From Mobula hypostoma (Eukaryota): a DNA stretch of 64,000 nucleotides. The notes beneath the pieces are model-generated. The model did no database searches and had not been told where the DNA came from. It saw only the letters and a list, made by a program, of their open reading frames with translations. This document shows, piece after piece, positions 1-64,000 of the stretch. Each line of letters starts with the position of its first letter. Positions within the stretch are counted from its first letter, which is position 1. The stretch covers positions 83,330,001-83,394,000 of the forward strand of contig NC_086108.1 of NCBI RefSeq assembly GCF_963921235.1, in the 5' to 3' direction. Made by a program: the position numbers and the translations under genes.

Positions 1-185
1 TGCAGGCCAGGCGGCCTCTGTGGAAAAAAGTACAGTCGACGTTTCGGGCTGAAACCCTTCAGCAGGACTCAGGATACATGGCTGTAAGTAGCAGGTCTGG
101 GTAAGCACGTGGTCGAAAAGTTGAACAGGATCACAACAGGGATCACAGTGGGACAGCAGTGAGAGTTTCACTGAACTCCCACCAT
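1..185 (-). mobile_element. Penelope-like pLTR fragment plus a putative ORF fragment
   Basis: Degenerate hammerhead at 34-69; 71-185 is homologous to the 70-bp unit at 56573. Confidence 0.65.
34..69 (-). ncRNA. Minimal hammerhead ribozyme motif, core mutated (CUGCUGA)
   Basis: AGUC-CUGCUGA-AGGG-UUUCAG-CCC-GAAACGUC-GACU. Confidence 0.55.
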
Positions 186-1229
186 GTAAATCCATTACAG
201 AACAGATATTACAGGAAACACTGAATGAATTCAGCTGATTATTATTTTTAATCACTAATTCCATTAATGAAATCTTTCAGGTTTACCTGAATTTACACTA
301 ATTTTCTTTTCAAAAATGAACTTCTTTCAAAGCAGAAATAACATTAAGAGAACCGAAAGGTAACAATAAATTTAATGCCTTTTTTGAAAAAGATTTAATT
401 AAAAAGATAGATTTAATCACAATAAGATTGTATCTGCGTGTTTTTTTTTCTCCATTCATCAGACATTTAGATTTCATGTACTTTTCTAGTAGAATTTGCC
501 TTTGTAATCTATATAGTAACTTCATTAGCTAAAAAAAAGTTGGTTCCCAAAAATTATGAACCTTCGTAAAAAATAAAAATTTTCAAAACAAGCTTACATA
601 AAACATTCAATCTTATTGATATTGATTTTGAACTACAGTATGTGCCACCATGACAACTAATGGCTTCAAGTGTCTGTCATAATTGCCTGAACCATAAAAA
701 GCAATAGAACCATAGATTATCTACATTAACCAATTATTCTTTTAATTACAGCATTTGTGGCAGACTCTCTTAGTACTATCACAGCAATTATGCACCATCT
801 TGTTTATTTTAAGCTGCAGATCAATCACTTCATGTAGATAGTAAAATACTAACCTGATAAAAAAATAATACCCATAATAGTTCTGTTGTATATTTCTTCA
901 AACCTTGGCACTATCACATTATTGTCCAACTTTCAAATAGGCGGGTACTCTCTCTGATTGGCAAGACCGATTTTTCATTGTTATCCAATAGGTGAATATT
1001 CATATTTGATTAGGAATTCAGCATTGCACATGCATTAGTCAATTATTTCTCCATGTCTCTCACTAGTTTTTCCTTTCATATTGCACAATCACAAACTGAG
1101 AATACTTAATACATCCTGCACTAAGGGCAACTATCTTATTTCTAGCTTTTTCTGCAATATCTGAATGATGCAATTTCCTCTACAAATATACGCAAATAAG
1201 ATAATCATAAGCTTTAGAACTTCATGATT

Positions 1230-1760
1230 CTTGATCAGATTGAAGAAGAGGCTAGATTAAGATCAAGGTCTCAGACACAGCTCAAACTCATGGCAGACCA
1301 GGCAACAGTGATCTCTACCCTTCTATATGCTACTCAGAGCTGAACTACTTAGAGCAAACATCTCTCAAGGCAGTGTAATAAATATCACTGCTGTCTGAAA
1401 AGAAATCTTCCAAATTCTCTTGAAGGTTAATGGAACCAACATCAGCATTCTCTCATGGACTAACATCTCTAACCTATTTACTCTTGGTTGGCTACATTAG
1501 ACAGGCCCCAATGTTCACAAGACGGACTCCAGACTCCCAAAATGGACACTACTTCCAAGCTCTATCATGGGAAGAGATAACCAAGCAAATAGAGAAAGTT
1601 ACAAAACAATGATCAAAGTTTCCTTGAAGTACAACTGTCCTTGGGAACTTCTGATTTGCCTTTATTTAAAGTGGAGAAGGAGCTTTCAAGTTGATATTGA
1701 CAACCTCAAAATTATATGTTGGGAACACAAAGAAAGTCCTGCCCAAGTGGTGGAAGGAGT
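1230..1760 (+). mobile_element. Degenerate RTE-like LINE 3' fragment (related copy at ~7250-7780)
   Basis: Decayed RT C-terminal motifs shared between the two copies. Confidence 0.45.
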
Positions 1761-2371
1761 GCACATCTCCACAAACTACTCACCCATCCAGTCAGGTACA
1801 TACTGCACCATTTCTATAGTGAAAATGACTCAAATACATTTATAATTAATTTTACTGAAAACTGCAAACAATTCAAAAAAAAAAATACCCTCATACAATA
1901 TTGTCCTTCAGAAACAGTCATTTACAGAAATGTTTCCTCAGCTCCTCTAAACAGGAGCATAAGGATTAAAAAGCATTAATTGAACACATTTATGTGATGT
2001 ATGTATACACTGAGTTAGTTAAAATATCACAGGGGAGAGGAGATAAGTTAATAGTCATAAAGACCTGCTACATCAGGCAAGTCAGTGTATGATTCAATTG
2101 TGGCATTCCATTGTCAAATTACCTGCCAATATATCTGAAAAATAATATATTCTAGGCAAGCTTGAATACAGAACCAGGTTAATAAAATTTATCCACACAT
2201 TTTAATTTCCTCTGCACTGACTGTGCAAAATTATAGCATTGTTGTTGCAAGACTCAATATTCAGAGTAAAACATGTTTTACAAGAAATCCATCACAGCAG
2301 GACTGCTGCAATACATCAGTAGTGATACATTATATAGATAGTAGTGGATACATGCAATATAGAACTGCAAT

Positions 2372-2720
2372 ATGTCTGAAAAGAGGATGCTGTCTAAGTT
2401 GCATGCCATCTTGGTCAATGTCTCCCATCCACTACATAATGTACTAGGTGGGCACAGGAGTACATTCAGCCAGAGACTCATTCCTCCAAGATGCAGCACA
2501 GAGCGTCATAGGAAGTCATTCCTGCCTGTGGCCATCAAACTTTACAACTCCTCCCTTGGAGGGTCAGACACCCTGTGCTGATAGGCTGGTCCTGGACTTA
2601 TTTCATAATTTCATAGTTACATATTACTATTTAACTATTTATGGTTCTATTACTATTATTTATGGTACGACTGTAACAAAAACCAATTTCCCCCTGGGAT
2701 CAATAAAGTATGACTATAAC
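2372..2720 (+). mobile_element. Rex1/Babar LINE 3' end
   Basis: SHPLH...TFSQRLIPPRCSTERHRKSFLPVAIKLYN; tail gggatcaataaagta. Confidence 0.8.
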
Positions 2721-4137
2721 ATACAACATCGAACAGTACAGCACAGCAACAGGCTCTTCAGCCCACAATGTTGTGCTGAAACAAATAAATTAGTAATCAA
2801 ATGGCCAACTAAACTAATCTCTTGTGCCTACACAATGTCTATTTCTTTCCATTTTCCTCGCATTCATGTGCCTATCTAAACATTTCTTAAAAGTCCCTAA
2901 TGTATCTGCTCTACCACCACCCCAGGCACCCACCACTCTCTGTGTAAAAAAAAAACCTGCCTCACACAACTCCTTTATAATTACCCCCTTTCACTTCAAA
3001 TTCCTCCCTCTGGTATTAGACATTTCAACCCTGGAAAAAAAGATACTGTCTATCTACTCTATCTATGCCTCTCATAATATTGTAAACCTCTACCAGATCT
3101 CCCTTCAGCCACTCTAGAAAAAACACCTCAAGTCAGTTCAAACTCTCATTATAGCACATACACTCTAACACAGGCAGCATCCTGGTAAAGCTCTTCTGCA
3201 CCCTTTCCAAAGGCTTGACATCCTTCCTAGAATAGGGTGACCAGAACTGTATGCAATACTTCAGATGCAGGCTAACTACAGTTTTATAAAGCTGCAATGT
3301 GATTTCCTGACTTTTGAACTCAATGCCTCAACTGATAAAGGAAAGCATGCCATATGCCTTCTTAACCATCTATCAACCTTAAAGCAGGTTGATAGAGTGG
3401 CTCAGAAGGCATATGGCATGCTTAACTTGGGGACCCTAAGATCCCTCTGCTCATCAACACTTGAGGGTATTGCCCTTAACAGCATACTGTCTTTTTAAGA
3501 TTTAACCTCCTCGGGTGCAACACTTCACACTTGGCCGGTTAATGTCCATCTGCCATTTCTCTACCCATATCTGAACCTGATCTATATCCCACTGTATTCT
3601 TTGTCATTCTTCTATCACAACACTAATCTTCGTATCATCTGCAAACTTGCTAGCCTACCATGTACATTTTCATCTAAGTCAATTAGATACATCACAAACA
3701 GCAAGAGGTTCCAGTACAGATCCCTGTGGAACATCACTAATCACAGACCTCCTGCTGGAAAAGGTCCCTTCGACCAGCACCCTCTGACTTCTATAGGCAA
3801 ACTAGTTCTAAATTCAAACGATCAATTCGCCATGGATCCCATGCATCTTAATCTTCTAGATGAGACTTCCATGAGAGACCTAGTCAAATGCTTTAATAAA
3901 ATCCATTTAGACAACATCCACAGCTCTACTTTGATCAATCATCTTCATTCAAAACACTCAATCAAGTTAGTAAGACAAGTCTTGTCCCACACAAAGCCAT
4001 GCAGGCTCTTCCTAATTAAGCCATGGTTTTCCAAATGCTCATAAATCCTATCTCTAAGAATTCTCTCCAGTAACTTCCCAACCATTGACGTTAAGATTCT
4101 TAAGTCTATAGATTATCCCTGGTTCCCTTCTTGAACA

Positions 4138-4352
4138 AGCAAACAACAGGAATTCTGCAGATGCTGGAAATTCAAGCAACACACATAAAAGTTGCTGGTG
4201 AACGCAGCAGGCCAGGCAGCATCTCTAGGAAGAGATGCAGTCGACGTTTCAGGCCGAGACCCTTCGTCAGGACTAACTGAAGGAAGAGTGAGTAAGGGAT
4301 TTGAAAGTTGGAGGGGGAGGGGGAGATCCAAAATGAACTTTTATGTGTGTTG
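4138..4352 (-). mobile_element. Penelope-like pLTR with a short inverted arm, nested in CR1
   Basis: Exact 13-bp TSD cccttcttgaaca (4125-37, 4353-65); 4336-4353 is the reverse complement of 4176-4193. Confidence 0.85.
4239..4274 (-). ncRNA. Minimal type I hammerhead ribozyme motif
   Basis: AGUC-CUGACGA-AGG-GUCUCGG-CCU-GAAACGUC-GACU. Confidence 0.75.
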
Positions 4353-7300
4353 CCCTTCTTGAACAGCCTTCTTTGCTAGTCCTCTGGGACTTCACCTGTG
4401 GCTAGGGAGGACACAAAGATATTGGTCAAAGCCCCAGTAATCTCTTCATTTGCCTCTCTCAATACTGTAACCTGGGGGATATCCCATCATGCCCTGAGAA
4501 CTTATCCACCATAATGCTCTAAAGAAACCTTACACAACCTCTTCCTTTACTTCAAAATACTCACAACACTGATCTCTCTATCCTCCACATCTTCTTCTTG
4601 GTAAATACTGATGTAAAGTACTTATTAAAGACCTTGCCACATCCCTTACATCAAGTAAGTATTCCACCTCCCCCACCACCCACCTAAGCCTGAGTGTTCC
4701 CACACACTCCCTAGATATCCTCTTGTTCCTGATGTATGTATAGAATACCTTAGGATTCTCATTAATCCTACTTGCCAAGGACTTTCCATGGCCTCCTCCT
4801 GGCTTTCTTACTTCTCTTGAGTTCTTTTCTGGCTTCTTTATAACCCTCCATGCCTCTGTTTGATTCTAGCTCCCTAGCTTTATATACTTTTCTTTTTGAC
4901 TAAATTCATCACCACCCTCAACATCCTCGGTTCTCTTACCTTTACCATCCTTGTCCTTCCTTCTGACTGAAACATACTCATCCTATACTCTGTGCAGTCG
5001 GTCTTCAAGTACCCTCCACATATTGGATTATGGACTTGCCCAGAAACAGCTGTTCCCAATTAACTCTCCCTTTGATCTCATAATTTGCCCTGCTCCAGTT
5101 TAATACTCTCCCACAAGGTCCACACTTAACCTAATCTATAGCTATCTTAAAACAGAAGGAGTTGCAATCACTGTTCCCTAACTGTTCACCCACTAAAAGG
5201 TCCATCACCTGGTCAGGCTCATTACCCAACACAAGATCCAATTTTGCCCCTCCACTTGAAGAGACCCTCCAGAATGAACCTGACAAATTCTGCCCTATCT
5301 AAGCCATTTGCACTGAGAAGGTTATATTAGGGAAGTTGAATTGCCCCATGACAACAACCCTATTGCTTTTACACCCTTCTTCAATCTACCTGCATATCTG
5401 CTTCTCAATGTTCTGCACTCTGGAGGGTTGTTGGGAGGGTCTGTAGTACAAAGTCAGAGTGATTATACCCTTCCTATTTATGATTTCTACCCGTATAAAC
5501 TCAGTGGACAAGCCCTCCATTATGAGTGCAGATGTGATATTTTCTCTGATTAGTAATGCAATTCCTCCTCTTCCCCCCCCCCCCCGCCACTACCTTTTTA
5601 CCTCCCTATCTTTTCTAAAACATCAAAACCCTGGAACATTAAGCACCCGCTCTCAGCCAAGCTTTTGTAATGGATACAACATCATAGTTCCATAAACTGA
5701 TCCATGCTCTAAGTTCATCACCTTTACTTATAATACTATGATTAAAATATACACACTTCAAACTATCTGTCCCATCGTATCTATTACTTCGCTGCTTCCC
5801 ATTTCTACTGGTCCTGACATCTATCTTCCTCTGCATCCCTCCATTTTCTGACCTGATCCTGTCTGCTTCACGTCCTCTGCCATACTGGTTTAAACCCTCC
5901 TGAGTAAAACTAACAAACATCTCAGCCAGTTTAGGTAACAATCAGTCCCTCATGTACAGGTCAACCCTGCCCCAGAAGAGGTTCCAATGATCTGAAGCCT
6001 TTTGTCCTGCACCAGTTCCTCAGCCACTCATTAATCTGTACTGTCATCCTACTTCTGCCCCTGACTAGCATATGGTACTGGGGCTAATTCAGAGATTATT
6101 ACCTTGGAGGTCCTGCTCTTCAGCTTCTTTCCTAACACACTATACTCTCTGCACAGGATTTCTTTCCCACTTTCTACCCCATGTCATTAGTGCCAACGTG
6201 CACCACAACATCTGGCTGCCCACCCTCTGCCTTCAGAATATTCTGCAGCCACTCTGAGACATCCTGGACCCCTGCACCTGGGAGGCCACACACCATTCTG
6301 GCGTCTCTTTCTTGGCCACAGTATCTTCTGTTCATTCCCTCTAACTATTGTGTCTCCTATCACTATCGCACTTCCTGACTTTACCCTTCCCTGCTTAGCC
6401 CCAGAGCTGGCCACAGTGCCACTGGTCTGACTGCTGCTACAGTGCCCTGATAGGACATTCCCCTACCAGTATTTAAAGAGGTATACTTGTTGCTGAGGGG
6501 AACGGCTACAGGGGAACCCTGCACTAATTGCTCATTCCCTTATTCCTCCAAGTGGTCACTCATCTATTATCTGAAGACTGCACTGTATGACCACCTCAGT
6601 AAATGTTTCATCTATGAGGTTTCCAGCCTCCCACATGGTCCTGAGTATATCTAGCTCCAGCTTCAGTTCCTTAACCTTGTCAGTCAGGAGCTAAAGTTGG
6701 GTGCAATGCCTACAGATGTATTCAGGTACCCTGAAATCCCACATCTCACAAGAAGAGCATTCCACCTCCTTAACCATCCTGCCTATACTGACTAAAAATT
6801 TACAGACTGTAAAAAAAGTTTATCTGGTCTTACTTGTGCCTTCTCTCTGAAATCGAGTTTCACTTGTTCTCGGAGAAGACTGCTGAGCTAAAGGCTGGGC
6901 GCTCTAACACTGGCCCACTCACACAATGACTACTCCCAGAATGGCCACAATATAATTATATAAATGTATACTGAGAAAGCCAGTCAAATATTCTGACTCA
7001 CACACACCAAATCCATTGTTCAGACAGTATTATACTTGAAAATTTGTTCTGCCAGCTAATTTATATCCCTGCTTGGTTTTCAGCCTCTTTTCTTCAGCTC
7101 TTGACCTTCTGTTATGACATACCAGTAAAGAACAGTCAAAACTGCTTTCAGAATAAAATCACATGATAAATTAATATGTCCTTATACTTGCTTCTGACGC
7201 CTGCGCCATCTAGTGCAGGCATATTAAGACTGTGGAAAAATACGACCAACGCTGTCTCTGTAAAATCCTCCAACATTCACTGGTATTATAAATGAATCAT

Positions 7301-7984
7301 CACATGCATCCTCTCCCAGGCTGACATTCCCAGCATAGAGACTCTAGCTAGTCTCAGCTGGTGGTTGCAGAAGCTGCGTCATTCGCATGCTTAACACTAG
7401 GCTCCTAAAATAGACATTTTATTCCGAGATCTGTCATGAAAAAAAGATTATCAGGTGGACAGAGTGAAAGATTTAAGTATGTTCAAAGCTTCTTGAAGTA
7501 GTACAACATTCCCATGTACTCCAGAGAACTTGTGACCCTTAATCATTCAAAGAGGTGAAGTTTCATTTGGGACGGTACTGGCAACATTGAGGCCATGCAT
7601 TAGGAATACCCCAAAACATGGCAGAATTGTAGAAGAAGGACACAATCTCCCAAACTATCCATCTACCCCATTAGCTACTCCTTCCCACCTGCGGAAAAAG
7701 ATTAAGGTTCCCAATGTAGCATCATCAGCCATCTTAGAATCAGACCTTCCTTGATCCCAAGGGGCTGTCTAAGAAGAAGATAAATCTGTCAATAGGTATT
7801 TGTTCAGTATATTCCTCAAATCATTGACAAATTGAAGACTTGCAGTGAAATAGCAAATTAAAGCTCATACAAATACAGTATGTCCTAGTACAATTAAATT
7901 TCATGCAAATCACACAGTTCCCATGATTGTCAACCACCAAAGGGGCTAAGTCTAACTGGAAAACCCTATTTTCCAGCAGAAAAC

Positions 7985-8830
7985 CTCAAGTGTTGCTCAC
8001 AGGGTTGTGGCCTGAGTCCTCTCCTCTACTCCCTTTACACCCACTACTGTGTTGCAACACACAGCTCCAATTTGCTGATCAAATTTGCAGATAACATGAC
8101 ATTGATCCCCTTATTTCTAGCAGTGGCAAGACTGCCTACAAGAGGAGAGGTTGATACCCTGACGCAGCGGTGCCAAGATAACAACCTCTCCCTTAATGTC
8201 TAAAAAACAAAAGAGCTGATTGTGGATTACAGGAGGAACGGAGACAGGCTCGCCCCAAACAACATCAAAGGGACTGCAGTTGAGACAGTTAGTTTCAAGT
8301 TGCTCGGTATACACATCACTGAAGATCTCACCTGGACTGTACACACCGGCTGTGTGGCAAAAAAAAGCATAACAGCGTCTCTTCCACCTTAGGTGACTGA
8401 AGAAGTTCGGAATGAGCCCCCAGATCCTCAAGATCTTCTACAGGGGCACCATTGAGAGCATCCTGACTGGCTGCATCACCGCCTGGTACAAGAACTGCAC
8501 CAATCTTGAACGCTGGGCACTGCAGAGAGTGGTTACGGACAGCCCAGAGAATCTGTGGACGTGAACTTCCCTCCAATGAGGACATTTTCAGCAGCAGGTG
8601 CGTAAAATAGTCCTGGAAGATCACCCCAACCATAAACTGCTTCAGCTGCTTCCGTATGGCAAATGGTACCGCAGCATTAAATCCGGGACCAACAGGCTAC
8701 GGAATGGCTTCTTTCTAGAAGCCCATTAGACTTATAAATTCACATGTCTGTGCATTGCAACAAAGTCATAACGCAAAGATTTTCACTCCCTCACGTTGTG
8801 GGACGGGTGTAAGATTTAAATAAATTCACT
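7985..8830 (+). mobile_element. Rex-Babar-like LINE RT C-terminal fragment
   Basis: QGCGLSPLLYSLYTH, KFAD, KTKELIVDYRR, FYRGTIESILTGCITAWY (degenerate). Confidence 0.8.
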
Positions 8831-9391
8831 AAGTCACAGTTCCTAAGACCCAATCTTGTAAGCATTGAACTAAGTAATATATAACGGAAAAAAAGATAAT
8901 TGTAAGTATTTTTTATCCAATGTTATGCACCTTTTTTTTTTACATTTGACATATCTTGCATAACCCTGTCACAAATAACAACTTCTTTAAATTACTAAAT
9001 AGCAATGAGAAATACAGATTTACACACACTGAACAGCATGCAAATTCCAAAATGACAGAAATCATAAAACCCAAGGAAATCAAATTTGATTCTTTGAAGC
9101 TAATCTCTCAACTAGCTGCAGTTTCACATCAGTATAAAGTAACTTGCACCATGAACAATCAAAATTCAGATCAGATGTCAAGCCTCAGCCTGTTCTGGAA
9201 TTAAATGGTGTCAGATACAGTGAAAGAGTCCATGTTGATGTAGTATTGATTGGTTGAAACTGGATACATAGTAATCCATTTTGTGGTCTTATAAAGCCTA
9301 GCCTAACATCAACCTGTATTAAGCCTTCCCTAGTTCTGTGCCCTTGCATGGGTTTTTATTCAAGAAATTTTATCTCCCTTCAACATCCATT

Positions 9392-10760
9392 AGAACATAG
9401 AACAGTACAGTACAGCACAGTACAGGCACTTCAGCCCACGGCCTTATACCGACCATTTAATCTATTTGAAGATCAACATAACCCTTCACTCCCACATAGT
9501 ACTTCATCTTTCTTTTATCCATGTGCCTATCTAAAGAGGTCCTGTAATGCCCCTAATGAATCTGCCTCTACCCCTAGCAGGGCTTTCCACGCACCCACCA
9601 CTCTCTCCCTCTCTGTAAAAAAAACTCTCTGACATCTCCCCTATACTTTCCTTCAATCATCCTTGTATTAGCCATTTCCACTCTAGGAAAAAATCTCTGG
9701 CTGTCCACTCCATTTATGCCTTTTATCACCTGCTACACATCTATCAGGTCACCTCCATCCTTCACTGCAAAGAGAAAAGCCGTAGCTCACTCAAATTATT
9801 CTCATAAGGAAAGGTACGTCGCATCCGGAGTTTCTCCAGTTAGCGGATGATTTCCCTCCACGCCTCTCTGACGTAGTGGGGAGAAATGCTCTTTAATCCT
9901 AGTGAATCTCCTCTGTGCCCTCGCTAAAGCTTCCACATTCTTCTTATAATGAGATGACCAGAAATGAACATAATATTCCAAGTATGGCCTAACCAGAGAT
10001 TTATAGAGCTGCAACATTACTCTTGAACTTGAACTCAATCTCCTGACTAATGAAGGTCATCACACCATATACCTTTTTAACCAACCTATCAACTTTCACA
10101 GCACACTTGAGTGATCTATGGACGTAGAACGGAAAATCAACACTGCTAAGAATCTTGCCACTAACCCTGTATTCTGTCTGCAAATTCGACCATCCAAAGT
10201 TTATAATTTCACACTTTTCCAAGTGAACAGCATCTACAACTTCTCAGCCCAGCTCCACATCCCATCAATGTCCTGTTATAACCTATGACAACCTTCTAAA
10301 CAACCACAACACCATCAACCTACATGTCATCTGCAAAATTCCAGTTTAAGTGACTTCTGGCTGGTGACTAATGAAACAAGGATAGCAACTAAATACTTTG
10401 TTAATTACACTTTTTCTGGCAAATGATCATTGCAAGTAAGTCTGTAACTTCCCTTTGGACTTGGAGGCCAAATAGTCCTTATATTCGTTAATGTCTCTCT
10501 CTGACAAATACTGAAGAAAAGTATTAATTAAGACCACCCCCCCCCCACCTTACCTCCTCTGACTTCAGGCACACATTTTCTCTTCTATCCCTGATCTGTC
10601 CTACTCTCACTCTAATCATCCCTTTGTTCTTCACATATACCAAAGCCTTCTCATGCCAGCTTCTAGCTCTCTCCTAAATCCCATCTTAAATTCCTACCTT
10701 GAAACTCTCAAGGGTCCTGTTTAATCCTTCCTTCTAACTTTCTCTTGACTAGATGTTCCA
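9392..10760 (-). mobile_element. CR1 LINE fragments (RT C-terminus and 3' UTR)
   Basis: LYKSLVRPYLEYYVHFWS, EKCEIINFG motifs. Confidence 0.8.
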
Positions 10761-11232
10761 CATCTGTTGCCCACCATGGTTCATTCAACCTACCATCCTT
10801 TCCCTGCTTCAAAGAGACACCGCTGAGCACATCTACTTGGAGTACTGTCACAGGAAAGCAGTATCCATCCTCAAGGACACCCAAGTCATGCTCTCTTATC
10901 ATGGCTGCTATCAGGAAGAAAAGGTACAGGAGACATGCCACCAGGTTCTGGAACAGTTATTACCCCTCAACCATTAGCTCTTGAACCAAAGGGGATAACC
11001 TCACTCATTCTACTTCACTTTCAAGGACTCTTCATCTCAAGTTCTCGATATTTATTGGTTATTTACTTTTTATTCTTTTTTCTTTTGTATTTACACAATT
11101 TGTTATCTTTTGCACACTGGTTGTTTGTTCATCTTGTTAGGTGTGGTCTTTCATTAATTCAATTGTGCTTGTTGGATTTACTGCGTATGCCCACAATAAA
11201 ATGAATCTTAGAGTTGTATATGGTGACATATA

Positions 11233-11646
11233 CAGTACTGTGCAAAGGTCTTATGCACACTAGATTTTTTATATGGTTTCAAATGCCCTAATCTCCAGAC
11301 CCCTAATCTCAACATTAGATGCTGTCTGGGATTACCTGGAGACAGAAGCAAGAGAGACAGCCAAGTCTGCAGAAGAACTGCAACAAGCTCTCCAAGAAGC
11401 TTGGAACAACCTACCAGCTGATTTTCTTACAAAACTGCACAACAGTGTACCTAAGAGAATTGACGCAGTTTAAAAGGCAAAGGGCGGGCACACCAAATAC
11501 CGATTCAATTTAGTGTTTTCTTTTACTGTTTACTGTTCTTTAGAGTATTTTTTGACATTTAGAAAGCTTTCATTTCATTATTTTTGAAAGCATCTTCCCT
11601 TTACAGAGTTTTTTCCACATGTGCCCAAGACGTTTGCTCAGGACTG
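11233..11646 (+). mobile_element. Internally deleted Tc1 element
   Basis: TA-flanked TIRs CAGTACTGTGCAAAGGTCTT / AAGACGTTTGCTCAGGACTG; C-terminal transposase AVWDYLE...QEAWNNLP...KGGHTKY. Inserted in a TA of a LINE tail (compare the uninterrupted tail at ~38303-38350). Confidence 0.85.
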
Positions 11647-11689
11647 TATGTACTTTGATAATAAACGTATTGTGAAATTTGATTAGTCT

Positions 11690-12440
11690 TCCTCAAGTTC
11701 AGGTGTAATCCATCCATTTGAACAGGTCATACCTTCCCCGGTAGAGATCCCAATGATAGACAAATCTGAAACTTGGTGCCTACACCAATTCCTGGGACAC
11801 ACATTCATCTGACAAATTATCCTATTCTTACCCTCACTGGTGTGTGGGAATCCAGAGATCCAGAAATTAGTACCCTTGAGATCCTGCTTTTCAGCTTACC
11901 TAGCCCCCTTATATTTGCTCTTTAGGACTTCATCCCTTTTCCTACCCATGTCGTTGGTACCAATAAGTACCACAACTTCAACCTGCTTACTCTCCTCCTT
12001 AGGAATGCTGGGGACCCAATCTGAAACATCACTTACCCTGGTACCTGGGAGGCAACATGCTATTCAGGAATCTCTTTCACATCCAGAGAATCTCCTGTCT
12101 GTTCCCCAACTATTAAATCCCCTATTACCATCTCTCCCCTCTTCTCATGCCTTTCCTTCAAAGTCACGGAGCCAGATGCCTGATCACTGTGGCTTTCCTA
12201 TGGTAAGTAATTCCACACCCGACCCCCAACAGTATTCAAAGAATTGTAACTATCATTGAGGGGGAACAGCCAGAGGGGTACGTCACTGTAGTATCTATCA
12301 CCTTATTTTCCCAAATGAGCTGAAGCTCCAGTTCCCTAACACAGTCTGTAAGGAGCTGCACCCAGATGCACATCTCACAGATGGAGCAATCAGGATGACT
12401 GGAGGTCTCCCAGATCTCCCGCATCTTGCATGAGGATCCC
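11690..12440 (-). mobile_element. CR1 ORF1 fragment (zinc finger/esterase region)
   Basis: SSCKMREIWE...CEMCIWVQLLTDCVRELE; homologous to ~5930-6760. Confidence 0.7.
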
Positions 12441-12712
12441 TTGTATAAGCTACTTTTAAAATAATATTTTTTTAAAGTCTGTCCCAAGCCTTGTGGCTCA
12501 TCAGGCCGGTGCTTATGCCCGTTTCTGTGGCATGAAGCGACTGAGAGTATGAGACTTCCCCTTGGTTAGGACGGCAGTCTATCGCGAGGTTAACCCCCAG
12601 CATTTGCCAATTCAAATCTTTGACAGATAATCTGTTTCAATACAAACCAGTTAAGCAAATTCAATACAAACAGCAAAGTTCAAATTTTATTTTTGTTTTT
12701 TTAAAATCATAC

Positions 12713-12793
12713 CAGACAGCAGAAATAAGCATCTTCCTCAAACCACCTTCTCCTTTCCTCTCAAGATGTTTCAGGCACCGTGGCGCTTATCAA
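12713..12793 (-). other. Candidate second (5' UTR or start) exon, 81 nt
   Basis: Acceptor tttactgattttgcAG and donor CTG|GTATGA in non-repeat DNA, 760 bp downstream of exon 1; contains an ATG at 12732. Confidence 0.45.
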
Positions 12794-13319
12794 CTGCAAA
12801 ATCAGTAAAAAACTTAAATAATTCTAAGGGCATGATAATTATATATTTATAATTTAAATTGCAGAAGCAGATTAGAATAACCGGCAGCTTTACTACCAGG
12901 AGAACGGAGTGCAGCATTCTGAGTAACTGACTGCAGCAGGCTTTAATTGATGATAACTTTATTCTTGGGACACCGTGATCAAACGAACCGGCTGTTAAAG
13001 CACTATTTATGCAATTTGTCACACTGATGCAAGAGACTAAAGCTTACGCATACATTTTCCCACTGAGAACACTGATAGGAATTAACGACGTCCTATAACA
13101 GACTTGACCGTTAGTATCAGAGTATAAATAGTATGACAGAAGACAGGGGCTTTTGCCACGTCAGTTAGTAAAGGAGGAATATAGTTTTCTCCCTCCATCC
13201 TACAAAACAAAACAATAAATCAATTGCAAATTAATGAGGTTCTGGGCTGCAGTAAATGCCTCACTGCCTCTGTATACACTCTCATGACTCGTACAGCCTT
13301 ATAAATTGGAGATTGACTC

Positions 13320-13710
13320 AGCATAAACATCATCGCGTCCTTCCAAAAACCCGGTCCCGAAAGCGCTAAGTTACACACAGCGGAAAATGCAGAACTATTT
13401 TTCAGCGCTGAGATGAGCCGGCGAGCGGTTGTCATGGAGCCGGCCGCTGAGGACACATCGACTCCCTCGCTCCCCTTGCCCCGCGGCAGACGCTCCCACA
13501 CAGACTCAGCCCAGACTTGGAAAGAAAATCAACGGCGCCACTTGTCACTTACCTGCCAACTCCGGCTGTTAGAGCTTCCGCCATCTTCTATGTCCCACAG
13601 CAGGACCTGCAGGCGGCACTGACGACACCCACAAACCACCACAGCATCGCCATAGCGGAAAGGTCAAGTGGGTAAAATTGAACCCCCGCTGCCGTCGGCG
13701 CCACGTTGTT
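13320..13710 (-). promoter_or_regulatory. CpG-rich promoter/first-exon region of a minus-strand gene (probably MKNK1 by synteny)
   Basis: Local CpG/GC enrichment in non-repeat DNA, a perfect donor CAG|GTAAGT at 13553/13552, and a YY1-type motif. In human, MOB3C-MKNK1 and MOB3A-MKNK2 are same-strand neighbours. No kinase-coding exon is seen in the window. Confidence 0.7.
13578..13587 (-). promoter_or_regulatory. YY1-type motif AAGATGGCGG in the first exon
   Basis: Plus strand ccgccatctt matches the YY1 consensus; it overlaps an ATG at 13584. Confidence 0.6.
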
Positions 13711-14097
13711 AAGGTCAAATTTAGTGCTCTTGTGCTGTTTTTTAAAAAAGTCACCAGTTTCAGTTATTTAACTAAGTCTACAATCCAAGTAACAGGAACC
13801 GAGACAGTAGAATTAGCTCTACTTTAGCCTCTGAAGGAATTAAACTAAACCCTGAAGCACTGTTTTAAATTGGCCGTGGCTTACTCAAAGTAGCAATTTG
13901 CTGTCTTTAATTGGTATTTCTTCAGCTAGAAGATCTCAAAACTTAAAATGTGATCTTCAAGGAATAATATTTATGACATTCAAATGGAGCCCTCTAGGCA
14001 CTTGCTTGTGGAGCTGTAAATCATTCTCATTGATGAAATAAGTAATACACTGAAACATTGCTTTAGGTCAGCAATAGTTCCACTACTATTTTTTCCT

Positions 14098-14224
14098 CAA
14101 ATCTCTTACTATCTCTTCTTTCAGTTAGTCCTGACGAAGGGTCTTGGCCCGAAACGTCGACTGTACCTCTTCCTATAGATGCTGCCTGGCCTGCCACGTT
14201 CACCAGCATTTTTTGTGTGTGTGT
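14098..14224 (+). mobile_element. Short Penelope-like pLTR insertion
   Basis: 14-bp TSD tactattttttcct (14084-97, 14225-38); intact hammerhead. Confidence 0.85.
14127..14162 (+). ncRNA. Minimal type I hammerhead ribozyme motif
   Basis: AGUC-CUGACGA-AGGG-UCUUGG-CCC-GAAACGUC-GACU. Confidence 0.8.
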
Positions 14225-14529
14225 TACTATTTTTTCCTGCTACTTTCTTTCTCAACTGCAAAAGAAAACTTACTTTGCCCAGTGTGATCCGATTTGGACA
14301 ATAGTCTTACAATAATTATTTTAAATAGGAATGTGCTTGGTTGCTATAGAAAGCTGACATTATAGTTCAGATTCAGATTCATTTATTTATCAAATGTACA
14401 ATGAAATGTGTCATTTGTTTTAATGACCAAAACAACCTATGAATGTCCTGGGGCAGCCAACAAGTGTCACCACACATTCCAGTGCCAACAGATTTTCAGC
14501 AGAGCAACAAAAGCAACAACGCCAAAACA

Positions 14530-15188
14530 GACTGGGAGACCGCTTTGCTGAACATCTACGCTCTGTCCGCCAGAGAAAGCTGGATCTCCCAGTGGCCACA
14601 CATTTTAATTCCACATCCCATTCCCATTCTGACATGTCTATCCACGGCCTCCTCTACTGTAAAGATGAAGCCACACTCAGGTTGGAGGAACAACACCTTA
14701 TATTCCATCTGGGTAGCCTACAACCTGATGGCATGAACATCAACTTCTCTAACTTCCGCTAAGGCCCCACCTCCCCCTCGTACCCCATCTGTTACTTATT
14801 TTTATGCACACATTCTTTCTCTCACTCTCCTTTTTCTCCCTCTGTCCCTCTGAATATACCTCTTGCCCATCCTTTGGGTCGCCCCCCCCATCTTTCTTTC
14901 CGGACCTCCTGTCCCATGATCCTCTCGTATCCCCTTTTGCCTATCACCTGTCCAGCTCTTGGCTCTATCCCTCCCCCTCCTGTCTTCTCCTATCATTTTG
15001 GATCACCCCCTCCCCCTCCAAGTTTCAAATCCCTTACTCACTCTTCCTTCAGTTAGTCCTGACGAAGGGTCTCGGCCTGAAACGTCGACTGCACCTCTTC
15101 CTACAGATGCTGCCTGGCCTGCTGCGTTCACCAGCAACTTTGATGTGTGTTGCTTGAATTTCCAGCATCTGCAGAATTCCTGTTGTTT
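14530..15188 (+). mobile_element. 5'-truncated Penelope-like element: GIY-YIG endonuclease C-terminus plus pseudo-LTR with hammerhead
   Basis: RLGDRFAEHLRSV...PVATHFN...RLEEQHLIFHLGSLQPDGMNINFSNFR*. 12-bp TSD aacgccaaaaca (14518-29) / aacaccaaaaca (15189-200). Confidence 0.88.
15055..15090 (+). ncRNA. Minimal type I hammerhead ribozyme motif
   Basis: AGUC-CUGACGA-AGG-GUCUCGG-CCU-GAAACGUC-GACU, downstream of the GIY-YIG ORF. Confidence 0.78.
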
Positions 15189-16036
15189 AACACCAAAACA
15201 AGCTCCTTTCCTCCATCCCACCCACTCACACTTAGAGACAGGCCATCTGGAGTCCTCGACTGCAGATTCTCATACTCATAGACAATGGGCCTAGACTTGC
15301 AGACATTGAACTTTGTCTTCCAGACTGACTGACTTAAGTCTTCAACCTTTGGGCCTCAGATTCCAGACTCACCAACTTCCATCTTCAGTATCAACCCCAG
15401 GACTCGCCAACCTCAGACTTTGAACTCAAGGCTTCGAACTCCGGGCAAATACAAACCTCCAACCCCAGGACTCAGTGACCTGGGGGGGGGGGGAAAGAAT
15501 GTAATATGTGACATGAATGTATGGAAGAGCAAGCCAATGATTGGGTACAACTGCTGACGGAACAAAGATTTAAGTTGTAGCACAGAGGCAAAATTCAAAA
15601 GGGTGAAGAATGCAGAATTGAGGGTGTTTCATTTAAATGCATGTTGTTTCTGGAATAAGAAGGACGAACACGTGGTGCAGTTAGAGATTGGTCAACATGA
15701 CATTGTGGGCATCACTGAGTCATGGTTGAAAAAAGGTCGTAGTTGGGAGTTTAACATCAGAGTATACTTTGTATCAAAAGGCCAGGCAGGATGGCAGGGC
15801 TAGACAACTGTGGCTCACAAGGGAAGTTGAGGGCTGCATAAAAGCCAAGAAAAGGTGGTGGTGTGACTTTATTGGTAAGAGATGGAATTACAGCTTTAGA
15901 AAGAGGTGACGCAGGGTCAGAGAATGCCAAATCTTTGTCGATGGAGTTAAGAAACTGTAAGGGTAAAAAAAAATTATGGGAATGTGGGGTTGAGATTACA
16001 AAGGGGGCAGGAAAGGGCATGTAATAGGGATAATAT

Positions 16037-16323
16037 TGTGGCGACCCATTTTCTAGCACCCACGAGCCGGCTCATGAAACAGCGCGCGCAGGCAGAGGGC
16101 CGGCCCCAAAAAGGGCACCAGGCCATCTTCACCAGCAGGGGAAAAATCCCGCACACGGAAAGGGTCTGGGAATATGCATTCCCCACAGCGGTCCCGCCCC
16201 AGGGAGGGTGGGAACGGGAAGGCTTTAAAGCAGGCCGCGAAGTTTGAATAAATCTCTTTATCGCAACTCCAACTCACCGACTCCGTGTGGTTATTCTAGC
16301 GCTGTGTGTAGCGCACCGCTACA
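16037..16323 (+). repeat. 5' LTR (287 bp)
   Basis: tgtggcgacc...caccgctaca; direct repeat of 20086-20367; contains TTTAAA and AATAAA. Confidence 0.95.
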
Positions 16324-16325
16324 TT

Positions 16326-16339
16326 TGGTGACCCCGACG
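16326..16339 (+). other. Primer binding site complementary to the tRNA-Trp 3' end
   Basis: TGGTGACCCCGACG, 2 nt after the 5' LTR; followed by hairpin ggcccaaa-cgata-tttgggcc. Confidence 0.85.
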
Positions 16340-16363
16340 GCCCAAACGATATTTGGGCCAGAG

Positions 16364-17001
16364 ATGACCGAGGCCGCATCTGTTCACGCAGTTTCGTTAC
16401 AACTGCCAGGCTTTTGGCCGCTGAGACTCCATCTGTGGTTTGAACAGGCAGAAGCACAATTCCACATTCGGCAGATAACCTCGGAGTCCACTCATTACTA
16501 CTACGTGCTGAGCTCTCTTGACCAAGAGACTGCTGTACAAGTTGAGGAGTTTATACAGTCGCCCCCGGAGAACGGCAAATACACAGCATTCAAAGCCCTG
16601 CTCATAAGGACTTTTGGACTCTCACGGCGCGAACGAGCACGCCGCTTAATGCACCTGGATGGTTTGGGAGACAGGCTGCCGTCGGCATTAATGAACGAAA
16701 TGCTGGCCCTGGCAGAAGGACACAAACCCTGCCTCATGTTTGAGCAGGCATTCCTAGAGCAACTGCCCGAGGACATACGCCTGCTGCTATCCGACACAGA
16801 TTTCAGCAACCCCCGGGAGGTGGCGGCCCGAGCAAATGTGTTGTGGAATGCCAAGAAGGAGAGAGGAGCATCCATTGCACAGATCACCAAGCCGCGGGCC
16901 CAACGACAGACCAGACCAGGCCCGGCAGTGGCGCCTACAAAACCCGGCGACGGGAGTGAGGAGCCCAACGAACAATGGTGCTTCTACCTAGACCACCCTG
17001 C
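16364..17001 (+). pseudogene. gag: Gypsy gag with a disrupted CHCC-type zinc knuckle
   Basis: MTEAASVHAVSLQLPGFW...WFEQAEAQF...WCFY, then a frame switch to RPPC. Confidence 0.8.
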
Positions 17002-20000
17002 AAATTTCCAGGAAACGCTACACAGATCGCTACGGCAGCTGGCCATCAGGACAGCCTCCTGTATGTCTGGGACAAGCAGTCGGGACACCGATTTTTGGTC
17101 GACACCGGAGTGGAGATCAGCGTTTTACCTCCAACGAGTTATGACACCCGCAACAGAGAACCCGGACCCACCCTGAGGGCCGCAAATGGCAGCACAATAC
17201 GAACCTACAGCACCCGCATGGTGTGGCTACAGTTCAGCTCCAGCCAGTTCATGTGGGACTTCACACTGGCTGCCATGGCCCAATCGCTCCTGGGGGCAGA
17301 TTTTCTGCGAGCCCACAGCCTGCTGGTCGACCTGCAAGGGAAGCGACTAGTCCACGCCAAGACTTTTCAAACGTTCTCCCTGGGTGAAGCAAATCTGCCA
17401 GCCCCACACCTGGACTCCATCACGCTGTCCAACGATGAATTCACCAGGGTCCTGACGGATTTCCCATCAGTACTGACACCGCAGTTCACAGCAGCCATGC
17501 CCAGACACAGAGTACAGCACCACATCCCGACCCAGGGAACCCCTCCACGCCCGTGCTCGAAGGCTTCCCCCGGACAAGCTTCGACTGGCGAAGGAGGAGT
17601 TCAAGAAGATGGAGGAATTGGGGATCATACGACGGTCCGACAACCCATGGGCCTCCCCACTGCACATGGTGCCCAAGGCAACGGGGGGCTGGAGAACATG
17701 CAGTGACTACCGCAGACTGAATGAGGCTACAACGCCAGACCGCTACCCTGTGCCGCACATTCAAGGCTTTGCAGCAAACCTACACGGCGCAAGGATCTTT
17801 TCCAAGGTAGACCTCGTCCGGGGATACCATCAAATCCCAGTACATCCGGACAACATCCCCGAAACAGCACTCATCACCCCGTTTGGACTTTTTGAATTCC
17901 TCCGAATGCTGTTCGGTCTAAAGAATGCCGCACAGACGTTCCAGCGGCTAATGGACACGGTGGGACGCGACCTGGACTTTGCATTCATCTATTTGGACGA
18001 CATCCTCATAGCCAGCAGTAGTCGTCAAGAGCATCTGTCCCACCTCCGCCAGCTCCACTCCCGCCTGAGTGAATTCGGACTTACAATCAACCCGGCCAAA
18101 TGCCAGTTCGGACTCGACACCATCGACTTCCTGGGCCACAGGATTACTAAAGATGGGGCAACCCCTCTGCCCGCCAAGGTAGACGCGGTCCGTCACTTCC
18201 CCCGACCCAACACAATCAAAGGCCTGCAGGAATTCGTGGGTATGGTGAATTTCTACCACTATTTCCTCCCCTCAGCAGCCCAAACCATGCGCTCCCTGTT
18301 CACTCTGATATCGGGTAAGGGCAAGGACATTACCTGGGACGAAGAGGCCGCAGCCGCTTTCGTTAAAACCAAAGAAGCCTTGGCAAACGCCGCGATGCTA
18401 GTGCACCCCAGAACGGACGTTCCTACTGCCCTCATGGTGGACGCATCCAACACAGCAGTCGGTGGAGTGCTGGAACAACTCATCGAGGGTTGCTGGCAAC
18501 CCCTGGCGTTCTTCAGCAAACACCTACGACCACCTGAACTTAACTACAGTGCTTTCGACTGGGAGCTATTGGCACCATACCTGGCAATCCGACATTTCAG
18601 GTACTTCTTAGAAGGTAGGCCCTTCACCGCGTTTACAGACCACAAACCGCTTACCTTTGCGTTCACGTAGGTGTCCGACCCCTGGTCGTCCGGCCAGCAG
18701 CGACATCTGTCCTACATCTCTGAGTACACGACGGACATCCGGCATGTCTCGGGAAAGGACAACGTCGTGGAGGACGCACTATCCAGACCTACCATACAGG
18801 CCCTGTCCCAGGGGGTGGACTATGCAGCGCTGGCAGAGGCACAGCATGCAGACGCTGAGATCCCCAGTTACAGGACTGCAGTCTCCGGTTTGCAGCTCCA
18901 AGACCTCCCCGTAGGTGCAGGTGAGAGGACCCTACTGTGTGAGATAGCTACCGGCCAACCCCGCCCCGTCGTCCCAGCAGCCTGGCGCCGGCGGGTTTTC
19001 AAATCCATTCACAACTTAGCGCACCCCTCCATCAGGACAACCGCCCGGCTGGTCGCCAACAGGTTCGTGTGGCATGGACTTCGTAAGCAGGTCAGTGAAT
19101 GGGCCAAAACGTGCATGCAGTGCCAAACGGCCAAGGTGCAGTGGCACACCAAGGCTCCGCCGCAGCGGTTCGAACCCACCCGCCGGAGGTTCGACCACAT
19201 CCATATGGATATCGTGGGGCCCCTGCCAGTGTCACGAGGAGCGCGGTACCTCCTAACAATGATAGACTGGTTCACCAGATGGCCAGAGGCAGTCCCGCTC
19301 ACCGACACCACCTCTGAATCTTGCGCCCGAGCACCAATCGCAACCTGGGTAGCATGCTTCGGGGTACCAGCCCACATTACCTCCGACAGGGGCGCCCAGT
19401 TCACCTCCAGCCTGTGGTCGGCTATGGCCAGACTTTTAGGAACACAGCTACACCACACTACTGCCTACCACCCACAGTCGAACGGACTGGTGGAGCGTTA
19501 CCACCGTCACCTGAAATCGGCTCTCATGGCCCGCCTGGAGGGGCCTAACTGGGTGGACGAGTTTCCCTGGGTCCTGCTCGGAATCTGCACGGCGCCCAAG
19601 GAGGATCTGCACACCTCGTTGGCCGAGTTGGTGTACGGCGCACCCCTGGTCGTCCCAGGAGAGTTCATACCAGCCCCAAGGGGGCAAGAGGAAGAACCCA
19701 CAGCAGTCCTGGACAGACTACGGGAGAGGCTCGGTAACCTGGCCCCTATACCCACTTCACAGCACGGACAGAGCCCGACCTGCGTACCCAAAGACCTGCA
19801 GAACTGTAAGTTTCTTTTTGTACGACGGGTGGACACCAGGCACTGCTACAGTGGCCCTACGAGGGGCCGTTTAAGGTGATCAGGAACAACGGGTCCACGT
19901 TCGTGCTGGACACTGGGGGGAGAGAGGAGGTTTTCACGGTGGACCAACTCAAACTGGCCCATGTGGACTTGGCGCAGCCGGTCCAGGCTCAGGCACTGCG

Positions 20001-20070
20001 GCGCAGGGGCAGACCCCCCAAACAGAGGCCGATCCAGACTGTGGACACTGGGGGAGGTATCACCGGTTCT
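17002..20070 (+). pseudogene. pol: Gypsy pol (protease, RT, RNase H, integrase), disrupted
   Basis: FLVDTGVEISVL protease; YLDD at 17990-18001; DAS...FTDHKPL RNase H; HNLAH...C..C and DIVGP/SDRG/NGLVER integrase. Frameshifts near 17545 and 19830; in-frame TAG at 18668-18670. Confidence 0.92.
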
Positions 20071-20085
20071 GGGGGGGCGGGGTTA

Positions 20086-20367
20086 TGTGGCGACCCATTT
20101 TCTAGCACCCACGGCTCACGAAACAGCGCGCACAGGCAGAGGGCCGGCCCCAAAAAGGGCGCCAGGACATCTTCACCAGCAGGGGGAAAATCCCGCGTGC
20201 GGAAAGGGTCTGGGAATATGCATTCCCCACAGCAGTCCCGCCCCAGGGAGGGCGGGAACGGGAAGGCTTTAAAGCAGGCCACGAAGTTTGAGTAAATCTC
20301 TTTATCACAACTCCAACTCACCGACTCCGTGTGGTTATTCTAGCACTGTGTGTAGCACACCGCTACA
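20086..20367 (+). repeat. 3' LTR (282 bp)
   Basis: Direct repeat of the 5' LTR with about 15 substitutions and a 5-bp indel (manual count); preceded by G-rich PPT at 20071-20082. Confidence 0.95.
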
Positions 20368-23300
20368 AAATCATAATTGTAATGGAGGTTTTCAATACGC
20401 AAGGGGATTGGGAAAATCAGGTTGGTGTCAGATTGTAAGAGAGGGAATTTGTTGAATGCCTATGAGATGGCTTTTTAGAGCAGCTTGTGCTTGTGCCTTC
20501 TCTGGGAAAGGTTATCTTAGATTGGGTGTTGTGTAATAACCCAGATTTTATTGGGAAGCTTTATGCAAAGGAACCCTTAAGAGGCAGATATCATAATATG
20601 ATTGAATTCATACTGCAATTTGAGAGGGAGAAGCATAAGTCACGTGTATCGGTATCACAATGGACTAAAGGGAATTACAGAGGCATGAGAGAAGAGCTTG
20701 CCCAGATGGATTGGACGGGGATACTGGCGGGGATGATAGCAGAACAGAGATGGCTGAAGTTTCTGGGAATAGTTTACAAGGCACAGAATAGATGTATCCC
20801 ACAGAAGAACAAGTTCTCAAATGGCAGGGCAGGGCAACTGTGGCTGACAAGGGATGTTGTCTGCATAAAAGCCAAGAAAAGGGCATATAAGGTAGCAAAA
20901 GTGAGTGGGAAGTTGGATGATTGGGAAGCTTTTAAAATCCAACAAAAGGCAACTAAAAGGCCAAAAGAAAGGAAAAGATGAAATATGAGGGAAAACCAGC
21001 CGATAATATAAAGCAGGATACCAAAAGTTTTTCAGTTATGTAAAGAGTAAAGAGCAGGTGAGAGTTGATATTGAACCACTGGAAAATGATGCTGGTGAGA
21101 TAGTAATGGGGGACAAAGAAATAGCAAATGAACTTAATAAGTACTTTGTTTCAGTCTTTACTGTAGAAGATACTAGCTGTATGCCAGAAGTCCATGAGTG
21201 TCAGGGAGCAGGAGAGAGTGCCATTGCTATTACAAAGGAAAAGACCTAGGCAGACTCAAAGGTCTTAAGGTGGATAAGTCACCTGGACCAGATGGACTAC
21301 ATCCTAGGCAATCTTCACCTAACCTAAGCAAACAACCCAAAGAGTGTCTAATATTGACTCTGCTGAGGATTAGTCAGGAACACACACAAATCCGCTTCAT
21401 AAATGGCAGAAGAAACACATCATCTCCTGAACTACCCACACACCGATCTATCAAAGCACCTGCTGCACCACCTATGACAAGAGTTTGCCGGTCCTACATT
21501 AACCCATCAGCCACCTCAGAATCCATAGAACTGGAATGAATCGAATCTTCCTCAACCCCAAGGAACTGCCTTTGAAGATGAAAATGAAAATTCAAACCAG
21601 TTTCATAAAATTTAAAATCTTCACTCTGATTAGCACAAGAAGAATTATTGATAATACATGTTTTACAGGGACTCAGGGAAAAATGAAGTTTCAAATTTCA
21701 TTTGGCAATTTTCCTCTCAACTTTGCCCATAGAGATATCCCTCTCTGTTCATTCTCCATCAACAGCAAGGACCAAAGTAGGAAAGTAATTAATGCTTCCA
21801 TTGATGACAAAACAATTACATCCAAAGTTTGCATTATTTTATATTTTTCAGGTGCAGAACTTTAACTCTTTTCACACTAGCATGGGTGTATAAAAACAAA
21901 GTAAATGCTAAACAGAAATATTTTTTTTTCAGGAGCAATAAAAGCCAATAGATAAAGTGCTAAAACAATTTCTTCCCAGTCATCATTGATTTAGGATTGA
22001 GTTTTTTATGATTAAATATCGAGGATGTGAAACTATTGTCCATTACCAATGCTGAAGCAAAGATTTATTTGCAGAGGTATATTCTCAGCTAAAACAGCAT
22101 TGCATTTATTTGATCAATTCTCTCTCTCTCTCTCTCGTGATTACTATCCCTGGTAGCATTTGGAGCACTGGTATTTCTTAGTCCTTGCCACCTATTTCCA
22201 ATGCTCAGCAAGGGTCTGTGACATATAACCTTGTGAATCTATTATCTACCAACACCTCATGCTGGAAAGCAGCTTATTTATCTCCTGAAAATGTATATGT
22301 TATCTGAGTCACCTCATTCTATGCCTGCCCATCGAGAGGCACCTAAATATTCTGATATTAGTGCATAAGCCATTTAGTCCATCAAGTCTGCTCTTCCATT
22401 CCATCATGTCTGATTTATTCTCCCCTTCAACTACATTCTGCAGTGGCATCTCAGTTTGCAAGATAATATTGTGTTTCTGGTTCCCTTGGTCTGCATTATC
22501 TCTCTTCATTAGCAGAATAACATGACTGTCATAAAAAATAGTGCTGGGACAGAATCCCAATTTATAAAGTGAGACATTGGATATTGGGAATTTTTTTTTA
22601 CATCATTGTAGAAGATTATAATACTTGCAAAATCAAAAGGGTTTCTGTCTTCTTGCTGGGAAAATGAAGACAAGAGTTCATTAATTAATTGCCAATAGGG
22701 GAATCATGGAGAACCTGGACTCAGGAAGGGGCAGATTCTGATTTCCAAGCACATTTGGGTTTCCCGTCATGTTACATTTTAATCCCACAGGACACAATTT
22801 TTTAAAGCAAGGTCCCTAAGCATAATAAGCTTAGCCACCAGCCTGGCGGGAGCATTCTGGTGCACAATACAATTGTGAGTAAGGAGTCTTCATTCTTGAG
22901 TGATGGAATGGTGGAGGTCTCAGCACAAGAGGGGCAGTGGATGGAGGGAATTGTTATTTTGGGAGATCTAGGGTAAGTGCCTGATAAGTATTTTTTAAGG
23001 AAGTAAGCTTTAACAATGGAGGCATAGGAGATTTATGAAAGGAGCACTGTGATGAAGGACTACTTACACATTAGTGTTGTGACGCGTCCAAATCAGGCTT
23101 CACTGCATCTGAGCTGCCAGATTTTCTAAGTGAACCGCAGCCAGTTAAACATAAAAGAGAATGTCTGTCTGGCCCCAATGTAATACTTAAAAATTGGGGT
23201 ACAGTGGTATACAATTGGTTGCCACACTGTAGAGGCCAGGTGTGTTTACGATTTTAGCCATTTTCCTTCTGACCCCAACCCATCTGCTTTTTGGAGATTA

Positions 23301-23715
23301 ACATTCATCTTTAGATCTGGCGGGGAGGGGTGGTGGTTTGGAGTGTGGAATTGACCACAGTGAGGTAGTTGTCCAAGGAACAGTGGCCAAACTGATATTT
23401 TGACAATAAGATTAGTTTTTGGCCTGCTCCCACAAAGTGTGGGTGCAGAAGGGCATAGAGCCAATCTCTATACTACAAACTTCAATGACTGTGGTGTTAA
23501 AAGATCAGCATCTTCCCATTACCAGCTGTTGCATGATGTGATGAACTGCAAGTTAATCTATGCTTTGACCTTTGCTTACACTCTTCCGTTTTGCCAATTT
23601 TGATGACCCAGATGTTAGCAAACGAAATTCAAATTGTAAAGTGGCCCTATTTTTTTTTTTAAAAGTCACGAACAACATAATGCAAACTATACAAAGAAAT
23701 CATAATAAACCCATG

Positions 23716-23988
23716 TATTTATTGAGACACAGCGCGAAGTAGGCCCTTCGAGCGGCGCCACCCACCAATCCCCCGATTTAATCCCAGCCTAATCATGGGG
23801 CAATTTACAATGAACAATTAACCTACCATCCGGTATGTCTCTACATCGCGGATGGAAATTGAGGAACCCGGAGGAAACCTATGCGGTCACAGGGAGAACG
23901 TAAAAACTCCTTACAGGCAGCAGCAGGATTTGAACCCTGGTCACCCCTATTGTAAAGCATTGTGCCAACCACTATGCTACTGTGGCCC
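23716..23988 (-). mobile_element. tRNA-derived V-SINE (HE1-like); related copy at ~30975-31175
   Basis: B-box ggttcaaatcc and V-domain gagtttttacgttctccctgtgaccgcataggtttcctccgggt on the minus strand. Confidence 0.75.
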
Positions 23989-26900
23989 TCCCAGTCTTGA
24001 TTTACAGCACTCCAACATATTCTATAGCTGTTCCTGTAGCAAAATAAGGGCATGCATTTCAGTATCTCCTCACATGCTTCTTTACTAGTATAGCAAGTGC
24101 ATTAAAGCCAATGAGTTCATTTTGAGTAATTTCATGGTCACTTGAGCATGAGTGCTCCCATAAAGGGCAACATCATAGTCATCAAATAATCTGGGTTTTA
24201 GAAATAAAATTATTGAGAAATAAACACTGGTCCCAGGACACCTTGGATAACTGTACTCTGAGAAAGAACCACAGGATAGTTTACGAACACCATAACAGGC
24301 AAACAGGAACTTGATTTAATATCTCAACCAGGAAATAATACCACTCACAATGTAGCACACTTTAATACTGCCCTGATGTGCCAATTTAACTTTTTGTGCT
24401 GGAATGTTAGTTAAACCCAAAGCATTCTGATGCAGATAGAAAAGTCACAGTTTACATTACTCATTATCGATAATCTCAAGCCCAGTCAAATACAATGTTC
24501 TTTAGAATTACAACTAATTAGATAGGACTTGAACATGGGATTCTTCTTTGAACTGTCTCATGTCCTTTAATGTCTCCTTTGTTTCTGAGTGTTCAGAAGT
24601 GTGGTATAACCTCAACAGAGTACAGTTTGATCAATTCTTCCTTGATCATTTTTTGCCAGTGTAGTTCAATCACTTTTGGATTAACTTAGTGTCATTTTGC
24701 AATGGTCAGATATATAGACCAGACAATTAAATACTTCAGTTTTGTAATTCTCTCTTCTCTGGCAATAATCAAAATTATAATTCCTAGAAGCATACATGCT
24801 TTGTATTGTCTGAAAACTTTAACCGAAATGAACGTATCTACAAGGGGGAAAAGTTACTTTTTACAGTGTATTGGGCCAAATTCGGTTTGACGATTTTCTT
24901 CAAAATGAAATACACACGTTGAAATGATTTGCAAAATATCTAATAATTTTATTTCCAAGCAAATAGTATAAGAAAACTCAAAATCAAAAAATATATATAT
25001 AATAAAATGTAAAAGAAATATTGTAGTTGTCTACAATACTCTTGAAGTGGGTAATTCAATTAGTCTGTGCATTGTGCTTTTCAGTTACTTGTAATAGTTT
25101 ATTACAAACTCCATCCAATTTCACACCAGCACAAAATCTTGTAGAAGATTAACTTGCAATCTTCCATAGTTATTGACATTCAGCAAATGTTTATGATTGT
25201 GTACACTCTCCTGATTAGCTCCACAGATATCAAAATCAGTATTATAGATCGCTGTCTCATACAGCTTTTTGTTAAGCAGAACATTCTCTGCAGATTCTGT
25301 ACAAACAAGTCAAATAAGATTTCAAATGATACAGAAGTATACTGGCGTTTTACAAAAATTCAACTTTTCACCTCTCCACAGTCCAAAATTGACAATGGAA
25401 TGTACCAGGTCTTTAACTCAAAGTAAAAAACCTTGCAGTTAATCCAAATGACCCATCTGATGACTCCAATTGGTAATTTAATATCGAGTTAAACAGATTG
25501 TCCTAAAGGCTCAGCAAGTTTATCCAGTGGATCCTTGAATTATTCACACCAGGGAAGTTCCCAATTTGACGGCATCAGAATTTGTGTTGATTTCTGACAA
25601 GTTCCTTATTGTGCAAGCATTTCAGCAGTTGTTGAATAACCTGCTGATACCCAGTGTCATGGCTTGCACGTGTTATCAGAACACATCTGTCATCCGTCAA
25701 GCAATATTGAACGTTGGAAGTAACGGCATCAAAAAAATCAATGATATATGGTTTATCATATTAATAGTATGTAAGAGCAACAACTGATTTAGAGTAACAC
25801 ATTAACTATTAATAGTTGAGAAGTAAAGAATTATTACTTTATCCATATGAATGTATAAGATGTGAAAATGATATGTTTTAATGGCTACACAACATTACAA
25901 CTAAATTATTTGACTTTATAGTAGGACTATCATTTTCTTACTCCCCATGGCTCAGTCATCAGATAGACATGAATTGAATAATGGCTCTATGATCATGAAT
26001 GAGACACTTCTTCAGGCTCAGTATATTTAGGATAGAATGTAGTGCACAGCTCATCAAGCTGTCAACAATTAGTAAGGTTAAACTTCAGAATCTAACAGAG
26101 CAACTGGCATTTGGACAGTATATGAACTCAAACATGGCGTCCCATTGTGTTTCCAGGGGCATGCTGATGAGGATTCTACTCATTTTTTTTAATGAAAAGC
26201 ATTCATCGGAAGGAATCCTCACCAAACTGTTTCCAAGAGGTTATCTAAAGGCATTCTAATGAATGCCTATTGAATCTCATGATATCTGCCATCTAATCTG
26301 CTGGTCAGGTGGCAGTTAAAGGTACTCCCACAATTCAGCTAGACAGGGAGTTCCAGGATTTAGATCCATTAAAAGCATAAACCAGTTCAGGTGTATTACC
26401 TGGAAAGAAACTGCAGGTAAATGTGTGCCAATGTACCTATTGCCTTTGTCCTTCTAGGTGGTAGACATTATATATTGTAGGAGAAGCTGAGGGATTTAAC
26501 TACATGGTATTTTTTTGGTGACACGTGCTGAAGCCATGAGGTGACAGCAGCAGGGGTAATTATGGTTTTGGGTGCTAGATGGGGCCAATCAAAAAGTTTG
26601 ATTTGTCCTGGGTGGTATCAAACTCTGAGTGGTGTTAGTTTCACTCATCCAGGCAAGCAGAAAGTATATCACACTCCTGAATTGCCACAGATATCAGACT
26701 CACTTATTACAGAATACCCAGCCTTTAACCTGTTGTGGCAGGTTAAGCTTCTGGTCATTGTAATCCTCCATCTCCGCCCACCCTTCTCATCAGGAAACTG
26801 ATAGTGGGAGTTTTGTTTATGGTCATGCTACTTATTGTATGTTAAGGGTAGATGATGTGACTCTGTTTAATTGGAGATTAGCAAAGTATGACTCACATGC

Positions 26901-28367
26901 TTCAGGCCACCTGCCGGCCCATACCTGAAAGTTATCTAGACTTTAGTACACACATGCATGCACTGCTCCTTCTGGATTCAAACCATAATTAAGTAATTGA
27001 GCTAGACTAGGCTGGCATTTCAGAGTTACACTGAGAGAATGTTTCTTTAGAAAAGAGAAGCTGAAAAAAAGGCTCCATCTCAGTGTTCGGATGAACAATT
27101 TGAGCTCTCCCATTGTCTGAACCAGCATGACTATACAATTAACTATGCAAAACAGGACAATTTCTATTTCTGTGTATGATACTATTGGGCAAGTTGGGAA
27201 GAGGAATAGGGCTTGTTTTGCTGTTATTGTTTTGTCACTTGTTGTGTTCTGTTTTGTTGTTTTGTTTTCTTCTGCTGAGCATTGTGGCCATGCAATATTG
27301 GTCAGAACAATGTCTCTTTACATCTTAATTTAAAATGCTCTTGACTTTTGACTAACAGAATATTCTGAGAGATTTTCCTCAATGATCTAGTTGATGGTAG
27401 ACTTATCAGAAAATCAAGCAAGTTGGAACTTGCATATATATAAAAACACATATTGCTTTCTGCCCATTTAGATTAAAAGAATTATGTGATTAAAGATCAT
27501 ATTTACACTATTCTGATCGTGTGGTTCACTTTTTCAACTAAAAATGTGCATTATTCTTTGTCAACAAGCTTGGTTATAAACAACATTGCTTCTCCATTCA
27601 ATATACTGCATTGAACTGAATTCCGATTGTTTTAACATTTTGATTATTTGAGGTCAGCTATTGATGTTGCAGCCCAGCTGTCTATGTGATAAGCAAACCA
27701 GGGCGTGGCAATATGGAGAGAAAGCTGTTGCCCATGCAGCTGATGAATCCAAAGGAACGGCAGACACCAATACAGTTTGGCACCAGCGGCATCGCAGGAA
27801 TTGCCAGTCAGTATTGAACTCAATGGGGGACTGCATTAGGGATTCCAGCTTCAGAATTTTCCTCAGGATTTATGCCCAAAGCCTTCCCCATGAGTGGGTA
27901 TAGTGATTCCTCCCCCTTGAGTGGGTACAGCTAGATCTATTAGAATGCAATTTAACGTTTCATTTAAATGACATTCTAATAGGTCTGAAATTCTCAAATT
28001 GCATCATTATGTCCTTGTAAAATATTCCAAGATGACATTATATAGCACTTTAAAATGATGGATTATGTTGGCTGACAGCTATGATTCTGTTCTACCTTCT
28101 ACAAGGTCCTCTTGTTAAATTAAACAAGCATGCAGCCCATTAAAGTGCACCCATTTAAAATAACTTTAAAAAACACACAATTTCAACCAATTCTATGTAA
28201 AGTAACCTAAGAGGTAACATAACCTATAAAAAAAGCTATCTAAGTTAACAGATTGCATAGATACAGTTGCAAGAAAAAATTAGTGAACCCTTTGCAGTTA
28301 CCTGGTTTTCTGCATTAATTACTCATAAAATATGGTCTGATCTTATTCTAGACAAAATTATAGACAA

Positions 28368-28890
28368 AAATAGGACATACATGGTAAATGGTAGGGCATT
28401 GAAGAATGCAGTAGAACAGAGGGATCTAGGAATAATGGTGCATAGTTCCCTGAAGGTGAAATCTCATGTGGATAGGGTAGCGAAGAAAGCTTTTGGTATG
28501 CTGGCCTTTATAAATCAGAGCATTGAGTATAGGAGTTGGGATGTAATGTTAAAATTGTACAAATTTGGAATATTGTGTTCAGTTCTGGTCACCGAATTAT
28601 AGGAAAGATGTCAATAAAATAGAGAGAGTACAGAGTAGATTTACTAGAATGTTACCTGGATCTCAGCACCTAAGTTACAGAGAAAGGTTGAACAAATTGG
28701 GTCTTTATTCTTTGGAGCGTAGAAGGTTGAGGGGGGACAATAGAGGTATTTAAAATTGTGAGGGGGAAAGATAGAGTTGACGTTGGTAGGCTTTTTCCAT
28801 TGAGAGTAGGGGAGATTCAAACAAGAGGACATGAGTTGAGAGTTGAGATGGCCTATTTCCGTGCTGTAATTGTTATATGGTTATATGGTT
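28368..28890 (+). mobile_element. CR1 3' fragment nested in the Tc1 left arm
   Basis: EQRDLG, EYCVQFWSP, LERRRLRGD motifs and a (ttatatgg)n tail. Confidence 0.85.
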
Positions 28891-29147
28891 AAACACAATC
28901 TGCCTAAACTAATAACACACAAATAATTGTACTTCTCATCAATACTGAGTACACCATTTAAACAATCACAGTCCGTGTTCAAAAAAGTTTGTGAGCCTTC
29001 GACAAAAGCTATTTGGAGTCAGTTGTTCCAATCAATGAGATGAGATTGGAGGTGTGGGTTGTGGAGGTGCCCTGCCCTATAAAAAAGACACACAAAGTCA
29101 AGTTACTGACAGAGCTTGCTCTCAAGAAAAATCTCTTTATGTGCACT

Positions 29148-30163
29148 ATGTGTCGATCAAAACATCTTTCAGAGGACCTTAGAAGAATTGTAGAGGTGCA
29201 TGAAGCTGGAAAAGGCTACAAAAGTATTTCTAAAGACCTGAGTGTTCATCAGTCCACAGCAAGAGAACTTGTCTCCAAATGGAGGAAATTCAGTATTATT
29301 ATTCTACCTAGGAGTGGGCATCTGCAAAGATCACACCAAGAGCACAACGTGCAATGCTGAAGGAAGTGAAAAAGAACCCAAGGATATCAGAAAAGGACCT
29401 GCAGAAATCTCTAGAACTTGCTAAAGTCTCTGTTCATGTGTCCATTATGAGAAAAGCATGGAATAAGAATGGTGTTCATGGAAGGACACCATGGAAGAAA
29501 CCACTGCTCTCCAAAAAAAACATTGCTGCATGTCTCAAGTTTGCAAAGACCACCTGGATGTTCGACAAAACTTCTGGGACAATGTTCTGTGGACAGGTGA
29601 GACAAAGGTTAAACTTTCTGTCAGAAATGCACATTGCTATGTTTGGAGGAAAAAGGGCACTGCATACCAACACCAAAATCTCATAACAACTGCAAAGCAT
29701 GGTGGAAGGAGCAGAATCGTTTGGGGCTGCTTTGCTGCCTTGGGGCCTGGACAGCTTGCAATCATTAAGGGAACAATGAATTCAAGACTGCATCAAGAGG
29801 TTTGACAGGAGAATGTTAGGATAGCAGTCCATCACCTGAAGCTTAATAGAAGTTAGATGATGCAACAAGACGATGATCCAAAACACAAGAGTAAATCAAC
29901 AACAGAATGGTTTAAAACGAAGAAAAATTCATGTTTTGGAATGGCCAAGTCAGCGTCTAGTCCTTAACCCAATTGAGATGCTGTGGCTTGACCTGAAGAG
30001 GGCTGTTCATGCAAGGTATCCCAGAAATATTGATGAAGTGAAACAGTTTTGTATGGAGCAATGGTCTAAAATTTCTCCAAGTCGATGTGCAGGACTGATC
30101 AACAGTTACCGGAAAAATTTGGTTGAAGTTATTGCTGCACAAAGAGGTCACACCAGTTACTGA
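29148..30163 (+). pseudogene. Tc1 DD34E-type transposase, frameshifted
   Basis: MCRSKHLSEDLRR...GKGYKSISK...LPRSG; WTGETK (first catalytic D mutated); KHGG; QQDDDPKH; LNPIEMLW; ends RGHTSY*. Confidence 0.9.
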
Positions 30164-32670
30164 AAGCATAGGTTCACATACTTTTTCCAACAAATACGTG
30201 TAATATTGGATCATTTTTCTCAATAAGCAAATGAACAATTGCAATCTGTTTTGTGTTATTTATTTAATCGGGTTCTCTTTATCTAGTTTTAGGACTTGCG
30301 TGAAGATCTGATCACACTTTAGGTCATGTTTGTGCAGAAAGAGAAAATCCTAAAGGGTTCACAAACTTTCTAGCACCATTGTATGTTTAGTTTTGTACTA
30401 AATGACTGCTACAAAACCTGCCTTACATTTAAGTTGTCAACTCAATTAGTTCAATTATAAATCCTGTAAAACGACAGTACGTGCCGGATAAAAGTAAACA
30501 TTCCATTCTTGTTACTCTTGTATAGTCACATTGTCTGTTCATAATGTATCAGAGATGAGCCTTTTTTCTCTCCTTGAATGAACAATCGAAACTCCTCTGT
30601 CTGTCCCTTTCCTTTATGTCAGCTATAGAACGGCCAGCATGCCATTAGTGGTATTATTACATTACCTTTGAAAGAACATTTGAGAGATTAGCTGAATATA
30701 AACAAAACAAATTCAATTTTTTTGAATTATCACATTAAACAGATAGAAATGAATTCAATCACTAGAGGCAGATGCATTAGGAACATTTAGAAAAAACTCT
30801 TGGCTGATAGAAAAATGGAGGGCTATGTAGGGGGGAAGGGTCAGACTGATCTTAGAGTAGGTTAAAAGGTCAACACAACACTGTAGGCCAAAGAGCCTGT
30901 ACTGCAGTCGTCTATGTTTTATGCTAACAAGTTTAATGGCGGTCAATGCTGATTAGCCATCCACAATGACTTATTTAAAGGTACTGTACAGCCCGGTAAC
31001 AGGTTCTCCCGGCCCATCAAGCCTGCATCTCCCAATTACACCCATTGACCAATTAACCTACCAACCCGTACATCTTTGGAATGTAGGAGGAAACTGGAAC
31101 ACCTGAAGGAAACCCACACACAGTCACAGGGAAACTGTACCGGGGATATTGGCCTGGGTCGCTGGCATTAGCGTTAGAAACATAAATAGATGATTATGAT
31201 TTTATGTGAAGTTCACTTCACTATCAAATATAACATAAAGGTTGCAAAGAGTCTGGGGTTTACTGTCAAACAATTGTAGGAAACAGACTTAATAGCAGAT
31301 AAGGAATACAGCGGCTACAGTATTTCCAATATTTATTTGGACAAATTTCTGCTCCTCCACTACTAAATGTTGGGGCAACCTGTTTCATTATTCAGAGATA
31401 AAGGAATTGTCAAGAGAGGTGGTCATGAGGTAGAGCTGGATGGAATTGGACTAGAGCATACATTAAGTGCCCTAGGCCATATCTCTCATGGTGCCTATCA
31501 GTGATAAATGTCACCCCCATCATAAAGTCCTGTATGGTGTCAGCGCCCTGAGGAACACACCAGAACAGACTAAGCGCCATCCATCTCAATACTTTAAAAA
31601 ATACACACTCCTGGTTTAGCAATAGCCAAATTTTTCAAGGACTACGCATGCTCTTGAAATATGTTCAAAGCAATTAAAAGACATAAGCACATTTAAAATA
31701 CCTAAGAACGATGATAAGCAAAACAAAGTAAATACAATTGATTAAAAATACAAATTATCCCATTCTTACATAGTCCCCTCATATTTCTCTCTCCTTATTA
31801 AAATTAAATGGTATTCCTGATTTAGGACCTAACCTGGTACAGGTTCAGTAAACTAATTTGCTTGTGCATTGTTGGTTCTTCTGCAGGACTCCATGGGTGG
31901 GCAACACCAGAGCAGCCATCAATTGAAGGATAATAACGGCCAGCAAGTCCAGGGCTCCTGTGGCCTAGAATGAACTTGGAGAAGCTTTTGAAAAATATTT
32001 CTAACAAATTGGTATGGAATTGTGGTTTCTTTCCAACAGTTCCAGACTATTTTGTTTGCCAAGTTCTGGTCCTTTTGGGCATGATACATGTCTGACAACT
32101 CTTGGTTTTGGTCCAAATCTGGTGTTGAGTTATCCTAGCCATGTAATAGTTGGCCAGAAAGGGAGATGTTATAATAAATGTACATCCGCTGCCAACGTTC
32201 AAGACAGAGTGTCTTATGATCCCCGTTAGATTTCAAATATCTGTCTCAGGTCATCTTATTTAAACAGATGGCTTTGCTGGAGCGAGTATTTCAGTTTAAT
32301 GACATGCTTAGATTGTATTTTTTTCATGAATCTAACAATAAACATCAGAAAATGCTGAATTGCTGTCAGATGACTGAATTAAATCAATTTGGAGAATGCA
32401 TTGTAGGGTTTCAAATGGCAGTTATCCTGAAGTGAGTCCATTTCATTGGCACACAATTTATTATTACCAATCTGTTCCCAAGAGAAACCTTGAAAAGTTT
32501 TGACTACTGTTCTGACTCTTCATTTATGACTTTAAATGAATCTGCTTGTTCAGAATTTGCGGGGCTCAGACCAAAGACGGCCATTTTTTTAATAATCTTC
32601 TTAGTCTTGGCTCAAATGCTGGGTTACATTTCACAAGGAGAGTTATTGCGTGGCTGTTCTCAAGCTGGAA

Positions 32671-32700
32671 TTAGTGGCAAATTTTCTCTGTCATGACTTT
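32671..32700 (-). CDS. MOB3C: MOB3 terminal coding exon (KVMTEKICH*), followed by 3' UTR
   Basis: Strong acceptor ctttgttctttttctttctaacAG (32701-2), then AAA GTC ATG ACA GAG AAA ATT TGC CAC TAA. It is 30 nt, phase 0, joins ...LEPL and resembles MOB3C REMTERICH. Intron 32701-46845. Confidence 0.9.
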   Translation of the reverse strand, partial: KVMTEKICH

Positions 32701-34071
32701 CTGTTAGAAAGAAAAAGAACAAAGCATTTAGTTTCTTCACATGGAAAAAAAAGAGTATTGTTAGAGTTCAGTAAAATTTAAAATACAGTGATTTTCCTGA
32801 ACAGTCAGACTGCAAAATAGGGCAACTAGAAATCCCAAAGCCAAAGTTATTGTAGCATAGACAACAACAGCAGCATCATCTTTCATTTATATTATTCTCT
32901 CAACGTGGGAAGACTTCCCAAGGTGAACAATGTAATTAATGACTGTAACCTTTCTATTCCACCCATTTTAGACTGAAGCAACCTAAAAACCCTGAAAATG
33001 TTAACAATCCACATGTAGAAAGTGATGTACAAGTTTAGCAGTTGATTGCAATTTCACTACATCAAGGAAAACAAAATACTGTACTTCTAAAAATTTGCAG
33101 AATTTAGGTGAAAATAAATCATAAAATGTTAAAGAAATAGATAAAATACAACTTAGCCCAAACTACCTCTTGTATGCTATACCTATGGCAGCAATTCCAT
33201 TATTACATAGTCAGAATATGTTCAATTTTTGTTGATCACATTGATTAATCTTCTGAAGGAATATGAAGTATCTATCGAAATCTTTTGTAACAGATCTGTA
33301 TTTCAAGCACTGGTTGACACTAACACAGATATTAGATTTAGTCAAGTTGACTGTTCCCTCCTTTATAATTTTTCCCCTGTTAACTGTGACTCTAAAAAGG
33401 GAACTCTTCACTTGATATACATCTTATTTAAGAATTAATCATCGATTGATTAATTCTTCACTTTACTGCCATCTAATAAAATCTTACAAATATTATTGAC
33501 TCAGTTTGGGATTTTGTGCTCCATTTTGTCAGACAGGTTACCAACAGGAGTTTATCCTGCAGTTTGTTTTTTGTAGCAATTGAACAATCTAATATTTTCT
33601 AATATAATCATTTGAAGAAAAAATATCAATATGAAACTTAAGGAAACACTTAATTTTGTTCTTTTTTCATTCTCTACTTCATTAGAAATTTGAGGAGATT
33701 TGGTATGTCACCAAAGACTCTTGCTAATTTGTATAGATATACAGTGGAGACTATTCTGACTGGTTGCATCACAGTCTAATATGGCGTCTCCAATGCACAG
33801 GATCACAAGAGGCAACAGGGCACTATAGACTCAGCCAATCCCATCACAGGCACAACATTCCCCACCATCAATGACATGTTTAAGCAGCAGTGCCTCAAAG
33901 ATCAAAGTTCAAATTAAATTTAATATCAAAGTACATACAACCCTGAGATTCATTTTCTTGTGGGCAATCACAGTAAATACAAGAAACACAATAGAATCCA
34001 TGAAAGCAGCACACACACACAAAATGGAAGAGAAACGCAGAAGGTCAGGCAGCATCTATAAAAAGAGTAAA

Positions 34072-34109
34072 CAGTCGACGTCTCGGGCCAAGACTCTTCA
34101 TCAGGACTG
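34072..34109 (-). ncRNA. Minimal hammerhead motif, core mutated (GAGAC)
   Basis: CAGUC-CUGAUGA-AGAG-UCUUGG-CCC-GAGACGUC-GACUG. Confidence 0.55.
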
Positions 34110-34984
34110 AGAGGGAGATCTTCCTCTTTACTGTCAGATTTCTGAATGGTTCATGAACCCGTGAACTCTATTTGTCTTTTGCACTATTTTATAATTTAGT
34201 TATTTTTATGCCTTGTATGGCACTACTGTTGCAAAATAACACATTTCATGGCATATGTCAGTGATAACAAACATGATTCTGATATAGTATCCTTTCCAGA
34301 TCTGGATATGAGCTCCTTCAGGTTTCTGCTATGATATGCTTCCAGCCTTATTTTCCCCTTATAAAATATTTCACCAGCCTATTGCAGAGTATGGAGTTGT
34401 TTATTAAAAATGGAAGGACAGTTTTCTCTCCCTCCAGAGATGCTGCCTATGCTGCTGAGTTCCTTTAGTACTTATGTGCTGCTCCAGATTCCAGCATCTC
34501 TTGTGCTTTCAACTCAAATGGAAATGTCAGCCTTTGAAGCATGTTGAATATGTAATATTCCAAGCAATTCATCTGCAATGGAAGATTATTCCATTGATTT
34601 CTAACATTAACATTCAAAAATGTAGTTTCAGTGATCATAATCTTCAATAATGAGATATTTAAACTTGCTTTCCTTAGATACATATTATTCCACCTATTTT
34701 CTGTAATTGCATGCCTGCCCCATTCTGCTCTTTGCAAACACTAGAAAAGACACAGAATAAATGCCATGATGACTAACTCTAAACCTCATTATAATAGAAT
34801 TAGAGATGAGGATTCTAATTTGTTAATTATAATAAAGGTTTCTGGTCTGTCTCCACTGTTCCAAAATGTACATCGCTAGCTGCCACGTAAAGGACTGGTG
34901 CATATATTAAGAGAACAATGTACTGGGGGAAGTTTGCAGCATGCATTGCAAATTGAAATTTGGAATAATATTGGGAGGAAAAAA

Positions 34985-35725
34985 TTTTCTTTTTAATTTT
35001 ATTTTTATTTGGATAAGGTATTCACAAGTAATACACAAACTTTTTTTAACATATATAACCTTTTCCATTTTTTATGTGAGTAAATCTACATTAATTTGTA
35101 CATTCACAAGTGCACATTGAGATAATATAGAAAATAATTAGGCACTCGATAGACGTTTGTGCAATTGTAATTCCACTCTATTAATCTAAATAATGATAAT
35201 AGTTGTTATAAAAAATGTTAATAATAGTGGTTGAAAACTAATTTCCATGTATCTCTTCTGGTCCATTTCTTTCTGGTCCAAAATTTCCCCAGATCTTTTC
35301 TTTACTTGTGTTAATTCTACATTTTCCAAAAAAAAAGAGCAGTAAACATTCGAGCCAAGGGTGTTCTATTACTATGTTGGTGAGACAAACAGTATAAACC
35401 ATTAGGAGAGTTATCTAAAGTCTGCTCACTCTGGGGTCATAAATTCAATCCATTTATTTTATAAAATTTGAAAAAAATTTTCCTTTTGAATTTTCAGAGA
35501 GTAGGTCATCTTTTCCATTTTAAATATTTCCAAAATGATTTCATGCCAATCTTCTAATGTAGGTGATGTTGGATTTAACCACTTTCTGGTGGTTGATTTC
35601 TTACTTGCCGCTAAAAGGGCCAGCAGCAGCTTTATATCTTTCTTCTGTTCCAAAAACAATACATGCACCAAGTAGAGAGTCTCAAAGTTCAGAGGTATCT
35701 GAGTCCTAAATACTTTAACTAATGT
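34985..35725 (-). mobile_element. L1 LINE 3' end (ORF2 C-terminus, UTR, A-rich tail)
   Basis: LLAASKKSTTRKWLNPTSPTLEDWHEII...MEKMTY; T-rich run at 34985-35010. Confidence 0.8.
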
Positions 35726-35739
35726 GGGAGTAAGAATTT

Positions 35740-37440
35740 TCAAAATTGAGAGACATCACTCCTAGGGTACCCCTGACATCACTTCCTTATATTCATCTGT
35801 TTATTGTTTATATTAATGACCTAATGGAAGGAACAAAATTTAAGATCTGCAAGCTTGTCAATCATATGAAAATGGGTGGAAGGGCTTGTTGTCATCAGGG
35901 CGTTAATTTCTGCAACGGGTTGTATGCATTTTGAGTAACTGGGAAAAGATCTGTTAAATGGAGCGTAATATGGGGAAGTGTAAGGTCATGGACTTGGGAA
36001 GAAGAATCAACAGGCAAACTGTTATCTAAATGGAGAGAGACCACAAAGGAATAAAGTTCAGAGGTACACAGGTGTTCTAGAGCATAAATCACAAAGAAAA
36101 GTAGGAAGATCCAACGAGTAGTTAAGAAAACAAATAAAAAGTTAGTCCTTATTGTGAAGGTGCTGGAGATTAAGAGTACTGAGTTATAGTTGCACTTGTA
36201 CAGAGTGTTGGTGAGGCCACATCTGGAATACCAGGCACAGCTTTGGCTCCCTTACTAAAAATGGATACAAGAACCCAAGATATAGGAGCAAAATTAGGCT
36301 ATTTGGCTCATTGGGACTTCTCCGCCATTTCATTATGGCTGATCCATTTACCATCTCAGCCCCAATCTCCTGCCTTCTCCCCATATCCCTTATCAAGAAT
36401 CTATCAACCTCCAGCTTAAATACACGTAAAGACTTGGCCTCCACAGCCCCCTGTGGCAACAAATTCCACAGATTCACCACACTTTGGCTAAAAGAAATTT
36501 TTCCTCATCTCCATTCTAGAAGAATACCCCTCTATTATGAGGCTGTGTCCTCTGGTCCTAGCCTCCCACCATGGGAAACATCCTCCCTACATCCACTCTA
36601 TTGAGGCCTTTCAATATTCAATATATTTCAATTAGGTCACCCCTCAGTCTTCTGAATTCTAGTGAATACAGACCCAAAGCCATCAAACAATCTTCATGAC
36701 AAGCCATTCAATCCTGGAATCATTTTCGTGAACCTCCTTCAAACCAGTATCAGCACATCTTTTCTAAGATAAGAGGCCCAAAACTGTTCACGGTACTCCA
36801 AGTGAGGTCTCAGCAATGCTTCATACAGCCTCAACATAACATCTTTGCTTTTATATTCTAGTCCTCTTGAAATAAATGCTAACATTGTATTTGCCCTCCT
36901 CACCACCGACACAACATGCAAATTAACCTTTAGGGTGTCCTGCACAAGGACTATACAGTAGCATTGGAGGCTGTTTGAAAGAAAATATATTGGCTAATTA
37001 GTGGGATGAAAAGGTTATCTTATCAAAAGAGGCTAAACAATTTGGGTCCATCTACCTTTGAGTTTAGAAGAATGAGGGTGACCTTATGCAAACATACAAG
37101 ATCTTAAAAGTGACTCTAGGATAGATGTTGAGATGCTTTTGCTAGTGAGTCATATCAAAGGGGGCACAACAAAACAAGGGGCCTGCCATTTTAAACTGTG
37201 GTGCATAGAAATACCCTCTCTCAGAGGGTAGTGAATCGCTGGAATTCTCTGTGGTGGAGGCCAGATCATTAGATGTATTTGAGGTAGAGATGGGTAAATA
37301 TTTGAAAGGTCAAGGAATTGAGGGCTACACAGAAGTTGCACAGAAGAGGAGCCAAGGCCAGCAAAGGATCTTGCTGAATGATGGACAGGTCTCAGGGATG
37401 AGTGGGTCCCTCCTGCTCTTGTGTCTTTGTGTTCTCTCCT
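35740..37440. mobile_element. Nested CR1 3' fragments in both orientations
   Basis: LYEALLRPHLEY, VNLWNLLPQ, LVRPHLEY motifs on both strands. Confidence 0.75.
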
Positions 37441-39035
37441 GATTCAATTTGTCATAAAGCCTTACTGTGAGTAAATGATGGTGGATAGTGGGCGGCACAT
37501 TCCAAGAAATTATTCATTGGTGCTTTGAAATACTCTGACATTCCTTTAGTTTTCATTAAGATGAGTTGTGACCAAATGGAATGATTTTTGAATGTAAATT
37601 TGGCTCAGCATTTTCAAATGGCCATTTATAAAGAAAAATAAACTCAAATTAAGATCTACAATGAAGAGGGTTAATTTTGATAATGATAATACTGTCAAAA
37701 GGCAACATTAAATGGAAGTGGTAAGTGAAGTATAATGGGCAGCTAATTTGACATCCCTTGCTTTATTCCCTCATCTAGTGCCGTTGTTATGGTCTATGAG
37801 TTTAAAGAACCAGAAGCATAAAATTTAAATGTTAGAGTCATCAATTAAAGGGGGTAAAGTCCTCCCCACCATTGAGCACATTGACAGGGAGTGCTATCAC
37901 AGGAAAGCAACATCCATCAGCAGGGACCCCCACCAACCAGCTCATGTTCTCTTCTCATGGCTGCCATCAGGAAGAAGGGACAAGAGCCTCAGGTTCAGGA
38001 ATAGTTATTATCCCTCAGACATCAGGCTCTTGAACCAAAGGGGATAACTTCACTCACCCCCCATCACCGAAATGTTCCCACAACCAAAGGACTCACTTTC
38101 AAGGACTCTTCATCTCATGTTCTCAATATTTATTGCTTATATTCTTAGCATCATTTCTTTCTTTTTGTATTTGCACAATTTGTTGTCTTTAGCACACTGG
38201 TTGAGTGCCCTGTTGGTACAGTCTTTCATTGATTATATTATAATTATTATTCTTTAATGGATTTATTGAGTATGCCCACTAGAAAATTAATCTCAGGATT
38301 TTATATGGTGACATATATATACTTTGATAATAAATTTACTTTGAACTTTGATCAATTAATTGGTGCTGAACAGAACTACTAATTTATTTTTCCATCCTGT
38401 ATTAAAATATAAAATATTAACTTCTCAATAGATTTTTGCCCAATTCATTATCCTTGTGGTAGTTCAAAATAGTTGTAAAATTACAAGAGTATTGCATTTA
38501 GCTATAAGATACTTATCTAAGCAATTTTATGTTTAACATATTTATTCTGTCAGTGGGATTATGAATGTCACTACATCGTGATTTTTGTTTCTACTATTGA
38601 TTACATATTCAGAGTCTTATTTTGTTGTCCTAACAGATTAACTCTCTTGTCTGTTTAGAACTGAACTGAGGGAAATAACAATAAAGGATCCTTTCTGCGA
38701 TCTACCGAGAGAGAGAGAGAGTGATGAATTATGCAAAAAGAGATCAGAATATTAAGTGTGGCACTCCCCTCAGTAAACATTGAATTCACATATGGATTCA
38801 GAGAATTTAATGTTTGCTCTGCTTTAGTTGTCTATTACAGAACACCTCATTCACAGTGGAAATATCCAGTAATTTTGGAACCTTGCATAACTGATTTATG
38901 CCTAAACCTCTAGGGGCACGCTCAATTGTAGGAGCCACTTCAGATCCAATCAAAGGTGTATTTGTTCATCTTGTAACACACATCAAAGTTGCTGGTGAAT
39001 GCAGCAGGCCAGGCAGCATCTCTAGGAAGGGGTAC

Positions 39036-39071
39036 AGTCGACGTTTCGGGCCGAGACCCTTCGTCAGGACT
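39036..39071 (-). ncRNA. Minimal type I hammerhead ribozyme motif
   Basis: AGUC-CUGACGA-AGGG-UCUCGG-CCC-GAAACGUC-GACU. Confidence 0.8.
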
Positions 39072-39173
39072 AACTGAAGGAAGAGCTAGTAAAGAGATTT
39101 GAAAGTGGGAACGGGAGGGGGAGGGGGAGGGGGAGATCCCATTTTCAATCTCTTACTAGCTCTTCCTTCAGTT

Positions 39174-39209
39174 AGTCCTGACGAAGGGTCTCGGCCCGAA
39201 ACGTCGACT
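39174..39209 (+). ncRNA. Minimal type I hammerhead ribozyme motif
   Basis: AGUC-CUGACGA-AGGG-UCUCGG-CCC-GAAACGUC-GACU. Confidence 0.8.
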
Positions 39210-42199
39210 GTACCCCTTCCTAGAGATGCTGCCTGGCCTGCTGCGTTCAACAGCAACTTTGATGTGTGTTGCTTGAATTTCCAGCATCTGCAGAATTCCT
39301 CATGTTTACGTTTTTGTTCATCTTGTAAGTCTTTTTTTACAATTGCAAGTCACTGCTGAATACTAAAAACCATCAAGTGCTGCAGGGCTATCCCATCGGA
39401 GAGTTGCTCATAACAATGCATTATTGAGTTGTCACCTGGACTCGTTGCATACCATTGTGCTAAGTGGGTGCGTGATCCAAAAAAAAGAGTGAGTGATTGC
39501 CTTGCATGTTTTCATTATGATTGCAAGACGCTGTTGGACATTAGTAACTTAGAAAACTGCCAGGTCATTTCACTAGCGAGATTTACAGCCGGGGAGCTGT
39601 GTTGCCTTAGTTGTGACAAGGATTAGGACTAGGCTTAGGCCACAGTATTTCTTGTTACAGCCATCCAGGGGTGGAGAGCCGAGGTGGTGTGGGGAGAGAG
39701 CTGCTGGGTGCCCTGAAACCAATACTGGTTGGAGATTGGCCTCTTCTGTCCGTGCTGTGCTCCAGTGTTTGCTCAGTACTGCCCTCTGGTGTTTTATCAA
39801 TGGAAGAATAAACCGGACCGGGACAATCTACAGCCATACCACTCAAGGACTTGGGTTATATATTTTTTCTTTGTGATTGTACGTTCTTCTGAAATTGTAA
39901 CCATAAGTACTTTTGCAATATGTACTTAATGCAGTGTGCTGTTAGCAATGTGTTTTGCAACTTGGCCCCAGAGGAACACTGTTTTGTTTGGCTATATTAA
40001 TTGTATGGTTGAATGATAATTGAACTTGAAACTGCTGACAATTAGAGCCATGAAGTAAAGCAGGAGGAGCATTAAAAATTTAAAAGATGCAACCTTGGTA
40101 TGCCATCTCTGTGCATCTTTCATTGTTAATCATCTAATGTAACTTTACACCTTAGAGCACCAGTTGCTTTACTGGATATGTAGATTCTACTGTTGCGCTT
40201 CAAATGACATTACTGCCTGCATTATGTCAGTTCTAATTTGTTCCCAATGGTTCCACATCTTCAACACTAGAAAGGAACTTGGCCATCATCCAAAATCATT
40301 GTCATACCCTGTCGTTTTAATGCGACTGTTCTCAAGTAGATCAGAGGAATTCATTTATTCTTACATTGATTCATAAAGTTTAAACCTAAAGAGAAACTTT
40401 TAACAAAGGCATTCAAATAGGGTAATTAGAAATAGTAAAATTTAGAAATCATCGGAAAATATCTGAACCTTGTAGGACAAATATTGAAGCAATATTATCA
40501 AGATTATTATTATCAAGAGTAATTTCCATTCTGGAAATAAAACCAGACACATATAAACACAAGAGATCGTGCAGATGCTGGAAATCTTGAGCAGCACACT
40601 CAAAATGATGGAGGAACTCAACAAGTCAGGCAGCACCAATGGAGAGGAATAAACAGTTGACGTTTCAGGCCAAGACCCTTCATCAATTTTGTTAAGAATT
40701 GTAAAATACAGGGTGTAAATGAATCGAAATTTTTTAAAAAAAGATTTGAATGAAGATACTGTAGATCTTGCAATCATTTTGAGTTTCTTTACTTCTTGGA
40801 AATATTTCTGAGAGCATTCAGAAAGGAGCGAAGGTCCATTTATCCACTGCTTCAGTGAGAGAGAGAGAAAAAAAACCACCTTAACTTCTGGGATTTTGTG
40901 GTTAAAAAATAATCACAGAAACGGCTGATTAGCCTGAAAGTCACAGGAGTTTTCTTTTATTGACCACAAATACCTCCAGAAGTACATCCTATACAATAGT
41001 ATGGCTACTAATCTGACCTTAGAAAGGCTACAACAAGGTATAATGTTAATGCAATAGTCTTTAATTTATCTTCATGCTAATTAGGATCACTGCTTTTTGC
41101 CTAGTGTCCATCTTATTTTGACAGCAATCCACGGTCTCTGTACCAAAATCAAATATTTTCATTAGGTTCAATGAAACAAATTTAAGAATATTTCCGTCAA
41201 GAAAATGACGTGCAAATGAAGAAAGTAACAGAAATTTTTATCGAGCTCAGAAAATGCCCAAGGCATTACATAAGACAAATAACGATATTTGTCAAGTAAG
41301 GAGATCAATGATAATCAAAACCTACCTTAGAAGGAAAAAAGAAAGGTAAGAAGCAGAAACATTAAAAAGGAAATTTCTAGCCTTTCAGTCCATGCATCTG
41401 AAGGCACTTTCCTAATTGGGGAGCAACATAATTCAGCTGGGATTAAGGGGACAGAACAACAGACATGTCCAAGTCCCTAAGGGTTACAGCTCTGCTTGGG
41501 ATTATTAAAATAGGGAGGGAGTGAGGACAGTTAGCAATTGAAAACAAAAGTCAAAACACACTGGAGCCAATATAAGTTAGAAAACACAATGCCAGCAAAT
41601 GAATGGCAGCTGGTATAAGACCAAACAAGCCAAAGACTAGGAGAGTAGCCAAATAGTGTCATTATTCTGCAAGAACAGGGGATCAATGATCAATAACAGG
41701 ATATCAATAATCAATAAGTCACATGTAACAGACAAGACACCACACTATAGTAACTTCGCTTGGCATTAGAACAGAACAAAGATTACATTAGAATTTTTAA
41801 AAAACGGGACACTATCTTATCGTTCTGCTAGTGCCAGAGATGATGATCTTAATATCACCCACCCCATGGCAGCTATCAATCTTCAACTATGCCATTCAAT
41901 AATTAAAATTATTACTTTATCACAGAATTTCCTTTTGTAGACCTTGTCTTAATATCAATGATCTTTCAGCATCATATCAATTAAAACACAAAAGAAGAAT
42001 GATTTAATCATGTGTTTGAAAATGGTTTAGACCTGGCGTCCATGGAGCTCCTGGTTAATGGTAGGAGACCCATGACATAATAAAGGTTGGGAGCCCTGGT
42101 GTAGCGGGCAAGGGACAGGTTCATAGCTAAGGTAGAACTAACATTTGAAGAGGAAGATAAAATCCATCCAGAGATTGATTGAATAATGTACTTAGTACC

Positions 42200-45115
42200 A
42201 ACGGTGGGAAAATTAATGATATCCCCATTAAAGAAACAAATAGGGAAAGAAAGCTACAAATTAAATATTTAATATTGAATCGTCAGCAGGGATTTTGAAA
42301 GCAAAGACCTTGCTCAATCAATCTCATTGAATTTTTCCATAGATGAGCTGTGGGCACTGGCAATACAGTAGATATAACTTATCTGGATCTTCAGAATGTA
42401 CTTTCAATAATGTCCCCCATAATAAACTAATAAAGTCAGAAAATGTAAATTTGATTTAAGTCTGTAAAACTGAGTGAAAATGGAGTCTGTGCAGACTGTT
42501 CCTCTACATCAAGGGTTCTCAGCCTTTTTTATGCCATGGACCAATACCATTAGCAAAGGGTCTGTAGAAGAAGGGAGATAGGTGAGTTTCATAACACTGC
42601 TATCAGCACCAAATGGTGCCAATTTATGTTACTAAATCAGGCTTTGGAACCAAGAACCTAATTTTCAAATTGGCAGATGATACCAAACTGGAGGAGGGTG
42701 ATATTCATCACCGAGGACGAAGGGAACAAATGACATTAGTGAGCTTCAGAATGGATGGAAATGGCAGGCGAGGCTCCATGTGGATAAATGCAGGACAATC
42801 AGTTTTGATAGGAAGAATAGGGATTCACCTGGAAGATTTGAAACAGGGGAACAAAGGGGTTTCAGTGTACAAATACATCTGTCACTAGAAGGTTTACTAC
42901 CGTCCAGCAGGTTTATAATGAAGCCAAAGCAAACATTTGAGAGCAATTTGAAAGATTCTGACCATCTCTTCTATCCACGTTTATCTTATGATCTTATAAA
43001 CCTCAGCCTCCTATTCTTCAGTGAGAATAAACCCAGCCTATTTAATCTCTCTTGTCATCCCCCCTTTTATACTCAATGCCTCCCTGTGAAGGCACCTTTT
43101 TTCACTTACGTTGCCACCTACATTGAGCTATGAACTTGTACCCCAAGGTCTCTCTGTACTTCACTGATCTTAAGGTCCCTGCCATTTATCCTAGGTCTTC
43201 AACACCTCACAATTGCCCAGAATTTAAATTGGAGCTTAATCTGGATTTTGTTAGGTGCAGCACTTTACAGATCAAGTGAAAGGGGAACACTATACAACTA
43301 TGGCCAGACTATACAGCTAATGGCAAGACAACTTTGATGTACCGAGAAGTCTAGGGGTTCACCCTGAAAGTGGCAACACAAGCAGAGTGATAAAGATGGC
43401 ATTAGCAAGCTCACCTTCACTGCCAAGGACAAAGAGTTTGAAAGTCAGGATATCGTGATGCTATTGTATCAAACATTGGTTAGGGTGCACTTGGTTTAGT
43501 GCATGCAGTTCTGGTTGCCTCATTACAGGAAGGTTTAAGGTGAGGGGGAAGTATAAAAGAGTCATGCAGAACAATTTTTGTTTTACACAAAGAGTGGTAG
43601 GAGCCTGGAATTTGCTGCCAGGTGTGGTAGTAGGAGCAAACATAATATTCAAGAAGCTTTTAGATAGAGATTAGTTTAATCTGGCATCATGTTCAGCTGG
43701 AAACTGTGGGCAGAAGGGCCTGTTTCCGTTTTGTACCATACTACATCCTGTTAGAATTTGACTTCCCAAACTGCGATATCTCACATGTCTGTACTAAATT
43801 CCATCTGCATACACCAAAATTTTCAGCTGATCTATGTCCCACTGCGTCCTTGGACAAATTTAATCATTATCCACAACTCCTCTAAATTTTTGTCATCTGA
43901 AAATTTATTAACCATACCATATATATCCAAGTCATTAATATAAATCACAAACAACAAAAGTCTCTGCACTAATCCCTGAGGTACACAATGCTATAGATTT
44001 CTGATCAGACAAACACTCTCCACCACTATCCTCTGCCTCCTGTCACCAAGCCAATTTTAAAGTCAATTTGCCAAGAAGCATCTAATCCCTTGTGCCTTAA
44101 ACTGCTGGACCAGCCTACCTTGTCAAAAGCCTCATTAAAGTCAGCAGAAGCTATGTTTACTGTTCTAACTTCAACAATTTTCTAGATATTACAGATATCA
44201 GGCTTGGAAACCTTACAATGTGCTTGCAAACAATTTCCCTCCCATCCTACTCTTTTTGTACTTTAATCAACCAATTAAATCACTTAGAATTCCCAAATGT
44301 TCAATCAATAGTCAAAATGAACAAAATCAACAGTGCAATCTGGAGAAAGCATGATGTCATCATTCAGTATTTCATCTATTTTCTCTCTAATCCATGCAGA
44401 GCATAACACATAAACAAATTCAATACATTATTTATTAAACTTTTCACTACCATTTCCTGAGTTGGCAAATTATCTTGCTGACAAGGCACAATGTTTGGAC
44501 TAACACAAGATTTCTGATTCGCCGTTTTCTCTAGCAACAAATGAATGTCTCAGGTTTCCCAAATACCATTTTTCATTGGTTTCTAAAAACAAAAGTTACT
44601 TCCTTTGGCAGCATGTACAATCTGATCACTCGGTAGTGACCCAGCATTACATGGTTATGCAGGGAAAGCTTGGGCAGCATCTGCGGAACGAGAAACAGTT
44701 AACACATCATCACAACCGGGAAACAGAGGAGTTAGAGAGCAGCAGGATCTGGACCAGCTGGAAAAACAGCTGATGGAATTTAATGCAGCCATATGAGAGG
44801 TGTGCACTTTGAGAAGACCAACCAGGTATAGGTAGGGTAAACGCAAGCAGGTTTTTTCCACTGAGGTTGGGTGAGACTTGACACGGGTTAAGGGTGAAGG
44901 GTAAAATATTCCAGGGGTACATGAGAGGGAACTTCTTCACTCAGAATGTTGTGACAGAGTGGAATGAGCTGCCAACGGAAGTGGTGGATGTGGGATCGAT
45001 TTCAACATTTAAGAGATATTTGGACAAGTACATGGATGGGAGGGGTATGGAGGCGTATGGTCTGGGTACAGGTCAATGGGACTGCACAAAATTATAGTTT
45101 GGCACAAACTAGATT
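42200..45115. mobile_element. Cluster of degenerate CR1 fragments
   Basis: KLADDTKL, RGNFFTQNVVTEWNELP and related motifs. Confidence 0.65.
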
Positions 45116-46365
45116 TTGTTTTTAAATAAACAAAATAATCTTTATTCATAATAAGAACACTGCTTTGCTTTTAGTTTAGTTGCACGGTGGGTTTTTTTTT
45201 GGGGTTTTTTTGGGGTTTTTTTTTCCTTTTCTCTATTGATACATATATATAAAAATTAGTATACTATTATGTTACCTTAGTATGTTATGTTTAAATTACA
45301 TTGTTTGTATCATTTTTTTTCTGTATTAATATCTCCTGTAATTTTATTATATTCTAACAGTGTATTAGCGCCTATATGGCTTACCTTTTCATATACTTAT
45401 TCAATAAAAAGATTTAAAAAGAAAGAAAGAAAGAACACAAGAAATAGGAGCAGGAGTAGGCCATCTGGCCTGTCAAGCCTGCTCCGCCATTCAATAAAAT
45501 CATGGCTGATCTGACCATGGACTCACCTCCACCTACCTGCCTTTCCCCCATAATAAAAAATACAAGAATAAACTGTTCAATACCTTTCATTCTTTGTATA
45601 CATGGTCAATGCTTTCCCTACAGTTCTATTACATTAATACACATAGATAGTATTGCTGCCACTCATGTGATACTCTGGGGTGACTTCTTCCCGTCACCGG
45701 GCCCCTCCCTCTCCAGTAGGAGAAGAATCCTACACCATGATCCTCCCCCATCAAGCCCCTGCAGTGGCTGCACCAAGCTACAGTGTGTCCCTCAGCATGT
45801 ACTCCTGAAGCCTGGAATATGCCAGTTGCCTTTCTTCCATGGACATCTTGATGTGCTGGTAGACCAACAAGTTTTGGGAAGACCAAAAAGGGTCTTTCAC
45901 TGAGCTGATGATCTGCCAGCAGCACTTGATAACTGTTTACATGTGTGTCCCTGGGTCAGCCCGTAGATCGAGGGTCCTTGATTCAAAACTTTAACTACAA
46001 CGTTTGTATTTCCTTTTCCACAGGTGCAGCCTGTGTCTTCCCAGCACTTTCTGTTTTTATTTCAGATTTCCTGCAACTATTTTTTTTAAAGATTACTTAG
46101 CTATTCTGGAGAATGTCATTCCTGCTTCAGAAGGATTACTGCAATAAAAGCAGACCTCTGGTTATTGATTTGAAATGTTCATTCCATTTTTCTCTGTACA
46201 CAAGTGCTGCCAGGTTTGCTGAACTTTTCTAGCACCTACAGCGTTTTGCTTTTGTGTTTATTGTCAAAGAATTTGGTCCTGCTTAATTTTTGATTTGGTT
46301 ACTGCTTTCTTTGAACACGTGCCCTTTTATCCCCTTACCTGAGCCGTCACTGAAGTGATTTTAAC

Positions 46366-46441
46366 TAGGGGTTCCAAACCTTTTTTTTTTAAATGCCATG
46401 GAGCCTTACCGTTAACTATGGACCCCAGGTTGGAACCCCTG
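46366..46441. mobile_element. Small hAT-like MITE
   Basis: TIRs taggggttccaa / ttggaacccctg; related pieces at ~42065-42100 and ~42512-42567. Confidence 0.55.
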
Positions 46442-46845
46442 ATTTAGATTAAGAACAGCGACCAACTCAATTTAAAATCCATTTGCTGGTATTTCAATAA
46501 AAACATCAGCAAAACATAAAGATGACGATGAAGAAATAAATTTCTTAAAAAATAAAATTAAGTTAAATTCAGATATCATGGGGACACAGCAGATTAAGCA
46601 AAAGAAAAGTGAGAAGGGACAGGCTTGTATGTTTAAAAAAAACAATGTAAGAAATTGGAAACTGGCTGGGATGGGACAAAGGTAGGAACAGATTGACATT
46701 TTCTCCTCAACAGTATTTCACCGCTGCTAATAACTCCACATGCAAAAATATGAGAACTTGCATATCATTCACAAATAATTACAACACCATACTTATACAA
46801 AATCAACCAGACAAGCAGACTCACAATAGGTGTAAATAAACATAC

Positions 46846-47048
46846 CAGAGGCTCCAACTCCCGCTCATCTATCAGGTCAAACTCGGTCACAAAGTAGTAG
46901 AAATGTTTGTAGCATGTATTTACGTGGGCTTCAGCTCCCATCGTGGTAATCCGATCAAAGTGATGGATGTAAACATGTACAAAGACACGAAAAAGTCTGG
47001 TGAGAATCTTCTTACAAAGCTGCATGAAATTCTTAGGGAAGGGGACAC
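46846..47048 (-). CDS. MOB3C: MOB kinase activator 3, penultimate coding exon (203 nt)
   Basis: Translates to (G)[67 protein letters not shown]. Acceptor tgtttcactAG (47049-50), donor GTATGT (from 46845). The 203-nt size and phase 1/0 match vertebrate MOB3 gene structure. ILTRLF and RELEPL favour MOB3C over MOB3A/B; the paralog call is less certain than the family call. Confidence 0.93.
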
Positions 47049-47248
47049 CTAGTGAAACAGAAACGGAAGCAGAAAAATAGTAAATATAAAGGGTTGGAGG
47101 AAAGAACCCCTTGCACACATAAAAAGCTTTACAATATCACTTTAAGGATTCTCCTCCGAGGCAGCAGAGCAATAGAACAAGGATACGAATTTGGAAAACT
47201 GAGCCCGCCCTCAAATACTGAAAGGTCATCAAACTTCATGTAGTTATG

Positions 47249-47527
47249 AACACAAGAAAAACTGCAGATGCTGGAAATCCAAAGCAACACAAACAAAAAT
47301 GCTCTAGGAGTCAGAGTAAGAAGGTGGGGGGAGGGGAGGAAGAAGTACAAGGTAGCAGATGATAGGTGAAGCCGGGAGAGGGGGAAGGGGGGGCTGAAGC
47401 AAAGAACTGGGAAGTTGATTGGTGAAAAAGATAAAGGACTGGGAGGGGTTTGATAGGAGAGGACAGAAGACCAGGGCAGGAAGGGAAGTGGGAGGAGCAC
47501 CAGAGGGAGGTGATCGGGGGTGATAGA
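47249..47527 (-). mobile_element. Penelope-like pLTR copy lacking the hammerhead segment
   Basis: Family 3' end (ctgcagatgctggaaatcc) joined directly to the purine-rich tract; 13-bp TSD tcatgtagttatg (47236-48, 47528-40). Confidence 0.7.
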
Positions 47528-50334
47528 TCATGTAGTTATGGAAGGAGCTTGAATAAATACATAGGTCAGGTTCATTGTTTCAGAATGACAGAATAAGTTA
47601 AGGTCATTTTTTATTATATCAGATTTCAAGACTTGTGAATCATTTTGGAATCACATTTAGTTGAATTTACTGCTATGAGTGCAGAGGTATAAGAAAACAC
47701 TTGCAGCATAGCATCATACAAGCAGGGTTCACAAGAAAAACATAAATTAAGCATAAATGATACTGAAATATTACAATAAAGAACATAAATTAAGCATAAA
47801 TTAATTTTAAAAAATTAAGCAAAGACACAATGGTCTCTTTACATTATATGGGTTTACAAAGAATACGATATAGAACCAGGGTACTGGACCCAGCCATCTA
47901 TGCTAATATCTGTGTTCCATTCAATTGCCCTGCTCGATTTTCTTGTCCAAGACAATTAGCAGAGCCCTCTATTCACCTCTCCCTCAAGAACACATCCAGG
48001 TTCCCCTTTAATACAAAAAACTCGTGAATGCAACCACTCCTTCTGGTAGGGAGGGAATTCCTCATTCTTCTTGAGAAGTGTCTTAGGTATTTCCTTGGCG
48101 TCTATCGTATATCAGGGCCTCTAGTTTTGCTGTTCCCCACAAATGGAAACATTCTCTCTGAATCCACTGTCAGAGGCCTTCTTCATTTTACCTGTCAACC
48201 TTCTTTTCTCAAGAGGAAAGGACGCTGACTGTTGATCCCTTGCTGATATGTAGATCTTAAGATTTCAGGTATCATTTTTGCAAATCTACTCTGCAATGCC
48301 TCTATTTCCTTTTTAAAATAAGGCAACCCAAACTGCATGCAGCATGTGATCTATTCATGGTTTAATGTAGAGCTAGTGTAATTTCCTTACTTTTCATTGT
48401 CCCACGATGTTATGCTGATCTTTCAACCTACTCCAAGATCAAATTTCGATTTCTTTTCTCCTGAACTAAACTCACATTTTTCCTTTGACATATTTAAGCC
48501 CCTATTAAACTCCTCTCTCCTCACCCTCGACTGCATCCATAACTTACAAGTTATAATATCCTTCCAGGTTCTTCAAAATTACTAAACATGACATTAGTTT
48601 TGCTATAATTGTGGAACAGAAGCATGCAGCCCTACCACCAATGTTTCCTTGAAGTAAAGATTTAATCTAGCAAAATTAGGATTCATGTAAACAAAAATTA
48701 TATTCAAGGTTTTACAACTATTAATTAAGTAGTAATATTGGGGCAGTTGGGCTAATGCTGAACTTTACAGACTAAATTCACATAACAGAATGGTAGCACT
48801 TTATGGCACAAAAGGAGGCCTTTAAGCTCTTTGAAATTATATCAAATTGATCTTTTATAACTTCTGATTGGAAGATTTCCAAGTCCAATATTTGTGTTAA
48901 ATGGATAAGCTAAATATTTACTCACCCATCTCAAATTTTTCCCACACAACACATAATCTTTTCTAGTAAGATTTGTGAGAAATAAACATTGTCTAGTTCA
49001 CCAGAATAACACTTTTGGCTTTCTTCAAAACTGCACTTCGTATCTTTTAAGACCAGCCATGAAAACAGACAGAATATCCATTTAGCATTTTAATGAAATG
49101 AAACCACCACCAGCAGTCCAATCTCAGTACTGCATGCTGTCGCCAGATTGTGTGCACTGAAGTGAGCCTTAAACCCAAAAATCTTCTACTTGCTTTTGCT
49201 AAATCTTGAGTTACACTCATGAATGTGGTGAGAATGGCTTCTCCATTCAGAGAATGAAGAAGTCAGGAAGGAGAAGGGAACAGGAGATAAATATAGAGAG
49301 ATGCAGTTACCAAAATCCACACTGGCAAGGATGATTTGATTTTATAGTCTAAGTCTATGCTTTTCAATTGCATGCAAATTTCCCTTATTTCATGTTACTG
49401 TGAAGTAAGAAGCAGAAACATGGTTACTTTTCACAAGTGGAGAGCTTCAGTAATAAAACAACCTCTCGGTCCGAAACGCCGACCATACTTCTTCCTATGG
49501 ATGCTGCCTGGCCTGCTGTGTTCTGCCAGCATTTTGTGTGCGTTGCTTGAATTTCCAGCATCTGCAGATTTTCTCATGTTTGCGTTTTTAAATGGCAATT
49601 GACAGAATAACATTAAATCATAAGTTAATTAATTTAAGACTTTTTTGCAGCCCTGATCATAAAGGGAAAATAGATTGAAATGCCTTCTGGAATAATATTA
49701 CAATGGGGATAAATTACGCAGATAATTCGGTGAAGAACACACATACAGCCGGCTACAGTTGACCGGTCAGCGTGTTCCTGACATCTGCACCTGTGTGTTG
49801 AGACATGGAAGTCAGGACATCTGTTAATGCTTTTAATAACCTACCACGCCACATCTGAACTCAGTACTTGCTAGTCCAGGGGCAGAGCTCAGTCATGCTG
49901 TACACCACTTCTAGTCCTTTGCACTCCCGAGTTCAAAACCAAAATATCATAATTTCTTAGCACACAGGCTTTGGAAAATACATTGTGCTTACAGAGAAAT
50001 GTACTTCTATAACTATTTTAATTCTGGAGTTAAATATAATGTGCTCAATATTATGGGTAATCATTCAAGTTTATTTATCATGCAACTATTCACATGGAAA
50101 AGATGTCAACTTCCAGTCAGCACAAGGAGCAACTTTATTCATCATACACATTTAAATGGATTAGGAATTTGCTGTAGTGTGTTGGTGCAATATGCAGCAA
50201 AAACCAACATTCAACAATTACAAAGAATCACATAAAAATAAATTAAAAGCATGGATATTGAATAATATGTGCATAAATACATAAATACTGGCATCTATTT
50301 ACAATGTATCTTTCAATTAATTGCTAAAAGGTAT

Positions 50335-50612
50335 GGAGCCCTTCTCCTGTAGTATCTGCGGAATGTTCCGTGCTGACCACTGCCTGATGGATATGTGGGC
50401 AAAGGTGTTGGTCTGGATGGTAGTATGGCAATGACTAGCTGATGGAATGCTGCACGGCAACGAGGCCACACCTGTCTTTTGCAACACCGCGGACAGACAG
50501 ACCCTTGGCACGTAGTGGCACTTGGTGCCTATGCACTTTGGTTCCACAAACAGCCTGACGCAGCCACATAATCAGGATGAGGGCGACATTGGAATGTTTT
50601 TGCCCACATTAT
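50335..50612 (-). mobile_element. Tx1-like LINE ORF2 fragment
   Basis: NTFAHISIRQWSARNIPQILQEK resembles fish/shark Tx1 ORF2; a related minus-strand piece lies at ~45590-45990. Confidence 0.5.
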
Positions 50613-50617
50613 TCATC

Positions 50618-50918
50618 AATTGAGTTGCTCCACCTTGAATCCCCAGATGAACTGGGCAACCTGGAAATGCCTTAACAGACTTAGGACCGGTGTAGGTCGT
50701 TCAAATGTGTCACTAAGCAAATGGGGATATACAACCAGCTCAACAACTTGTGAATGTGGAACTGAGCCACAAACTATGCAATATCTCCAGCAATGCCCAT
50801 CGACCGAGGAAGCCTGTACTGTTGCAGATCTTGCCGGATTCAACAACAAGGCGCAAAAATGTGTCCAGTTCTGGCTGGGCCATGTATAGACTGTCCATGG
50901 ATATGATAAGAAGAAGAA
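50618..50918 (+). mobile_element. Ingi/Vingi-like non-LTR retrotransposon 3' end
   Basis: WKCLNRLRTGVGRS...KWGY...CECG...QTMQYLQQCP zinc-knuckle-like C-terminus; (aag)n tail. Confidence 0.65.
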
Positions 50919-53900
50919 TTACTGGAAAACAGCCAGGGTGATTTCCAAGCTGGAGGAGTCAGGTACAGACCCCACATGGGCCAAGTACAGCTGCTCTGAG
51001 AACACCACACACGATGACCAGGTTTTCTCAGTTATTGAGATGAATCGTCCCAATTTCTGTTTTACCTTCCCCATCCACTCCAGCCAATTCCTGTTACGTG
51101 CTTTGGTCCCTCTGAACCAGATCCACAGAAACTTCAGGTAATTGGACCTTAGGGTGAAGGAGATGCTGGATACTCAAGCCTGTTGCTAAAGAGCATGGCC
51201 TCAGTCTTCATGTGGTTAACTCTAGACCATGCTGCCAATTCAAACTGGTTGCATATGCTGAGCAGTCTGCAAACTAACTTGGATGTCAATCTTCAGGACT
51301 ACATTTTATTATTTGTTCATTTGTTTATGGTAATAGTACTTAATGTGTTGTGTGTGAATTATACGTTGTGCACCTTGGTCTGGAGGAATGTTGTATTTGG
51401 CAGTACACATGCAAAACCTGAATGTGAACTTAGATCCGAATAGAAGATGATGTTGCTGTCCATGTATGGGGAGGTTTCCACCTGGAACCCTCCACTGCCT
51501 GGCAGTGTCATCCCACCCCCCCTCCCATCTTGTATATTCATCCTTTCTGATGGAACAGAAGCGAGTGGACAACCCTGCCCAAATCTAGACCTGATGGGAA
51601 AACCCGTCTGTTTCCCTCCCACTGATTTGGACTGCACTACACGTGTTCCTGTAGAGCAGTTAGATCCAATTTCTGATTTCCTCCCCAAAGCCCATTTTGG
51701 AGAGCATGCCCATCATGAATGTGTGTGGTCCTCTGTTGAAGGCTTTCTCCTGGCCCAAGCTGACCAGGCCAGCATCTACCCATCTATCCTGTACATAGGT
51801 GACGGCATCTCTGAGCAGCACAGTCGTCAAAGGTCTTCCTGCCAGGTGCAGCAGAGGTTTGGTCTGGTGGGCACCTGTCCCAGAGCAGATATGATCCTGC
51901 TGGAGGTGGCCTCGGACAGAACATTCAACAAGATGATGTCATCCCTGACCCTTTCTGCTAATTAATGAACATAATGTTGTTCTTCCTCATGGAATCTGAC
52001 ATGCTGTCAGCCAGAAGCACAACACCACATTTGCATTGTTGATGTAGATTGGAGCATGTGCACTGTCCATCTTCCTTAAGTCAATGACTAGCTCATTTGT
52101 TTTGCTGAAACTAAGGGAAAAACTATTGTCATGCCACCTTGTAATTTGGCTCTCTAGTTCCTTCCTATGTTCCGACTCATTGCTGTGGGAGATTAGGCCC
52201 ACCATGATGGTTTAAGACGGTGCTACCAAAGATGCGCAACAGTTTACTGGTAAATCATAAGGCAAGAGATTCAACTAAAAACATTACTTATAACATTCTT
52301 CATGAAGCAAATTGTGGTGAACTATCACTACAGACACTGAGGAGTCAGGTGGAGGTGAAGCTGGTTCGGGGGAATGAGCCATGCTGGGACATTGCTAGGC
52401 GCAATGTGTTCGAGCCACAGAGAGACAAAGTTCGTATTGCCACCGGAGATCAAGTGAGTGATTTGGAGAGGGGTCAATGTGGAAGAGTTTCGACGCCCGT
52501 CCACCCAACCTGAGTGAGAGGTTGGTTCGGTCCAAGTGCCAAGTCTATTCGGTGAGATGGAGAATGGCTTCGTCGAGGCAGTCCAGGCGTATCAGGGCTC
52601 CTGGATCATGGCAATACTTGTTGCTTGGACAATTTAAAAGCTGGCACAGATAGACCGCATGCCCAAGGGTGGGGCTGACTTTGCTTGTTCTCACGCAAAT
52701 GTTCATTCCTTTCATTGGGGTCCAAGGCTTGGCTTAGGCCTACTCCGGCTGCTCCAGGAGCAGGTCTGGAGCTCAGTCTGTTTCACGTGCTGTTGGCTTG
52801 CTTCTATTGTTTGCACGGTTCTTGTTTTTTCCCTTTCTCCCTCTTTCTCTGCATAGTGGTTTTTGGTCTTTTTTTTTTAATTTGGGCTTCTTGCTTTGTG
52901 GCTGCCTGTAAGCAGACAAACTTCAAGGTGCATAACTCATACATTCTTTGATAATAAATGTTCTTTGAATCTTTGCTATCACTTGCAAACTTGTAGTTGG
53001 AGTAGGAGCAGAACCTGGTAACACATTCATGAGAGAGAAGCGGAAAGGCTGAGGACAGAACTTTGTGAAGCACCAGCATTTAGAATATTCATGTCGGAGG
53101 TACTGCTGCCTATCTTTACTGACTGTGACCTGTTGGTTAGGAAGTCAAGGATCCAGTTGAAGAAGGAGATGTGGAGTCCCAGTCTAGTTTGAAGTTAACT
53201 CTGACTCCACATTCTGTGAATTTCTGAATTTACACACCTTCCTGCAGCAAAGCTTAGTACCTAATACACTAGGCAGTTTACACTCCTTCACTCTATATAT
53301 TTTTTGTACTAATGTTGGGATTTCATCCACTGCATGTAAGCAATGTTGTACATACTCATATCCAGCTTCACTGTCCAAAGATAAACCAAGGGCCAGCAAA
53401 GATGAGTGGTGAAAAGGCAGGTTGGGTGATAAATTAATGCAGTGACTGCAAGACCAGGAAGAGTGAGATGAATAGGGGTAGGAAGAAGCAGCTCATTCTG
53501 TCAGTATACACTAGTTTGTGGATCACATGTCCCTCCTACCAATATTCTAACTGTGAAATGCAGAGGACCGGCACAGATAGATGTCCAAGGACATTCTCCA
53601 ATCAACTTGTTATTTTAAAATTATTTACTCCTTCTATTTTACGCCAGTTTGGAGATTACCACAGTGCCAGCTTCGAGGTCAAATGCACAATCTCTTCTAG
53701 ACATATTACAGATATTTCAATCACAAGACAATATGGTCGGCATTTAAATAGGTTAGGATCAGTGAGCTGATACCATCCATTTCAATCTCACACAGAGCAA
53801 CAGAAAACAATGTGTTTTACTCCCATTTACTATTACTGCCCGCAGTAATTTCTAAACTATTCTTTGACGTTATCGGCACAACTTATTCTCGTTCATAGCA

Positions 53901-54429
53901 AGTAAACTCATTACATATTGCGGTCAGTAAAATAACTTGTGAAGAATATTGCCTCCAGGCTGGAGACTTTAACAAAATATTGGCATTTTCTAATATACGT
54001 TATCTGCTGTAACAGTTGATACCCTGACGAAACAAGGATGAAGTGCATTTGAAAAAAGGTAACAGATACCACTGTTGTAGTGTGCACTGATAAAAGGAAT
54101 GGATAAAGTTCAATGAAAGTTTCACCACTCACACTAACTTATTTATTGGTGTCTGATCTATTAACTGTTCCCAGAAATTCACCCATCCAGTTGTGAAATG
54201 TAGACACAAAAGACTGCAGAAGCTGGAACCTGGAGCAAAGCACGAGTTGCTGGAGGAACTCAGTGGGGCAGATAGCACCTATAGAGGGAAATGGACAAGG
54301 TGGTCCAGATGAAGGTTGTTAATCTGATACATCAACAGTCAACATCCTTCCACAGACGCTGCATGAGCCCTTCCAGCATCTTGACATTTGCTCCAGTTGC
54401 AAACTGTTACATGTCCTGTTAACAGCAGA

Positions 54430-55950
54430 GAGATCATAAAACATAAAGTAGTACAGGCCCTTCGGCCTATGATGTTTTTCCAACATTTTAACCCTCTCCA
54501 TGATCAAACTAATCCTTCCCTCCCATATAACCCTCCATTTTGTTTCATCCATGTGCCTATCCAAGAGTCCTTTGTGCCCAATGCATCTGTCTCTACCACG
54601 AATACCAGCAGTGCATGCCATGCACTTACCAATCTATGTAAAAATCTACCTCTGACATCCCTTCCCCCATATTTTCCTTCAATCACTTTAAAATTATGTC
54701 CTCTCGTATTAGCGATTGCCACCATAAGAAAAAAGGTCTTTAGCTGTCCATTCTATTTATGCCTCTTATGTTATTATATACATCTCTATCAAATTCCTTC
54801 CATTCTCCTTCACTCCAAAAAGAAAAATCCCTTGCTCGCTTAACCTTTCCTTATAAGACATGTCCTCTAATCCAGGCAGCATCCTGGTAAATTTCCTCTA
54901 CACCCTCTCTAAAGCTTTCACGTCCTTCCTATAATGAGATGATCAGAACTGAACACAGTACTCCAGCTGTGATCTGGCCAGATCTTTATAAAGCTGCAAT
55001 ATGGCCTCGCATCTATTGAACTCAATCCCCCAACTATCCAAGGCCAACACACCATACACCTCCTTAATCACCCTATCAATTTGCATGGCAACTTTGAGGG
55101 ATCAATGCGTTTACACCACAAGGTCCCTCTATTCCTCCACACTGCTAAGAATCCTGCCATTAATTCTGTACTCTGCCATCAAGTACAACCTTCAAAAGTG
55201 TATCACTTTGCACTTTTCCAGATTGAACTCCATCTGCCACTTCACAGCTCGGCTCTGTTATCAATGGGAAGGTTTATTCATAGATGTGTATGTGCTGGTG
55301 TAACACAAGCACCACCCAAAGCCCCGACTCTCTCTTCCTAATCCAGCATCATGGCAGCTCATCAACCAAGTTGAAACTTTGTAAAGCACTGGTGAGACCT
55401 CACTTGGAGTACTATGAGCAGTTTTGGACCGCTCATCTTAGAAAGGATGTGCTGACACTGGACAGGATTTAAAGGAAGTTCACAAAAAATGATTCCAGGA
55501 TTGAATGGCTTGTCATAGAAGAGCATTTGATGGCACAGAACCTGTATTCACTGGAATTCAGAAGAATGAGGGGTGGCCTCATTGAAATCAATCGAATAGT
55601 GAAAGGCCTTGATAGAGTGGATGTGGAGAGGATGTTTACTATGGTGGGAGAGTCTAGGACCAGAGGACAGCCTCAGAATAGAGGGGCATCCCTTCAGAAC
55701 GGTGATGAGGAGGAATTTCTCTGGCTAGAGTAGTGAATCTGTGGCATTCATTGCCACATGCAGCCGTGGAGGCCAAGTCTTTATGTATATTTAAGGCAGA
55801 GGTTGATAGATTCTTGACTGGTCAGGGCATGAAGGGAAACAAAAAGAAGGCAGAAGATCGGAATTGAGAGGAAAATTGGATCAGCCATGATGAAATGCAG
55901 AGCAGGCTCGGACCAAATAGCCTAATTCTGCTCTTATATCTTTTAATCTT
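54430..55950. mobile_element. Two CR1 3' fragments in opposite orientation
   Basis: Minus: TRGHNFKV...RLVSAWHAL. Plus: LVRPHLEYYEQFW, LYSLEFRRMRGGLIE. Confidence 0.8.
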
Positions 55951-56407
55951 ATAGAACCTAAAACCTATCTCAGCCTCTTTAATGTCAGCTTGCTGCGTAC
56001 ATAGCAAAAGCAGTTGTGAGAGCACAGGAACTTGGAGAGGAAAAGTGCATTTTAGAAGGTTGACCATGGAAGAAGAGGATGGCAGATTGGACAGAAAATG
56101 GCACTACACTAAGGAAGAAGATTGGAATGGGGAAAAAAAGCATGGGAGGAAAGAATGATGGTATCTGAATCAGATTTATTATCACTGGCAGGTGACATGA
56201 AATTTGTTAACTTAGCAGCAGCAGTTCAATGCAATACATAATTTAGCAGAGAGAGAAAAAAATAAAACATAATAAATAAACAAGTAAATCAATTACATAC
56301 ATTGAATACAAACAACAGGAATTCTGCAGATGCTGGAAATTCAAGCAACATACATCAAAGTTGCTGGTGAACGCAGCAGGCCAAGCAGCATCTGTAGGAA
56401 GAGGTAC

Positions 56408-56443
56408 AGTCGACGTTTCAGGCCGAGACCCTTCGTCAGGACT
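56408..56443 (-). ncRNA. Minimal type I hammerhead ribozyme motif
   Basis: AGUC-CUGACGA-AGG-GUCUCGG-CCU-GAAACGUC-GACU. Confidence 0.75.
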
Positions 56444-56572
56444 AACTGAAGGAAGAGTGAGTAAGGGATTTGAAAGTTGGAGGGGGAGGGGGAGATCCAA
56501 AATGATAGGAGAAGACAGGAGGGGGAGGGATAGAGCCGAGAGCTGGACAGGTGATAGGCAAAAGGGGATACG

Positions 56573-56712
56573 AGTGTGGTCGAAAAGTTGAAGAGCCGAA
56601 GAAATTACAGATGGGGAGCAGTGAGAGATGGTTTCACTGAACAGTGTGGTCGAAAAGTTGAAGAGCCGAAGAAATTACAGATGGGGAGCAGTGAGAGATG
56701 GTTTCACTGAAC
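56573..56712. repeat. Perfect tandem duplication, 2 x 70 bp
   Basis: agtgtggtcgaaaagttgaagagcc...gtttcactgaac at 56573-56642 and 56643-56712. Confidence 0.95.
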
Positions 56713-56844
56713 CATCGTATCCCCTTTTGCCTATCACCTGTCCAGCTCTCGGCTCTATCCCTCCCCCTCCTGTCTTCTCCTATCATTTTGGATCTCCCCC
56801 TCCCCCTCCAACTTTCAAATCCCTTACTCACTCTTCCTTCAGTT

Positions 56845-56880
56845 AGTCCTGACGAAGGGTCTCGGCCTGAAACGTCGACT
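56845..56880 (+). ncRNA. Minimal type I hammerhead ribozyme motif
   Basis: AGUC-CUGACGA-AGG-GUCUCGG-CCU-GAAACGUC-GACU. Confidence 0.75.
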
Positions 56881-59800
56881 GCACCTCTTCCTATAGATGC
56901 TGCTTGGCCTGCTGCGTTCACCAGCAACTTTGATGTATGTTACATACATTGAATAGATTTTTTTAAGTGTGCAAAAATAGAAATACTGTATATTAAAAAA
57001 AAGTGAGGTAGTGTCCAAAGTTTCAATGTCCATTTAGGAATTGGATGGCGGAGGGGAAGAAGCTGTCCCTAAATCTCTGAGTGTGTGCCTTCGGGCTTCT
57101 GTACCTCCTACCTGATGGTAACAGTGAGAAAAGGGCATGCCCTTTCCTTCTGGAAAGGAAATTGGAAATAAAGACAAGACGACAAGTTATTAAAGGAGGG
57201 CAGGGACAAAGGTCAAAAGGAAGTTTGGACAGGAGACTGTTGGTGGTGGTTGGAAAAAAGGAGATTGTAGTGGATATAAGCCAGAAGAAGGTGCATATTT
57301 TTTGGACTGTACTCCCAACCAAGCATTGTACTCAGCCTCTACCTATATACCCCTACTGCACAGATCAATGCAGAAGACCCACAAAAGATACAGTCGAGGT
57401 ATATAAAATTATAAAAGGCCTAAAAAGAGTAAACTGTAAAGGTCAATTTTCCTTAGCAGAAAGATCATCAAACAGGGAGCACAGATTAAAAGTTATGTGC
57501 TGGGGGATTCTATACATGAAGGACAATCAGATGTTTAACCAGTCATTCATACACTGAAGTGCTCAGAATTTTGTGCAAGTCATCAAGTTGTTCTTCTTCC
57601 TCAGTGATTAACATCGTGTGATGCTCAACATGAACAAATCAGAGGTGCAATTGTCATTCGGACCTTGGAAGATTTTAATGCCAATAACAAATTTTATCTG
57701 GAATATCTCCATGTCATCACAAAGGTCATTCCCATTGTTCATTCACTCCTATAGACCACACAACATGCACAGCAAAGTGGATCTTTGCTTGTACTGTATT
57801 TGGAAAGTTGTTAGACAAGTAAACATTTTAAAATACTGGAGCTAAATAAGGATAAATCTCAATGTGCAAACATAGTCTGTAACAATTTAAATCACATTAT
57901 CGGAAGTCTGCCTTCAGATTTGTCTATAAGCATTCCAATCATCAGTATGGTTTTATTCAAAGCAGTGTCCAATAGGTAAAATGTCCATTTTCATTTTATA
58001 AAGTTAGGATTTGTGTAGACAATAACAATTTATATCTGAGAAAATAAAACTTAAACTTGTTTCACCTCTCATCTCATGCTTAGTTTACTTCCCAAGATAG
58101 CCTGAAACTGCAGATTTGTGAAACAGCTCAGCATTTCATGAACATCAGCCTCCCCTCAGTGATGTCTGTCCACACTTCTTATTGCCTCGACTATGCAGCC
58201 AACAGAATCAAAGACCCCCACCTACCCCAGGTATTCTCTTTTCTTCCTCCATCCGTAGAAGATACAAAAGCCTTGAAGCACTTAACACCAGCCTCAAAGA
58301 GAGCTTTCATTCCACTGTTGTAAGACTACTGAACAGTCCCCTAGTACAATAATATAAATTCTTGACATCATGTTCTACCTCATTATGGCCTTGTCCCCTA
58401 GGGTCTGCACGGCACTTTCTCTGTGACATTATTGTACAATCTGTTATTGCTTTCCCTGGACTACCTCCATGCATTGTTGTAAGGATGGCATGCCAAAGAT
58501 TTTCACTGTCCCTCGGTACATGTGACAGAAATAAACGAATTCACCAATTTGCCTTTCAGCACTTGATAAGAATTCAGTTGCATGATTAGATTAAGTCCAG
58601 AAGAATTAAGTTGTTGGAGAAGAAAAGCGAGAGAAATATTCACATGACAGAAGCAGTGAGTCAGTATCTGGGATAAAACCATCAGTACGAGATGAAACAA
58701 GGTGGCAGAAGTGCAGAGAGAAACTTTAACTTTTGCAGAAGAGGACCAGGTAATAAAAACAAAGAGAAAAGCGGGTGATTACATTGGGTCTGAACCGTGA
58801 AGAATTGGCAGATTCTCAAACAACAGGCAATTAAGACCCAAAACAACTGAAGAAGAAGAGCTAAAGAAGGGCCAGGTCATCTAGATGTTCCTTCAAGGAA
58901 AATACTCAATTTGTACCATTATAGAAGTTCCCTAATTTATTACAACTTGCAGGGGAAAATGAATAAACCTGATCGGATTCAAGAGATGGATTTCATTTAA
59001 TTCCATGGTAAATTCAGAATTTTGAATCATCTACAAAATTACATTTGTCACTTTCAGTCACATAAACAATTTGTTTCAAGTTTCTGTGACACAGTCACTA
59101 ATGTTGGTTGACATGGCTTCATAAATCTACTTAAGAGAGGACATCTTCAGAGATGTCATACAGTAATGGAATAAGGCACTCAAAATGAATTCTGCCAGGT
59201 TCCATTATTGGCATGCCATCACTTACAGAATCATACCAGCAAGTGCATGCAATAGAAACGCAATTCTCTCTCAGGATGAATGGCATTTTGTTTTTAAGCT
59301 CATTTCTATCAGAAAAGAAATAAGAAAGATACGTATTTACATAACACCTTTCACAACCTCAGGACATCAGAAAGCATTTTAGCATCATGTTTTGACATTA
59401 CAGCAGCTGTTCCAGGTGGTAGGCTTGTCCAATCACTCTGATCTGGGCACAATTGCCTTAGTGTGGTTGACATTTCTCCAGCATCATTTACGCATGTGGC
59501 GATGTCATCTGCACTCATCACTACCTCACTGACGGACACCGGTGCAGCAAGATGTAACTCAGGAGCTTTATTCTTAACTCCCAAAAGAACAAGGAGTGAA
59601 CCGCCATAGCAAAAAGGTTCCCATTGAGATACTGGTGCACAGATCTCTTCAACTAGTTGCCTGAACGTTCAACGCTTTGCATTTTTCACACATTGTTGTT
59701 GGGTCTCATACAGTAATGGAATAAGACAGAGAGAAACAAACTGCATTCTCCAAGTGTCTTGGGCACCACTCATAGTATAAGACTCCACCTGTGCCAACAA

Positions 59801-60052
59801 ATATAGAGAACAGAAGACTCATGTTACCCATCTCATACTATTTCCCTCACCTCCGTGAACACCTTTAATGTCACTGCACTGCAGGAACCTTGCAGAGGGT
59901 TTTTAAGACTGATGCCTGTGTCCCAGGAGGGATCCTACTTGCTGGTTTCCCAAATAGGGATTCACGTCAGGTAATGGTAAAATCAAATTTGTATTTGAAC
60001 AGAGCCACTGTTGTAAATTAAGAACTACCATGAGATGATACAGAACACTAGT

Positions 60053-60193
60053 ACAAACAAGAGAAAATCTGCAGATGCTAGAGATCCAAGCATTGCACAC
60101 AAATTGCTGGAGGAACTCAGCAGGCCAGGCAGCACCTATCGAAAAGAGTACAGTCGACGTTTCAGGCCAAAACCCTTCGACTGTACTCTTTTC
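60053..60193 (-). mobile_element. Truncated Penelope-like pLTR with a 17-bp fold-back
   Basis: gaaaagagtacagtcga (60141-57) and its reverse complement tcgactgtactcttttc (60177-93). Confidence 0.75.
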
Positions 60194-60595
60194 AGAGAAC
60201 ACTGATATAGTCATTCTGATGCATTTGATGCACACTAAATATCTTGGTCACAGTGGTCAAAGCCAGGGAACAGAAAACTAAACACTTACTAGCCAGGCAA
60301 TAGCAATCCAGGACAGTTACAGTCACAGTCTAAGGGGGTAAAATACCTTTGCTAGTTTTGATGATGGGTTCCAATCAAAAATGTTCTGACGAATATTGCA
60401 CTCCCCTATTGAACAAGACAATGCAGGAACCAGTACTGATTTGAGGTACAGGAGCCTGAAGACACACTCAACATTTTAGGAACAGCTTCTTCCTCTTTGC
60501 CATCAGATTTTTGAATGGACAATGAACCAACCCATGAATACTACCTCAGATTTTTACTCTTTTTTCCATTATTTAATTAAAATTTTTAATATATC

Positions 60596-61400
60596 TAGTG
60601 GCTTCCAGTTAATTAGGTCGTCAATTAATTGGGGCAGCTGCTTATTTGGGACAACTCTTAAAGAACAAAACTAAGGAAATAGCCAGATTCCCTTCATTTA
60701 TTTGGGACACTATAACTTGGACATTTTAACTGAGCAGGAGACTGTTAATAGCAGTTTTTAACCACTGCCTGACACATATGCTTGTGTGGCTGTGAGACAT
60801 TACACTATGCTTAGAGCAAATAGTTTTTAAAATAGTGTTAGTTGAGTGCGCGGGTTTTCAAAAAGCAGTGATTTTTGTTGATAATTGGCAAGAAATAAGC
60901 AGTAAGACAATTCAGAACTGTGTTGCTCTGCGGTTTCAAGCATTCAGGCTTGGAGATGTCAGAAACTGCTGGAAGAGAAAATCAAATGATTTCACTACAT
61001 CAACAAGTTAGGACCCATGAAGAATATGAAGGTGTTGAGGATCATCCTGAGCTTATAATGAAAATGAAGACTTGGAGGATGCAATCATTGACAGAATTGT
61101 ATGAAGGCAGTCCATTATCTGCACTAGGTATCTACGCTGATTTTGATCGTTTACAGCTAATCAAATGAACGTGCCAGCACTTCTGGCTGAATTCCGCCAT
61201 TGATAACTATTAACAGCTAACACAGTTTTATAGTTATAGTGTTCTAATTTGTTCTGTATTTCATTTAATTGAATAATTTGTTATTCAGTTAAAATGGTAG
61301 CTTGTCTTTTTTGTACCTTGTTAACTATTTCTATGAAACTTCAGCTAATTGGGCCAAAATGCACTGGTCCTGATGTGTCTCAATTAACTCGAATCCACTC
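60596..61400. mobile_element. Pogo/Tigger-like non-autonomous DNA element
   Basis: Imperfect TIRs agtggcttccagttaatt / aattaactcgaatccact next to TA, interrupting a LINE 3' tail. Confidence 0.55.
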
Positions 61401-61809
61401 TATGTATTTATAGTACTTTTTATGTATTGCTCTGTAACGCTGCCAGAAAACAACAAAATTAATCTTATATGTCAGTGATATTAAATCTGATTCTGATTTT
61501 CTTACATTCAACCTATTCCATGGCTGTGTGGGACCCAGATGCTTAATTCTGCTGTACTGGCATTTCTATGTTACTCTCATCGACCTTGGCTGATACCTCA
61601 TCTGGATTTGTGTTTAAGAGCTGCTCCTAGCCGTGTGACACAGGGTTATCAAAGGTCGATATTGAAAGAAATATTTTCACAGCAAAATAAATTCAGCCCC
61701 TTTCATCTCGCCTACACAGCAGCAACCCCTTCCAACAAGTTAAAAAAAATTAAGCTGCAGGAACAAAGGATGATTTTCCTTCAGATATACTGCTTCACCC
61801 CTTGAGTTG

Positions 61810-62725
61810 TTCATCTTCAGCAAGAATGGTGAGTCAGCATACAGAGAGGAGGTGCAGCAGCTAATGGACTGGTGCAGAGACAACAACCTGTCAACAAAAC
61901 AAAAGAGATGGTTGTTGACTTCAGGATGACACGGAGCGACCACTCACTGCTGAACATCGACGACTCCTTCGTAGAGATCGTTAAGAGCACCAAATTTCTT
62001 GGTGCTCACCTGGCGGGATTCTCACCTGGTCCCTCAACACCAGCTCCATAGCAAAGAAAGCCCAGCAGCGTCTCTACTTTCTGCAAAGGCTGAGAAAAGT
62101 CCATCTCCCACACCCCATCCTCACCACGTTCTACAGAGGTTGTATTGAGAGCATCCTGAGCAGCTGCATCACGGCCTGGTTCAGAAATTGTACCATCTCT
62201 GATCGCAAGACCCTACAGCAGATAGTGAGGTCAGCTGAGAAGATCATCAGGGTTTCTCTTCCCGCCATTACAGATACTTACACCACACGCTGCATCCGCA
62301 AAGCAAACAGCATTATGAAGGACCCCACGCACCCCTCATACAAACTCTTCTCCCTCCTGCCATCTGGCAAAAGGCACCGAAGCATTCAGGCTCTCACAAC
62401 CAGACTATGTAACAGTTTCTTCCCCCAAGTCATCAGACTCCTCAATACCCAGAGCCTGTACTGACACCAACCTACTATGTCCTCTACTGTGCCTACTGTC
62501 TTGTTTATTATTTATTGTAGTGTCTGCACTGTTTTGTGCACTTTATGCAGTCCTGGATAGGTCTGTGGTCTGGTGTAGTTTTTGTGTTGTTTTCTTACGT
62601 AGTTCAGTGTAGTTTTTGTATTGTTTCATGTAGCACCACGGTCCTAGAAAACACTGTCTCATTTTTACTATGTTCTTACCGGCAGTTATGGTTGAAATGA
62701 CAATAAAAAGCGACTTGACTTGACT
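61810..62725 (+). mobile_element. Rex-Babar-like LINE 3' fragment
   Basis: [46 protein letters not shown]; aataaa plus a (gactt)n tail. Confidence 0.85.
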
Positions 62726-63499
62726 TCCTGCAGCTTGTTTTGAGTTGAGACCCTGGATCAGGTTTCAATCCAAAGGACTGACAATTCCTTTGTTTAAATA
62801 GATGTTACTTGACCCTCTGAGCTCTTGCAGCGCAGTTTTTTTTTTGCTCCAGATTCCAGCAGCTGTAGACCCATGTTCTCCTTTCTAATGAGCAGTCTGG
62901 TTGCAGAGTTGTGCATACAGTTTTGTTTTTACATGGAAAGGGTTAAAATGATCTGCTGGAAACGGAGAGGTGATTAGCAAGCCTGCCGGCGTGGAGGATT
63001 TGCATTTTTCCCCTCTGATCTGATTTCGGTTTTGAGCTTAGCATTAAATATGGAAGCAACAAAGGCAATTCAGTAACAGGCCCAGCTTTGCCTCAAACAA
63101 ATTCACAGAATGATTTGAATTTTTGGTGAATCGCAGATAAAGTTTCCGTACAACCTAAAGAATGTTCAACTAGGATTCTAATATATTAATCTCATTCCAC
63201 AAATAAATATTGTTCATCATGACGCATGAGTGTCTATGTTATAATTGCGCAACATGTCAGAGAGACCACACTTGGAGTAGTATGTTCAGTTCTAATCAGC
63301 CTGTTATACAGGAAGCATGAGATTAAACTGGAAAGAGTGAAAAAAAGGATATGGCCAAGTTTCAAAAGACTGAGAAAGGTTGGGTCTTTAGAGCACATAC
63401 ACAGTGGCCAATATATTAGGTCTCTTTTGTACTCTAATAAAGTGGCCACTGAGTGTATGTTTGTGGTTTTCTGCTGCTGTAGCCCATCCACTTCAAGGT

Positions 63500-64000
63500 T
63501 CTGCACGCCACAACAGACAGGATCTCCTGGTTGCCACCCACTTCAACTCTGCTTCTCATTCGGATATGTCCATACATGGCCTCCTCTACTGCCATGATGA
63601 GGCTAAACTCAGGTTGGAGGAGCAACACCTCATATACCATCCAGGTAGTCTCCAGCCCCTTGGGATGAACATTAAATTCTGCAACTTCCGGTAATTCCCT
63701 CCCCCTCCCTTCTCCTATCCCAGTTTCACTCTGCCCCCTCCCCCAGCTGCCTACTACCTCCCTCATAGTTCCACCTCCTTCTACTACCCATTGTGTTTTC
63801 CCCTATTCCTTCTTCACCTTTCCTGTCTATCACCTCCCTGCTTCCCCTCCCCCACCCCTTTACCTTTCCCCTTACTGGTTTTTCCACCTGGAACTTACCA
63901 GCCTTCTCCTTCCCACCCTCTCCCCACCTTCTTTATAGGGCCTGTGCCCCTTCCCTCTTCAGTCCTGACGAAGGGTTCCGGCCCGAAACGTCGACTCATC
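63500..64000 (+). mobile_element. Penelope-like element, second subfamily (GIY-YIG C-terminus plus hammerhead)
   Basis: VATHFNSASHSDMSIHGLLYCHDEAKLRLEEQHLIYHPGSLQPLGMNIKFCNFR*, then a pyrimidine-rich tract and a hammerhead at 63961. Confidence 0.85.
63961..63996 (+). ncRNA. Minimal type I hammerhead ribozyme motif
   Basis: AGUC-CUGACGA-AGGG-UUCCGG-CCC-GAAACGUC-GACU. Confidence 0.8.

What the first reader, a model, noticed from the sequence alone, without database searches (positions are those of the whole stretch)
34..63996. Dispersed family of minimal hammerhead ribozymes (at least 10 copies in 64 kb) carried by Penelope-like elements
Seen: a 36-nt motif AGUC-CUGA(C/U)GA-[3-bp stem II]-GAAACGUC-GACU recurs at 34, 4239, 14127, 15055, 34072, 39036, 39174, 56408, 56845 and 63961, with remnants at ~40654, ~49470 and ~60152. 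Stem I is AGUC/GACU, the cleavage triplet is GUC, and stem III is replaced by the palindrome ACGU. Established: Penelope-like elements carry such minimal type I hammerheads, which are thought to cleave as dimers through the palindrome. Inference: at this density the genome would hold a very large, probably unannotated ribozyme family.
Basis: partly seen in the sequence, partly recalled or inferred. Interest (0 to 1): 0.8.

Follow-up and report, generated by a model that had tools for sequence, protein, structure and literature searches.

The report
Minimal hammerheads in Penelope retroelement ends
These repeats are real: they are the end pieces of a very abundant Penelope-type jumping gene that carries a known tiny self-cutting RNA motif; most copies are likely inert stumps, and the way copies end suggests the RNA was usually copied uncut.

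Summary
Confirmed, with corrections. The 36-nt motif occurs 13-14 times in the window on both strands (8 with an intact core). It is the minimal type I hammerhead in the pseudo-LTR of a young Penelope-like element (3.5-kb unit, 1,016-aa RT plus GIY-YIG protein, Neptune-type linker). The genome holds 88,531 intact cores and an estimated 0.46-0.69 million copies. The kind is published (Cervera and De la Pena 2014), and this scan noted the same family on other pieces of this genome. Of 100 consecutive young copies, 18 begin at the 5' edge of stem I and 4 near the cut site; two insertions look copied from a back-spliced 310-nt circle with the cut site intact; an A6C-core lineage spread to at least 4,490 copies. 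So the RNA that is copied is likely uncut, and cleavage, never shown here, is probably conditional and limited to a few hundred tandem copies. New member of a known kind.

The parts
34..69 (-). Minimal hammerhead motif with A6C core, older subfamily; element runs off the window's left end
   Evidence: A6C subfamily
4140..4336 (-). Young 5'-truncated copy with tail; intact motif at 4239-4274; followed by a very short opposite arm; 13-bp target-site duplication
14097..14222 (+). Short copy without tail; intact motif at 14127-14162; 14-bp target-site duplication
14528..15188 (+). Young copy: last ~80 codons of the GIY-YIG endonuclease (stop at 14762), pyrimidine-rich UTR, intact motif 15055-15090 (predicted cut after 15086), tail
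   Evidence: 90% identical to residues 936-1016 of the full protein
34073..34108 (-). Older copy, core broken (A14G)
38975..39307 (.). One two-armed (head-to-head) insertion: motif 39036-39071 on minus (arm without tail) and 39174-39209 on plus (arm with tail); 16-bp target-site duplication
   Evidence: (I7)
40655..40690 (-). Decayed remnant, begins at the front edge of the motif
49464..49581 (+). Remnant truncated inside stem II (5' half of the core absent), with tail
54214..54366 (.).
56309..56941 (.). One two-armed insertion: motif 56408-56443 on minus (arm with tail) and 56845-56880 on plus (arm without tail); between the arms two 70-nt copies of a piece of the ORF's 5' end (56573-56712); 16-bp target-site duplication
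   Evidence: (I2, D20)
60055..60187 (-). Older remnant, 5' core letters replaced; motif position 60152-60187
63500..63996 (+). Copy of another subfamily: endonuclease remnant (stop at 63694), UTR, intact motif 63961-63996; runs off the window's right end
   Evidence: 73% identical to residues 951-1014 of the full protein

Best explanation
The motif is the minimal type I hammerhead in the terminal repeat of a young, hugely amplified Penelope-like retroelement, and the copies in this window are truncated insertion products that are likely inert. Shown: the full unit is about 3,515 nt, with one hammerhead 166 nt before the start codon and one about 300 nt after the stop; insertions end at one of two fixed 3' points (+65 to +70 or +101 to +104 from the cut site), often have two arms pointing outward with a tail on one arm only, and carry 10-16-bp target-site duplications. 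Inferred: the GIY-YIG domain makes a staggered cut, both DNA ends can prime reverse transcription at the two internal start points just downstream of the hammerhead, and synthesis commonly stops at the 5' edge of stem I, most likely because the RNA starts there (about 0.55; a splice-related end or an enzyme stop are the alternatives). That is why the motif is over-represented: it lies in the first 100-140 nt to be copied. Inferred: cleavage at GUC needs two motifs on one RNA to pair through ACGU, probably with help from the element's protein; this would be open to at most a few hundred partial-tandem copies, and the RNA used for insertion is usually uncut.
For: Context: open frames of 1,009-1,046 aa from the first Met in 20 of 20 fetched long-frame copies, 97.7% mean DNA identity, 12 of 20 with a sense motif on both sides of the ORF; RT and GIY-YIG matches, both below Pfam's cut-offs; closest named protein from a bamboo shark, 72%. 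Structure: in 17 sequences (3 window copies, 14 metagenome matches picked one per type, failures included) 81.6% of cells pair against 54.1% shuffled, 7 of 8 pairs change on both sides, slid controls 19-45%; 8 of the 121 metagenome loci carry remnants of the same protein within 400 nt. Insertion anatomy in the first 100 anchored young copies of contig C1: 18 head-to-head pairs, 17 of 18 with exactly one tail, 16 of 18 with a duplication of 10-15 bp. 5' ends: 18 of 100 at -35..-27, 4 of 100 at -3..+3 (p = 1.4e-7 and 0.44 against an even spread over -100..+21); older copies 7 of 41 at -45..-25 and 0 of 41 at -5..+5. Rarity of a partner: 457 tail-to-ORF read-through junctions against 95,951 young end repeats. 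Uncut template: two separate insertions with 4 and 2 copies of one ORF-donor/stem-I-acceptor junction, 310-nt period, cut site intact. Monomers fold into a rod that pairs core letters GACG with CGUC; the active dimer is 9-10 kcal/mol above two such rods in the nearest-neighbour model. Literature: monomers inactive and dimers weak (PMC4209133); protein-assisted cleavage, not needed for insertion in vitro, two internal RT starts (PMC11167929).
Against: No cleavage, transcription start or RNA end was measured; no run on record as RNA was available. The core letters of the metagenome set are fixed by my search pattern, so only the stems are informative, and related sequences can beat the shuffles without structure. 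Folding z-scores of single motifs are unremarkable (-0.3 to -1.6). The 100-copy sample comes from 3 Mb of one contig and needs an exact 33-nt anchor. Many ends at the stem I edge are fold-back junctions, where the end is fixed only to a few bases. A religated circle would also show an intact cut site, so the two circle-derived insertions do not exclude cleavage. One of 100 copies starts exactly at the cut site. Trans-dimers between the many transcribed solo copies are not excluded.
Confidence: 0.78

Rival explanations
1. A genome-wide active ribozyme population: with tens of thousands of intact cores, many in introns, transcripts would find partners in trans through ACGU and cut host pre-mRNAs.
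For: 88,531 intact cores, one per 39 kb; 48 of 100 young copies have a complete motif with perfect stem I; the minus-strand motif at 56408 lies in sense in what is probably an intron of a MOB-family gene.
Against: Monomers predicted to lock in an inactive rod; the 56408 motif has its own 236-nt reverse complement 141 nt away; published monomers inactive and dimers weak (PMC4209133); equal counts on both strands say nothing either way; core letters decay like the flank.
Confidence: 0.08
2. The motif no longer works as a ribozyme in this lineage; it is kept as a promoter-start, splice-acceptor or protein-binding element of the terminal repeat.
For: An A6C lineage spread to 4,490 copies against 1,373 for A6G and A6U together; A6C lowers activity in magnesium in two other hammerheads (PMC3088659, PMC7151607); the youngest lineage has U at 11.1 in 32 of 34 sense motifs; stem I's 5' strand follows a pyrimidine tract and AG that was used as a splice acceptor; Naiad elements thrive without hammerheads (PMC8557442).
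Against: All core letters, four CpG-overlapping ones included, are kept in the source lineages while the upstream UTR and the downstream linker changed between subfamilies; stems covary in distant relatives around the same core; G-U at 10.1-11.1 is also seen in 3 of the 14 metagenome rows; the Anolis motif cleaves with its protein (PMC11167929).
Confidence: 0.12
3. The short copies are an independent non-autonomous element (retrozyme or SINE) that spreads through its own self-cleaved RNA circles.
For: Most copies are short and non-coding; small tandem arrays exist (310-nt and 262-nt periods); a 2026 preprint derives animal retrozymes from Penelope terminal repeats.
Against: 5' ends form a continuum from 35 nt to full length and match the autonomous element at 87-99%; no fixed unit; arrays are rare (6 junction matches in the genome for the 310-nt unit) and their joint is a splice junction or a microhomology, not the cut site.
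Confidence: 0.02

Closest known systems
Minimal hammerheads (min-HHR) in pseudo-LTRs of metazoan Penelope-like elements (Cervera and De la Pena 2014, PMC4209133; parts 1-2 of 4 read, supplement file 2 searched, file 1 not available)
   Same: Type I layout, full core, 4-bp stem I, unpaired base between 9 and 10.1, palindromic 15.2-16.2 with no loop 3, place in both terminal repeats, mostly solo copies, close pairs on opposite strands.
   Different: About ten times more intact cores than the highest vertebrate count given there (about 9,000 in Xenopus tropicalis); shorter stem II; U at 11.1 in the youngest lineage; an A6C lineage. No cartilaginous fish found in the text or in the searched supplement.
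Poseidon element of Anolis carolinensis, PAc (Frangieh et al. 2024, PMC11167929; parts 1-2 of 4 read)
   Same: Two fixed 3' ends that differ by a tail, both target strands usable, hammerhead upstream of the RT start points, no sign of cut RNA as template.
   Different: Here the hammerhead and both 3' ends lie before the start codon, not inside the ORF; the protein has the CX2-5CxxC linker that Poseidon lacks.
Neptune clade of endonuclease-positive Penelope-like elements (as defined in Craig et al. 2021, PMC8557442; passages read)
   Same: Single ORF, RT then C-terminal GIY-YIG, C-x4-C-x2-C in the linker, partial tandems, inverted 5' arms, one-sided 30-40-bp tail.
   Different: No tree was built; no microsatellite targeting seen in the duplications.
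Animal non-LTR retrozymes (Cervera and De la Pena 2020, PMC7229834, passages read; Li et al. 2026 preprint 10.64898/2026.07.22.740005, part 1 of 5 and passages read)
   Same: Type I hammerheads at very high copy number (up to 120,000 in axolotl by the section title); Penelope origin proposed.
   Different: Those are tandem non-coding units with canonical hammerheads; these are dispersed truncations of an autonomous element with a minimal motif.

Membership tests
Minimal type I hammerhead of Penelope-like elements | Core C3-U4-G5-A6-N7-G8-A9 and G12-A13-A14, A15.1/U16.1, H17 | tested here: met
   8 of 13 window copies; 88,531 genome matches against 35 for the reversed pattern
Minimal type I hammerhead of Penelope-like elements | Short stems I and II supported by covariation | tested here: met
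   7 of 8 pairs change on both sides among 17 rows; 81.6% paired against 54.1% shuffled. Within this genome there is almost no two-sided change.
Minimal type I hammerhead of Penelope-like elements | Unpaired base between 9 and 10.1; palindromic 15.1-16.1 in place of helix III | tested here: met
   A in 67 of 68 young copies; ACGU in the majority of every subfamily group once CpG decay is allowed for
Minimal type I hammerhead of Penelope-like elements | G10.1-C11.1 pair | tested here: inconclusive
   C in 19,468 and U in 57,109 exact matches; U in 32 of 34 motifs beside open ORFs: a G-U wobble or a shifted A-U register
Minimal type I hammerhead of Penelope-like elements | Self-cleavage as a dimer | not testable with these tools
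   Only folding energies; no RNA run on record
Endonuclease-positive Penelope-like element | One ORF with RT and C-terminal GIY-YIG | tested here: met
   1,016-aa frame; RVT_1 E 5.9e-5 and GIY-YIG E 9e-4, below curated cut-offs; 458 homologues at E <= 1e-30, with RVT_1 and GIY-YIG among their precomputed domains
Endonuclease-positive Penelope-like element | Pseudo-LTRs from partial tandems, inverted 5' arm, one-sided tail, target-site duplication | tested here: met
Neptune clade | CX2-5CxxC linker between RT and endonuclease | tested here: met
   C-x4-C-x2-C read in the protein; shared with Nematis
Neptune clade | Placement in an RT tree with named Neptune references | not tested
   No named reference set was held
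Non-LTR retrozyme | Tandem non-coding units each with a complete hammerhead, independent of an ORF | tested here: not met
   No tandem unit among the window copies; 7 same-strand neighbour pairs within 4.5 kb among 100 copies; two small arrays elsewhere

The most novel reading that the evidence does not exclude
In this family the hammerhead sits at the very start of the element's RNA, where its stem I doubles as transcription start and splice acceptor; it is held shut in an inactive rod while the RNA is copied, so insertion uses uncut linear RNA or back-spliced circles, and cutting is an optional late switch that lineages can weaken (A6C, U11.1) without losing the power to spread. Hundreds of thousands of dated insertions would make this genome a direct record for the open question of what Penelope hammerheads do.
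Probability: 0.35. Interest if true: 0.62.

Novelty: new member of a known kind. Interest (0 to 1): 0.36.

Why it matters
The motif and its host element type are known, so the find is not a new ribozyme class. Its value is scale and youth: 88,531 intact cores, at least 36 nearly full open reading frames among 150 scored hits, and regular insertion junctions. The role of hammerheads in Penelope elements is still stated as unclear in print (PMC8557442), and this family gives countable evidence that the copied RNA is mostly uncut. It also matters for annotation: descriptor searches would report about 10^5 'ribozymes' here, most of them without a partner.

Tried and rejected
Rfam: no hammerhead match. 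Pfam did not recognise the two endonuclease remnants in the window; they were placed through the full protein. RNA evidence: no RNA holder listed; four runs of assembled contigs, RNA only by guess, covered the stretch but cannot show ends, strand or splicing. Idea that the UTR between stop codon and hammerhead is spliced out in copied RNA: 0 genome matches for that junction. Idea of a second acceptor downstream of the cut site (YAG before the hairpin): not kept in one subfamily, and the letters are explained as well by a long stem with the tail; dropped. Idea that ends at stem I mark a spliced first exon: the flanks share no sequence and in three solo copies the duplication abuts -30 to -33. 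Core-versus-flank test in young copies: not significant. My subfamily labels were too loose to separate the older groups cleanly; only the young-versus-old contrast is used. Lunse et al. 2017 (PMC5785218) is not held; it is cited only through the review PMC6765202 (passages read). Paper searches for this family in cartilaginous fishes found no description; the 2026 preprint sampled one chondrichthyan, and its supplements, which I could not see, may list this family.
Full report
Observation. With up to 3 mismatches the pattern matches 11 times in the window and never in 100 shuffles; a profile built from the window copies finds 14 places. Five main copies and two remnants lie on the minus strand; the motif always reads in the sense of the element. 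Eight of 13 have an intact core; the copy at 34 has A6C and that at 34073 has A14G. Stem II has four pairs and a four-base loop, after an unpaired A. Rfam gives no hammerhead match.

The element. Two window copies (15055, 63961) are preceded by the end of an open frame. Searching the genome with it led to long frames with RT and GIY-YIG similarity. A search with the N-terminus scored the best 150 of 4,977 candidates; 36 of the 150 lie in open frames of at least 1,010 codons. I fetched 20 of those 36: the protein is typically 1,016 aa from the first Met, the copies are 97.7% identical on average, the unit is about 3,515 nt, and 12 of 20 have a sense hammerhead on both sides of the ORF, at -166 and about +3,349 from the start codon. 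The linker holds C-x4-C-x2-C, the mark given for Neptune and Nematis (PMC8557442, passages); no tree was built. The closest named protein is from a bamboo shark at 72%, so the host is probably a cartilaginous fish (inference).

Numbers. Exact matches with an intact core: 19,468 with C at 11.1, 57,109 with U, and 88,531 with any 13 letters between the core halves, against 35 for the reversed pattern. Sixty evenly spaced 10-kb stretches gave 98 profile matches, one per 6.1 kb, which scales to about 570,000 copies (0.46-0.69 million). The window (14 in 64 kb) is thus ordinary for this genome, and about 16% of copies keep the core. The highest vertebrate count in PMC4209133 is about 9,000; axolotl has up to 120,000 canonical hammerheads in a far larger genome (PMC7229834, section title).

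Is it a hammerhead fold? Within the genome the stems hardly vary on both sides. I aligned 3 window copies with 14 stretches chosen one per sequence type, including four that pair poorly and are probably chance. Of 136 cells 81.6% pair (shuffles 54.1%, 0 of 500 as high), 7 of 8 pairs change on both sides, and slid controls give 19-45%. The core is fixed by the pattern and is not evidence. Between subfamilies of this genome the 36 letters persist while the upstream UTR and the downstream linker changed. Among 68 young copies spanning the motif, non-CpG core letters differ in 4 of 612 and flank letters in 15 of 1,020 (p = 0.16), and CpG core letters in 13 of 340: inserted copies decay much as neutral DNA does.

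How copies are made. I took the first 100 matches on contig C1 to an anchor downstream of the motif, so the sample is not selected for the hammerhead. The 3' ends fall at +65..+70 or +101..+104 from the cut site (14 of 15 solo copies with a duplication of at least 10 bp). Eighteen neighbour pairs are head-to-head; 17 of 18 have a tail on exactly one arm and 16 of 18 share a 10-15-bp duplication. The window's pairs 39036/39174 and 56408/56845 are of this kind, each with a 16-bp duplication, so they are two insertions, not four. Inverted arms, one-sided tails and duplications are described for Penelope elements (PMC8557442, PMC3846280, passages), and two internal RT starts with both strands extended were shown for the Anolis element (PMC11167929). 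I infer that each end of a staggered cut primes at one of the two starts.

Where copies begin. Eighteen of 100 5' ends lie at -35..-27, the 5' strand of stem I; 4 of 100 lie within 3 nt of the cut site and one exactly at it. Older copies show the same: 7 of 41 at -45..-25, none at -5..+5 (4 of 45 could not be placed, and fold-back arms inflate some long values). A cut template would end at 0. The simplest reading is an uncut RNA that starts at stem I, whose letters resemble an initiator (recalled consensus); Drosophila Penelope has an internal promoter (PMC2377424, abstract and one section). The stretch before stem I is also a splice acceptor: one insertion holds four and another two copies of a junction that joins a GT donor 276 nt past the cut site to the base after the pyrimidine tract and CAG, with a 310-nt period and their own duplications. 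In Drosophila virilis the intron end also maps to the 5' end of helix I (PMC4209133).

Can it cut? Not tested. Minimal motifs were inactive alone and weak as dimers (PMC4209133); the Anolis motif cleaved only with its protein and was not needed for insertion in vitro (PMC11167929). Here single motifs are predicted to fold as a rod that traps core letters, and the active dimer lies 9-10 kcal/mol above two rods, tertiary contacts not counted. A partner on the same RNA needs a partial tandem; only 457 young copies run from the tail into the ORF leader against 95,951 young end repeats. Head-to-head pairs put the two motifs on opposite strands and give each its own antisense. One older lineage spread with A6C (4,490 matches against 1,373 for A6G plus A6U; shared flanks in the 12 loci read), a change that lowered activity in magnesium in two other hammerheads (PMC3088659 passages; PMC7151607 abstract and results), and the youngest lineage has U at 11.1 in 32 of 34 motifs. 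Against a dead motif: every other core letter is kept in the source lineages, CpG-overlapping ones included.

Surroundings. A MOB-family exon lies at 46846-47055 on the minus strand and the preceding exon 7.5 kb beyond the window's right end, so the copies from 49464 on are probably intronic. The rest of the window is repeats.

Verdict. Real, correctly recognised, of a published kind, and noted before by this scan in the same genome. Paper searches found no description in cartilaginous fishes, but repeat libraries and some supplements could not be seen. The copy number is high; the number of motifs that can plausibly cut is small. The durable interest lies in the junction statistics, which point to an uncut template.

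Noticed in passing
window 16068-20367 (+): LTR retrotransposon with two 256-nt terminal repeats 94% alike and gag-, protease-, RT/RNase H- and integrase-like frames, broken into several pieces.
   Followed up: partly
window 46846-47055 (-); G000:C50:83401464-83401808 (-): Two exons of a MOB-family kinase-activator gene; the last exon was not located.
   Followed up: partly
window 28995-30163 (+): Decayed Tc1/Sleeping Beauty-type transposon.
   Followed up: no
window 61985-62464 (+), with similar pieces near 8424-8525: Frame that matches Pfam ALKBH8_N; probably the tail end of a LINE (recalled association, not tested).
   Followed up: no
window 56573-56712; L051, L191, window 100-130: Short pieces of the Penelope ORF's 5' end, often ending near the same place about 255 nt past the cut site, turn up at insertion junctions; possibly a third reverse-transcription start.
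   Followed up: no
L364 (G000:C2:157815900-157818600) and L371 (G000:C50:58410986-58414007): Two insertions made of 310-nt repeats with an exact donor-to-acceptor joint, as expected from a back-spliced circle copied more than once round.
   Followed up: yes
L365 (G000:C2:122542000-122544000): A 262-nt direct repeat of the end region joined at a short microhomology, not at splice sites.
   Followed up: partly
L243-L363 (metagenome contigs): An unrelated animal repeat family with the same minimal motif also shows many fold-back junctions at the motif's 5' edge, so the pattern may be general for these elements.
   Followed up: no
young copies, +18 to +90 from the cut site: A conserved hairpin and a predicted longer stem with the tail lie between the hammerhead and the two 3' ends; a candidate binding site for the RT.
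   Followed up: partly
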